Below, one piece after another: positions 1 through 37,508 of a stretch of DNA of 37,508 nucleotides. The DNA comes from an uncultured Gammaproteobacteria bacterium (GTDB lineage Bacteria; Patescibacteriota; Patescibacteriia; Patescibacteriales; UBA12075). Under the pieces are notes generated by a model, which saw only the letters and a program-made list of their open reading frames with translations, was not told the origin of the DNA and did no database searches. Within the stretch, counting starts at the first letter, position 1. Every line of letters starts with the position of its first letter. The position numbers and the translations under genes were made by a program. Location: positions 1-37,508 of the forward strand of contig CAYVIA010000004.1 of NCBI GenBank assembly GCA_964451485.1. The letters run 5' to 3'.

Positions 1-1
1 T

Positions 2-217
2 ATGCTATACTTCACCAAATACGCCGAGAATAAATTCGACCTGCTGAACAAATATAAGGTTTACTTTACCCGCGAACAAATCGAGGATACGGTTAACCTG
101 CCGGAAAAAGTAAGCAAAAAAGACGGTTATCTGGCGGCCAGAAAAGACGGCGTCAAGGTGGTATATAAAAAAGAGGGGAACGTAATTAAAATCATCACGT
201 TTTATCCCGTAAAATGA
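2..217 (+). CDS. small hypothetical protein (71 aa), DUF4258-like putative toxin-type partner of the downstream DUF2283 gene; may be clipped by the window edge
   Basis: ATG at 2, TGA at 215-217. The size and the C-terminal VVYKKEGNVIKIITFYPVK strand pattern resemble small DUF4258-type proteins usually encoded next to DUF2283 genes. Family call is from memory only. Confidence 0.4.
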   Translation: MLYFTKYAENKFDLLNKYKVYFTREQIEDTVNLPEKVSKKDGYLAARKDGVKVVYKKEGNVIKIITFYPVK

Positions 218-316
218 TGGGATTTGCGGGATTGTTGTGATTGTTGGGATCATTGGGATGACAGTATCCCTCCCTCCCAAAAATCATAAAAATCCCAATT
301 ATCATAATAATCCTGC
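217..316. repeat. imperfect palindromic element A built from 9-bp periodic units (forward TTGGGATNA x5, reverse complement-type units x4)
   Basis: Forward units at 217-261 are ATGGGATTT GCGGGATTG TTGTGATTG TTGGGATCA TTGGGATGA. Reverse units at 279-314 are AAAAATCAT AAAAATCCC AATTATCAT AATAATCCT. Positions 226-250 pair with 316-292. Confidence 0.85.
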
Positions 317-319
317 TAT

Positions 320-532
320 ATGATATACGATCCGGAAACCAATATACTTTGCTGGGAAATAACGAGCGGCAAAATCAGCCATGTGCGCGAAATCGGTAAT
401 TTTATCATCCATCTTTCCTCATCCGGCAAACCGATTCTCCTCGAAATACTCGATGCTTCGAAATTCGTCGGGCAGTTCGGCAAACTCAAAAACCTGAAAG
501 ACGTCGGACAAATCATGTCCGAAGCGGGATAA
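320..532 (+). CDS. DUF2283 family small protein (70 aa), putative antitoxin-like partner
   Basis: The YDPETNILCWEI...GKPILLEILDASKF pattern matches the characteristic YD-x-E-x-D ... G-x-x-x-G-I-E-I-L-D-A-S signature of DUF2283. Confidence 0.7.
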   Translation: MIYDPETNILCWEITSGKISHVREIGNFIIHLSSSGKPILLEILDASKFVGQFGKLKNLKDVGQIMSEAG

Positions 533-566
533 TATGTTTTACTAATTTTCTAAATTCAATAAAATT

Positions 567-1499
567 ATGTCAACTGCAACCAGTACCAAAACGAAAAAAG
601 GCGTGAAGCCCATGTTCGCGCCCGGCCATCGCGCCTGCGCCGGCTGCGGCCAGGCCATCGCGGCCAAAATCGTGGCCGAAACCCTGGGCCCGAACACCAT
701 CATCGCCAATGCCACCGGCTGTCTTGAGGTAACCACTTCGCCTTATCCGGAGAGCGCCTGGGGCATGCCCTGGATCCACTCGCTCTTCGAGAACGCGGCC
801 GCCGTCGCTTCCGGCATCCTCGCCGCCCTCAAACACGAGGGAAAAGACAAAGAGGTTAAAGTCGTGGCCCAGGGCGGGGATGGCGGCACTTTCGATATCG
901 GCTTCGGGCTAGTGAGCGGCATGTGGGAACGGGGAGAAAATATATTATACGTATGCTACGATAATGAGGCCTACTCCAATACCGGCATGCAGGCCTCAGG
1001 CGCCACCCCCTGGGCTTCGAGCACTACCACCACTCCCGCGGGCAGCGGCCCCACGATCGACGCCATCGGCTCGCATCAGAGGAAAAAAGATATCATCGCC
1101 ATAGCCCTCGCGCACGGACTGCCCTATGTCGCCCAGACGACCGCCGGCTTCATCGCCGATATCCAGGCAAAGGTAAAAAAAGCCGTGGCCACCCAAGGCC
1201 CCGCTTATATCCAGATACTCGCGCCCTGCGTTCCCGGCTGGCGGATAAAACCGGAAGAGACGATCGCTCTCGGTAAACTGGCCGCCCAGACCGGCCTTTA
1301 TCCCCTGCTCGAATACGAAAATGGAAAGCTCATGGCAAAGACGAAAGTACCCCAACCTACGCCAGGAGTGGAAGAATATCTTAAACCGCAGGGCAGATTC
1401 GCCCACCTTTTCAAGACGGAAGCGGGCAAAAAGCAGCTCGACTATATCCAAAAATTGGCAGATGAAAATATCAAAAAGTATAACCTACAAAATGGCTAA
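567..1499 (+). CDS. porB: pyruvate/2-oxoacid:ferredoxin oxidoreductase beta subunit (thiamine-diphosphate-binding)
   Basis: N-terminal FAPGHRACAGCG motif. TPP-binding motif GGDGGTFDIGF...CYDNEAYSNTG. Length of 310 aa is typical of PorB. Confidence 0.85.
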   Translation: MSTATSTKTKKGVKPMFAPGHRACAGCGQAIAAKIVAETLGPNTIIANATGCLEVTTSPYPESAWGMPWIHSLFENAAAVASGILAALKHEGKDKEVKVVAQGGDGGTFDIGFGLVSGMWERGENILYVCYDNEAYSNTGMQASGATPWASSTTTTPAGSGPTIDAIGSHQRKKDIIAIALAHGLPYVAQTTAGFIADIQAKVKKAVATQGPAYIQILAPCVPGWRIKPEETIALGKLAAQTGLYPLLEYENGKLMAKTKVPQPTPGVEEYLKPQGRFAHLFKTEAGKKQLDYIQKLADENIKKYNLQNG

Positions 1500-1517
1500 A
1501 TACTGAAGCGTCAAGTT

Positions 1518-1657
1518 TGTTGGGATTTTTAGGATTATTAAGATCATTGGGATTATTAGGATTTTAAAATTTTCAGAATAGCTCATAAAATCCGCGTCTC
1601 AAAAATTCCAACATCCTAATAATCCCAAAAATCTCAACTATCCCAATAATCCTAAAT
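1518..1657. repeat. imperfect palindromic element B of the same 9-bp periodic family (5 forward units, 50-nt centre, 5 reverse units)
   Basis: Forward units at 1518-1562 are TGTTGGGAT TTTTAGGAT TATTAAGAT CATTGGGAT TATTAGGAT. Reverse units at 1613-1657 are ATCCTAATA ATCCCAAAA ATCTCAACT ATCCCAATA ATCCTAAAT. The innermost units are perfectly complementary. Confidence 0.85.
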
Positions 1658-1694
1658 AAAAAAATCACCGGTTTTATTCTCCGGTGATTTTTTT
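1658..1694. terminator. bidirectional intrinsic terminator between convergent porB and rpoC
   Basis: AAAAAAATCACCGG-TTTTATTCT-CCGGTGATTTTTTT: perfect 8-bp GC-containing stem, extended by an A-run on one side and a T-run on the other. Confidence 0.75.
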
Positions 1695-1720
1695 ATTATC
1701 TGATTATCCCAATTATCCTA
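1695..1720. repeat. three further reverse-type 9-bp units (ATTATCYNA) abutting the rpoC stop codon
   Basis: ATTATCTG ATTATCCCA ATTATCCTA read directly from the sequence. rpoC stop is at 1723-1725. Confidence 0.7.
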
Positions 1721-1722
1721 AC

Positions 1723-4700
1723 TTAATTTCCGTAATCCGCCCGCGTTTGCTTGCCCTTATAACCCGTTCCCGCCGGAATCAGGCGGCCGATAATGACATT
1801 CTCTTTAAGGCCCTCAAGATAATCGATCTTGCCGTTAACCGCGGCTTCGATCAAAACCCTGGCCGTTTCCTGGAACGAAGCGGCGGAAAGGAAACTGTCC
1901 GTGGTCAGCGAGGCCTTGGTGATGCCCAAAAGCAGCCGTTCCGTCTTCGCAATCTTCGCCTCATCGTTTCCTACCGCGTCGTTAGCTCTGGCCACGACCG
2001 ACTCTTCGACTATTTCTCCCGGCAGCAAATCCGTTGCGCCCTCGTCATGAACGAAAAATCGGGAAAACATCTGCCGGGCGATAATCTCCACGTGTTTATC
2101 GTTCAAGGGCTGGCCCTGGGAAGAATAAACGTTTTGAATCTCCCGAATGATATATTTCTGCGTATCGAGTTTGCCCATTAATTTATATAACTGCTGAAGG
2201 TCTATACTCCCATCCGTCAACTGCTGCCCCTTTTCCACTTTTTCTCCGTCTTTAACCATAATAGTAATACCCTTGGAAATTACATACTCTTTTACCTTCC
2301 TGGCCTTGCCTTTTACTTTAACGCATTTATCATTGGTCAAATCCACCGTTCCCGCCTTTTCGGCGCATACCTTTTCGCGACCGATCGTAAACAAGGTATC
2401 ACCGGCCCCTACCTTTTGTCCGTCTTTAACCGCCACCTTCAATTCGTCCTTACTGCCTGCGTCGGCATTTCGTTTCTTATTCTTCATCCCCGCTTTTTTC
2501 TTCACCAGTGGCTTGCTCGAGGCTTCCGTAAAATAATATTTATCAGCCACAATTCCGGTATAAATTATTTTTAATATCCTGGACTGAGGATTATTGACGA
2601 CGACCTTTCCGCTTTCATCCTCGATCACTCTTTGCGCCGTTTCGATTTTCACCTCGCCGGCGGTATCGGCTACGAAGGCCTTTCTTTTCGGCGGCCGCGC
2701 CTCGAAAATCTCTTCCACTCTCGGCAAGCCCTGGGTAATATCTTCCACGCCGGCGATACCTCCCGTATGAAAGGTCCTCATAGTAAGCTGCGTACCCGGC
2801 TCGCCGATGGACTGGGCCGCGATAATACCGGCAGCCGTTCCCAGCTTTACGGGCTTATTATAACCCAGGTCGCGCCCATAGCACTTCACGCATACTCCCC
2901 GCCTTAATTTACAGTTCAAAACCGACCGGACGCGAATTTCTTCCGGTCGTTCTTTTTTTATCTTTTCCACCAGGTCTTCGGTGATCAATTCCCCCCTCTT
3001 CGCTATAACCCTACCCTTGCCGTTCTTAAAATCCGCGGCCAAATATCTGCCCAAGACCCTTTCCGCCAGCTCGAATCCGGCTTCATGGCTTTCCGCCCGG
3101 TTAACGACTACGCCCTCGTCATCGCCGCAGTCATCTTCGGCTATAATCACATCCTGGGCGACATCCACTAAGCGGCGGGTCAAATATCCGGCATTAGCGG
3201 TTCTCAGGGCCGTATCGGAAAGACCCTTGCGCACGCCATGGGTGGAGATAAAATATTCGAGTACTCCGAAGCCCCGCTTAAAATTACCTTTAACCGGCAA
3301 TTCGATAATATCCCCGGAAGGAGAAGTAACGAGCCCCTTCATGCCCAGAATCTGCGTCAACTGGGCCCAGCTGCCGCGGGCGCCGGATTCGATCATGGAA
3401 TAAACCGGACCATCGGACGGTAAACCATTGCGGCAAATATCAGTAACTTTCTCCTTTGTGCCTGTCCATAATTCGATTATCTTGGCATATCTCTCGGTTT
3501 CGGTCAGCAGCCCTTCTTCGTATTGTTCCTGAATATTCTCTACCATCTCCTGCGCTTCTTCTATTAACCGATCTTTATCCGGGAAAGAGGGTAAATCGTC
3601 CATGCCCCAGGATAAACCACTCTTGGTAATAAACATAAAACTCTTTTCTTTCAGGTTATCGAGAAATTCGACGGTCTGGGCGAAACCGTAAAAACGCAAA
3701 CAATCCTTAACCAGATCTTTTAACATTTTTTTGTTCACCACCTCGTTTACGAAACGCAATTTCTCGGGAAGAATATCGTTGAAAATTATCCTGCCAACAG
3801 TAGTGCGCACAAGACCCTTATCCGTCATTTTAACTCTAATCGCATCGTGGAGTTTGATTACCTTCATGTCATATGCCAGCCTAGCTTCTTCTTCCGAAGA
3901 AAACGCTTTCAGTTCCTTGTCCTCCCGCTTATCATCTTCGGTCTTGCTCTCGCTGGTCATATAGAACGCTCCCCAGACGATATCCTGGTTAGGCGCCACT
4001 ACCGGGTCTCCCGTGGCCGGTTTAAGCAGGTTTTTGGTCGAAAGCATAATATTCCCGGCTTCGTTCAATGCCTCTTTGGTCAAAGGAACATGAACCGCCA
4101 TCTGATCACCGTCGAAATCGGCGTTAAAAGCGCTGCAAACCAAGGGGTGAATCTGGATCGCCTTACCCTCAATGATGATAGGCTTAAAGGCCTGAATCCC
4201 CAGACGGTGCAGGGTGGGGGCGCGGTTGAGCAACACATACGCGCCCCCGATAATCTCTTCGAGAATATCCCAAACGATATCGACTCCCGATTCGATAAAA
4301 CGCGAAGCGCTGCGTACGTTATGAACGACCTCCTTTTCTATCAATTTGCTGATAATAAACGGCTTGAATAGTTCCAGCGCCATCACCTTCGGCAATCCGC
4401 ATTGATCGAGCCGCAGGCGGGGATTAACGACAATTACGCTACGGCCGGAATAATCGATCCTTTTGCCCAAAAGATTCTGGCGAAAACGTCCCTGTTTTCC
4501 CTTCAAAGAATCAGCCAGCGATTTAAGCATTCTTTTCTGGCCGGTGGAGGCGATGACGGTCTTGCCGTGGCGGGCGGAATTATCGATGAGCGCGTCAACC
4601 GCTTCCTGCAGCATTCTCTTTTCGTTGCGACAAATGACTTCCGGCGCATTCAATTCCACGAGCTGCCTTAAACGATTATTCCGGTTAATTACCCGGCGGT

Positions 4701-5727
4701 ACAAATCATTAAGGTCGGAAGTCGCGAACCGGCCTCCGTCAAGAGCCACCATCGGCCTCAAATCGGGCGGAATCACCGGCACGACGGTCAGCACCATCCA
4801 CTCCGGCCTGATATCATTAGCCCGCAAACTCTTGAACAACTTCAGCCGTCGCACCATCTTCTCGCGCTTGGAATCGATGACCTCGTTCATCTCGCCCTCC
4901 AGTTTCTTGATCGATTCCTCCAGGTCAATCCGCTCCAGGAGTTTTCTGACGGCTTCCGCTCCGATGCCCGCCTCAAAAATATGCCCATATTTCAAGCTAA
5001 GATTTTGATAAACATTTTCGGAAATGATTAAGAGCGGCTTTAAATCCTTTAATTCCTTTTGCGCCTGGTCAAAAGCGCCGTTCAGGTTATTTAATTTTTC
5101 TTCCTTCACCTTGGTAAGCGACTCTATTTCGCCCGTAATTTCTTTCTCCGCCTCTTCCTTCGATTTTCCCTCCTGCAGCAATTTCTGCTTACGGTTCTTA
5201 ATCTCGTTGGTTTGTTTCAAAAAATCGTTTTCGATTGATTTCTTCTTTTGTTTATACTCATTCTTGATCTGTTCGATCGTGGCCTCTTTCAGCTCTTCAT
5301 TCACGTCCGTGATGATGAAGCTCGCGAAATAAACAACCTTTTCCAGAGCTTGCATGGAAAGATCTAAGAGCAAGCCAGTCTTTGATGATAATCCGCGCAA
5401 GAACCATATGTGCGTACAGGGTGACTCCAGATTAATATGTCCCATGCGCTCGCGGCGCACTATACTGCGCGTAACCTCCACGCCGCATTTATCGCAGATA
5501 ATTCCCTTGTAACGGATCTTCTTATATTTACCGCAATAGCACTCCCAGTCCTTTGACGGACCGAAGATCTTTTCACAAAACAACCCGTCTTTTTCCGGTT
5601 TTTGTGTCCGATAATTGATTGTTTCCGGCCGTGTCACTTCTCCATGAGACCACGACTGGATCTCTTCGGGTGAAGCCAATTTTAATTTAATGGCGTCGAA
5701 ATCCGTCGTTTTGATAGGATTTGGCAT
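1723..5727 (-). CDS. rpoC: DNA-directed RNA polymerase subunit beta-prime
   Basis: 1334 aa. Zn-finger [23 protein letters not shown], catalytic [15 protein letters not shown], trigger loop [11 protein letters not shown]...[16 protein letters not shown]. Confidence 0.98.
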
Positions 5728-5771
5728 ATCATTGATAATTATAAAAAATTAATAATGCAAAAAAATACGGC

Positions 5772-8700
5772 TTAATCGGCGGGCGCCTTCGCTTTCATCC
5801 CCTTTTCCACCGCCGCTTCTTCGGTCTTTTCCGCCTTAACCTCTTCCGCTCCCTCCGCCGCCTCTTCTTCCCCGGCGCGAGTAAATTCCGCTTCACCGCC
5901 CAGCAATTCCACGTCAAGGCACAGTCCTTTAAGTTCTCTGACCAGGACGTTAAATGATTCCGGGACGTTCAGTTTTTTTATCGGTTCACCCTTAATGATC
6001 GATTCATATGCCTTGCTGCGTCCGGGTACGTCGTCCGATTTTATCGTCAAAATCTCCTGTAAAGAATGAGCGACGCCGTACGCCTCCATCGCCCAAACCT
6101 CCATCTCGCCGAACCTCTGACCGCCGAATTGCGCTTTCCCTCCAAGCGGTTGCTGGGTAATCAGGGAATACGGGCCGATTGAACGCTGGTGGATCTTATC
6201 GTCAACCATATGATTAAGTTTCATCATGTATTTATAGCCCACGGTTACTTTATGGTCGAACGGATCTCCGGTTTTACCGTCGTATAACGTAACCTTCCCG
6301 TCCAAGGGCAGGCCCGCTCTCTCCAATTCTTCCCTTATCTGCTTTTCGGAGAGACCGTTCAAAATCGGCGTTGCCGCCTTATATCCTAATTTTTGGGCGG
6401 CGAATCCCAGGTGCGTCTCGAGCAACTGGCCCAAATTCATACGGGAAATGATACCCAGCGGAGACAGGATTATATCGACCGGCGTCCCGTCTTCAAGGTA
6501 TGGCATATCTTCGACGGGAACGATGCGGGAAATGACACCCTTGTTGCCGTGCCGTCCCGCCATCTTATCGCCGGACTGTATCTTGCGTAAATTCGCCACC
6601 GTTACCTGGATAGACTCGAGCACTTCGGCCGCCAACTTGTCCCCCTTCTCCCGGGAAAATATCTTAATGTCCACCACCTTGCCATGTTCTCCATGCTCCA
6701 GATAAAGAGAAGAGTCGCGTACATCTTTCGCCTTTTCCCCGAAAATAGCGCGGAGCAATTTTTCTTCGGCGGAAAGTTCGGTCTCGCCTTTGGGGGTTAT
6801 TTTTCCCGCCAGGATATCCCCGGAAGAAACCTCCGCACCAATCCGCACGATTCCGCGATCATCCAGGTCCTTAAGTTTTTCTTCACTGATGTTGGGAATA
6901 TCGCTCGTAACGACTTCCGGCCCGAGCTTCGTGTCCCGCACGTCGATCGTATAATCCTCTATATGAATCGAAGAAAAAACGTCGTCCCTTACCAATCGTT
7001 CGGAAATAATGACCGCATCTTCATAATTGAACCCCTCCCAAGTCATAAAAGCCGCCAAAACATTTTTTCCCAAAGCCAGCTCCCCTTTATCGATAGACGG
7101 TCCGTCCGTCAATACCTGACCGGACGCAATCTTGTCTCCCGGGCCGATAATCGGCCGCTGATTGATGCAAGTCGAAGCGTTAGAGCGCAAAAATTTCGTC
7201 AATTCGTAAGTCATAACCTTGCCTTTCTTGTTCTTAATCTCTATGGCGGAGGCATCGACCTTAACCGCTACGCCATCCTCTTCCGCGATGATAACGTGGC
7301 CGGAATCCCGTGCCGCCCTGCCCTCTACTCCGGTTCCCACGATCGGCGACTCGGCCGTTATTAACGGTACGGCCTGACGCTGCATGTTGGTGCCCATCAG
7401 CGCTCTTTGCCCGTCATCATGCTCCATGAACGGTATCAGGGAAGTGGCGACAGAAACGATCTGGTTCGCGGCTACGCCGATAAAATCGACGTGCTGCACC
7501 TCTTCGGTGGCTGGCTCGCCGTATTTTCTCACTTCGCATTTTTCTACCAGGAAATATCCGTTTTCATCGACCGGGGTAGTGGCGGCCGTAGTGATATACT
7601 TTTCTTCCGCGAAGGCGTCTAAGTGAACGATCTCGCCGGTTACCACCGGCTTGACGGGAATCAGCGCCTCCTTGCCGAGCTTTTCATTCAATAGCCGCGC
7701 TTTCTTTTCGTCGATAACTTCGCCGGCGCCCGCCAATACTTCGCCCGCGGCTTTACCCGTTTCATCTTCTTTGCCGAAATTCTCGTTAATATCCTGACGG
7801 ACGATCTTACCCGTCGTTATCTCCGGATCATTCGCTATATCGTGCAGAACGCGCCGATAAGGCGTTTCTAAAAATCCGTATTTATTCAGCTTAACGTAAC
7901 TCGCCAGATGTCCGACCAAACCGATATTCGGCCCTTCCGGGGTGGCGATAGGGCAAATCCTGCCGTAATGAGTGGTATGAACATCGCGCACATCAAAACC
8001 GGCCCGCTCCCTTGTAAGACCTCCGGGGCCCATGGCTGATAGCCGGCGCTTATGTTCCAGCTCCGCCAATGGGTTGGTCTGGTCCATGAATTGCGACAGC
8101 TGGGACGACATAAAAAACTCTTTGATTACGCTGATTACCGGCCTGGCATTGATCAGCTTATTCGGCGTCAAAGTATTGATATCGGCTGTGCTCATCCTGT
8201 CTTTTATTATCCTTTCCATACGAGCCAAACCGACACGAAACTTATTCTGGATCAGCTCGCCGATAGCCCTGACCCTGCGGTTGCCCAGGTGGTCGATATC
8301 GTCTTCCGCTCCCTGGGTGGCGTTCAGCCGGATTACTTCTCTCACTATTTCGATCAAATCCTCTTTGCGCAAAATCCTCGTTTCTTTGTTATTGGGAATA
8401 TCGAAATTGAACCTGCGATTAAGCTTATAGCGTCCTACCCGATCGAAGTCATAACGATCGAATCTGAAAAACATGGAATAAATCAACTGGCGGGCATTAT
8501 CGGTAGTGGCCAGGTCGCCGGGTCTGATTCGCTTATAAACCTCCTTTAAACCCTCGGCCTCATTCTTGGCTATATCTTTAGCGATAGTCGGATCGATCGG
8601 GTTGTCAGCTGCTTCTTTCTCGTTCAATTTACGCTTCGGCGCCGCCGGATCGGCCAGATCCCTGAATAAATCCCTGATTTCTTCATCCCTTTCGATGCCG

Positions 8701-9290
8701 AATGCCCGAAACAAAGAGGTTATGGCAACCTTTCTTTTTCTGTCAATACGCACCCAGATGACATTATGGGCGTCCGTTTCGATCTCAAGCCATGCCCCTC
8801 TGTTAGGTATGATCTTGGCGCCGTAATATTTTCTGCCCTTAATGTATTCGGAAGTAAAAATAACCCCCGCGCTCCTGATCAACTGCGATACCACCACCCT
8901 TTCTATGCCGTTAACGATAAAAGTTCCGTTCCTGGTCATGAGCGGGAAATCCCCTAAAAATACTTCCTGCACCATGCTTTGGTCCGTTCTCTTGTTGGCC
9001 AGCCTCGCTTTTACCCGCAAAGGAATTTCATAGGTAATATTTTTCTTTTTGCTTTCCGCCTCGTTGAATTTCGGCTCATCAAAACAATAATCCTCGAAGC
9101 GCAACTCGAGATCACGTCCGATAAAATCCGTAACCGGCGATATTTCGTCGAACAAATCCCGCAATCCTTCTTCCATGAACCATTTATAAGAATTTTTCTG
9201 AATCTCGATCAGGTCTGGCATAGGCATGGCCTCGCGATGTTCGGCAAAAAATTTCCTCTCCGGCAAAAAATTATTAGTTGGGCTCGCCAT
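5772..9290 (-). CDS. rpoB: DNA-directed RNA polymerase subunit beta, with an acidic Glu/Ala-rich C-terminal tail
   Basis: 1172 aa. Motifs GDKMAGRHGNKGVISRI, SRMNLGQLLETHLG, GGQRFGEMEVWA. Tail is GEEEAAEGAEEVKAEKTEEAAVEKG. Confidence 0.98.
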   Translation of the reverse strand: MASPTNNFLPERKFFAEHREAMPMPDLIEIQKNSYKWFMEEGLRDLFDEISPVTDFIGRDLELRFEDYCFDEPKFNEAESKKKNITYEIPLRVKARLANKRTDQSMVQEVFLGDFPLMTRNGTFIVNGIERVVVSQLIRSAGVIFTSEYIKGRKYYGAKIIPNRGAWLEIETDAHNVIWVRIDRKRKVAITSLFRAFGIERDEEIRDLFRDLADPAAPKRKLNEKEAADNPIDPTIAKDIAKNEAEGLKEVYKRIRPGDLATTDNARQLIYSMFFRFDRYDFDRVGRYKLNRRFNFDIPNNKETRILRKEDLIEIVREVIRLNATQGAEDDIDHLGNRRVRAIGELIQNKFRVGLARMERIIKDRMSTADINTLTPNKLINARPVISVIKEFFMSSQLSQFMDQTNPLAELEHKRRLSAMGPGGLTRERAGFDVRDVHTTHYGRICPIATPEGPNIGLVGHLASYVKLNKYGFLETPYRRVLHDIANDPEITTGKIVRQDINENFGKEDETGKAAGEVLAGAGEVIDEKKARLLNEKLGKEALIPVKPVVTGEIVHLDAFAEEKYITTAATTPVDENGYFLVEKCEVRKYGEPATEEVQHVDFIGVAANQIVSVATSLIPFMEHDDGQRALMGTNMQRQAVPLITAESPIVGTGVEGRAARDSGHVIIAEEDGVAVKVDASAIEIKNKKGKVMTYELTKFLRSNASTCINQRPIIGPGDKIASGQVLTDGPSIDKGELALGKNVLAAFMTWEGFNYEDAVIISERLVRDDVFSSIHIEDYTIDVRDTKLGPEVVTSDIPNISEEKLKDLDDRGIVRIGAEVSSGDILAGKITPKGETELSAEEKLLRAIFGEKAKDVRDSSLYLEHGEHGKVVDIKIFSREKGDKLAAEVLESIQVTVANLRKIQSGDKMAGRHGNKGVISRIVPVEDMPYLEDGTPVDIILSPLGIISRMNLGQLLETHLGFAAQKLGYKAATPILNGLSEKQIREELERAGLPLDGKVTLYDGKTGDPFDHKVTVGYKYMMKLNHMVDDKIHQRSIGPYSLITQQPLGGKAQFGGQRFGEMEVWAMEAYGVAHSLQEILTIKSDDVPGRSKAYESIIKGEPIKKLNVPESFNVLVRELKGLCLDVELLGGEAEFTRAGEEEAAEGAEEVKAEKTEEAAVEKGMKAKAPAD

Positions 9291-9690
9291 ATATTTCTAT
9301 ATTCCATAAATTCAAACCGCCGATTATAAAAAATTAACGGCTAAAATTTATGACTGCTAATTAAATAATATTTAAATAAAAATTGAAAAAGACGGGAGTT
9401 ATGTAGCAAAAAATCTCAAAACCATGGGGCTTGAGTTGTGTACCGTCCCAATTTATCGGGGACGATTATTCAATTTAGTTAAGCCGAATATGAACAGCCA
9501 AATCTTTATTTTAAGAATAAAAGCGCATGGAGATTATCCTGGACTCCCTCATTGTGAGCAAAATAAAAAAACGGCCACTACTCGTAAATACGGACGAACC
9601 GTTAAATTTACGAAAATATTTCCGTTTCTTGTTTTTACCCGCCTCTATATCGAGCCTTCCCTTGGGGTCAATAAAATATAATTAACACCT

Positions 9691-9720
9691 ATAATAACAG
9701 AATGAAGCTCTGTTTGTCAA
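9691..9720 (-). promoter_or_regulatory. candidate sigma-70-type promoter far upstream of rpoB (TTGACA-18 nt-TATTAT)
   Basis: The minus strand reads TTGACAaacagagcttcattctgtTATTAT. It would give a leader of about 390 nt. Sequence match only. Confidence 0.3.
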
Positions 9721-9841
9721 TAATTTCCGCACTCTTGCATAAATTTAACATTAGCAAATATAGCCAAACTAGTCAAGTATTAATATATTACTTAATATTA
9801 GATAAAAAATTATTTAATTACATATTAATTTTATTAGTTTA

Positions 9842-11254
9842 TTATTCTCTGATCATTTTTTTTATTAACTCCCCCGCTACTTGCCTGTCGTCCCAAGGCA
9901 TTTTTTCGCCGTTGGCCAGGCAAATGGCCTGTTCACAGCCCTTACCGGTAATCAATACAATATCCCCGCTGTCCGCTTTCGACAGGGCCAGCCCTATCCC
10001 TTTTCGCCTGTCGGGTATCTTGAACAGGTTTTGGTCCATCTTTTTGCCGGCCTTTTCCGCGCCTAACGCCACCTGATCGATAATTATTTCCGGATCGTCG
10101 TCATAAGGGTCTTCATTGGTAACGATTACGCAATCGGCATGCTCGCCCGCCAATTTACCCAGTCGCGGCCTCCTGGCTATATCCCGGCCGCCGCCAGCTG
10201 AACCGAGAACGTGAATGACTTTCCGATGGGGAATTGACGAAATTGTTTCATAAAGCTTGGCCAGCGCTTCCGGTTCGAAGGCGTAATCGACCAGTACGTG
10301 AAAATCCTGGCCAAGAGCGATCCTTTCCAGACGTCCCGCCACACCCGCTACGCTTTCTAACCCTTGCCTGATTTCGTCTGCGGAAAGACCGCCAACCAGG
10401 CCTATACAAACGGCGTTCATGGCATTGGCGGCATTAAACGCTCCGGGTAATTTTAGGTTTATGCCCACCCCGCCTGTCTGAAAACTTGTCCCTGACGCGC
10501 CGGAAGCAACCCGGCCGTAATTCACTATTTTTACTTTCTCCCCGAATCGGGACGAAGATAAATCCGGTCTCTTGTCATCATCGACATAGACCATTTTTTT
10601 CTCTGCCCAAAAATGCAGAAAATATTGAGCATGTTCATCGTTGCCGTTGACGATCACGGTCTTTTTCGCGCGGTTAAGGTCGGTCTTGCCGATACCGGAA
10701 GTTCTCTTCACTTTTTTTTCGCCGTCGATATACTTGGGCGCGCATTTTTTCAGGTGGGCGAATAACCTGCCCTTGGCTTTTTTATAGTTATCGAAACTTC
10801 CATGCGCTTCGATATGCTCGGGATACAGGCCGGTAAAGACCAAAATATCATAGTTAATGAACCGGTGGCGGTATTGCGCGACGCCCTGCGAAGAAGTCTC
10901 GATAATGGCGTATTGGCAGCCGTTTTTGACCATGCGGCGCAAAATCTTCTGCGTAAAAAAACGGCCGATCATGGTCATCTTCTTGTCGTTAAACCATTCT
11001 TTCTCCCCGTCGCTCAAAAAAGCGGTTGAGGTATATCCGACTTTATAGCCGGCATGCGCGAGCATTTTGGCCGCAAGGTAAACACTGGTGGTCTTGCCGG
11101 TGGTACCGGTAATGCCGACAACGATTAGCTCCTCGCTCGGCCGGCCGTAAACGACCGCCGCCAGCCACGCCAAACCGAAATGGTAGGCCGGCTGCAGTAA
11201 TTTAAACAATTTGCGCGGAATAATTTTTTTTATTACCGCCAATATTTTATCCAT
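9842..11254 (-). CDS. Mur ligase family protein, MurE-like central and C-terminal domains but no canonical N-terminal UDP-MurNAc-binding domain
   Basis: P-loop GITGTTGKTT. IIETSSQGVAQYRHRFINYDILVFTGLYPEHIEAHGSFDNYKKAKGRLF aligns to the MurE central domain. C-terminal GSAGGGRD...VIVTNEDPYDDDP...ITGKGCEQ matches MurE GCGGDRD/DNPR/GKGHE. Only about 45 aa, partly hydrophobic, precede the P-loop. Confidence 0.8.
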   Translation of the reverse strand: MDKILAVIKKIIPRKLFKLLQPAYHFGLAWLAAVVYGRPSEELIVVGITGTTGKTTSVYLAAKMLAHAGYKVGYTSTAFLSDGEKEWFNDKKMTMIGRFFTQKILRRMVKNGCQYAIIETSSQGVAQYRHRFINYDILVFTGLYPEHIEAHGSFDNYKKAKGRLFAHLKKCAPKYIDGEKKVKRTSGIGKTDLNRAKKTVIVNGNDEHAQYFLHFWAEKKMVYVDDDKRPDLSSSRFGEKVKIVNYGRVASGASGTSFQTGGVGINLKLPGAFNAANAMNAVCIGLVGGLSADEIRQGLESVAGVAGRLERIALGQDFHVLVDYAFEPEALAKLYETISSIPHRKVIHVLGSAGGGRDIARRPRLGKLAGEHADCVIVTNEDPYDDDPEIIIDQVALGAEKAGKKMDQNLFKIPDRRKGIGLALSKADSGDIVLITGKGCEQAICLANGEKMPWDDRQVAGELIKKMIRE

Positions 11255-11257
11255 ATT

Positions 11258-12271
11258 TCATGCCCGGCGCCTCAACGCTCTGGCGATTTTATATAATTGA
11301 TAGTAAAAACCGTCGAATATCAAGTCATAGGTACCCGGATACTGCCGTTCACCCCCCCCGAAACCGCGCTTAAACCTTGTTACGCCCGGCCATTTATTAT
11401 CGTCGATGCCGTAAAAATCGTAAAACCCGTATCCCGACTCTTTGGCCAGGCGGATAACGTGCCATTGCAGTAAATACGGAGCCATCACGTTGCGGTACCG
11501 GCTGGCAGAAGCGCCGTGCATGTACGTTGCCGTATCACCGAAAAACGCGATAATATTGCCGGCGATCACTTTGTTTTCATATTCGGCCAGGTATAGTTTT
11601 ATCGCCAGATCATCCCGGCGCGCCGGCGTGGAAGTATGAATTCCGATCATTTTACGGTAATGCTCCCGGGTATGCGTTCGAAAACCATCCCTTTCTTTCG
11701 TCTCCCGCATCAATCGCCAAAAACTCTCGAAATCATCAACGCTCCCTTCCCTGACCGCAACTCCCTTCCTCTCCGCCAGCCGGGTATTATACCTCGTTTT
11801 CTGGCGCATGTTTTTGAGCAACTCTTTTTCCTGCGGGGCTAAATCCAGAATCAAGGTCTTGCTCGGCTGCACGTCGATAGTTTTTGTTAGCTGGCAGCCG
11901 GTAGCTGGCAGCCGGTAGCTTGGTTCAAAGCGTAAAAAGATTACTTTCTCGTCTTTTGCCATTCTTCCGATCTCATCCAATAAAAAATTCAAACATTCCA
12001 TTCGTAATTCGTAATTTTTAATTCGTAATTGATCCATCGCCGGTCCGCACGGACAATAAAAATAAGCTCTGCCCAGGGGCAGGCCCGTTCTTATCAAAGT
12101 CGCGGCCGCCAATATTTTTCCACCGTCATCCGCTACGGCCAGACGTCTGACATCACGTCCGTTTGCCCGCTGGAATTCTCCCCACCCCCATGACTCTGCA
12201 AACCGGCTATATCTTTGACTGCCGACAAATTTATTATATTGTTCTTTTTCCGTTATATTGATTATTTTCAT
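11258..12271 (-). CDS. FemAB/FemX-family peptidoglycan aminoacyl(peptidyl)transferase
   Basis: 337 aa. The N-terminal FAESWGWGEFQ and C-terminal YLLQWHVIRLAKESGYGFYDFYGI...GVTRFKRGFGG patterns are typical of the FemAB family. Confidence 0.85.
   Translation of the reverse strand: MKIINITEKEQYNKFVGSQRYSRFAESWGWGEFQRANGRDVRRLAVADDGGKILAAATLIRTGLPLGRAYFYCPCGPAMDQLRIKNYELRMECLNFLLDEIGRMAKDEKVIFLRFEPSYRLPATGCQLTKTIDVQPSKTLILDLAPQEKELLKNMRQKTRYNTRLAERKGVAVREGSVDDFESFWRLMRETKERDGFRTHTREHYRKMIGIHTSTPARRDDLAIKLYLAEYENKVIAGNIIAFFGDTATYMHGASASRYRNVMAPYLLQWHVIRLAKESGYGFYDFYGIDDNKWPGVTRFKRGFGGGERQYPGTYDLIFDGFYYQLYKIARALRRRA
11889..11920. repeat. 14-nt tandem repeat (AGCTGGCAGCCGGT x2.3) inside the femX-like CDS
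   Basis: Direct reading: 11889-11902 and 11903-11916 are identical, followed by a partial third copy. Encodes YRLPATGCQL in frame. Confidence 0.9.
12001..12031. repeat. heptamer tract (TTCGTAA x3, one copy separated by TTTTTAA) inside the femX-like CDS
   Basis: Sequence is ATTCGTAATTCGTAATTTTTAATTCGTAATT. Encodes QLRIKNYELRM on the minus strand. Confidence 0.9.
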
Positions 12272-12856
12272 CTATCTGCCTAACTTCTTCAGCGCCTCCC
12301 TGACTCTCTCTCCGCTGTCTTTAACGCCCGTACCGACCCGGCTTAAGGCCTCCCTGGCCTGGCCGAGGGAATAGCCAAGGGCCATAAGCGCGTCTATCTC
12401 GTCACCGCCGGCAACCACGTTCCCGCTTTTTCCGTCGGCCGTGCCCGGCAACGATAAACGGGACATTTTATCCCGCAATTCGAGCACTACCCTTTCTGCC
12501 GTTTTTTTGCCAATGCCGGAAACCTTGACCAGCAGGGACGAATCGCCGCCGGCAATCGATGCGCGCAGGTCGTCCACGTCTGCCATCGACAAAACGGCCA
12601 ACGCCGACTTCGGCCCGATGCCGCTGACCGAGAGCATCAGCTCGAACATCTCCAGCTGCTCCGCCGACCTGAACCCGTAAAGCACGCTTGCATCCTCGCG
12701 CACGTGATGATAAATATAAATTTCCGTCGGTTGTCCCGCGTCGAGTTCCGCGTATTGGGATGCGCTAACGATCACTTTGTAGCCGACATCATTCACCCTG
12801 ACGACGACATAGCCCGTGCCCTTATATAAAACTTTACCCGATAAAAAAGCAATCAT
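12272..12856 (-). CDS. ruvA: Holliday junction branch migration complex subunit RuvA
   Basis: 194 aa. N-terminal OB-like MIAFLSGKV..., two HhH motifs (VSGIGPKSALAVL, VSGIGKKTAERVVLEL), C-terminal domain III. Confidence 0.9.
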   Translation of the reverse strand: MIAFLSGKVLYKGTGYVVVRVNDVGYKVIVSASQYAELDAGQPTEIYIYHHVREDASVLYGFRSAEQLEMFELMLSVSGIGPKSALAVLSMADVDDLRASIAGGDSSLLVKVSGIGKKTAERVVLELRDKMSRLSLPGTADGKSGNVVAGGDEIDALMALGYSLGQAREALSRVGTGVKDSGERVREALKKLGR

Positions 12857-12859
12857 AGA

Positions 12860-13696
12860 TTATTTCCCCAGCGTTTTCTTTATCTTCTCCACGATCTCTT
12901 CGGTGGTAAAATGCGCCTTAACCAGATAATCGTTGGCCTTCATGTCCATGGCTTTTTTGATGTCATCTTCCTGCCCCAGATTGGAAAGCATGATGACCGG
13001 AATTTCCATAATCTCCTTATTCTTATGGGTGCGGATCTGGTGAAGAATCTGGAAACCGTCGATAGCCGGCAAAATGATATCTAAAAGCACGATATCCGGT
13101 TTAATTTCCTCTATACTGTTCATGGCCTGCTCCCCGTCAATCGCTTCATAGACGGACATGCCTTCTTTAGTCAATTTTTTACTGCAAATCTCCCGCAGAA
13201 AAGCGTCATCCTCGACCAAAAGAACCTTTATGCCCAAACTCTTGACGCTTCCGTCTTCTTTCGGCTTGATGGCAGCCGTGTGGGCGGGATTTTTCGGGGG
13301 TACGCCGCCGTTACCGAGACAATCTTTGACCTTGCCCAAAACATCAAGGGGGCTGAATTCGGTTTTTATCAGATGGTCAACGGCTCCCAATTTTTTGGTT
13401 TTTTCGATCTCGACCGGCTGCCCGGAGTTGGAGATAATAATCACCGGCGTTTTATTGCCGTCTTCGTTCAGTTTCTCGAGAACCTCATAACCGTCCATCT
13501 TGGGCATAACGATATCCAGCAAGATCAAATCCGGCTTCCATGAATTTATCATCTTATAACCCTCTTCGCCGTCTCCGGCGGCGGCCACTTCGTAATTTTC
13601 TTTTCGGAGTTTGGCCACCAATAACTCCATCAGGGACTGCTCGTCCTCGATAATCAATATCTTTTGTCCCTTGGACGCATTATTTTCGCTACTCAT
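12860..13696 (-). CDS. tandem-receiver (REC-REC) response regulator without an output domain
   Basis: Two CheY-like domains. REC1: ILIIEDE...PDLILLDIVMPKMDG...DHLIK. REC2: VLLVEDD...PDIVLLDIILPAIDG...DYLVK. Both keep the acidic pocket, phospho-Asp and Lys. No HTH or enzymatic domain is present. Confidence 0.9.
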   Translation of the reverse strand: MSSENNASKGQKILIIEDEQSLMELLVAKLRKENYEVAAAGDGEEGYKMINSWKPDLILLDIVMPKMDGYEVLEKLNEDGNKTPVIIISNSGQPVEIEKTKKLGAVDHLIKTEFSPLDVLGKVKDCLGNGGVPPKNPAHTAAIKPKEDGSVKSLGIKVLLVEDDAFLREICSKKLTKEGMSVYEAIDGEQAMNSIEEIKPDIVLLDIILPAIDGFQILHQIRTHKNKEIMEIPVIMLSNLGQEDDIKKAMDMKANDYLVKAHFTTEEIVEKIKKTLGK

Positions 13697-13736
13697 ATGA
13701 TTTTTCTTAGATTATAATTTTTAAAAATATATAAAA

Positions 13737-15437
13737 TTATACTTCCTTTTTCACCGGCAATGTAATCGTCATCTCCGTTCCCTTGCCCTCCTCGCTCCGG
13801 CAGGAGATAGTGCCATGATGTTCATCGACGATATTTTTAGCGATAAACAGTCCCAACCCCGAACCCTCCGTTTGCATGCGTACGACGTTGTCGGCCCGGA
13901 AGAATTTCGTGAAAAGCTTATCTCTGGCCTTCGCGGGAATGCCCACGCCGTTATCTTTGATCTTTATCTCCAGAGATTTCTTCCCGCCCCTGACGTCGAT
14001 TCTGATCGTACCCGATTCCGGAGTGTACTTGACCGCGTTCTCCAGTAAATGCCTGATGGCGATATCCATCTTCTCGGCATCCATATAAATATCGGGCAGC
14101 TCCGATTCGAGATTAACGATCAGGCGGATCTTCTTGCTTTTCGCCTGATCGGAAAAATCTTTGAGAATCGGGCCCAAAACCGCATCAGGCTCCTCTTTTC
14201 TGAATTCGTAACCGAATTTTCCTTCTTCGATCCGGGAAACATACAGCATCTCGTTGATCAGGTTGATTACCCTCTCATTGCTGAAATATCCGTTCCATAA
14301 AATTTTCTTCTGTTCCTCGTTCAATTCGCCCGCGTCTCCGTCCAGCACCATCTTTACCGACCATTTTATGGCCGACAGCGGCGTTCTTAGCTGATGGGCG
14401 GCGATGGAAATGAATTCCGATTTAAGCATATCAATCATTTTTTCTCTCGTCAAATCATAAAATATTTTCATGTAGCCGTAGCAAACGCCCTTTTCATCGC
14501 GCACGGGCGCCGTCATCACTTTATAAACCGTCTCCCCCCGATTATATTTCGTAATACCTATTCTGAAAGGATTTCTCGTTTCTTCTTTCGCGGATGAAGA
14601 CGGAATCTTGCCGGCCTTAATGACTACCTCTTCTATGGTAAGCCCGGGATTATCGCCCGCTTCGACTTCCTGTACGCTAAAATCGACTTTTTTTATTATT
14701 TCGCTAAAACCCTCGAAGGAAAAACGATCTCCGGCCAAATCGACCCGCCGTCCCAAATCCTTGTCCGACAAACGAAACACTCTTCTCGCCTCCGGATTCA
14801 ACAACATAATGCGCCCGCCGTTGTCCACGACGATTACCGGATCGAGAAAGTTTGAAATTATGGCCGCTGTCTTATTCTTTTCCTTTTCGATCTTTTCCTT
14901 GCCCGATTTCACGTCCTCAAGCACCTTAATCAAAACTTTCTGCGCTTTTTCCAGCTCCTCGGTTCTCTCCCTGACCTTATCTTTCAGGCCATTCTGTAGC
15001 TTTTTCAAATCGGTAATGTCGGAAAGGGCCAAAAAATATCCAACCACTTCCCTTTTTATGTCCCGCCTTAAGGTGGCGGATACGGATACGTAAATAATAT
15101 CGCCCCGCTTGGTCATGAATTCCATCTCTTTCTGCCGGACTTCCCCTTTGGCGTGCAACGCGCGAATTAAATTATTGATCTTTTTTTTATCCCTGAAAAA
15201 AAATTCTACTTTCCGGCCGACCGCATCCATTTCGTCATATCCGCTCAATTTTCTAAAAGCGTTATTGGCGTCCACGATAATATTAACCGGCGTTACCATG
15301 CAGACAGGCATGGGCAAAAAGACGGAAAATTCTCTGATATAACTTTCGAGCTCCCGTACGTCTTCGATGTCTTCAATGTCGGGTAATTCGCCGTTTTTCG
15401 TTACATTTTTTTTCATGATGTTTTGAATGCGGGTCAT
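13737..15437 (-). CDS. cytoplasmic PAS-domain sensor histidine kinase (HisKA + HATPase_c)
   Basis: 566 aa with no hydrophobic N-terminus. H-box SEFISIAAHQLRTPLSAIKW, N-box ENAVKYTPE, G-boxes DNGVGIP and EGSGLGLFI. PAS-like segments lie upstream. Confidence 0.9.
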   Translation of the reverse strand: MTRIQNIMKKNVTKNGELPDIEDIEDVRELESYIREFSVFLPMPVCMVTPVNIIVDANNAFRKLSGYDEMDAVGRKVEFFFRDKKKINNLIRALHAKGEVRQKEMEFMTKRGDIIYVSVSATLRRDIKREVVGYFLALSDITDLKKLQNGLKDKVRERTEELEKAQKVLIKVLEDVKSGKEKIEKEKNKTAAIISNFLDPVIVVDNGGRIMLLNPEARRVFRLSDKDLGRRVDLAGDRFSFEGFSEIIKKVDFSVQEVEAGDNPGLTIEEVVIKAGKIPSSSAKEETRNPFRIGITKYNRGETVYKVMTAPVRDEKGVCYGYMKIFYDLTREKMIDMLKSEFISIAAHQLRTPLSAIKWSVKMVLDGDAGELNEEQKKILWNGYFSNERVINLINEMLYVSRIEEGKFGYEFRKEEPDAVLGPILKDFSDQAKSKKIRLIVNLESELPDIYMDAEKMDIAIRHLLENAVKYTPESGTIRIDVRGGKKSLEIKIKDNGVGIPAKARDKLFTKFFRADNVVRMQTEGSGLGLFIAKNIVDEHHGTISCRSEEGKGTEMTITLPVKKEV

Positions 15438-15468
15438 CTATACATCCTGAAAAGATTATGACCCCTTA

Positions 15469-16092
15469 CTACTCCCAGCTTATAGTATATTCATGATAAG
15501 GGTCGCCCCGAAACATGCATTTTGCTTCCTGTGCGGAGGTTTTATCGCTGCCTGTGGCCAGTTCCACGATTTTAGAGAAAACCCCCCGATGATAGATACA
15601 GGTAATGGGATGCTTCTTAAAATCAATGACACGGAAAGTTACTTTCTTCCCCTTTTCGTCCACTTCGACAATCTCCAGTCGGCCGCCCTGTTGATAGTAA
15701 CGGCTTTGCCACTTTTCAGCCGCCTTTTTGAAAGTTCGTGCGGGCGAAGAAAAGTATTTCAAAAAAAATTTCATAGGAGCGTTAAGGGACAGCGCTTCTC
15801 TGCCCATTTGAATAATATCTTCTTCTCCCCAGCCGAAAACCTTAGTCATGGCCAACATATAAATCGTGGGTAACGCGATTGATGCCCATTCCAGGTCCCT
15901 TAATTTATTGATGTCCGGCAAATCAACACCAGCTTTTGCCAGCTCATTCTTAACGGCTCTCACCCCCTCGTTGCCTTTCTTGATCCTGGCGTAATTGCGC
16001 AGGAATTTTATATCCGAACCGCGCTCTTTGCCTTCAAGCGAACGCAGATTCTCCCACTCTTTTTTTAGATTGATATTCGTAAGATCGTACAT
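15469..16092 (-). CDS. V4R-like (4-vinyl-reductase / H-NOX-superfamily-type) small ligand-binding protein, paralog 1
   Basis: 207 aa. C-terminal HPITCIYHRGVFSKI...EAKCMFRGDPYHEYTISW fits the V4R C-terminal pattern (C-x-F/Y-x-x-G ... E-x-x-C-x-x-G-x-x-C-x-F) with the last Cys replaced by Tyr. Roughly one third of residues are identical to the adjacent 203-aa ORF, by eye. Confidence 0.55.
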   Translation of the reverse strand: MYDLTNINLKKEWENLRSLEGKERGSDIKFLRNYARIKKGNEGVRAVKNELAKAGVDLPDINKLRDLEWASIALPTIYMLAMTKVFGWGEEDIIQMGREALSLNAPMKFFLKYFSSPARTFKKAAEKWQSRYYQQGGRLEIVEVDEKGKKVTFRVIDFKKHPITCIYHRGVFSKIVELATGSDKTSAQEAKCMFRGDPYHEYTISWE

Positions 16093-16133
16093 ACCATTGA
16101 TATTAAAATAAACTTATAAAATAAAAAAATCTT

Positions 16134-16745
16134 TTATTTCCAGATAATCGAAAATTCATGGCAATCGGCGCCGGCAAACATGCATTTCGTTTCGCGCACT
16201 TCGATCTTTTCGCTCTTGATCACCATGCGGGCAAACTGGGAAAAATACCCCCGCAAGAAAACGCACATCGCCGGATGGGCTTTATAATCTTTCAGGCGAA
16301 TAATAATATGCTTGTCTCTAGAATTGAAATCGAAGGCCTCGAGCGTTCCTGTGGTATGATGTTTTCTCCAGTTTGCGGGGGAGGCGAGAAAGGTCTTCTC
16401 GACGGAAACGAAATATTTCATCAACAACTTGACGAGAAAAGAAATCTTTGGCGCGTTCTCGCCCATGGCGAAGATATCGGTTTCGCCCCAGCCGAAAACT
16501 TCCTGCGCGGCCAGAATAATTACTATACCGCAGGCCTCCGGATACCATGACAGGGACTGTAATTTCCCCAATTCTATCCGGCACCCCGCCTCTTTAAGCT
16601 TTTTCCCGACGGCGCGCACTCCGGCCTCTCCCTTTTGATGCCTGATATACGCCATTCTGCTGATAATAGCTTCTCCCCTGACTTTACCTCCGGTATTCTG
16701 CAATAAATCCGCATATATTTTTCTTAAATCTTTCGCTTTGGCCAT
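16134..16745 (-). CDS. V4R-like small ligand-binding protein, paralog 2 (full Cys/Glu/Cys/Cys set)
   Basis: 203 aa. HPAMCVFLRGYFSQF...RETKCMFAGADCHEFSIIW matches the V4R C-terminal signature. C161, E185, C188 and C195 have the same spacing as C165, E189, C192 and Y199 in paralog 1. Confidence 0.6.
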   Translation of the reverse strand: MAKAKDLRKIYADLLQNTGGKVRGEAIISRMAYIRHQKGEAGVRAVGKKLKEAGCRIELGKLQSLSWYPEACGIVIILAAQEVFGWGETDIFAMGENAPKISFLVKLLMKYFVSVEKTFLASPANWRKHHTTGTLEAFDFNSRDKHIIIRLKDYKAHPAMCVFLRGYFSQFARMVIKSEKIEVRETKCMFAGADCHEFSIIWK

Positions 16746-16757
16746 AAAATTGCTTAC

Positions 16758-18668
16758 TTACTTATTAAGCGGCAGAGTGAATACGAATTCCGTTCCTCTG
16801 CCCTCTTTGCTCGTAAAAGTTATATCGCCGCCGTGCCTGTTCACGATATTCTTGACGATAAAAAGCCCCAATCCCGACCCCTCTGTCTGCATGCGCATCA
16901 CGTTTGCCGCCCGGAAGAATTTCGAAAATATCTTCTCCTGGTCTTTCTGGGGAATGCCCACGCCATTGTCCGTAACTTTAACCTGCAGAAACGCCCTGCC
17001 CACCTCCACGCCGACCTTGATCGTACCGTACTCCGGAGTATACTTCACGGCGTTCTCCAGTATATTCTGGAGCACGAGAGCCATTTTTTGCTTATCCATG
17101 TAAACTTTCGGTAATTTTTTCGGCTTATCCAGGACGAATTTTATCTTCTTTTCCTTTATCCTGTTTTCCAAACTGTCCAAAACGATATCCAGCACTTCCC
17201 GGAAGTCGCTCTGGCCGAAAGTATAACCGAAACGCCCCTCCTCTATACGGGACACGTTAAGCATATCGTTAACCAGCTCTATGATCCTTTCGTTGCTGAC
17301 ATACCCCCGGTAAAGCAGCTTCTTCTGCTCTTCGTTCAAAGGCCCGCAGTCCCCGTCAAGGACCATCTTGGTTACCCATTTGATAGCCGACAGGGGGGTT
17401 CTTAGCTGATGGGCGGCAATGGAGATAAATTCCGATTTCATCCTGTCCAGCATCTTTTCCCTGGTCAGATTATAAAATATCTTCATCGTTCCCAGGTGCT
17501 GCCCGTTCCTGTCCACCACCTTGGCGGTAATCACCTTATAAGTCAATTCCTGCTCCCCATAAGTTATTATCAACTCTTCTTCGCCCGGGTTTTCCGATTT
17601 CAGTTCCCGGCCTGTTTTCAGCTTATAGTCCTTCTTAACGATAGCCCTGAAATTATCCATGGAAAAATTATTCTCTGACAATATTTTCTTCCCTAAATCG
17701 GAATCGATCAGGCCGAAAACATCTTTGGCTGCCGGGTTGATAAGGGCCAGACACCCCTCCTTGTCCAGCACTATGATCGGGTCGAGAAAATTAGAAATAA
17801 TAGCAGCCGTTTTATTGCTCTCCTCCTCCGCCTTTTTTCGCGCCGCCTTAAGGTCGGTAAAGGCGGCAATCATGGCTTTCTCCGATTTTTCCAACTCATC
17901 GATCTTCTTGTCCAATTCCTTATTGATAGCCGTCAAAGCCAGATCCCGCTTGACCAGAAGTTTCGTGGTCTTGTCCAGCTGTTTCAGTTCATTCTCCCTG
18001 TATTCCTTGATGCGCACCAAGCTTTCCGTCTGCGTCATCAGTGTTATCTCCCTCTGATACAGGAATTTTATGCCATAGCCGGCGAAGAGGGCGATGATAA
18101 GATAAAAATTAGAGGTGGTCAGGGTCTGGACCAGGGAGATGGATAAATATTTAAATTCCGACAATTCAAAGGCGGAAAAAGAACTTTGGGCAAAAATCGT
18201 AACCGCTAAAAAATGAACGTAATTCAGCACGACCACCAAATTGACGAGCGCCGCCGATATGATTCCCGTAATAACCGCCCCCCTGACCTCGAAAATTATA
18301 GCCGCGGAAATAATCGGCAGAAAATAAAAAATACCGACTATATCGCGGTCGCCGCCGAAATTCATCAGAGCGGTAAAAATCGCCAATTCGATACCGATCT
18401 GCAGCATACTGAAAAATCTCAATTTTTTCTCCGATCCGTCTTTTTTGATCCTGGACAATGCATGATAAAAATAAGCGTTAATATAGATAAAAATCAATAA
18501 CAGCAAACCAACCGAAAAAAAAGAGAATTTTACCTCAAATAAGCTTGCCAGAGAGTTACCGATAATGCCGATCAAAAAAATAGCCACCATGTAGAACCAG
18601 CGGGCATTAATAAGCCATTCATTGATTTGCAGATTCCGATCGTATTGTGAATTGGCTTGTGCATTCAT
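16758..18668 (-). CDS. membrane-bound (about 6 TM) PAS sensor histidine kinase, paralog of the 13737-15437 kinase
   Basis: 636 aa. Hydrophobic N-terminal third, coiled-coil linker, then long runs shared with the other kinase: NKTAAIISNFLDP, MKIFYNLTREKM, KSEFISIAAHQLRTPLSAIKW, ENAVKYTPE, DNGVGIP, RMQTEGSGLGLFI. Confidence 0.9.
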   Translation of the reverse strand: MNAQANSQYDRNLQINEWLINARWFYMVAIFLIGIIGNSLASLFEVKFSFFSVGLLLLIFIYINAYFYHALSRIKKDGSEKKLRFFSMLQIGIELAIFTALMNFGGDRDIVGIFYFLPIISAAIIFEVRGAVITGIISAALVNLVVVLNYVHFLAVTIFAQSSFSAFELSEFKYLSISLVQTLTTSNFYLIIALFAGYGIKFLYQREITLMTQTESLVRIKEYRENELKQLDKTTKLLVKRDLALTAINKELDKKIDELEKSEKAMIAAFTDLKAARKKAEEESNKTAAIISNFLDPIIVLDKEGCLALINPAAKDVFGLIDSDLGKKILSENNFSMDNFRAIVKKDYKLKTGRELKSENPGEEELIITYGEQELTYKVITAKVVDRNGQHLGTMKIFYNLTREKMLDRMKSEFISIAAHQLRTPLSAIKWVTKMVLDGDCGPLNEEQKKLLYRGYVSNERIIELVNDMLNVSRIEEGRFGYTFGQSDFREVLDIVLDSLENRIKEKKIKFVLDKPKKLPKVYMDKQKMALVLQNILENAVKYTPEYGTIKVGVEVGRAFLQVKVTDNGVGIPQKDQEKIFSKFFRAANVMRMQTEGSGLGLFIVKNIVNRHGGDITFTSKEGRGTEFVFTLPLNK

Positions 18669-18791
18669 GTTATTATTATACTAAATTTTGGGAAAAAAAG
18701 AAAATTTTTCGGCTACGACAAAAAAACGCCGGCGGCAAAAATAAAAACGAGATAGTAACTTACGTCTATCCCGTCATTATTTTTACTTATA

Positions 18792-20246
18792 TTAGCTATT
18801 TAAAGCCAGATTCGCAAGCCATTCAGTTATCAACCGCACGCCAGCGCCGCTTCCTCCATAAGGATTATATCCCCAGGGCTGATCCGCGAAAGCCGGACCC
18901 GCAATATCGAGATGAACCCACTTATCCCGGTACTTGCGGGCGATAAATTCGCTCAAAAACAGGGCGGCGGTAATAGCCCCGCCATATCTGGCCGAAGAAA
19001 CATTGCTGATATCCGCTACTTCGCTTTTAAGCAGTTTCGGAAGATATTTATTGAACGGTAATTCCGCGGCCAGTTCTCCGCTCGCCTCCGCCGCGGCCCC
19101 GATCGCGCTCTTAAGTTCCTTGCCGTGGCCCATAACGCCTATCGTATACCGGCCCAAAGCCACCATACAGGCGCCGGTCAGCGTGGCCAGATCGGCGATA
19201 TAGTCGGGTTTCAGTTCCTGGGCATAGACAAGGCAGTCGGCCAGGACCAGCCGGCCCTCCGCGTCCGTATTTTTCACTTCGATGGTCTTGCCATTCTTGG
19301 CGCGGAGGACATCATCCGGCTTATAGCCGTGCTTGCCCACAACGTTCTCGGTGGCGCCGATAATGCCGTGCACTTCGAGCGGCAGTTTAAGGCGGCTCAC
19401 CGCCCGCATGATACCGATAATAGCGCTGGCGCCGCTCTTATCGCACTTCATAGTTACCATAGCCTCGCTCGGCTTCAGGCTCAGGCCTCCGCTGTCGAAA
19501 GTCAGGCCCTTGCCCACCAAAGCGATTTTCATTTTCGGCTTTTCCGGTCTGTGAATAAGATGGATAAGCTGAGGCGGATAAGGACTGGCCTTGCTCACGG
19601 CCAGGAACGCGCCCATGCCTTCTTTCTCCAGGTATTTTTCGCCGTACACTTTTATTTCCAGTCCGTCTTTCCGGGCGACCTCCCCGGCAATCTCTCCCAG
19701 CTTGACCGGCGTAACTTCGGCCGGGATGCGATTGACGATATCCCGCGTCAGGTTGGTGGCTTCGGCCAGAATCCTGCCCGTTCTTATTCCTTCCATAACC
19801 GCGCCCGCTTCGATCTTTTTATTTTCATATTCTTCCGCGGCGATCATCACCTTCGCCACCGGGCATTTTTCCTTTTTCGATTTATATTCGTTAAAACTAT
19901 AACCACCCAGCAAAAATCCTTCAGCTATAGCTCTGGCGCCCGCCTCCTCTTTCTGGTCCGTGTAAAGTCCGAGTTTTAAAATCTTTACCTTTGTTTTAGA
20001 AAGAGCGCGCAAAGCAAAAGCGCAAGCCGATCTTATATCATCCGGCGCCAACGAACCTATGCCGACATAAACCTTTTTTCTGTGCGGCAGAAACAAAACC
20101 TCTTCCGCTTCTCCCTTGAAATTCTGCGCCTCTAGCTCTTTTTTGTCTTTAACCCATTTATGTTTCATGTTCTTGCTGACGACAAAGATAACTTCACAGT
20201 CAGCCTTGATTTGGGTTGATTTTTTGTTGACGAATTGGATAGTCAT
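18792..20246 (-). CDS. pepA: leucyl aminopeptidase (M17 family)
   Basis: 484 aa. M17 signature NTDAEGRLVLAD, and VGKGLTFDSGGLSLKP. Confidence 0.9.
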   Translation of the reverse strand: MTIQFVNKKSTQIKADCEVIFVVSKNMKHKWVKDKKELEAQNFKGEAEEVLFLPHRKKVYVGIGSLAPDDIRSACAFALRALSKTKVKILKLGLYTDQKEEAGARAIAEGFLLGGYSFNEYKSKKEKCPVAKVMIAAEEYENKKIEAGAVMEGIRTGRILAEATNLTRDIVNRIPAEVTPVKLGEIAGEVARKDGLEIKVYGEKYLEKEGMGAFLAVSKASPYPPQLIHLIHRPEKPKMKIALVGKGLTFDSGGLSLKPSEAMVTMKCDKSGASAIIGIMRAVSRLKLPLEVHGIIGATENVVGKHGYKPDDVLRAKNGKTIEVKNTDAEGRLVLADCLVYAQELKPDYIADLATLTGACMVALGRYTIGVMGHGKELKSAIGAAAEASGELAAELPFNKYLPKLLKSEVADISNVSSARYGGAITAALFLSEFIARKYRDKWVHLDIAGPAFADQPWGYNPYGGSGAGVRLITEWLANLALNS

Positions 20247-20248
20247 AT

Positions 20249-20276
20249 GAGTTATGAGTTACGAGTTACGAGTTCG
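20249..20276. repeat. four tandem heptamers (GAGTTAT GAGTTAC GAGTTAC GAGTTCG) filling the htpX-pepA spacer
   Basis: Direct reading. The tract runs from 2 nt after the pepA ATG (20244-20246) to the htpX stop (20277-20279). Confidence 0.9.
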
Positions 20277-21197
20277 CTATACGTCCATTCCCCGCAACGC
20301 CGCGATTCTTTCTTCCACGGGCGGATGCGTCATGAACATTTTGGTAAAAAAACCGACTTTACGGCCGCGCATACCGGCCTTGAACGGCGAGGCGATATAA
20401 AGATGGGCAGTGGCGCGGTTAGCGGCTTCAAGCGGTTCGCGGTCGGCCGAGATCTTCTCGAGCGCCCGCGCCAGACCTTCCGGATAGCGGGTCAGCAAAG
20501 CGCCGTCCGCGTCCGCCAGGAACTCGCGCTTGCGCGAGATGGCAAACTGCATGAGATAAGCGAAAATCGGCGCCAAGATGGCGAAAACCAGGGCCACGAT
20601 CATGATAATAAGCTGCAGCTGCCCTCCTCCTCTCTGGTTGCTTCTGCGCCGCCCCCCTCCCCAGAATGTCCAGTGCCGGAACCAGTCAGCGAGCAAAACC
20701 ACCACGCCCACCAAAACCGTTACTAAAGTGGCCAGGAGGATATCACGGTTGCCGATATGCGACAACTCGTGCGCGATCACGCCCTCAAGCTCGCTCTTAT
20801 CGAGTTTCTCGAGCAGTCCGGCGGTAACGGCCACGACCGCGTGCTCCGGGTCGCGTCCGGTGGCGAAAGCGTTGGGGGCGATATCGTTAATGATATAAAT
20901 TTTCGGAGTGGGCAGGCCGGCGGTAATGCAAAGATTCTCCACGACACGGTATAACCGCCTGTTGTCATCTAACTTCACCTCCCGGGCGCCCGACATAGCC
21001 AAAACGATCTTATCGCTCCACCAATAACCGACAAAAGACATGACGATACTGAAAAACACGGCAAAAATCAGGATGCCCCGGCTATCCATGGCCATACTGA
21101 ATACGTAGCCGACGATAATGATAAACACGAAAAACCCGGTGAGCAAAAACCAGGTTTTCATTTTATTGGAATCCGCTTGATTATATAAAGTGGGCAT
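20277..21197 (-). CDS. htpX: membrane zinc metalloprotease HtpX (M48 family)
   Basis: 306 aa. HELSHIGNRD (HExxH), four hydrophobic segments, Gly/Arg-rich loop GGGRRRSNQRGGGQ as in many HtpX proteins. Confidence 0.9.
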   Translation of the reverse strand: MPTLYNQADSNKMKTWFLLTGFFVFIIIVGYVFSMAMDSRGILIFAVFFSIVMSFVGYWWSDKIVLAMSGAREVKLDDNRRLYRVVENLCITAGLPTPKIYIINDIAPNAFATGRDPEHAVVAVTAGLLEKLDKSELEGVIAHELSHIGNRDILLATLVTVLVGVVVLLADWFRHWTFWGGGRRRSNQRGGGQLQLIIMIVALVFAILAPIFAYLMQFAISRKREFLADADGALLTRYPEGLARALEKISADREPLEAANRATAHLYIASPFKAGMRGRKVGFFTKMFMTHPPVEERIAALRGMDV

Positions 21198-21227
21198 AAA
21201 AATATAATGCTAACCGTTTCTCCGTCC

Positions 21228-21315
21228 AAGCCGGCTCTGCTTCGCTGATTTTTCTCCAGTGGCGAATGGAGTTAGAATGCGCCAAGTCAAAAAATCAGCG
21301 AAGCAGAGCCGGCTT
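21228..21315. repeat. perfect 26-bp inverted repeat with a 36-nt structured loop in the lemA-htpX spacer
   Basis: 21228-21253 AAGCCGGCTCTGCTTCGCTGATTTTT is the exact reverse complement of 21290-21315. The loop contains its own CTCCA/TGGAG stem. Confidence 0.9.
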
Positions 21316-21370
21316 TTACCAAATTTAACCTGCAACCTCGTTAATTTACTTTCCCCTTCATTCTACCGAT

Positions 21371-21934
21371 TTAAAATTTAACCTTCACCGCTTCCCTTTC
21401 CTTCTCATCCGCTACTTCGAAATACTCGCGCGCCTTAAAGCCGAGCATACCGGCCATGACGTTGGTCGGGAAGACCTGCAGTTTCGTATTGAAGTCGCGC
21501 ACGTTGCCGTTATAGAAGCGGCGGGCGGCCATGATCTTGTCTTCCGTATCGGTCAGTTCGCGCTGAAGTTCGAGAAAATTCTCGTTGGCTTTCAGATTCG
21601 GATAATTCTCCGCCAGGGCGAAGATCGATTTTAACGTGGCAGACAGGGCGTTCTCCGCTTGCGCCTGTTGTTTGGCATTGCCCGATTTCTGGGCGTTAAT
21701 GGCGTTGGCGCGGGCCTGCGTCACGCTGTCGAGCGTTTGCCGCTCATGCGCCGCGTATCCCTTGACTGTTTCCACCAGATTGGGAATAAGGTCATAACGC
21801 CGCTTGAGCTGAACGTCGATATCGCTCCAGGCCTCATCCACGCGATTCTTGAGGCGGATAAGGCCGTTGTACATGCCGATGACGACGATTGCCAACAGCA
21901 CGAGCACCCCGAGCACGACGAGTATTGGTGTCAT
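21371..21934 (-). CDS. lemA: LemA family membrane protein
   Basis: MTPILVVLGVLVLLAIVVIGMYNGLIRLKNRVDEAWSDIDVQLKRRYDLIPNLVETVKGYAAHE is a canonical LemA N-terminus. I prefer the ATG at 21934 over the ORF-track start at 21988, which reads through a heptamer tract. Confidence 0.85.
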   Translation of the reverse strand: MTPILVVLGVLVLLAIVVIGMYNGLIRLKNRVDEAWSDIDVQLKRRYDLIPNLVETVKGYAAHERQTLDSVTQARANAINAQKSGNAKQQAQAENALSATLKSIFALAENYPNLKANENFLELQRELTDTEDKIMAARRFYNGNVRDFNTKLQVFPTNVMAGMLGFKAREYFEVADEKEREAVKVKF

Positions 21935-21950
21935 AAATTTTGTTACGTAA

Positions 21951-21988
21951 CATGAAACATGAAACATGAAACATGAAGCATGAAACAT
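21951..21988. repeat. heptamer tract (CATGAAA x3, CATGAAG, CATGAAA, CAT) just upstream of the lemA start
   Basis: Direct reading, preceded by GTTACGTAA at 21942-21950. Confidence 0.9.
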
Positions 21989-22019
21989 TATTTATAATAA
22001 TTTTTTAATTTTCTAAACC

Positions 22020-22043
22020 TACCGTCCTACCCGCCTGCCGTCC
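22020..22043. repeat. three tandem 8-mers (TACCGTCC TACCCGCC TGCCGTCC) next to the PilB-like stop codon
   Basis: Direct reading. A fourth, degenerate unit (TAACTCAC) contains the stop codon at 22048-22050. Confidence 0.8.
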
Positions 22044-22047
22044 TAAC

Positions 22048-23217
22048 TCACTCCGTAAGCCGCAACGCCTCCTCGATACTGATACTCCCCTCGTACACCC
22101 TCTGCAAGGCCACCTGCCTGAGCGTCATCATATTCTCGCTTATCGCCTGGTCATTGATCTGGTCGTCGGTCGGACGCCTTAAGATCATATTCTCGATTTC
22201 TTTGCTTATCACCAGCACTTCATGTATTCCCTGCCTGCCCTTCTTCCCCCGCTGGTTGCATTTATCACAGCCGGTGGAATGGTAAAATTTTATGTTCCTG
22301 GGCGCGTCCAGTCTCTTCACGAGCTCCGATGGCGGATCATATTCCTCCCGGCAATCCGGACAATTTACCCGCGCCAGCCGCTGCGCCGAGATGAACCTTA
22401 GGGCCGATGCCAGGAGGAACGGTTCGATGCCCATATTGATCAGGCGCACGATAGCGCCGGCGGCATTATTCGTGTGGATAGTGGCCAAGACCAAATGGCC
22501 GGTAACGGCCGACTCGACAGCGATCTTGGCCGTTTCCTTGTCGCGAATTTCCCCTACCATCATGATATCCGGATCCTGGCGCAGTAAATAACGCAACCCT
22601 TCGGCGAAAGTCAGGCCGATCTCCGGATTGATCTGTGTCTGCCTGACCCCGTCCATCTTGCGTTCGATCGGATCCTCGAGCGTTACCAAACTTTTTTCCG
22701 ACGCGTTCAATTCATTCAGGATAGTAAAAAGCGTAGTGGACTTACCGCTGCCGTTGGGGCCCGTAACGAGAATCAAGCCGTGCGGCTTCCTGATCATCGT
22801 CTCCACGATCCCGACCTGCTCCTTCGTCATCCCCAATTCGATGAAATTGCCGAAATACCGCTTACTCTCGAGTATCCTGACGACGATGGCCTCGCCTAAG
22901 CTCGTGGGAAAAACGGATACGCGCAGGTCCACGAAGCCGTCTTCGTGCTTGAATTTGATATTACCTTCCTGCGGCCGGGGAAGTCCCGTGGTTTCGAGCA
23001 TGGCCATGATCTTCAACCGGGCGATCACGAATTCGTATAATTTTTCATCCCCGTCGAAAACAACCCCCATAATACCGTCGATCCGGTACCTGACGACCAT
23101 GCCCTGCCGGGTGGGTTCGATATGAATATCGCTTGCCCCGCCGGTGATGGCCTGGCTCAAAATATCGTTCACCATCTTGACGACATCGTATTTAATGATA
23201 TTTTTTTTGTCTGCCAT
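22048..23217 (-). CDS. GspE/PilB-family secretion/type IV pilus assembly ATPase, minimal form lacking N-terminal accessory domains
   Basis: 389 aa. Walker A GPNGSGKST, Asp box/Walker B DPDIMMVGEIRD, His box GHLVLATIHTN, tetracysteine CPDC...CDKC typical of PilB/GspE rather than PilT. Confidence 0.85.
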   Translation of the reverse strand: MADKKNIIKYDVVKMVNDILSQAITGGASDIHIEPTRQGMVVRYRIDGIMGVVFDGDEKLYEFVIARLKIMAMLETTGLPRPQEGNIKFKHEDGFVDLRVSVFPTSLGEAIVVRILESKRYFGNFIELGMTKEQVGIVETMIRKPHGLILVTGPNGSGKSTTLFTILNELNASEKSLVTLEDPIERKMDGVRQTQINPEIGLTFAEGLRYLLRQDPDIMMVGEIRDKETAKIAVESAVTGHLVLATIHTNNAAGAIVRLINMGIEPFLLASALRFISAQRLARVNCPDCREEYDPPSELVKRLDAPRNIKFYHSTGCDKCNQRGKKGRQGIHEVLVISKEIENMILRRPTDDQINDQAISENMMTLRQVALQRVYEGSISIEEALRLTE

Positions 23218-23260
23218 AAATTTTATTATTAGAGAATTAAAAATGAATTACAAAAATTTC

Positions 23261-24286
23261 CTAATTTCTGATTTTTACGCCGACTTTCACCCTTTTGCCC
23301 CGCGCCTTCACCGCGTAAAATCCCGTAAGCAATGCCGCAATATCGATAATTTCCGCGGCCGTCTTCGGCTCATTCAGCTTCGGCTTGCTCATCATAATTT
23401 TTCCGGGAATATCCGTCTCTAAAACCGGCCCTGCGTCCCCGGTTTCAAGCCCCCGGATTAATGAGGTCGGGCCTGTTTCCTCTTTTAATTCTACCATAAT
23501 ATCGCCCTTTCGCGCCAATTTTTCCAGATTGGCATTATCCTGTTTATGTCGTCCGATCACCAGCAAGATTTCGCGTGCGGTATTTTTCGCGATTTTTTCT
23601 TTCAGCCAGAAAATCCGGCCGTATTTAAGGAGTTCCGCGTCGTCGCGGCCGCTATCGGGCCAAGCCTCTATCATTTTCGAAAGACGGACGCTGAATTCCG
23701 GGTCGGTTAAAAGACAGCCGCCGGCCGGAGAGCTATAACCCTTAAGGCCGAACTTAGCGGCCAGCTCCATCTGGCGCTCGCGCGACCGGCCGCGAATATC
23801 GAGCAATTGTCCGCGCCTGACCAGACCTTCGCGCTCGTAAGAGGTTTCCGGCAGAAGTTTGGCCGACAAAGGCCGGAGAATCTCCGTGCCGGCCAGTTCG
23901 GACACGCGCGCCAAGGCGTCCTTGTTTTGGGAAAAAGGGCGCTGGCCCAGGACTTCGCCTGTGGCCACGATCGCGAAACCATTTTTATCGGCGATACCCG
24001 CCGCTTTGCTTACCATTAAGGCATGGCAATCGATGCAGGGATTAAGGCGCTTGCCGTGGCCGCTGGGAGGATTTTTAACCAAAGCGAGCTCTTCCTCGCT
24101 TATATCGACAACCTTAAGTTCGATGCCGAGAATATCCGCCGCCCTGATCGCTTTTTCCGCGTTAAAAAAATTACTGATAAAGCAAACCCCCTCCACGGAG
24201 ATACCCTGCTCGGCGAGCAGTTTCGCCGCCAGCATAGAATCGAGTCCGCCGGAAAATAATACCAGGGCCTTTGCTGCTTTTGACAT
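23261..24286 (-). CDS. PP-loop ATP pyrophosphatase, ThiI/MnmA-like probable tRNA sulfurtransferase, with an uncharacterised C-terminal half
   Basis: PP-loop LFSGGLDS. NPCIDCHALM and ATGEVLGQRPFSQ...ILRPL resemble the ThiI adenylation domain (TGESLGQVASQ...RPL). The last 140 aa or so are not recognised. Confidence 0.6.
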   Translation of the reverse strand: MSKAAKALVLFSGGLDSMLAAKLLAEQGISVEGVCFISNFFNAEKAIRAADILGIELKVVDISEEELALVKNPPSGHGKRLNPCIDCHALMVSKAAGIADKNGFAIVATGEVLGQRPFSQNKDALARVSELAGTEILRPLSAKLLPETSYEREGLVRRGQLLDIRGRSRERQMELAAKFGLKGYSSPAGGCLLTDPEFSVRLSKMIEAWPDSGRDDAELLKYGRIFWLKEKIAKNTAREILLVIGRHKQDNANLEKLARKGDIMVELKEETGPTSLIRGLETGDAGPVLETDIPGKIMMSKPKLNEPKTAAEIIDIAALLTGFYAVKARGKRVKVGVKIRN

Positions 24287-24292
24287 ATATAA

Positions 24293-27200
24293 TCAGATCT
24301 TTTTAATCCCGACCCAAACCGCCCTGCCCTCAATCTTCACTTCTTTGCTTAAATCCGTATCTTCCGTTTTTCTCTCCTCGATTTTTTCAGCCAGCGTATC
24401 TATAGAGATATCTCTTGAGAAGGTCTTGATCGCCGTTTTGATTTCCTCATCTTCGGCCTGCCAAAACGCCATGATCCTGTCCGCGATCGTCAGTCCCGCG
24501 TTCTTGCGCATATTGTTGATAAACCGCACAAGTTCGCGCTTGATGCCTTCCCGCTTCAACTCCGGCGTTATCGTCGTATCCAATTCCACGGCCAATTCTC
24601 CCGCGCCTTTTTTCGATCCTACCGTCTTCACGTTAAGTTCATCTTTAATTAAACTCTCGTATTCCTGTCGTAATTCGTAATTCATAATTCGTAATTCGCC
24701 AAGCGGCTGCCGCACTTTTATTCCCGCTTCATCGCGCTTGGCCAGTCCCATTTCTACGATTTTGCGTACATCCGCCATTTCTTTTAATAATTTTTCGTCT
24801 ACCTCCCCGGCCACCGGCCACGCTTCCAAATGCACGCTCTTTTTATCGTCTTTAAAATCGTTTCCCGTCACTTTCTGCCAGATTTGCTCCGCCAAAAACG
24901 GCATGAACGGCGCCATCACTTTCGATAATTCGATCAGCACATAACCGGTCGTTTCCAACGCGGCCTTCTTGTCGGTTTCATTTTCACTCTTAAATCTGTC
25001 GCGCGAACGCCTGATGTGCCAGGTCGACAGATCGTTGATGAATTCCTCAATCGGCCTGATGGCTTTCGGGATGACATAGCCGTCCATATTCTTCGCCACC
25101 TCTCCGATAAGCTGGTTCAATCTTGCAATAATCCATTTATCCAGAATATTTTCACTCTTGACGCTTGATTTTTGATCTTCGGATATTAAAAGACGCCGAT
25201 TTAAATCTTTGACATAATCCTTTGTGCTGACATCATCACCTCCGATTCTCGATTTTTTCTCCGCATACATATCATAAAACTTATACACATTCCAAAGTAT
25301 CATCTCCACTTTCCGCAGAACCTCCTTAACGCCGCTTTCGGCGAAATTCAAATTCTCGGCCATGAGCACGGGCGAGGCCAGAAGGTAGTAGCGCATGGCG
25401 TCCGCGCTGTACTTTTCGAATAATTCAGTGGGGTCGGGATAATTATTAAGACGCTTCGACATCTTCTGCCCGTCCTCGGAGAGCACGATGCCATTGACGA
25501 TACAATTATCGAATGACTGTTTATTGAAAAGCGCCGTGGATAGTACCATCAGGGTATAAAACCACCCCCGCGTCTGGTCCACGCCTTCGGCGATAAACTG
25601 GGCCGGGAAATTTTTTCCTTTGGCCGGATCGAAATTAGGCAATGGTTCTCCGAGATAATGCATCTGCGCGTAAGGCATTGACCCGGACTCGAACCAGCAG
25701 TCCAGCACTTCCGGGATACGCTTCATCGTACCGCCGCATTTGCATGACCAGATTATTTTATCGACGAATTGCTTATGCAGATCATCGACCTTCTTGCCGC
25801 CCAAATCCGCCAATTCTTTTCTGGATCCAACCACCGTTGTTTCCCCGCATTTATCGCAAATCCAGACGGGCAGGGGCGAACCCCAGTAACGGTTGCGGCT
25901 AATAGCCCAATCGCGCGCCTGATCCAGCCACTTGCCGAAACGCCCTTCCTTAATATGTTCCGGCACCCAATGCACATTTTTATTATTGTCAACGAGGTTG
26001 TCTTTCAATTTTGTTACCTCCACGAACCAGGATTCGGTGGCGTAATTGAGAAGCGGGGTGTCGCAACGCCAGCAATGCGGATACGAGTGCTCATATTCTT
26101 CGCTCTTAAACAGTTTGCCGTTTTTTTCGAGCCAAGCCACGATTCTTTTGTCCGTGGCCTTGGTATCGTCCTTGGGCTTTACTTCCTCGCCCGGCCAATC
26201 CTTGACCTCCGGCTTGAACCGCCCGGTGCCGTCCACGTGCTGGATAAAAGGCAGATTTTTTTCCTTGCCCAGGTTCATATCGTCCTCGCCGAAGGCCGGC
26301 GCGATATGCACCACGCCCGTGCCTTCTTCGGTCGTCACGAAATCCGCCGCGTAAACTTTCCATCCGTTCTCTGAATTTTCAAGCGGTTCGACCGCTTCGC
26401 GAGCGGTCGAACCGCTACGCGCATAATAATCGAACAGCGGCTCATAATCAAGCCCCATCAGATCTTTGCCTTTTATTTCTGCTAATAATTTCATTTCACC
26501 TTTATCGTCTTTATTTTTTTCATAGTCCTCTTTGGAAACGATATAAATCCCGTCGGATATTTCCGGATGATTTTTTAAACTAAACACCACGTAATCAATT
26601 TCTTCTCCCACTGCCAGCGCTACATTCCCGATTAGCGTCCAGGGAGTAGTAGTCCACGCCAGCACATACACATTATCCTTATCCGTCAATTTAGAATTCG
26701 TTGATTCGTTGTTGATTCGTAGATTCGTGGGTTCTTTAAGGCGAAATTTAACAGTACAAGATATATCCCGTATATCCTTATACCCCTGCGTAACCTCGAA
26801 ATTGGACAAAGTCGTGCCGCAGCGCGGACAGATATGCATGGCCTTATAACCGCGGTAAATCAAGCCCTTGTCCCAGAGGGACCTAAACACCCACCAGATC
26901 GACTCCATATAACCCGGGTCCATGGTCTTATAATCGTTTTCCATATCCACCCAGCGGCCGATGCGGCGGATCGTCTTTTTCCATTCTTCCGCGTAGCGCA
27001 TGACTATGCTCCGGCAATATTCGTTGAATTTCTCTACGCCGATTCTTTCGATATCATTCTTGTCGGCGAGCCCGAGTTCCTTTTCCGCCAGATTCTCGAC
27101 CGGCAGGCCGTGGCAGTCCCAGCCCCATTTCCGCTCCACGCGGTAGCCGCGCATAGTCCAATACCGCGGCACCGCGTCCTTCATGATCGAAGCCACGAGA

Positions 27201-27379
27201 TGTCCGTAATGCGGCAAACCGGTGGCAAAAGGCGGTCCGTCGTAAAAGACATAATCCTTATTCGGCGCCTCCCGCTCCACGGATTTCTCGAAAATCCTGT
27301 TTTTCTCCCAAAAATCAATGATATCCTGCTCCATTTTGGGGAAAGGGTTGAAATTTACTTGAGATGTTCGTTTTTTCAT
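24293..27379 (-). CDS. ileS: isoleucine--tRNA ligase (type-2-like)
   Basis: 1028 aa. HIGH-type motif PHYGHLV, editing-domain WTTTPWTL, DWAISRNRYWGSPLPVW, KMSKS-type KMSKRL. The start could instead be the internal MEQDIIDFW Met. Confidence 0.97.
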   Translation of the reverse strand: MKKRTSQVNFNPFPKMEQDIIDFWEKNRIFEKSVEREAPNKDYVFYDGPPFATGLPHYGHLVASIMKDAVPRYWTMRGYRVERKWGWDCHGLPVENLAEKELGLADKNDIERIGVEKFNEYCRSIVMRYAEEWKKTIRRIGRWVDMENDYKTMDPGYMESIWWVFRSLWDKGLIYRGYKAMHICPRCGTTLSNFEVTQGYKDIRDISCTVKFRLKEPTNLRINNESTNSKLTDKDNVYVLAWTTTPWTLIGNVALAVGEEIDYVVFSLKNHPEISDGIYIVSKEDYEKNKDDKGEMKLLAEIKGKDLMGLDYEPLFDYYARSGSTAREAVEPLENSENGWKVYAADFVTTEEGTGVVHIAPAFGEDDMNLGKEKNLPFIQHVDGTGRFKPEVKDWPGEEVKPKDDTKATDKRIVAWLEKNGKLFKSEEYEHSYPHCWRCDTPLLNYATESWFVEVTKLKDNLVDNNKNVHWVPEHIKEGRFGKWLDQARDWAISRNRYWGSPLPVWICDKCGETTVVGSRKELADLGGKKVDDLHKQFVDKIIWSCKCGGTMKRIPEVLDCWFESGSMPYAQMHYLGEPLPNFDPAKGKNFPAQFIAEGVDQTRGWFYTLMVLSTALFNKQSFDNCIVNGIVLSEDGQKMSKRLNNYPDPTELFEKYSADAMRYYLLASPVLMAENLNFAESGVKEVLRKVEMILWNVYKFYDMYAEKKSRIGGDDVSTKDYVKDLNRRLLISEDQKSSVKSENILDKWIIARLNQLIGEVAKNMDGYVIPKAIRPIEEFINDLSTWHIRRSRDRFKSENETDKKAALETTGYVLIELSKVMAPFMPFLAEQIWQKVTGNDFKDDKKSVHLEAWPVAGEVDEKLLKEMADVRKIVEMGLAKRDEAGIKVRQPLGELRIMNYELRQEYESLIKDELNVKTVGSKKGAGELAVELDTTITPELKREGIKRELVRFINNMRKNAGLTIADRIMAFWQAEDEEIKTAIKTFSRDISIDTLAEKIEERKTEDTDLSKEVKIEGRAVWVGIKKI
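24668..24698. repeat. heptamer tract (TCGTAAT x2, TCATAAT, TCGTAAT, TCG) inside ileS
   Basis: Direct reading. Encodes GELRIMNYELRQ. It shares a 15-nt identical core, TCGTAATTCGTAATT, with the femX-like tract at 12003-12017. Confidence 0.9.
26695..26728. repeat. four spaced copies of [GA]ATTCGT inside ileS
   Basis: Sequence is GAATTCGT TGATTCGT TGT TGATTCGT AGATTCGT. Encodes PTNLRINNESTNS just N-terminal to WTTTPWTL. Confidence 0.85.
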
Positions 27380-27388
27380 AATGCTATT

Positions 27389-28063
27389 TTAAATCTGAGA
27401 AAAAATATACTTCTTCGCTTTTGCCATTTTCTGTTCGTTTATTCCCAGCGCCTTGACGCTCGTTCTCGCTTTAAGCAGGCCGACAAATTCGCGGTGATAA
27501 CTTCCGAGCCGCCACGCCTTAACCATGCGCATATATTCTTCCCAGTCGAACTCAGGGAGAATTGCCAGGCCGAAAATGTCAAGTTCATCTTTCATACCCT
27601 TGACCGAACCGCGGCGATTCTTCCAGGCAAAAAGCTTCAAAAGCAGCAAGGCCTCAAGCCGCGGCACCTTAAAACCGTTTTTGACCGCATGGTCTTTGGC
27701 TACGGCGGCGATGGGCGCGCCGAGCGAGGAATAATGATCGAGGTAAATATCGATATCGAATTCCCCGGTCTTAATCTCGTATTTTTTAAGCCGGTCATTC
27801 TTATAAACATCGTACGAATCCTTCATTTTTCCCAATCCGTCATAGCCGATAATAATGTCGATATCTTTCGATTTCAACGCGCGGCAGTAAAGCCAGACCG
27901 CCCAGCCGCCGATCAGGATAAAATCGAATTTTCGATTGAACTCCTTCAGAAAATCGAAACTCTTTTTCGTGATTAAGCCGTGATAATATTCCATAATATT
28001 TTTAAAGCTTGTATGATTATTCTCCGGCCGGCTTAATTTTACTGATTTTTTGACTTGGCGCAT
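27389..28063 (-). CDS. minimal nucleotidyltransferase-fold protein (AbiEii/DUF1814- or DUF2204-like), putative toxin
   Basis: 224 aa. GG-x13-DID motif (LIGGWAVWLYCRALKSKDIDIII), a downstream acidic EFDIDIY, and KLFAWKNRRGSVKGMKDELDIFGL resembling the K...R...KD..D..L helix of AbiEii-type NTases. GGAG lies 7 nt upstream of the ATG. Confidence 0.55.
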   Translation of the reverse strand: MRQVKKSVKLSRPENNHTSFKNIMEYYHGLITKKSFDFLKEFNRKFDFILIGGWAVWLYCRALKSKDIDIIIGYDGLGKMKDSYDVYKNDRLKKYEIKTGEFDIDIYLDHYSSLGAPIAAVAKDHAVKNGFKVPRLEALLLLKLFAWKNRRGSVKGMKDELDIFGLAILPEFDWEEYMRMVKAWRLGSYHREFVGLLKARTSVKALGINEQKMAKAKKYIFSQI

Positions 28064-28153
28064 TTATAGCTCCAATCGCCACCGGAAAAAAATCAGTGAA
28101 ATTAAACCGGCCCTTTCTGGATTTAAACGTAGATACGTAAATTTTTCTTTTAT

Positions 28154-28744
28154 CTACGCGGGCAGAATTTGCTCTTTTAACTTAGAGAGGAACTCCTTGG
28201 CGTACCAATCGCGTAAATTCCACAAGTCGGAAAAAATAAGCGCGTCAGAAACCGTTTCTTTTCTTTTGTCCGTTTTCTCATTCATCCTTAAGACATACAA
28301 ATTCGGCTCACCTCTTTTTTCCGGAAATCTTTTTTTGATCTCCTCAAGCGCCTCTCCGCTCGCGCGCACGTAAACCTTGTCATAATCAGCTGGAGCATCC
28401 CCGTATTTTTGCGCGTAAGCGCTGTAGGCGGCGAACACCGCCCTGTCCGGCATCATTCCTTCAATTTCTTTCGCATCACAACCGGTATGGGTGCGATAAA
28501 CGATTTCTTTTTCCAAATGCCGGCCGGTGGCCCAAATATAAAGCAATTTTTCCGTGTCTTCCAAAATAAAATTCCTGCCCGTTACCCTTACGGCCCCTAA
28601 CTGGCGGGGAATTTTTAAGGCATTAAAGACCGTTGATAAAGAGATGCCGAATTTTTCCGCCATTTCCTTTTGTGTGAAATTGAATTGTTTGTCTTTAATG
28701 GCTCTATCAAGTATTTCCTTTAATATCAGCTCTTTTTTTGTCAT
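28154..28744 (-). CDS. winged-helix HTH protein with an uncharacterised C-terminal domain (AbiEi-like putative antitoxin/regulator)
   Basis: 196 aa. N-terminal HTH FTQKEMAEKFGISLSTVFNALKIPRQLGAVRV. Encoded directly upstream of the NTase gene, which is the AbiEi-AbiEii gene order. Confidence 0.5.
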   Translation of the reverse strand: MTKKELILKEILDRAIKDKQFNFTQKEMAEKFGISLSTVFNALKIPRQLGAVRVTGRNFILEDTEKLLYIWATGRHLEKEIVYRTHTGCDAKEIEGMMPDRAVFAAYSAYAQKYGDAPADYDKVYVRASGEALEEIKKRFPEKRGEPNLYVLRMNEKTDKRKETVSDALIFSDLWNLRDWYAKEFLSKLKEQILPA

Positions 28745-28801
28745 ATATTTCGATTTTTCATCTTAAAATAATGCTTCATTTCTATTATATTCGAAATATA
28801 T
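28743..28801. promoter_or_regulatory. 11-bp perfect inverted repeat (ATATATTTCGA ... TCGAAATATAT), candidate operator
   Basis: 28743-28753 and 28791-28801 are exact reverse complements. One arm overlaps the HTH-gene start codon. The other lies in the -35/-10 spacer. Confidence 0.45.
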
Positions 28802-28812
28802 TTTTTAGTCAA
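28784..28812 (-). promoter_or_regulatory. canonical sigma-70-type promoter for the HTH/NTase pair (TTGACT-17 nt-TATAAT)
   Basis: The minus strand reads TTGACTaaaaaatatatttcgaaTATAAT. The -10 box lies about 40 nt upstream of the ATG at 28744. Confidence 0.55.
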
Positions 28813-28882
28813 ATTTTTACGCGCAAATCCTTCTAATATGCTATTATTTTAACCCCGAAAACATTAAAATGTCAAAGTGTAT

Positions 28883-28908
28883 GAAAAAACCGCCCAAATA
28901 AATAGGCG
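28883..28908 (-). terminator. intrinsic terminator after the small membrane protein gene
   Basis: The minus strand reads CCGCC-TATTTATTTG-GGCGG followed by TTTTTT. Confidence 0.6.
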
Positions 28909-28960
28909 GATTGTTTAAGGCTATTTTTGCGCAAAGAACAGGCTGCGTTACTTCCCAGCC

Positions 28961-29188
28961 CTATCTTGAATTTCTGTTTCGGAAAACAAAGTAAATACCG
29001 CACCCTATTCCTGCGCCTACGGCGATACCTGCCACAGCAATGCCGAATCCCAATGTCGCGGAACGAGCCACAGTCATTAAAAGCCAACCCAAAAAAAGAA
29101 TAGCGATCCAGAAGCCGACAACAATCAATAACTGTTCAAAGGCCTTTTTGAGCGCTTTCCAACATGTGCCAAAAATTTTCTTTATCAT
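28961..29188 (-). CDS. small (75 aa) two-TM membrane protein, function unknown
   Basis: Two hydrophobic segments (LLIVVGFWIAILFLGWLLM and LGFGIAVAGIAVGAGIGCGIYFVF). Strong RBS: GGAGG lies 9 nt upstream of the ATG. A terminator follows. Confidence 0.55.
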   Translation of the reverse strand: MIKKIFGTCWKALKKAFEQLLIVVGFWIAILFLGWLLMTVARSATLGFGIAVAGIAVGAGIGCGIYFVFRNRNSR

Positions 29189-29238
29189 TTTTACACCCTC
29201 CTGGTTATTTTTTGGTAAATTTTAAAAGGGCAATAAGC

Positions 29239-29679
29239 TTATTTCGCCAAAACACCTAATTTTTCGAACCAGTACCTCCACACCGGCTCCCATTTTAATT
29301 TTTTCATTTCCTCCGGCGTATACCAGCCGATGGATTTCGACGCTTCGGGATTATTCCTGACTTTTCCCTTTACCGTACACCGATACAAATACCAATAATG
29401 GGACGAAATCCCGACCCGGCACCGATTCCACTCCACCCCTTCCTCGAAAAGCAGGTAATGAGCTTTTACTTTCAAGCCGCTTTCATCGAGAATTTTACGT
29501 AAAAGCGCTTCCTCAGGTTCTTCCCCTTCATTAATATGGCCGGCTAACCCGGCAAACCCGAGCGGCTCCATGTCGCGGTCTAAGAGCAAATACTTGCCGT
29601 CACGCTCAATCACGGCGCCGACGGTAAAATGCATCAATGCGCCTTTCGTACTTTGTCTTAATTTCGGTGTATCGGCCAT
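29239..29679 (-). CDS. NUDIX hydrolase
   Basis: Nudix box GHINEGEEPEEALLRKILDESGL. I prefer the ATG at 29679 (MADTPKL...) because AAGGAGG lies 6 nt upstream. The ORF-track start at 29748 would abut uvrB. Confidence 0.8.
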   Translation of the reverse strand: MADTPKLRQSTKGALMHFTVGAVIERDGKYLLLDRDMEPLGFAGLAGHINEGEEPEEALLRKILDESGLKVKAHYLLFEEGVEWNRCRVGISSHYWYLYRCTVKGKVRNNPEASKSIGWYTPEEMKKLKWEPVWRYWFEKLGVLAK

Positions 29680-29712
29680 ATAAGCCTCCTTCTTGTAATG
29701 ATCGATTAATGT

Positions 29713-29741
29713 TTGCTTAATCTTAAAGAATATACTATAAT
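29713..29741 (+). promoter_or_regulatory. candidate uvrB promoter (TTGCTT-17 nt-TATAAT) only 9 nt from the ATG, implying a leaderless or near-leaderless mRNA
   Basis: TATAAT at 29736-29741, ATG at 29751, no Shine-Dalgarno sequence between them. Confidence 0.35.
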
Positions 29742-29750
29742 CTGTCAAGT

Positions 29751-31574
29751 ATGCAGAAATTTAAATTACAATTAAGGTTCAAGCCCGCGGGAGATCAACC
29801 TGCCGCTATTACCAAGCTGGCGGCCGGCCTGGAAAAAGGCGTGCATGAGCAGACGCTTTTAGGCGTGACCGGCTCGGGCAAGACCTTTACCATGGCCAAC
29901 GTAATCGCGGCCGCGCAGAAACCGACGCTTATCATTTCCCACAATAAGACGCTTGCCGCCCAGCTATACGGCGAATTCCGCCGCTTTTTTCCGGACAATG
30001 CCGTACACTATTTCGTCTCCTATTACGACTATTACCAGCCCGAGGCCTATATTCCGCAAACCGATACCTATATCGAAAAAGAGGCGACCATCAACGAAGA
30101 AATCGACCGCCTGCGCCACGCTTCCACCCAGTCGCTCATCAACCGCCGGGACGTCATTATCGTGGCAAGCGTTTCCTGCATCTACGGCATCGGCGAGCGG
30201 GCCGACTACGAGGCCATGAGCGCGAAATTTTCCGTTGGCCAGAAAATCAGAAGGAACGAACTCCTGCGCCAGCTGGTAAAAATCCAATATGAACGAAACG
30301 ACACCGCTTTCGTACGCGGCCAGTTCCGGGTCAGGGGCGAAACGATCGATATTCATCTGGCCACGGGCGAGGGACTGATAAGGATAATCATGAATGGAAA
30401 CACGATTGGAGAAATATACTCGGCACAGGTGCGGCCGGGCAAGGATTTGCCGGCGCTCTCTCTGGGCAGAAAAACTACGCTCGCTAAACTCGACGATATT
30501 GTTATCCTGCCGGCCAAGCATTTCATGACCCCCGACGAAAGGATGAGCGTCGCCCTCGTCAATATCAGGGCGGAACTTAAAGACAGGCTGGCGGAGCTCA
30601 AAAGGCGGGGAAAAGAGGTCGAGGCCTACCGGCTCGAGAAAAAAACCAACTACGACCTCGAGATGATGGAGGAGATCGGTTACACGAACGGCATCGAGAA
30701 TTATTCGCGCCACCTTTCCGGCCGCAAACCGGGCGAGCCGCCGGCCACGCTCATGGATTTTTTCCCCGAAGATTTTCTCTTGTTCATCGACGAGTCGCAC
30801 GTAACGTTGCCGCAGGTCCGCGGCATGTTCGCCGGCGACCGCTCGCGCAAGGAAACCCTGATCGAATTCGGCTTCCGGCTCCCGAGCGCTCTCGATAACC
30901 GGCCGCTCAATTTCCCCGAATTCAGGAAAAAAATCAACCAGGTAATCTATACGAGCGCTACGCCCGGCGCTTACGAAATCTCGCATTCCGCGCAAGTGGT
31001 GGAGCAGATCGTGCGGCCGACCGGACTTCTCGATCCATCCGTGGAGGTGCGGCCGTCAACGGGCCAGATTCCGGACCTCATCGGGGAAATCGAAAAGACC
31101 GTAGCTCGAGGACAGCGCGTGCTCGTTACTACTTTGACCAAACGCATGGCCGAAGAGCTTTCCGACTATCTTCTTGATAAAGGCGTAAAGGTCCATTACC
31201 TGCACAGCGAGATCAGCACGCTTGAGCGGGTCGATATCCTCAGGGACCTGCGCTCCGGCAAATACGACGTACTCGTGGGCATCAACCTCTTGCGCGAAGG
31301 CCTTGATCTTCCCGAGGTGGCGCTCGTCGCCATCCTAGACGCGGATATGGCCGGCTTTTTAAGGAACGAAACCTCGCTTATCCAGACCATGGGCCGCGCC
31401 GCCCGCCACGCCGAAGGCCGCGTCATTATGTACGCGGACAGGATGACGCCGGCCATAAACTATGCCGTGCGCGAAACCGAACGCCGCCGCAAGGTACAGA
31501 TGGCCTACAATAAAAAACACGGCATCACGCCGCAAACGATCCGAATGGGATTTCACGATAGTATTGTCGGATAA
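29751..31574 (+). CDS. uvrB: excinuclease ABC subunit B, lacking the C-terminal UVR domain
   Basis: 607 aa. [11 protein letters not shown], Walker [36 protein letters not shown]. Ends shortly after [13 protein letters not shown], where canonical UvrB continues for about 60 aa. Confidence 0.95.
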
Positions 31575-31689
31575 ATCAATAATTGCCTTTCTCTCCTTAC
31601 TGCCTCCGTCAGGCCCTCCCCTGGCGTGTTTATTCGGCATAGCCGTTTCCGCCGTTCGCCACCATGTCTGCAGAACCGACGCTCTCGCA

Positions 31690-31713
31690 CCCCTCCCCCG
31701 GGGAGGGGATTTT
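31690..31713 (+). terminator. intrinsic terminator for uvrB
   Basis: CCCCTCC-CCCGG-GGAGGGG followed by ATTTT. Confidence 0.5.
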
Positions 31714-31746
31714 AAAAAACCGCCGGCTTTCGCGCCAGCGGGTTTG
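31714..31746 (-). terminator. intrinsic terminator for uvrC
   Basis: The minus strand reads CCGCTGGC-GCGAAA-GCCGGCGG (one G-U pair) followed by TTTTTT. Confidence 0.55.
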
Positions 31747-31758
31747 TTTATATAATGC

Positions 31759-33141
31759 TTATTTATAATAACTTTTCTTCCGTAACAACCGATGGTAGCC
31801 GATGGCGAAGCGGTGCGCTTCGTCGCGCACTCTTTTGATAATATGCAGGGCCGGCGAAGCCAGGGGCAGCTCAAGCGGCTTTTTCTCGCCGGGGAAAAAA
31901 ATCTTGTCCGGAGCCATAGCCGAACGCAGGCCTTCGCCCTTGGATATGGCAATCACGGGGATATCCAACCCAGCTTTTTTAATTATCCTAACGGCAACAT
32001 TCAGCTGGGCCTTGCCGCCGTCCACTATAATCAAATCCGGCTCTCGCCAAGCTAATTCCCGCGTATGGGCGGCTGTTGACCGGAGCGTATTCATCCCGCC
32101 ACCTGTTTCATGTTTCATGTTACGTGCTACATGCCTGAATCTTCTCTCTAAAACCTCCGCGAGCATGCGCACGTCGTTGGCTTCACCTTCACCGATGCGG
32201 ATTTTGAATTTCCGGTACTGGCTCTTGTCCGGCTCGCCGCCGGAAAAAACCACCATGGAACCGACCGCTTCGCGCCCGAAAATATTGGAAATATCATAGC
32301 CCTCGATCCGCTCCGGCGCGCGGGCGAGGGTTAGCACTTTCGCCAGCTCCACCACGTCCGCCTCGTATTTCTCCCCCACGCCGATAATATTGGCATGATC
32401 CAGGACCGCCCTCATATTGATCAGCTGCCGCTTGGCATGACTGACCTTCTCTTCCAGGCCCAGGCGACCTTCACTATCCTCGTCCAATTTCCCAATTTCC
32501 AATTTCCAATTTCCAATTTCTTTTTCAATGTCTCTGACAATCCTCCCCTTCTTCCCTTCCAAAAACAAAATAATCGGCCTAATCACCTTCTCCCGGTAAT
32601 CCTTAAGCGGATACTTTCCCCCGCAAACGCCGCTGCATCGCCCGATCTGGGCGTAAAAACAGATCTTCTCCCCTACCCGCCGCTCTGTGCAATACGGCCA
32701 GATCTTGCGGATAACCTTAAGCGTCTGCCTGACCGCGAAAGCGCCGGTGAACGGCCCGAAATATCGTCCCGATTTATCTATCTTGCGGGTGGCGAACACG
32801 CCGGGAATTTCATCCTCGGTCGAAACCTTGATATAGAGGAAACGCTTGTCGTCGCGCAGGACCACGTTGAAAGATGGCTGATACTTTTTTATCAAATTGG
32901 CTTCCAGGAGCAAGGCCTCGATCTCGCTCTCTACTTCGATCCAGTCGACGGCCGCGATCTCGCGCATCATGGCGCTTTTCGCCGGCGTATGGCTGGCGCC
33001 TTTCTGCCAATAAGACAAAACGCGGCTCGCTAAATTAGCCGCTTTGCCCACGTAAATGATCTTCCCGCCCTTATCCTTGAATTGATACGAGCCCGGAGCC
33101 TTGGGGATATTCAAATTTTTAACATCATCTAAACTTAACAT
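31759..33141 (-). CDS. uvrC: excinuclease ABC subunit C, short form without the C-terminal (HhH)2 domain
   Basis: 460 aa. GIY-YIG (GSYQF...IIYVGKAANLASRV), Cys cluster GRCSGVCGG, endonuclease domain ending RVRDEAHRFAIGYHRLLRKK, then the stop. Confidence 0.92.
   Translation of the reverse strand: MLSLDDVKNLNIPKAPGSYQFKDKGGKIIYVGKAANLASRVLSYWQKGASHTPAKSAMMREIAAVDWIEVESEIEALLLEANLIKKYQPSFNVVLRDDKRFLYIKVSTEDEIPGVFATRKIDKSGRYFGPFTGAFAVRQTLKVIRKIWPYCTERRVGEKICFYAQIGRCSGVCGGKYPLKDYREKVIRPIILFLEGKKGRIVRDIEKEIGNWKLEIGKLDEDSEGRLGLEEKVSHAKRQLINMRAVLDHANIIGVGEKYEADVVELAKVLTLARAPERIEGYDISNIFGREAVGSMVVFSGGEPDKSQYRKFKIRIGEGEANDVRMLAEVLERRFRHVARNMKHETGGGMNTLRSTAAHTRELAWREPDLIIVDGGKAQLNVAVRIIKKAGLDIPVIAISKGEGLRSAMAPDKIFFPGEKKPLELPLASPALHIIKRVRDEAHRFAIGYHRLLRKKSYYK
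32104..32133. repeat. heptamer tract (TGTTTCA x2, TGTTACG, TGCTACA) inside uvrC
   Basis: 32104-32125 is identical over 22 nt to the minus strand of 21945-21966 upstream of lemA. Encodes HVARNMKHETG. Confidence 0.9.
32484..32520. repeat. five tandem CCAATTT heptamers (one extra C) inside uvrC
   Basis: Direct reading. Encodes EIGNWKLEIGKL. Confidence 0.9.
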
Positions 33142-33196
33142 AACAAATACGCTTAATAGTATTATTAACCTACAACGAAATTAAAAATTAAGCAAA

Positions 33197-33224
33197 TTAT
33201 CTTCCCCTTTTTATCTTCCCCTTT
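33197..33224. repeat. 14-nt tandem duplication (TATCTTCCCCTTTT x2) upstream of uvrC
   Basis: Direct reading. Intergenic. Confidence 0.9.
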
Positions 33225-33225
33225 T

Positions 33226-33347
33226 TGTCATGCCGGATCGCAATCCGGCATCCATGGTCGGGCGGCAGGAGTGATGGATGGTAAACTTCGGTAATAAAAA
33301 AAATTCCTGCGGCTTAACCCTGGATCCCGGCTCACGGGCCGGGATGA
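33226..33347. repeat. 122-bp element bounded by two related GC-rich hairpins in inverted orientation (MITE/REP-like)
   Basis: Left end is GTCATGCCGGAT-CGCA-ATCCGGCATCC (33226-33252). Right end is GGATCCCGGC-TCACGG-GCCGGGATGAC (33321-33347). Both ends are GTCAT...ATCC-type, with compensatory stem changes. Confidence 0.5.
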
Positions 33348-33352
33348 CAAAG

Positions 33353-33390
33353 GCAAAATAAAACAACCACCGCAAATAGACATGGTTGTT
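33353..33390 (-). terminator. weak intrinsic terminator after the ferredoxin gene
   Basis: The minus strand reads AACAACCA-13 nt-TGGTTGTT followed by TTATTTT. The stem is AT-rich. Confidence 0.4.
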
Positions 33391-33402
33391 TTATATAACT
33401 TA

Positions 33403-33579
33403 TTACTTGATGCTGATCGCCTGCACCGGACAACTTTCTTCCGCGCCCTTGGCGCAACCTGACTCTTCCTGGCTGACCGGTTCGGCCTTGCCATCATCGC
33501 CCAATTTGAAAACCTTCGGGCAAACGGCCGCGCAGGTGCCGCAGCCGATGCAAGTGTCTTTGTTGACGGAAATTGACAT
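33403..33579 (-). CDS. small single-cluster [4Fe-4S]/[3Fe-4S] ferredoxin (58 aa)
   Basis: MSISVNKDTCIGCGTCAAVCPKVFKLGDDGKAEPV...CAKGAEESCPVQAISIK is collinear with Thermotoga/Pyrococcus-type 60-aa ferredoxins. I prefer the ATG at 33579 over the ORF-track start at 33669. Confidence 0.85.
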   Translation of the reverse strand: MSISVNKDTCIGCGTCAAVCPKVFKLGDDGKAEPVSQEESGCAKGAEESCPVQAISIK

Positions 33580-33658
33580 AGTGTTATACGCTTTATTTAT
33601 AAATTTCTTAAACGATATCCCGCATTTATCAAGAAATAAAACGATTAGTTTGTAATTT

Positions 33659-33686
33659 TCAATAATCAATGATCAATTATCAATAA
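33659..33686. repeat. four tandem heptamers (TCAATAA TCAATGA TCAATTA TCAATAA) upstream of the ferredoxin gene
   Basis: Direct reading. Intergenic. Confidence 0.9.
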
Positions 33687-33753
33687 TTAACGAATATACC
33701 CATTTTCATGAAACCTTATTTCATTAAAATGATAACAAAATTTTGAGAAAACC

Positions 33754-34161
33754 TCAACCCCTCCTCTTTTTCACTCCCGCGCCCTGGCCGTCAAGGACCT
33801 TGCGGACGCTGTCCACGAGCTGGCTGGGGGTGATATTGGCTTTGATCAGATAGCCGTCGGCGCCCCCCTCGAGCCCCTGGTCAATCTCTTCCTTCTGGCC
33901 CAGATTAGACAAGATATAAACCTTGATGTTTTTCGTCTCCTTGTCGGCTTTCAGGGCATCCAAAACCTGATAGCCGTTCATGCCCGGCAAAACGATATCG
34001 AGAAGAATCAGGTCCGGTTTTTCTTTTTTCGCCATCATAAGGCCATCCTCGCCGTCCATGGCCACGATAAGATTAAGCCCCTCATTCTCGAATTTCATCT
34101 GGTAAAGCTCCACCAGGATCTGCTCATCCTCGATCAAAAGAATTTTTTTTGCATCTGCCAT
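33754..34161 (-). CDS. stand-alone receiver (CheY-like) response regulator
   Basis: 135 aa. ILLIEDE, PDLILLDIVLPGMNG, DGYLIK. No output domain. Confidence 0.9.
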   Translation of the reverse strand: MADAKKILLIEDEQILVELYQMKFENEGLNLIVAMDGEDGLMMAKKEKPDLILLDIVLPGMNGYQVLDALKADKETKNIKVYILSNLGQKEEIDQGLEGGADGYLIKANITPSQLVDSVRKVLDGQGAGVKKRRG

Positions 34162-34200
34162 ATAATTAAAATAATTTTTTAGTCAGAGAAATCAAATTTT

Positions 34201-36369
34201 TTAATTCTTTAAAATCGGCAGTTTAAAACAGAACTTCGCTCCCCTGCCCGCGCCCTTGCTCTCGGCCCAAATCTTGCCGCTGTGGGCGTCTATTACTTTC
34301 TTAGCCACGAAGAGTCCCAGCCCCGTGCCTTCGGTATGAACGAGCGAGGTGCCGGCGCCGCGGGAAAATTTCTTGAAAAGATTAGGCAGGTCTTCCGGCC
34401 TGATGCCCATACCGGAGTCGGACACGCAAAATTCGATCTCGTCACCCGCTCTTTTCAAACTGACGGCAATCCTGCCCTTAGTCGTATATTTAATGGCGTT
34501 ATCGATCAGGTTCATCACCACTTGCCTCAATTTCTCCTCATCGGCCCCGACCGGCGGCAGCGCTTCCGCGGGCAATTCGGCGTCGATAGAGAGTCCCTTG
34601 CCGGTTGCCGTCCCCGACAGCTCATCCATCACGTCACGCACGAGTTCGTCCAGGCGCATTTCCTCGAAGTCATACTGCAATTTGCCCGATTCGATGCGGG
34701 AAATATTGAGAAGATTTTCGACCAGGCGGATCAGGCGCTCGTTCGACAGAAAAACCTTTTCCAACGCGTCCCTTTTCTTGTCGGTCAGGCGGCCGAAATT
34801 GCCCTCGATCATCATGGAAATATAACCCTTGATAATCGACAAAGGCGTCCTTAACTGGTGCGAAGCGATGGAAATGAACTCACTCTTGGCCGCGTCCAGT
34901 TCTTTGAGTTTGACATTGGCGGCCTTAAGTTCGGCCGTGGCCCGCTTCACTTCTTTTTCGAGCGTAACGTTAAAATCCTTCGTTTCCTTATAAAGCAAAG
35001 CGTTTTCGAGGGCGATGGCCGTCTGCGCGCCGACGATCTCGAGCACCTGCACGTCTTCATGGTTATACATATCCCCGGATTCTTTGGGACCGAGCGCCAA
35101 AAGTCCGATAGTTTTATCTTTGACCAACAAGGGGACGAGCACGTGAATGTCGTATTTTTTGAGCAGAGCGATCGTGCGCCCGTATCGCTCGCCGAATTTT
35201 TCTTTCGATTCGTCCGTGATGATCACGCGGTTGTGCTTAATGACCTCGGTATAAAATCCCGGCTCTTCGGTAAAACTATAGCGCTCTTTGCGCTCATGTC
35301 CCGTATCGAAAGCGGCTTCATATTCTCTCGTTTTTTCGTTCCAGATCAGCACGGTCATGGTCTTGATATGCAGGACGTTAACGAGCGTGCCGGACACGAA
35401 GGCATAGATCATTTTAACCTCCAGCGTAGCCTTGAGTTTTTCCGACAGATCCGCGATCACCTCCCGCGCGTCGTAGAGGGAAGAGAAAAAATATTTGTTG
35501 GCGATGCGGTAGTAGTAATCCTTAACCGAGGAAAAAATGGAAATCGACAGCACCAGCACAACAAAATCGATCAAGATAGATTGCCGACCGAATGATAAAG
35601 ATAATAAATATTTCAAAAAGATAGCCGGAATTAAAATCGTGATCAAAGAGGCGAGATAGACGGAATATCTGCGCAAGACGAACCTAATGTCCATTAAGTG
35701 CAAACGAACAATGGCATAACTGGTCAGCAAAACCATAACCAAAGAAGAAATTTGTCCGGCCCAATTCAAACTGAAATTTCCCAGGGTCGGCAATGTCAGG
35801 TTCGTTAGCATGCCCGCGATAGACCCAAGGAGAATGCCGGAAAATATATAAATTATCTGCTGTCTGACAATACCCGACGATCTTCTCAGTTTTCTGAATA
35901 AAATATAATATAACCACAAAAAATAACCGGAAATAAAAAGGGTATATATCGAATAGTATAATGAACCGAAAATTATCTTCTTTTCTTGCCCGGGCGCGAA
36001 TTCCACGCTCTTTATTATCATGTCAGTAAAAAGAACCAAACCTGATAGCGAGATTCCGCTTCCGAAAACGATCACATAAATATATTTTTTGATTTTATCC
36101 GATGACTCGGGAAACAAATAAGCGAAACATATCAGGAAAGACACGATAAAAATAGGCGAGACATAAAGTGTCTTGCACCAAAATATCGAATCGCCTACGG
36201 TTGCCGCGGATCTGTACAGCATCATGGAAATACTCCAGGTGACGACACTTAACGCGAATAAACTAAAAATCTGATTTATGATTTTCCTTTTCCCCTTAAA
36301 CAAAACAAGAATGCCCATCATTAAGTTTATACCGGCTGAAATCGCGATTGATGTATTTATTAAATCCAT
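34201..36369 (-). CDS. multi-pass membrane (about 8-9 TM) GAF-domain sensor histidine kinase
   Basis: 722 aa. Hydrophobic N-terminal 290 aa or so, GAF-like segment ending LVPLLVKDKTIGLLALG...EIVGAQTAIALENA, H-box SEFISIASHQLRTPLSIIKG, N/G boxes NLIDNAIKYT, DSGMGI, GTGLGLFV. Confidence 0.9.
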   Translation of the reverse strand: MDLINTSIAISAGINLMMGILVLFKGKRKIINQIFSLFALSVVTWSISMMLYRSAATVGDSIFWCKTLYVSPIFIVSFLICFAYLFPESSDKIKKYIYVIVFGSGISLSGLVLFTDMIIKSVEFAPGQEKKIIFGSLYYSIYTLFISGYFLWLYYILFRKLRRSSGIVRQQIIYIFSGILLGSIAGMLTNLTLPTLGNFSLNWAGQISSLVMVLLTSYAIVRLHLMDIRFVLRRYSVYLASLITILIPAIFLKYLLSLSFGRQSILIDFVVLVLSISIFSSVKDYYYRIANKYFFSSLYDAREVIADLSEKLKATLEVKMIYAFVSGTLVNVLHIKTMTVLIWNEKTREYEAAFDTGHERKERYSFTEEPGFYTEVIKHNRVIITDESKEKFGERYGRTIALLKKYDIHVLVPLLVKDKTIGLLALGPKESGDMYNHEDVQVLEIVGAQTAIALENALLYKETKDFNVTLEKEVKRATAELKAANVKLKELDAAKSEFISIASHQLRTPLSIIKGYISMMIEGNFGRLTDKKRDALEKVFLSNERLIRLVENLLNISRIESGKLQYDFEEMRLDELVRDVMDELSGTATGKGLSIDAELPAEALPPVGADEEKLRQVVMNLIDNAIKYTTKGRIAVSLKRAGDEIEFCVSDSGMGIRPEDLPNLFKKFSRGAGTSLVHTEGTGLGLFVAKKVIDAHSGKIWAESKGAGRGAKFCFKLPILKN

Positions 36370-36380
36370 AAGACAACCGA

Positions 36381-37454
36381 TTAACCGTTTGTTTTAATAA
36401 TTTTTTTAATTTTACCTATTTGTTGCTCGGTATATATCTTCCCGCCTCTTTGATAATTTTCTATTTTCAGGTCAAGTGCATTACCCATTTCCGATATTGT
36501 CTCTATGGTCTGTATTTCCACCTCCCCGATTTTATATGCAAAAAATCTTTCGTTGACGGCCATAATCATAACCTCACCCAAGCAGGAAAAAATATTATTT
36601 TTCCCCGCCAAGCCAAAATTGAAATTAATTTTCAAGGGCGCGGAAAGCACGCCCCCATCGACTATCATCACGTCTTTTCTTTTGCGCATCACTTCCGGCG
36701 AAATATCCGTTGGCTGGGCATCATCTACGACGATGGCTCCCGGCTTTAAATCGTCAGGTCTAATTAATGTTTCAGGAGCATTGGTAGCGGCAATAACGAT
36801 ATCGGCGTTTTTAATATCGTGTACATCATAAGAAGTGGATACATCAATCCGTGACTCCAGTTCTTTAAGTTTTAAAATCAATTTCCGTAAATTATCTTTC
36901 TTCCGCTCTAAATCCATCAACAATATTTTTTTTACGCCTTTCTGGGACAAAACATAAGCACAAGTCGAGCCGATCGAACCCGCCGCCCCCACAATCGCTA
37001 TCTGAATTTTTTCTTTATCCAACGCAAATTCATTAATCGCCTTAAAGACATAAGAAGTTACCGTATGTGCCGTATAGGCGTGTCCCGAAATAATTTTTAT
37101 GTTTACCTTATCTTTGATCAACTCTCCCCCGCCGGTAACCGAAGAGGTCAAAGCGCCCAGGCCCACAATCCGGGCCCCAAGTTTTTCCGCTTTATTTATC
37201 GCCTGTATTACTCTTTTCTGCGCCAACTCCCGGTTATCGAGCATCTGCCTAGCTGTCATGGGCAGGCCGATAATAAAACCATTAATACCCTTCCCGGAAT
37301 TCTTAGCTTTTAGTCCCCTAATAACCGATACCAAAACCGGCGGCCAGTGATTACACCAAAATTCTATCAACCCCCGGGGTAAACATTTAGCGAATTTGTA
37401 CTTTAGTTGCACGTCCGTATGGTCGCGGGCGTGCACCAAAAAAGCGAAATCCAT
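36381..37454 (-). CDS. COG5322-family NAD(P)-dependent oxidoreductase, homologous to cyanobacterial acyl-ACP reductase (AAR)
   Basis: Collinear with AAR: FAFLVHARD (AAR FGLIGHLTS), LIEFWCNHWPP (LEFWSSAPP), GLGALTS (ALGGFTS), GHAYTAHTV (GNTHTAYV), Rossmann IAIVGAAGSIGS (VAVVGATGDIGS), and NIFSCLGEVMI aligning with the AAR active-site MFACFAEAML. I prefer the ATG at 37454. The ORF-track start at 37460 is a TTG. Confidence 0.65.
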   Translation of the reverse strand: MDFAFLVHARDHTDVQLKYKFAKCLPRGLIEFWCNHWPPVLVSVIRGLKAKNSGKGINGFIIGLPMTARQMLDNRELAQKRVIQAINKAEKLGARIVGLGALTSSVTGGGELIKDKVNIKIISGHAYTAHTVTSYVFKAINEFALDKEKIQIAIVGAAGSIGSTCAYVLSQKGVKKILLMDLERKKDNLRKLILKLKELESRIDVSTSYDVHDIKNADIVIAATNAPETLIRPDDLKPGAIVVDDAQPTDISPEVMRKRKDVMIVDGGVLSAPLKINFNFGLAGKNNIFSCLGEVMIMAVNERFFAYKIGEVEIQTIETISEMGNALDLKIENYQRGGKIYTEQQIGKIKKIIKTNG

Positions 37455-37508
37455 AAACAAAAAAACTATATATATTATATAGTTTAATTATAGCAGAAAA
37501 CTGGGAAA

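What the first reader, a model, noticed from the sequence alone, without database searches (positions are those of the whole stretch)
11889..33686. Window-wide family of tandem repeats with 7-nt (or 14-nt) period, sitting in frame inside conserved genes as well as between genes
- I count at least ten short tracts with a 7-nt period or its double.
- Inside CDSs:
  - femX-like: 11889-11920 (14-mer x2.3) and 12001-12031 (TTCGTAA).
  - ileS: 24668-24698 (TCGTAAT) and 26695-26728 (GATTCGT).
  - uvrC: 32104-32133 (TGTTTCA) and 32484-32520 (CCAATTT x5).
- Intergenic:
  - 20249-20276 (GAGTTAC x4).
  - 21951-21988 (CATGAAA x5).
  - 33197-33224 (14-mer x2).
  - 33659-33686 (TCAATNA x4).
- Several units are related by a shared TTACG/CGTAA core.
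- Seven is not a multiple of three. Three units therefore encode a fixed 7-aa peptide, and unrelated proteins end up with the same peptide: LRIKNYELR in the FemX-like protein and LRIMNYELR in IleRS.
- Any copy-number slippage would frameshift essential genes. Classical contingency-locus phase variation therefore seems unlikely for the intragenic copies.
- In-frame colonisation of housekeeping genes is reminiscent of Rickettsia palindromic elements. These tracts are tandem rather than palindromic, and I know of no described mechanism or function for them.
Basis: partly seen in the sequence, partly recalled or inferred. Interest (0 to 1): 0.7.

Follow-up and report, generated by a model that had tools for sequence, protein, structure and literature searches.

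The report
Seven-base repeats inside essential genes
This uncultured Patescibacteria (CPR) genome carries short runs of 7-base tandem repeats between genes and also in frame inside essential genes, at spots where related species carry other 7-base repeats, so a known kind of "stuttering" DNA persists where a single slip should be lethal.

Summary
Tandem Repeats Finder finds eight period-7 and two period-14 tracts in 37.5 kb. A run scan gives 4 strong period-7 runs against 0.0 in dinucleotide shuffles, and none at any period from 4 to 21 other than 7, 14 and one run at 19.

The contig is from a Patescibacteria (CPR) MAG. The tracts are heptanucleotide simple-sequence repeats, a class already described (cyanobacterial STRR, Mrazek's long SSRs, TAACTGA repeats). 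So "no described kind" is wrong.

What appears new is their behaviour inside genes:
- The tract sites in IleRS and FemX are hot spots shared by many CPR orthologues.
- At the same IleRS codons, different species carry perfect (GAATTAC)n, (GAATTTC)n, (CAATTTT)n or (AAGTTAG)n.
- In several tracts the base that would create an in-frame stop is among the few mismatches, and in three orthologue tracts it is the only one that changes the protein.
- Codons inside the tract are conserved beyond the synonymous background.
- Some tracts are loop insertions. Others replace native structure with no length change.

In two Dolichospermum strains the same unit differs by +21 nt in frame, or by one unit at a site where the gene is broken. 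That shows slippage occurs.

Best reading: DNA-level slippage and out-of-register conversion, filtered by selection on the protein. The length-neutral homogenisation step is inferred, not shown. This is a new variant of a known kind.

The parts
12000..12030 (-). FemX-like gene, site 1. Sense-strand tract AATTACG AATTAAA AATTACG AATTACG encoding QLRIKNYELR (aa 81-91).
   Evidence: TRF period 7, 4.4 copies. Codons read. The AF2 model (pLDDT 95) places it in a loop plus the N-cap of helix 87-107. Many orthologues carry heptamer-coded peptides at the same site.
11888..11920 (-). FemX-like gene, site 2. 33 nt of alternating heptamers AGCTACC/GGCTGCC (TRF 14-mer x2.4, 100%) encoding SYRLPATGCQL (aa 118-128).
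   Evidence: It has the same 11-aa length as the FKIQNSKFKI-type peptides of orthologues, so it is a replacement and not an insertion. It lies in the loop between strands 110-115 and 128-131.
24668..24698 (-). ileS C-terminal tract GAATTAC GAATTAT GAATTAC GAATTAC GA encoding ELRIMNYELR (aa 894-904).
   Evidence: It aligns without gaps to orthologues and to human and yeast IleRS. In the model it is beta-strand 893-899 plus a turn, with local pLDDT about 87. It uses TTA and CGA twice each, although these make up 12% of Leu codons and 7% of Arg codons in this window.
26695..26728 (-). ileS N-terminal tract: four copies of ACGAATY at irregular spacing (8, 11, 8 nt) encoding TNLRINNESTNS (aa 218-229). 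A decayed heptamer tract.
   Evidence: It lies in a lineage-specific insertion loop that most orthologues lack. The model shows a low-confidence loop after strand 204-214.
32483..32520 (-). uvrC tract 1: GAAATTG x4, one extra G, then GAAATTG. Total 36 nt, in frame, encoding EIGNWKLEIGKL (aa 208-220).
   Evidence: TRF 5.3 copies with 6% indels. Codons read. It sits at the tip of the UVR helical hairpin, where only the closest homologues have extra residues (P0241 IKNYELKIKNF, P0242 ELRIKKEELRIEK).
32056..32133 (-). uvrC 26-aa insertion (aa 337-362). Its 5' part (32104-32133) is a (CATGAAA)n tract in which both would-be in-frame TGA codons read CGT and GGT.
   Evidence: It shares 22 identical nt (ACGTAACATGAAACATGAAACA) with the lemA 5' tract, in opposite orientation (I11). 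No significant RNA fold: z = 0.45.
20247..20276 (-). The entire 30-nt spacer between the M48 peptidase stop and the M17 aminopeptidase ATG: CGAACT CGTAACT CGTAACT CATAACT CAT. The unit is TAACTCR and it abuts the start codon.
   Evidence: The unit differs by one base from the TAACTGA repeats reported just upstream of start codons in Beggiatoaceae (PMC4679880).
21945..21988 (-). 5' region of lemA: (ATGTTTC)5.7 on the sense strand, ending 11 nt upstream of the probable start ATG at 21934.
   Evidence: Alignment with four orthologues puts the real start about 17 codons inside the mechanical ORF. The syntenic relative L123 has a degenerate xAATTAx heptamer tract abutting its lemA start.
33197..33226 (-). 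Perfect 14-mer x2.1 (AAAGGGGAAGATAA on the sense strand), 55 nt upstream of the uvrC start and next to GC-rich palindromic motifs.
33659..33687 (-). (TTATTGA)4.1 on the sense strand, about 80 nt upstream of a small ferredoxin ORF (33405-33578).
   Evidence: The ferredoxin is syntenic in L123 and L126.

Best explanation
The tracts are heptanucleotide microsatellites (7-nt simple-sequence repeats of the STRR/long-SSR type) in a Patescibacteria genome.

Proposed mechanism:
- A DNA-level process creates them and keeps their units alike. This is replication slippage, plus out-of-register template switching or gene conversion within the array. Bacterial replication appears to favour 7-nt units.
- In intergenic spacers the arrays are free to change.
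- Inside genes they survive only at a few permissive sites (surface loops, a helical-hairpin tip, one edge beta-strand of IleRS) and only in the stop-free orientation.
- There the ribosome reads the unit in all three frames, producing a 7-aa peptide of the form x-[L/F]-x-[I/V]-x-[N/S]-x.
- Selection on the protein keeps the net length a multiple of three, removes the base that would make a stop, and fixes TT at unit positions 4-5. DNA-level homogenisation keeps the remaining unit positions identical.
- Once seeded, a site stays a hot spot for very long periods, and the unit changes in concert from lineage to lineage.

Shown: enrichment, positions, orthologous hot spots, concerted unit differences, stop editing, excess codon identity, and real slippage of the same unit in cyanobacterial strains.

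Inferred: that homogenisation in essential genes proceeds by length-neutral conversion or by +/-21-nt events, and that the tracts have no function of their own.
For: 1. Period 7 is specifically enriched.
- Window: 4 strong runs against 0.0 in shuffles, and none at periods other than 7, 14 and one run at 19.
- Ten CPR loci: 11 against 0.07. Eight of these are the ascertained ileS/FemX sites and three are elsewhere.
- 1 Mb of loci from other phyla: 484 period-7 TRF rows against 50 (period 6), 87 (period 8) and 136 (period 9).

2. At the same IleRS codons, independent assemblies carry perfect tracts of different units:
- L121, L122 and L128: GAATTAC.
- L126: GAATTTC.
- L125: CAATTTT.
- L127: AAGTTAG.
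- All are in one register, xA[A/G]TTxx.

3. The base that would create an in-frame stop is among the few mismatches.
- L127: TAG->AAG.
- L124 (AGTATTA)n: TAA->CAA.
- L124 (AAGTTAA)n: TAA->CAA, with the same T->C also present 14 nt away at a synonymous site.
- Window uvrC: both would-be TGA codons are altered (alongside two other substitutions).

4. Codon evidence.
- Codon identity inside the tract is 8/8 to 10/10, against a background of 0.44-0.64 (P about 0.001-0.01 per pair).
- Given the peptide, heptamer-compatible codons have probability 8e-6 to 5e-4 from codon usage.

5. Exact amino-acid self-matches of at least 4 residues peak at lag 7.
- IleRS set: 25 against 0-7 at other lags.
- FemX set: 31 against 0-4.
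- The matches cluster at the window's tract sites.
- A phylogenetically broad UvrC set shows almost no such peak: 7 against 1-7.

6. Length differences come in 7-aa steps. FemX P0166 and P0234 differ by ELRITNY.

7. Direct evidence of slippage. Two Dolichospermum strains compared in one methyltransferase gene show (GAATTAC) arrays of 5 vs 8 units at two sites, in frame. At a third site they show 5 vs 6 units with further small sequence differences downstream; the reading frame is lost there and RefSeq annotates the gene as two CDS.

8. (GAATTAC)n copies in more than 120 genomes have no conserved flanks.

9. The polymerase-slippage explanation for the heptamer excess is already in the literature.
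Against: - Slippage by one or two units breaks the frame. Slippage by three units cannot homogenise units that sit in different codon phases. Perfect 7-nt periodicity in essential genes therefore needs a length-neutral conversion step that I infer but did not observe.
- Perfect conservation at synonymous sites is equally what selection on a DNA or RNA function would give.
- The same few units recur in distant lineages and phyla. Unit classes at the IleRS site are phylogenetically interspersed: nearest neighbour in the same class 17/53, permutation mean 7.
- A 22-nt identity between the uvrC insertion and the lemA 5' tract suggests copying between loci.
- There are no population or read data for this organism.
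- Outside the ascertained hot spots, relatives have far fewer tracts than this window. Something about this genome is therefore unexplained.
Confidence: 0.6

Rival explanations
1. The arrays are functional cis-elements. They would be phased binding sites on DNA or mRNA for a factor with a 7-nt footprint (for example a cold-shock-type OB-fold protein, or a translational regulator). They would control translation initiation when placed just upstream of start codons, and be tolerated or exploited inside coding regions.
For: - Two intergenic tracts occupy the place of a ribosome-binding site. The 20247-20276 tract fills the whole spacer up to the M17 ATG, and the lemA tract ends 11 nt before the start.
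- L123 also has a heptamer tract abutting lemA.
- TAACTGA repeats, one base different, sit just upstream of start codons in Beggiatoaceae and were proposed to be regulator binding sites. CspB binds heptamer repeats (PMC4679880).
- Synonymous sites inside the tracts are conserved.
Against: - Orthologous sites carry units differing at 1-3 of 7 positions. A sequence-specific reader would therefore have to change with them.
- At least five unrelated units occur in this one window.
- Intragenic tracts sit at protein-permissive sites rather than at any fixed distance from gene starts.
- With all genes on one strand and short spacers, "upstream of a start" is nearly unavoidable.
- No Rfam family matches.
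Confidence: 0.17
2. The tracts are written or inserted by an active, templated process. They would be very small mobile or copied elements, analogous to the cyanobacterial small dispersed repeats or to Rickettsia palindromic elements, rather than growing in place.
For: - 22 nt, including a degenerate flanking unit, are identical between the uvrC insertion and the lemA 5' tract.
- uvrC carries a discrete 26-aa insertion.
- Tracts in the Dolichospermum methyltransferase all have the same size (35 nt) and are absent from Nostoc homologues at three of five sites.
- 21-nt GC-rich hairpin-like inserts sit inside heptamer hot spots of orthologues: L129 CCCTCCAATTCGGCGGGCAAG and L130 CTGCCTGCCGGTAGGCAAGGT. 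From my recollection of the abstract of Elhai et al. 2008, this recalls SDRs embedded in tandem heptamers.
Against: - No conserved ends, target duplications or flanks in more than 120 loci.
- The IleRS C-terminal tract and FemX site 2 show no length change relative to orthologues, or to human and yeast IleRS.
- Neighbouring arrays in other genomes differ by single substitutions, as expected for growth in place.
- No associated enzyme gene is evident in the window.
Confidence: 0.13
3. The periodicity is a by-product of protein-level selection for a beta-hairpin-like peptide in an AT-biased genome, or of chance or low complexity. There would be no DNA-level process.
For: - The IleRS site is a native beta-strand plus turn with hydrophobic residues at alternate positions.
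- AT-rich codons for E-L, K/R-I and N-Y all contain AATTA, which gives some cryptic 7-nt periodicity.
Against: - Heptamer-compatible codons for the peptide have probability 8e-6 to 5e-4 from codon usage.
- Unconstrained peptide positions follow the heptamer translation exactly.
- Intergenic tracts show the same periodicity.
- Shuffles give 0.0.
- In three orthologue tracts the only protein-changing mismatch is at the would-be stop.
Confidence: 0.04
4. The tracts are assembly or sequencing artefacts of a metagenome-assembled contig.
For: Repeats can be mis-assembled. Several (GAATTAC)n hits in other genomes lie at contig ends.
Against: - Reading frames are intact through all six intragenic tracts.
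- Tracts occur at orthologous codons in independent assemblies from NCBI, JGI, ENA and Logan.
- The same unit occurs in finished genomes of cultured cyanobacteria.
- Arrays are shorter than a sequencing read.
Confidence: 0.02

Closest known systems
Heptanucleotide long simple-sequence repeats. These include the STRR sequences of heterocystous cyanobacteria (Mazel et al. 1990) and the long SSRs of Mrazek, Guo and Shah 2007.
   Same: - Head-to-tail 7-nt units.
- Several unrelated units per genome.
- Period 7 specifically over-represented.
- The very unit GAATTAC is abundant in Nostocales, including Tolypothrix/Calothrix PCC 7601.
- Slippage is the proposed origin.
   Different: - The described cases are overwhelmingly intergenic. 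In my 1-Mb sample, 21% of tracts lie in open frames of at least 600 nt, against 69% of random intervals.
- Here 6 of 10 tracts are in frame inside conserved or essential genes, at hot spots shared across a superphylum.
- I found no report for Patescibacteria.
TAACTGA direct repeats of marine Beggiatoaceae, some cyanobacteria and Bacteroidetes (MacGregor 2015, PMC4679880).
   Same: - Heptamer direct repeats of 2-6 copies lying within a few nt upstream of start codons, in a fixed orientation.
- The same unit is shared by distant phyla without an evident transfer mechanism.
- The translation logic (one orientation has stops, the other gives a 7-aa peptide) was already noted there.
- The window's 20247-20276 tract (TAACTCR x4, abutting an ATG) differs by one base.
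   Different: - The unit is not identical.
- That paper treats coding-region copies as rare and terminal.
- It describes no orthologous hot spots and no concerted unit change.
Rickettsia palindromic elements (RPE).
   Same: Short repeated DNA tolerated in frame inside housekeeping genes, adding peptide segments at surface-exposed positions.
   Different: - As I recall, RPEs are about 100-150-nt palindromic, dispersed elements with conserved sequence.
- These tracts are 27-40-nt tandem arrays without self-complementarity or conserved ends.
- Two of them replace native sequence without changing its length.
Small dispersed repeats (SDR) of Nostoc (Elhai et al. 2008, Genome Res 18:1484; cited in PMC3116915).
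   Same: - From my recollection of the abstract, SDRs are 21-27-nt hairpin-forming elements often embedded in tandem heptamer repeats.
- CPR orthologues show 21-nt GC-rich hairpin-like inserts inside heptamer hot spots.
   Different: - The window's own tracts are plain tandem arrays.
- The GC-rich inserts were seen only in relatives and were not analysed as a family.
Phase-variable contingency loci, for example the 7-bp repeats controlling hmw1A in Haemophilus influenzae (PMC8262952).
   Same: - SSR slippage changes gene expression or the reading frame.
- The Dolichospermum methyltransferase shows this behaviour with (GAATTAC)n.
   Different: In the window the intragenic tracts are in essential or repair genes and are held in frame, so they cannot act as on/off switches.

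Membership tests
Heptanucleotide SSR (STRR / long SSR) | Tandem head-to-tail copies of a 7-nt unit, at least about 3 copies | tested here: met
   TRF gives eight period-7 rows with 2.1-5.7 copies at 83-100% matches.
Heptanucleotide SSR (STRR / long SSR) | Period 7 over-represented relative to chance and to neighbouring periods | tested here: met
   4 runs against 0.0 in shuffles, and none at any other period except 14 and one run at 19. 11 against 0.07 in CPR relatives. 484 rows against 50-136 for neighbouring periods in other phyla.
Heptanucleotide SSR (STRR / long SSR) | Predominantly intergenic location | tested here: not met
   6 of the 10 tracts in the window are inside ORFs. In other phyla only 21% lie in long open frames.
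Heptanucleotide SSR (STRR / long SSR) | Unit-number polymorphism between strains (slippage) | not testable with these tools
   No close relative of this genome is available: the IleRS cluster has 1 member and the next hit is 67-68% identical. The same unit does vary between Dolichospermum strains, 5/8 and 5/6 units.
Phase-variable contingency locus | SSR placed so that unit gain or loss switches a dispensable gene on or off | tested here: not met
   The intragenic tracts are in ileS, uvrC and a femX-like gene and are in frame. The status of the intergenic tracts is unknown.
Rickettsia palindromic element-like in-frame insert | Palindromic, hairpin-forming dispersed element with conserved sequence | tested here: not met
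   The arrays are tandem, not inverted. The uvrC insertion folds no better than shuffles, z = 0.45. Flanks are not conserved.
Rickettsia palindromic element-like in-frame insert | Extra in-frame peptide relative to orthologues, at a surface site | tested here: inconclusive
   Met for the uvrC tracts, the IleRS N-terminal tract and partly FemX site 1. Not met for the IleRS C-terminal tract and FemX site 2, which have the same length as in orthologues.
TAACTGA start-codon-proximal repeats | Unit TAACTGA | tested here: not met
   The unit here is TAACTCG/TAACTCA.
TAACTGA start-codon-proximal repeats | 2-6 direct copies within a few nt upstream of a start codon, forward orientation | tested here: met
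   The 20247-20276 tract has 4 copies, and the last unit runs directly into the M17 ATG.
Small dispersed repeats (SDR) in heptamer arrays | 21-27-nt hairpin element inserted within a heptamer array | tested here: not met
   Not present in the window's tracts. Candidate 21-nt GC-rich inserts were seen only in L129 and L130.

The most novel reading that the evidence does not exclude
Heptamer arrays would not be passive slippage products. A dedicated, widely distributed mechanism would write and maintain them, or they would have a function read at the DNA or RNA level. Candidate mechanisms are templated length-neutral "overwriting" or a tiny mobile element, possibly coupled to the 21-nt hairpin inserts. 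Either would explain three observations: identical units recur across phyla, synonymous sites stay perfect inside essential genes, and the same positions remain occupied throughout the CPR.
Probability: 0.12. Interest if true: 0.85.

Novelty: new variant of a known kind. Interest (0 to 1): 0.6.

Why it matters
Microsatellites are normally thought to be excluded from essential coding sequence unless their unit is a multiple of three. Here 7-nt arrays persist in frame in ileS, uvrC and a femX-like gene, at sites shared by many Patescibacteria.

They evolve in concert. The unit changes in all copies together, while selection edits out only the base that would make a stop. This gives a natural system for three questions:
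- How are tandem arrays homogenised when single-unit slippage is lethal?
- How much of a protein loop, or even a native beta-strand, can be dictated by a DNA-level process rather than by selection on the peptide?
- Why do bacterial genomes favour 7-nt units, which has been open since 2007?

Practical consequences:
- Recurrent peptides such as ELRITNYEL, EFRISNF, FSIFNFQ and KLKVKSQ in CPR proteins are repeat translations, not homology signals.
- Gene callers can be misled by them. The FemX gene on this contig is annotated at 234 aa instead of 337 aa.

Tried and rejected
- Larger mobile element. I aligned by eye the flanks of 139 (GAATTAC)>=3 occurrences in 122 loci and found nothing conserved.
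- Known RNA families and tRNAs. There are no Rfam hits at gathering thresholds and no tRNAs in the window.
- RNA structure of the uvrC insertion. It folds no better than shuffles, z = 0.45.
- A synthetic (ELRITNY)6 query. It returned almost only 30-75-aa spurious ORFs over long intergenic arrays, mostly from cyanobacteria. It was uninformative about real proteins.
- My first lag-7 peptide test was too strict for 4-5-unit tracts (windows of 8 with at least 7 matches) and found almost nothing. I replaced it with runs of at least 3 or 4 residues.
- A PDB sequence search for the Dolichospermum methyltransferase found nothing. Plasmid homologues were used instead.
- The full-length IleRS model was poor overall (pLDDT 57, 20-sequence alignment). 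Only its confident C-terminal part was used.
- Mrazek 2007 and Elhai 2008 are not held in the paper library. They are cited through papers that summarise or list them, and through my recollection.
- I ran no further search on strain variants, because the protein database shows no relative closer than 67-68%.

Full report
**What the window is.** Pfam scans identify, almost all on the minus strand:
- rpoC, rpoB, a Mur ligase, a FemAB-family transferase and ruvA;
- response regulators and histidine kinases;
- M17 and M48 peptidases, lemA, a PilT/T2SSE ATPase and a ThiI-like protein;
- a type-2 IleRS, uvrB (plus strand) and a short uvrC.

The IleRS protein of this exact 37,508-bp contig is in the public database. 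Its best relatives are 67-68% identical. Where hits carry a source name, almost all are named Patescibacteria, Falkowbacteria or Parcubacteria. The window is therefore a whole contig of a CPR metagenome-assembled genome with no close sequenced relative.

My own run scan finds 4 strong runs at period 7 and 4 at period 14. It finds none at any other period from 4 to 21, apart from one run at 19. One hundred dinucleotide-preserving shuffles give 0.00 and 0.01.

Reading the sequences confirms each tract, with these corrections:
- 26695-26728 holds four ACGAATY copies at spacings 8, 11 and 8, so it is a decayed array.
- 32104-32133 has 2.6 perfect units plus degenerate ones.
- The uvrC GAAATTG array contains one extra G. 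Five units (35 nt) plus this G make 36 nt, which is in frame.
- The FemX "14-mer" is alternating heptamers AGCTACC/GGCTGCC.

The shared peptide is real: LRIKNYELR in FemX and LRIMNYELR in IleRS.

**Is this a known kind of sequence?** Yes. Two papers summarise Mrazek, Guo and Shah (2007). That study found heptanucleotide repeats to be the most abundant long SSR class in most prokaryote genomes. It proposed that 7 nt matches the stretch of DNA held by the polymerase, which would favour slippage (PMC4679880 and PMC4692102).

Described examples are the STRR heptamers of Calothrix, GGGAATC in Xanthomonas, and TAACTGA in Beggiatoaceae, cyanobacteria and Bacteroidetes.

The hits include Nostocales and other cyanobacteria, Bacteroidota, Ignavibacteria, Acidobacteria, Chloroflexi, Planctomycetes and a few CPR. 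In those loci:
- Period 7 dominates the TRF output: 484 rows against 50, 87 and 136 for periods 6, 8 and 9.
- The flanks share nothing.
- Neighbouring arrays often differ by one substitution.
- Only 21% of period-7 tracts lie in open frames of at least 600 nt, against 69% of random intervals.

I found no paper linking heptamer repeats to Patescibacteria.

**What is unusual: the intragenic tracts sit at shared hot spots.**

*IleRS C-terminal tract (aa 894-904).*
- It aligns without gaps to 19 orthologues and to human and yeast cytoplasmic IleRS: PLGELRIMNY against PLKEIVVIHQ and PLKTLVILHS.
- In the confident C-terminal part of an AlphaFold model it is strand 893-899 plus a turn.
- It is therefore not an insertion.

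The DNA of orthologues from independent NCBI, JGI and ENA assemblies shows perfect heptamer arrays at exactly these codons:

| Locus | Array | Peptide |
|---|---|---|
| L121, L122, L128 | (GAATTAC)3.9-4.7 | ELRITNYEL... |
| L126 | (GAATTTC)4.9 | EFRISNFEFRI |
| L125 | (CAATTTT)4.1 | KFSIFNFQFS |
| L127 | (AAGTTAG)5.4 | KLEVRSKKLE |

All are in one register, xA[A/G]TTxx. This register fixes TTx (L/F) at codon 2, xTT (I/V) at codon 4 and AxT (N/S) at codon 6, which are the positions a strand-turn needs.

Across 120 orthologues the same peptide classes recur. They are phylogenetically interspersed: the nearest neighbour is in the same class in 17 of 53 cases, against a permutation mean of 7 and maximum of 16.

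*FemX.* An alignment of 120 orthologues shows the same unit families at both of the window's sites: ELRITNY, EFRISNF, FSIFNFQ, NYQLSII, KLEVRSK and FKIQNSK. One pair differs by exactly ELRITNY, which is 21 nt.

The FemX model (pLDDT 95) puts site 1 in a loop plus a helix N-cap, and site 2 in a loop between two strands.

*UvrC.*
- Tract 1 is at the tip of the UVR helical hairpin. Only the closest homologues have extra residues there, and these are again heptamer-like.
- Tract 2 is in a 26-aa insertion within a linker of variable length.

*Lag test.* Exact amino-acid self-matches of at least 4 residues peak at lag 7:
- 25 against 0-7 at other lags in the IleRS set;
- 31 against 0-4 in the FemX set;
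- the matches cluster at the window's tract positions.

A phylogenetically broad UvrC set shows almost no such peak.

**The DNA repeat, not the peptide, is primary.**
- Given the peptide ELRITNYEL, codon usage predicts heptamer-compatible codons with probability 8e-6 (window) to 5e-4.
- The window's tract uses TTA and CGA twice each, although they make up 12% of Leu codons and 7% of Arg codons.
- Between genomes, codon identity in the tract is 8/8 to 10/10, against a background of 0.44-0.64.

The base that would create an in-frame stop is among the few mismatches, and in three orthologue tracts it is the only one that changes the protein:
- L127: TAG->AAG.
- L124 (AGTATTA)n: TAA->CAA.
- L124 (AAGTTAA)n: TAA->CAA. 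Here the same T->C also appears 14 nt away at a synonymous GTT->GTC, as if the edited unit had been copied.
- Window uvrC (CATGAAA)n array: both would-be TGA codons read CGT and GGT, alongside two further substitutions in the degenerate upstream units.

A Dolichospermum contig (L115) carries a large DNA methyltransferase with five in-frame (GAATTAC)5 arrays, and a helicase with one more.

The orthologue on plasmid pAfl69 of a cultured Dolichospermum strain (82.5% identical) compares as follows:
- 8 units instead of 5 at two sites, which is +21 nt and in frame.
- 6 units instead of 5 at a third site, together with further small sequence differences just downstream. The reading frame is lost there, and RefSeq annotates the gene as two CDS.
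- Nostoc homologues lack the arrays at three of the five sites.

**Intergenic tracts.**
- The 30-nt spacer between the M48 stop and the M17 start consists entirely of TAACTCR units running into the ATG. This unit is one base different from TAACTGA, in the same start-proximal position described for Beggiatoaceae.
- The lemA array ends 11 nt before the probable start. The syntenic relative L123 has a degenerate xAATTAx array abutting its own lemA start.
- The other two tracts lie 55 nt and about 80 nt upstream of uvrC and of a small ferredoxin ORF.
- No Rfam family or tRNA overlaps any tract.

**Interpretation.** The best-supported account is a DNA-level slippage and misalignment process with a preference for 7-nt units, filtered by selection on the encoded protein. 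Arrays persist in genes only where the three-frame translation is tolerated. Frame and stop codons are policed by selection, and array-internal copying keeps the units alike. A site therefore remains occupied over long evolutionary times while its unit drifts in concert.

The weak point is mechanistic. One-unit slips break the frame, and three-unit slips cannot homogenise units that lie in different codon phases. A length-neutral, out-of-register conversion or template switch has to be postulated, and I could not observe it.

Three things keep the functional-element and active-writing rivals alive:
- the synonymous-site conservation;
- the recurrence of a few units across phyla;
- the 22-nt identity between the uvrC insertion and the lemA array.

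This window also carries more arrays than its relatives do outside the ascertained hot spots, and I cannot explain that.

**Verdict.** The finding is real and is not an artefact. It belongs to a known class, heptanucleotide SSRs. It shows a variant that I did not find described in the literature I could search: in-frame, concertedly evolving arrays at conserved hot spots in essential genes of Patescibacteria.

Noticed in passing
window 219-313 and 1504-1664: Two intergenic inverted arrays of a 9-nt unit (GGGATTnTT facing AAnAATCCC). The arms are 45-54 nt at about 80% complementarity. They flank the plus-strand TPP-enzyme ORF at 567-1499. This is a separate repeat class with period 9.
   Followed up: no
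window 21228-21315 and 28026-28112: Two related copies of an intergenic hairpin element of about 88 nt. One has a perfect 26-nt inverted repeat with a 36-nt loop. The second copy is 92% complementary and 84% complementary to the first (I6, I9, I2).
   Followed up: no
window about 33230-33350 (minus strand): GC-rich palindromic motifs (tgtcatcccggcccgtgagccgggatcc and ggatgccggattgcgatccggcatgacaaa) lie next to the 14-mer tandem repeat. From memory they resemble widespread REP-like hairpin repeats that translate to "GMTK"-type peptides.
   Followed up: no
window 33405-33578 (minus strand): An unlisted small ORF (58 aa, CxxCxxC pattern) between the response regulator and uvrC. It is probably a ferredoxin: ORFs of 57-58 aa with Fer4 Pfam hits occupy the same position in L123 and L126. 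Pfam gave no hit for the window copy at E<=0.001.
   Followed up: partly
window 11258-12271 (minus strand): The public annotation of the FemX gene on this contig (P0121) is 234 aa, starting downstream of the AATTACG tract. The 337-aa ORF aligns to orthologues from residue 1, so the annotated start is probably wrong.
   Followed up: partly
L115 417-4424 and 4924-7842; L131 201-4278: The Dolichospermum methyltransferase and helicase (a restriction-modification-like or other defence-like gene pair; this naming is my own reading, not tested) carry six in-frame (GAATTAC)n arrays. Between two strains, arrays differ by +21 nt at two sites. At one site they differ by one unit plus further small changes, the frame is lost, and the gene is split. 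This is candidate heptamer-driven phase variation of a methyltransferase.
   Followed up: partly
L129 about 12540-12560 (ileS) and L130 about 410-430 (femX): 21-nt GC-rich, partly self-complementary inserts (CCCTCCAATTCGGCGGGCAAG and CTGCCTGCCGGTAGGCAAGGT) sit inside AT-rich heptamer hot spots. They give peptides such as PSNSAGK and LPAGRQG. Similar peptides (PAGRQ, SAGKQ, ADPP) recur in many orthologues. This may be a second, hairpin-type mini-element.
   Followed up: partly
IleRS orthologue P0060, alignment A1 columns about 235-270: One orthologue has a 40-aa insertion (…VIASEAKQSQETADEF…) in the same variable loop that holds the window's N-terminal IleRS tract. From memory, it looks like the translation of a common palindromic repeat.
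   Followed up: no
window 31759-33141: uvrC here and in relatives is a short form (420-460 aa) that ends after the RNase H-like endonuclease domain. It lacks the C-terminal helix-hairpin-helix region of canonical ~600-aa UvrC.
   Followed up: no

Follow-up and report, generated by a model that had tools for sequence, protein, structure and literature searches.

How are the histidine kinases of a two-component locus controlled when small stand-alone proteins are encoded between them, and which of the parts act together? The question is raised by five genes at positions 12860-18668 of the window (the whole stretch of DNA analysed, 37,508 nucleotides). The ORF list confirms that all five exist and are co-directional on the minus strand. 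The limits given in the preliminary description are exact, and the spacers that it put at 12-40 nt are, from HK1 to REC-REC, 12, 41, 31 and 40 nt. The features referred to below are these:

18669..18804, minus strand: intergenic region upstream of HK1, directly past the pepA stop codon, with a promoter-like site
16758-18668, minus strand: HK1, membrane PAS kinase (ORF of 636 aa)
16134-16745, minus strand: sA, small protein (ORF of 203 aa)
16158..16265, minus strand: segment of sA with the putative metal site (C161, E185, C188, H196)
15469-16092, minus strand: sB, small protein (ORF of 207 aa)
15493..15600, minus strand: segment of sB with the putative metal site (C165, E189, C192, H200)
13737-15437, minus strand: HK2, soluble PAS kinase (ORF of 566 aa)
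12860-13696, minus strand: REC-REC protein (ORF of 278 aa)
12272..12856, minus strand: ruvA, starting 3 nt past the REC-REC stop codon

A pattern scan found a promoter-like match upstream of HK1 at 18804..18776, and there is a TATAAT-like tataataataac immediately 5' of the HK1 ATG. Both are consensus matches only, and judging from the sequence the region 18669..18804 is probably the start of the transcription unit. Terminator-like matches over 12000-19000 number 11, against 8.3 ± 3.3 in shuffled sequences; those within the cluster lie inside coding sequence, and are no more than expected by chance. The genes are best described as a two-component locus of a Patescibacteria genome, and they probably form one transcription unit. 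The ruvA gene is probably co-transcribed with the signalling genes, and is not part of the signalling module. The gene order recurs across many unrelated metagenomic contigs, and is therefore far beyond chance.

Pfam identifies PAS, HisKA and HATPase_c domains in HK1, and two PAS domains, HisKA and HATPase_c in HK2. The two kinases had been described as paralogs with different N-termini, one with about six transmembrane helices and the other soluble, and both points are borne out. From aa 254 of HK1 onward they share 52% identity across 411 aa (E 2e-134), with intact H, N, G1, F and G2 boxes in each. A crude hydrophobicity scan gives four strong and about two weaker hydrophobic segments in the first ~200 aa of HK1, and no credible membrane span in HK2, the sole flagged stretch (aa 37-55) being inside its N-terminal PAS. 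HK1 is thus laid out as ~6 TM segments (aa 1-205), a coiled coil, PAS (aa ~283-407), HisKA (His420) and HATPase_c. HK2 consists of PAS1 (aa ~31-150), followed directly by an S-helix that carries an ERT motif at aa 157-159, PAS2, HisKA (His348) and HATPase_c.

The last protein of the cluster is made of two intact receivers only, as the preliminary description had it. Pfam finds two Response_reg stretches (E 4.8e-52), and all acidic-pocket, Asp, Ser and Lys positions of the active site are present in both REC1 (E17/D18/D61/S89/K111) and REC2 (D163/D164/D206/S238/K260), with D61 and D206 as the predicted phospho-acceptors. The fusion is found in the window and in two related loci (L001/L002) only; most relatives have two separate receivers of ~122 aa, orthologous to REC1 and REC2. 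The output is indeed not encoded here, there being no output domain within the five-gene cluster.

With two kinases, two small proteins and two intact receivers, it is natural to read the locus as two independent pairs, one of HK1 and sA and the other of sB and HK2, in which each kinase phosphorylates its own REC-REC domain. This follows the earlier suggestion of two sensor/kinase sets with one phospho-acceptor per kinase. The spacing agrees with such a reading, sA lying 12 nt past HK1 and sB 31 nt before HK2, and one-to-one pairing is also compatible with two relatives (L037, L038) in which small genes are interleaved with genes for S-helix proteins. The comparison with other genomes, however, takes away both halves of the suggestion. 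Most genomes have one soluble kinase and both receivers, and since single-kinase genomes still have a REC1-type and a REC2-type protein, the receiver pair does not track kinase number. The REC-REC fusion, HK1 and the sB-type paralog are all confined to the window's clade: HK1-type genes occur in the closest relatives only (L001-3, L007, L010), and on clustering the sB-type is a diverged paralog of sA, which is itself of "ancestral type" and groups with the single-copy orthologs of other Patescibacteria. HK1 and sB are clade-specific additions. It is moreover sA, and not sB, that is orthologous to the single small protein preceding HK2-type kinases elsewhere, and HK1 is without PAS1 at its N-terminus, the feature that does not vary among the partners. 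Finally, tandem fusions of two small domains in other members of the family (P0012, P0013) point to a heterodimer of the paralogs. Two separate pairs are therefore improbable.

The survey of gene neighbourhoods shows that adjacency to a kinase is conserved. In 23 of the 26 loci that could be judged, Chloroflexota and WOR-3 contigs included, one or more small genes lie directly upstream of a protein whose N-terminus is an HK2-like PAS. The usual partner is a PAS-S-helix-PAS kinase, followed by the two separate receivers. In the WOR-3 contig (L025) it is a PAS-PAS-GAF-HD_5 protein of HD-GYP type, and in the Chloroflexota contig (L032) it is PAS-HisKA. The output of the partner can change while its first PAS stays HK2-like, and the gene order marks HK2 as the conserved partner of the small proteins. 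A literature search found no paper that pairs a V4R-like protein with a kinase, in agreement with the preliminary description, whose author was aware of no such characterised system.

It could be objected that the small proteins have no signalling role at all, being ligand carriers or enzymes of the V4R or ATC-hydrolase kind which adjoin a kinase simply through Patescibacteria synteny. Most of the supporting loci do come from Patescibacteria, where general synteny at the locus is strong (T2SSE, TsaE, 5'-3' exonuclease ... Fpg, HolA), and the pairing is kept in only two clearly non-CPR contigs. Distant members of the family (~26-29% identity) lie beside SpoIIAA-like genes or have no signalling gene as neighbour, and some members carry the JGI name "predicted hydrocarbon binding protein". 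Against this, the pairing persists while the upstream genes vary freely; the module genes all point the same way and are separated, or overlap, by 0-40 nt; and in the non-CPR contigs the pairing recurs with completely different flanks, once with a different output domain. We find an absence of any signalling role hardly credible. The same observations are nevertheless the counterpoint to any reading in which the small proteins regulate a kinase: most of the supporting loci share Patescibacteria synteny, distant members lack a kinase, and in one relative (L031) the kinase and both receivers are kept while the small gene is lost, leaving a 28-codon remnant.

The two small proteins had been described as paralogs of about 200 aa with a V4R-type signature. 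The paralogy stands, with 37% identity in a pairwise comparison (E 2e-44), as does the fold superfamily; the match to Pfam V4R (PF02830) stays below the gathering threshold of 31 bits, at 24.8 bits (E 2.4e-5) for sA and 12.5 bits (E 0.16) for sB. The same profile matches 29 of 59 diverse relatives at E<0.01 (best E 5.4e-7), and the V4R signal is real even though it is below threshold. HNOB (PF07700) gave no match at E<=1 for sA or sB and none in the 59 relatives. DUF2378 (PF09536), which we take to be a member of the H-NOX-like clan, likewise matched neither sA, sB nor any of the 59, and no Pfam family other than V4R matched among these relatives.

The structural models are more informative. 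Two independent AF2 models, one for each protein (pLDDT 91.5 for sA and 91.7 for sB), both retrieve H-NOX domains or sGC beta subunits as their top ~40 Foldseek matches, spanning ~192 columns of ~205 residues with rmsd 3.5-4.6 A. Over both proteins these matches have E 1e-6 to 1e-4, with TM scores of 0.64-0.69 (query) and 0.71-0.77 (target); for sA the values are E 1e-6 and TM 0.64-0.75, and for sB TM 0.68/0.76. V4R-type structures (2osd/2oso, 5kbe, 5fru, 6iy8) match with E 1e-3 to 3e-3 and TM 0.40-0.55, and V4R, TRAPPC3 and MopR superpose on the C-terminal half only (~135-170 columns). The predicted structures thus have the full-length H-NOX fold, with N-terminal helical and C-terminal alpha/beta subdomains, and an alpha/beta fold like that of MJ1460, PoxR or MopR. 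At the sequence level there is no significant resemblance to H-NOX, the hhalign probability against Tt H-NOX being 0.5. The models support placing the small proteins in the V4R/H-NOX fold superfamily, in a branch distinct from heme H-NOX. The family is large, with at least 844 clusters at 50% identity. The best 150 of the 844 are all ~136-228 aa long, except for the two tandem double-domain proteins already mentioned, and include no receptor-small or small-kinase fusion. Since members are nearly all stand-alone, any signalling must go through protein contacts.

Both proteins carry the motif C-x23-E-x2-C-x7-H (C161/E185/C188/H196 in sA and C165/E189/C192/H200 in sB), which we regard as a putative zinc-type metal site of the V4R/H-NOX kind. 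The sA residues are kept in 56, 55, 56 and 49 of the 59 diverse relatives, respectively (83-95%), and those of sB are invariant columns in an alignment of 30 sequences (A4). In the AF2 model C161 is at the start of helix G and the others are on strands 3 and 4, which matches the placement in known sites. The arrangement is that of the V4R metal cluster, in which a helix Cys is followed by Cys-x7-Cys/His on the two strands and an acidic or His ligand precedes the second Cys by 3 residues. The pattern matches the zinc site of MopR and the zinc site C139/H161/C164/C172 of So H-NOX (PMC7108781), and its Cys positions correspond to C151/C177/C185 of DmpR (PMC7264223) and to C206/C232/C240 of MaMsvR (PMC3729527). 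It is thus not exclusive to V4R, being found also in the H-NOX proteins of Shewanella, Vibrio and Caulobacter, which use it for redox control of HnoK (PMC7108781, PMC12329717). With just two Cys available, no redox switch at this site could involve more than a single disulfide. A conserved Trp, W126, lies close to it (compare W128 of DmpR).

The H-NOX heme ligands are absent. In the sole hhalign register (sA 162-187 with Tt 139-162), which is a weak alignment, Tt Y131 aligns with Y154, S133/R135 with A156/P158, and H102 falls on N125/W126; and there is no invariant His among the 59 relatives on the helix that corresponds to helix F, the site of the proximal His in H-NOX. Because the proximal His and the Ser/Arg of the propionate-binding motif YxSxR are absent, heme and NO sensing are unlikely. 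Together with the lack of HNOB and DUF2378 matches, this agrees with the earlier view that the sensors belong to a different branch of the H-NOX fold.

The closest known systems are the stand-alone H-NOX/HnoK pairs of Shewanella oneidensis, Vibrio cholerae and Caulobacter. They share with the present locus a stand-alone protein of ~190 aa (fold TM 0.64-0.77), the zinc pattern C...X-x2-C-x7-C/H, and a gene that adjoins a histidine kinase or c-di-GMP enzyme; the sensor gene is likewise adjacent and co-directional to its kinase across genomes, as in the 23 loci counted above. They differ in that sA and sB have no detectable sequence homology to H-NOX and lack its heme-binding residues, and in that the site is formed by two Cys, Glu and His, versus three Cys in H-NOX. 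Unlike HnoK, the partner kinase has an N-terminal PAS-S-helix, and its receivers are two CheY-like proteins, versus HnoB, HnoC and HnoD. The order of modules (H-NOX fold, PAS, ERT-type S-helix, catalytic part) is that of soluble guanylate cyclase, in which H-NOX contacts the coiled coil and one of the two paralogs, the alpha H-NOX, has no heme (PMC6839917). Here, in contrast, the H-NOX-like module is a separate polypeptide without heme-binding residues, and the output is a histidine kinase and not a cyclase.

With the V4R domains (MopR, DmpR, PoxR, archaeal MJ1460, redox-sensitive MsvR, TRAPPC3/Bet3), which sense hydrophobic ligands or thiol redox (PMC7264223, PMC3729527, PMC10933270), the small proteins share the C-terminal alpha/beta half (Foldseek E ~1e-3, TM 0.40-0.55) and a Cys/Glu/Cys/His(Cys) metal site that tethers sheet to helix with a Trp nearby. 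The N-terminal helical half, by contrast, follows H-NOX, and the known V4R domains either form fusions with AAA+ or HTH outputs or serve as trafficking subunits, and are not stand-alone proteins linked to a kinase. PAS(PYP)-V4R fusion proteins also exist (PMC12826048). The NosP (FIST)/NahK system, like other accessory-sensor/kinase pairs, is similar in its logic, a separate cytoplasmic sensor controlling a neighbouring kinase, with an unrelated fold.

A further comparison suggests a quite different role. MetOD1 of methanogens is described as combining the Cys cluster of V4R with H-NOX-like secondary structure, and it serves as the output domain of REC fusion proteins in two-component systems (Galperin et al. 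2018, PMC5847659). The small proteins could on this model be the missing outputs, controlled by the phosphorylated receivers as a split form of REC-MetOD1, and no locus encodes any other output: the gene after the receivers varies (Fpg/HolA in most), and the downstream genes are housekeeping ones (Fpg, HolA, RuvA). However, MetOD1, compared here by description only, is C-terminal to REC and restricted to methanogens, whereas the present family is stand-alone and bacterial, and its genes are upstream of the kinase and do not adjoin the receivers. In the WOR-3 and Chloroflexota contigs the small gene is paired with a PAS protein, without a receiver close by, while L031 has receivers and no small gene; and loci have from one to three small genes against a constant two receivers. 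An output role is accordingly very improbable.

We conclude that the locus is probably an accessory-sensor two-component system of a new kind, typical of Patescibacteria. Of the earlier interpretation, the fold superfamily, its distinct branch, the kinase adjacency and the missing output are retained, and the single receiver per kinase and the two sets are given up. The conserved core consists of one to three stand-alone small proteins of ~200 aa from an unannotated family, a soluble PAS-S-helix-PAS-HisKA-HATPase kinase (HK2) and two CheY-like receivers. By analogy the small proteins most likely sense redox state or a hydrophobic ligand. H-NOX inhibits HnoK autophosphorylation, and in heme-free Vibrio H-NOX, and likewise in the H-NOX of Caulobacter, oxidation of the Zn-Cys site is sufficient (PMC7108781, PMC12329717). 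The mechanism that we lean towards is that sA and sB act in trans as sensory or regulatory subunits of this H-NOX/HnoK-like kind. They would bind the kinase at its N-terminal PAS/S-helix region, much as H-NOX docks on HnoK and the H-NOX lobe on PAS and coiled coil in soluble guanylate cyclase, and switch its autophosphorylation when a Zn-thiolate is oxidised, as in those Vibrio and Caulobacter proteins; alternatively they may respond to a hydrophobic ligand buried in the protein, as in MopR, DmpR and TRAPPC3. Phosphate would pass to both receivers, which would act via protein-protein contacts. HK1 would be a second, membrane-borne input specific to the clade, derived from a duplicated HK2 core and probably feeding the same receivers.

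Such a system would define a large family of heme-less, H-NOX-fold, trans-acting kinase partners and extend the H-NOX/HnoK principle to a zinc-site, V4R-like branch, and the common metal site makes the evolutionary link between V4R and H-NOX concrete. Patescibacteria have reduced genomes that encode few signalling systems. As the module is at a conserved genomic position in them, it is likely to rank among the chief sensory pathways of these episymbionts. It could respond to redox state, to exposure to oxygen or to a lipophilic molecule from the host, and the receiver-only output offers a tractable route into the regulation of their behaviour.

The genes just upstream of the small genes in relatives encode sCache-HAMP, dCache-HAMP, 2TM-HAMP, flavodoxin+6TM, 6TM, bare membrane-anchor and PAS-only proteins. 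These varied upstream proteins all have no output domain, and end in a common S-helix tail of ~90 aa, the first half of which is homologous to the S-helix of the kinase itself. A reciprocal look-up from an 85-aa tail-only protein leads back to tail, small protein, PAS kinase, REC, REC, and in L037 and L038 the small genes are interleaved with tail genes. The small proteins may therefore be adaptors and not sensors, coupling output-less membrane receptors to the soluble kinase as a functional analogue of MCP-CheW-CheA built from unrelated parts, with HK1 replacing the receptor in the window. The contact of the H-NOX domain with the S-helix coiled coil in sGC (PMC6839917) would fit such a role. 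On the other hand, the core module has no adjoining tail gene in L020, L021, L025 and L032, there is no tail ORF anywhere in the 37.5-kb window, and the HK1 coiled coil resembles the tail weakly (E 0.033). The fold, together with the conservation of the metal site and of pocket residues, is typical of a sensor and not of a scaffold, and the best 150 of the 844 clusters show no fusion to receptor or kinase. We regard an adaptor role as unlikely.

A broader scheme may be put forward tentatively, in which Patescibacteria have a split signalling machine: tail-ended sensors would signal to one to three small subunits, these to one PAS-S-helix kinase, and the kinase to two CheY-like receivers. HK1 would then be a receptor turned into a full membrane kinase in the window's clade. 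The resemblance to MCP-CheW-CheA is in logic only, the parts being unrelated; there are no CheW, CheA or MCP signalling domains, Pfam showing only Cache, HAMP, PAS, HisKA, HATPase and REC. The output-less receptors raise the question of how a coiled-coil tail signals without a covalently attached output domain. It may be added that FIST proteins, there membrane-anchored, occur beside the S-helix-tailed receptors in L011 and L026.

The cluster is made up of five co-directional open reading frames on the minus strand, and the limits found in the ORF listing are exactly those claimed for them in the preliminary description. They are given below in gene order, together with the gene that follows them.

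Genes of the signalling cluster, and ruvA
16758-18668, minus strand: HK1, a membrane PAS histidine kinase of 636 aa (Pfam PAS, HisKA and HATPase_c)
16134-16745, minus strand: sA, a small protein of 203 aa
15469-16092, minus strand: sB, a small protein of 207 aa
13737-15437, minus strand: HK2, a soluble kinase of 566 aa (Pfam PAS-PAS-HisKA-HATPase_c)
12860-13696, minus strand: REC-REC, a protein of 278 aa (two Pfam Response_reg stretches)
12272-12856, minus strand: ruvA, beginning 3 nt (12857-12859) past the REC-REC stop codon

The spacers within the five-gene cluster are 12, 41, 31 and 40 nt. What had been observed of these genes in the sequence holds as well. The two kinases are paralogs, with 52% identity over 411 aa, and differ at the N-terminus, which in HK1 is hydrophobic, with about six segments; the H, N, G1, F and G2 boxes are all intact in both. 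Similarly, sA and sB are paralogs (37% pairwise identity), and both receivers of REC-REC retain every active-site residue. HK2 has an ERT-type S-helix (as defined in PMC1592074) immediately C-terminal to its first PAS domain, PAS1, with the ERT at aa 157. The DNA-repair gene ruvA probably shares a transcript with the signalling genes, because only 3 nt separate its start from the REC-REC stop. The surroundings (rpoB/C, a MurE-like ligase, FemAB, RuvA, PepA, HtpX, LemA, T2SSE ATPase, IleRS, UvrB/C) mark an ordinary chromosomal region, and the nearest relatives carry Patescibacteria annotation. Rfam and tRNA scans of the window, made with regulatory RNA in mind, gave no match, and terminator matches were no more numerous than in shuffled sequence.

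The AlphaFold2 models of the small proteins are confident, with pLDDT 91.5 and pTM 0.88 for sA, and pLDDT 91.7 and pTM 0.89 for sB. When the models were compared with the PDB using Foldseek, the top 40 or so matches were only H-NOX domains (among them those of Nostoc, Shewanella, Caldanaerobacter and Kordia) or the sGC beta subunit, the top matches covering about 192 columns with TM scores of 0.64-0.69 on the query and 0.71-0.77 on the target. The next matches, which include TRAPPC3/Bet3, the V4R protein MJ1460 and the sensor domains of PoxR, MopR and DmpR, are confined to the C-terminal 135-170 or so residues, with TM scores of 0.36-0.55. Since the H-NOX matches span some 192 columns and the V4R-type matches the C-terminal part only, both proteins show, in these models, the full H-NOX architecture, with the V4R-like part forming its C-terminal half.

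An hhalign comparison of the family profile with Tt H-NOX (the sequence used was checked and is 100% identical to 1u4h) gave no significant match, so the fold similarity is without sequence backing. In the sole, non-significant register obtained, Tt Y131 aligns with Y154 of sA, and neither the Ser and Arg of the YxSxR motif nor the proximal His102 of Tt H-NOX has a counterpart in sA. No invariant His is found in the family on the helix corresponding to the heme-ligand helix of H-NOX. Judged from sequence, the heme ligands are absent from the small proteins.

The V4R affiliation first proposed is retained in part. Weak matches to the Pfam V4R model were found for 29 of 59 diverse family members. 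Of the two window proteins, sA (E 2.4e-5, 24.8 bits) falls below the gathering score of 31, and sB matches at E 0.16. None of the 59 matches HNOB or DUF2378, and no NCBIfam family matches sA or sB. A PDB profile search with the family gave a single match, to a designed repeat, which was judged spurious. A word-indexed search recovered only 11 close clusters; when a profile was run exhaustively against 1.84 billion cluster representatives, at least 844 clusters matched at E<=1e-3, with 291 at E<=1e-30. Among the best 150 of these 844 the family is strictly stand-alone, all being 136-228 aa long, with the exception of two natural tandem fusions, P0012 (410 aa) and P0013 (405 aa), each of which joins two full small-protein domains in a single polypeptide. 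Members are named at source as "hypothetical protein" or "predicted hydrocarbon binding protein".

A putative metal site is conserved in the family, the motif C161-x23-E185-x2-C188-x7-H196 (sA numbering), its four residues being kept in 56, 55, 56 and 49 of the 59 members, respectively; W126 (58/59), G133 (59/59) and H157-P158 are also conserved. In the sA model these putative ligands are found where helix G begins, where strand 3 ends and where strand 4 begins. The sequence pattern is that of the MopR metal site, C155/E178/C181/H189. It is also the pattern common to the zinc sites of Shewanella H-NOX (C139/H161/C164/C172; PMC7108781) and DmpR (C151/E172/C177/C185, with a conserved Trp alongside; PMC7264223) and to the redox-sensitive Cys triad of MsvR (C206/C232/C240; PMC3729527). 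The described role of such a site is to tether the sheet to a helix and so form a cavity (PMC10933270), and the modelled secondary-structure positions of the putative ligands are in agreement with this role.

For the gene neighbourhood, 41 loci were gathered by exact-protein look-ups, a pattern search across the GTDB species genomes, and domain scans with window-built profiles. The broad family alignment A2 had no conserved stretch and was dropped as a query; alignment A1 was used in its place, which biases the loci toward Patescibacteria. A co-directional unit recurs, in which one to three small genes are followed by an HK2-type kinase, a REC1-type receiver (about 122 aa) and a REC2-type receiver (about 122 aa). 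The kinase is soluble, of about 520-550 aa, and has the HK2 architecture with an N-terminal PAS similar to HK2 PAS1. The adjacency to kinases that the preliminary description wanted surveyed is conserved: in 23 of the 26 distinct loci with sufficient downstream sequence, the next gene after the small gene(s) encodes a PAS-first protein (the exceptions being L016, L023 and L034). Patescibacteria synteny at the site is strong, however (T2SSE, TsaE, 5'-3' exonuclease ... Fpg, HolA, MurE), so that the count overstates the weight of adjacency inside this phylum. The pairing is kept in two contigs with wholly different flanks. In one, from Chloroflexota, PAS-HisKA and then HATPase come after the small gene. 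In the other, from WOR-3 (L025, 7959-10428), the small gene is followed by a PAS-PAS-GAF-HD_5 protein, which is of HD-GYP type and not a kinase, yet whose first PAS matches HK2 PAS1 at 2e-16. The constant partner is thus a particular N-terminal PAS module, regardless of output. The varied outputs behind it parallel H-NOX, which pairs with kinases or c-di-GMP enzymes.

Fusion of the receivers is found only in the window and L001/L002, and HK1 and the sB-type paralog are confined to the window's closest relatives; in clustering, sA groups with the single-copy orthologs of other loci. No locus encodes an output domain, as had been claimed for the cluster. Housekeeping genes come after the receivers: Fpg and HolA in most loci, RuvA in the window. 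DNA-maintenance genes thus follow the receivers regularly, Fpg and HolA holding the place of ruvA in most relatives.

Two loci have taxonomic labels that probably reflect mis-binning. L027, labelled Humimicrobiaceae (Atribacterota), is flanked by the complete gene order typical of Patescibacteria (5'-3' exonuclease ... Fpg, HolA, MurE) and was not counted as evidence from outside the CPR. L009, a short contig labelled Gammaproteobacteria, has an HK1-type kinase core followed by an sA/sB-type pair seen only in the window's clade. At L031:8001-8084 all that is left of a small gene is its final 28 codons, directly before or overlapping the start of the kinase. With the kinase and the two receivers still intact, this lineage appears to have lost its small gene. 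Distant members (about 26-29% identity) lie beside SpoIIAA-like genes (L036) or have no signalling neighbour (L034). At L036:3080-8721, three members (identity about 29%) take turns with three genes of SpoIIAA-like type (PF11964), and a His_Phos_1 gene is nearby; this is a different context, possibly one of partner switching.

We lean towards a general mechanism in which the small proteins are trans-acting sensory subunits that gate the kinase. They would bind its PAS1/S-helix part and control autophosphorylation, and phosphate would then pass to both receivers, which would act via protein contacts. The signal is most likely either thiol/redox state, sensed through a possible C161-C188 disulfide, or a hydrophobic molecule held in the protein interior, for which MopR, DmpR and TRAPPC3 are the models. 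There are precedents for the individual steps. H-NOX inhibits HnoK. Oxidation of the Zn-Cys site serves as the activating signal in its own right in two cases, heme-free Vibrio H-NOX and the H-NOX of Caulobacter (PMC7108781, PMC12329717). In sGC, whose alpha-subunit H-NOX has no heme, the H-NOX domain packs on the PAS and S-helix coiled coil and shifts them upon activation (PMC6839917). Clustering indicates that the small gene was duplicated repeatedly and independently, with one to three copies per locus; together with the tandem fusions P0012 and P0013, this suggests that the paralogs may work as heterodimers, V4R and TRAPPC3 proteins being dimers (PMC10933270). The preliminary description had proposed instead two sensor/kinase sets with one receiver each. 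This is not supported, as genomes with a single kinase still encode both receiver types; it is kept alive as a minority view because the gene order runs HK1-sA and then sB-HK2.

The main rival, which we regard as unlikely, is that the small proteins couple output-less receptors to the kinase. It arises from the genes directly upstream of the small genes in relatives, which are heterogeneous (sCache-HAMP, dCache-HAMP, short 2TM-HAMP, flavodoxin-like+6TM, 6TM, a 157-aa membrane anchor, PAS-only), all lack an output domain, and all end in a conserved coiled-coil tail of about 90 aa (for example L014:7535-8008, L005:5731-7020, L011:5264-6262, L013:6412-7707, L017:6644-7297 and L039:6001-6258). The tail has two (A/E)RT S-helix motifs and, after them, ELERFxRLxVGRELKMIELKKEIKKLK; its first half shares homology with the S-helix of the kinase itself. 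At least 1258 database proteins match the tail profile at E<=1e-6, and none of the best 120 is longer than 161 aa. A look-up from an 85-aa tail-only protein gave the order tail, small protein, PAS kinase, REC, REC, Fpg, HolA, the small protein matching the family at 2e-69, and in L037 and L038 small genes are interleaved with tail genes. Against coupling as the core function, several loci have no neighbouring tail gene, there is no tail ORF anywhere in the window, and the coiled coil of HK1 resembles the tail only marginally. The idea that HK1 is a tailed receptor fused to a duplicated HK2 core was dropped as evidence and is speculation only, because the tail HMM does not match HK1 and the hhalign match is weak (E 0.033 over 16 residues).

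The receptor genes are often preceded by genes for solute-binding or membrane-anchored FIST proteins. FIST_N+FIST_C proteins (NosP fold) adjoin sCache-HAMP-tail receptors at L011:3772-5160, L026:11300-12655 and L026:13711-14889, the first two having an N-terminal membrane anchor. Three further proteins of about 440 aa (L012:958-2292, L013:6412-7707, L019:6620-7975) combine an N-terminal flavodoxin-like domain, six TM and the S-helix tail, a sensor architecture unfamiliar to us.

The preferred reading, of small sensory subunits gating a kinase, has the same working logic as H-NOX/HnoK and the sGC regulatory lobe. The small proteins differ from the HNOB family in having no sequence match to it and no heme ligands, and match the Pfam V4R model marginally, yet share its metal site and half its fold. 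A comparable hybrid is MetOD1, an output domain of methanogen response regulators, in which Galperin et al. described H-NOX-like secondary structure with the V4R Cys cluster (PMC5847659). Nothing found in the literature searches describes a kinase that has a V4R-like or heme-less H-NOX-like protein as its partner, or a small-protein/PAS-kinase/two-receiver module in Patescibacteria. The module would be an accessory-sensor two-component system borne by a large family that is uncharacterised; that kinases can be controlled by a small sensor on a separate chain is already established. For specialists, the interest lies in the V4R/H-NOX link through fold and metal site, in the redox-sensing precedent, and in the output-less tailed receptors.

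The window contains a second two-component pair (33754-36369, minus strand), likewise with no output domain:

34201-36369, minus strand: HisKA_7TM-GAF-HisKA-HATPase kinase of 722 aa
33754-34161, minus strand: single-domain receiver of 135 aa, following the kinase
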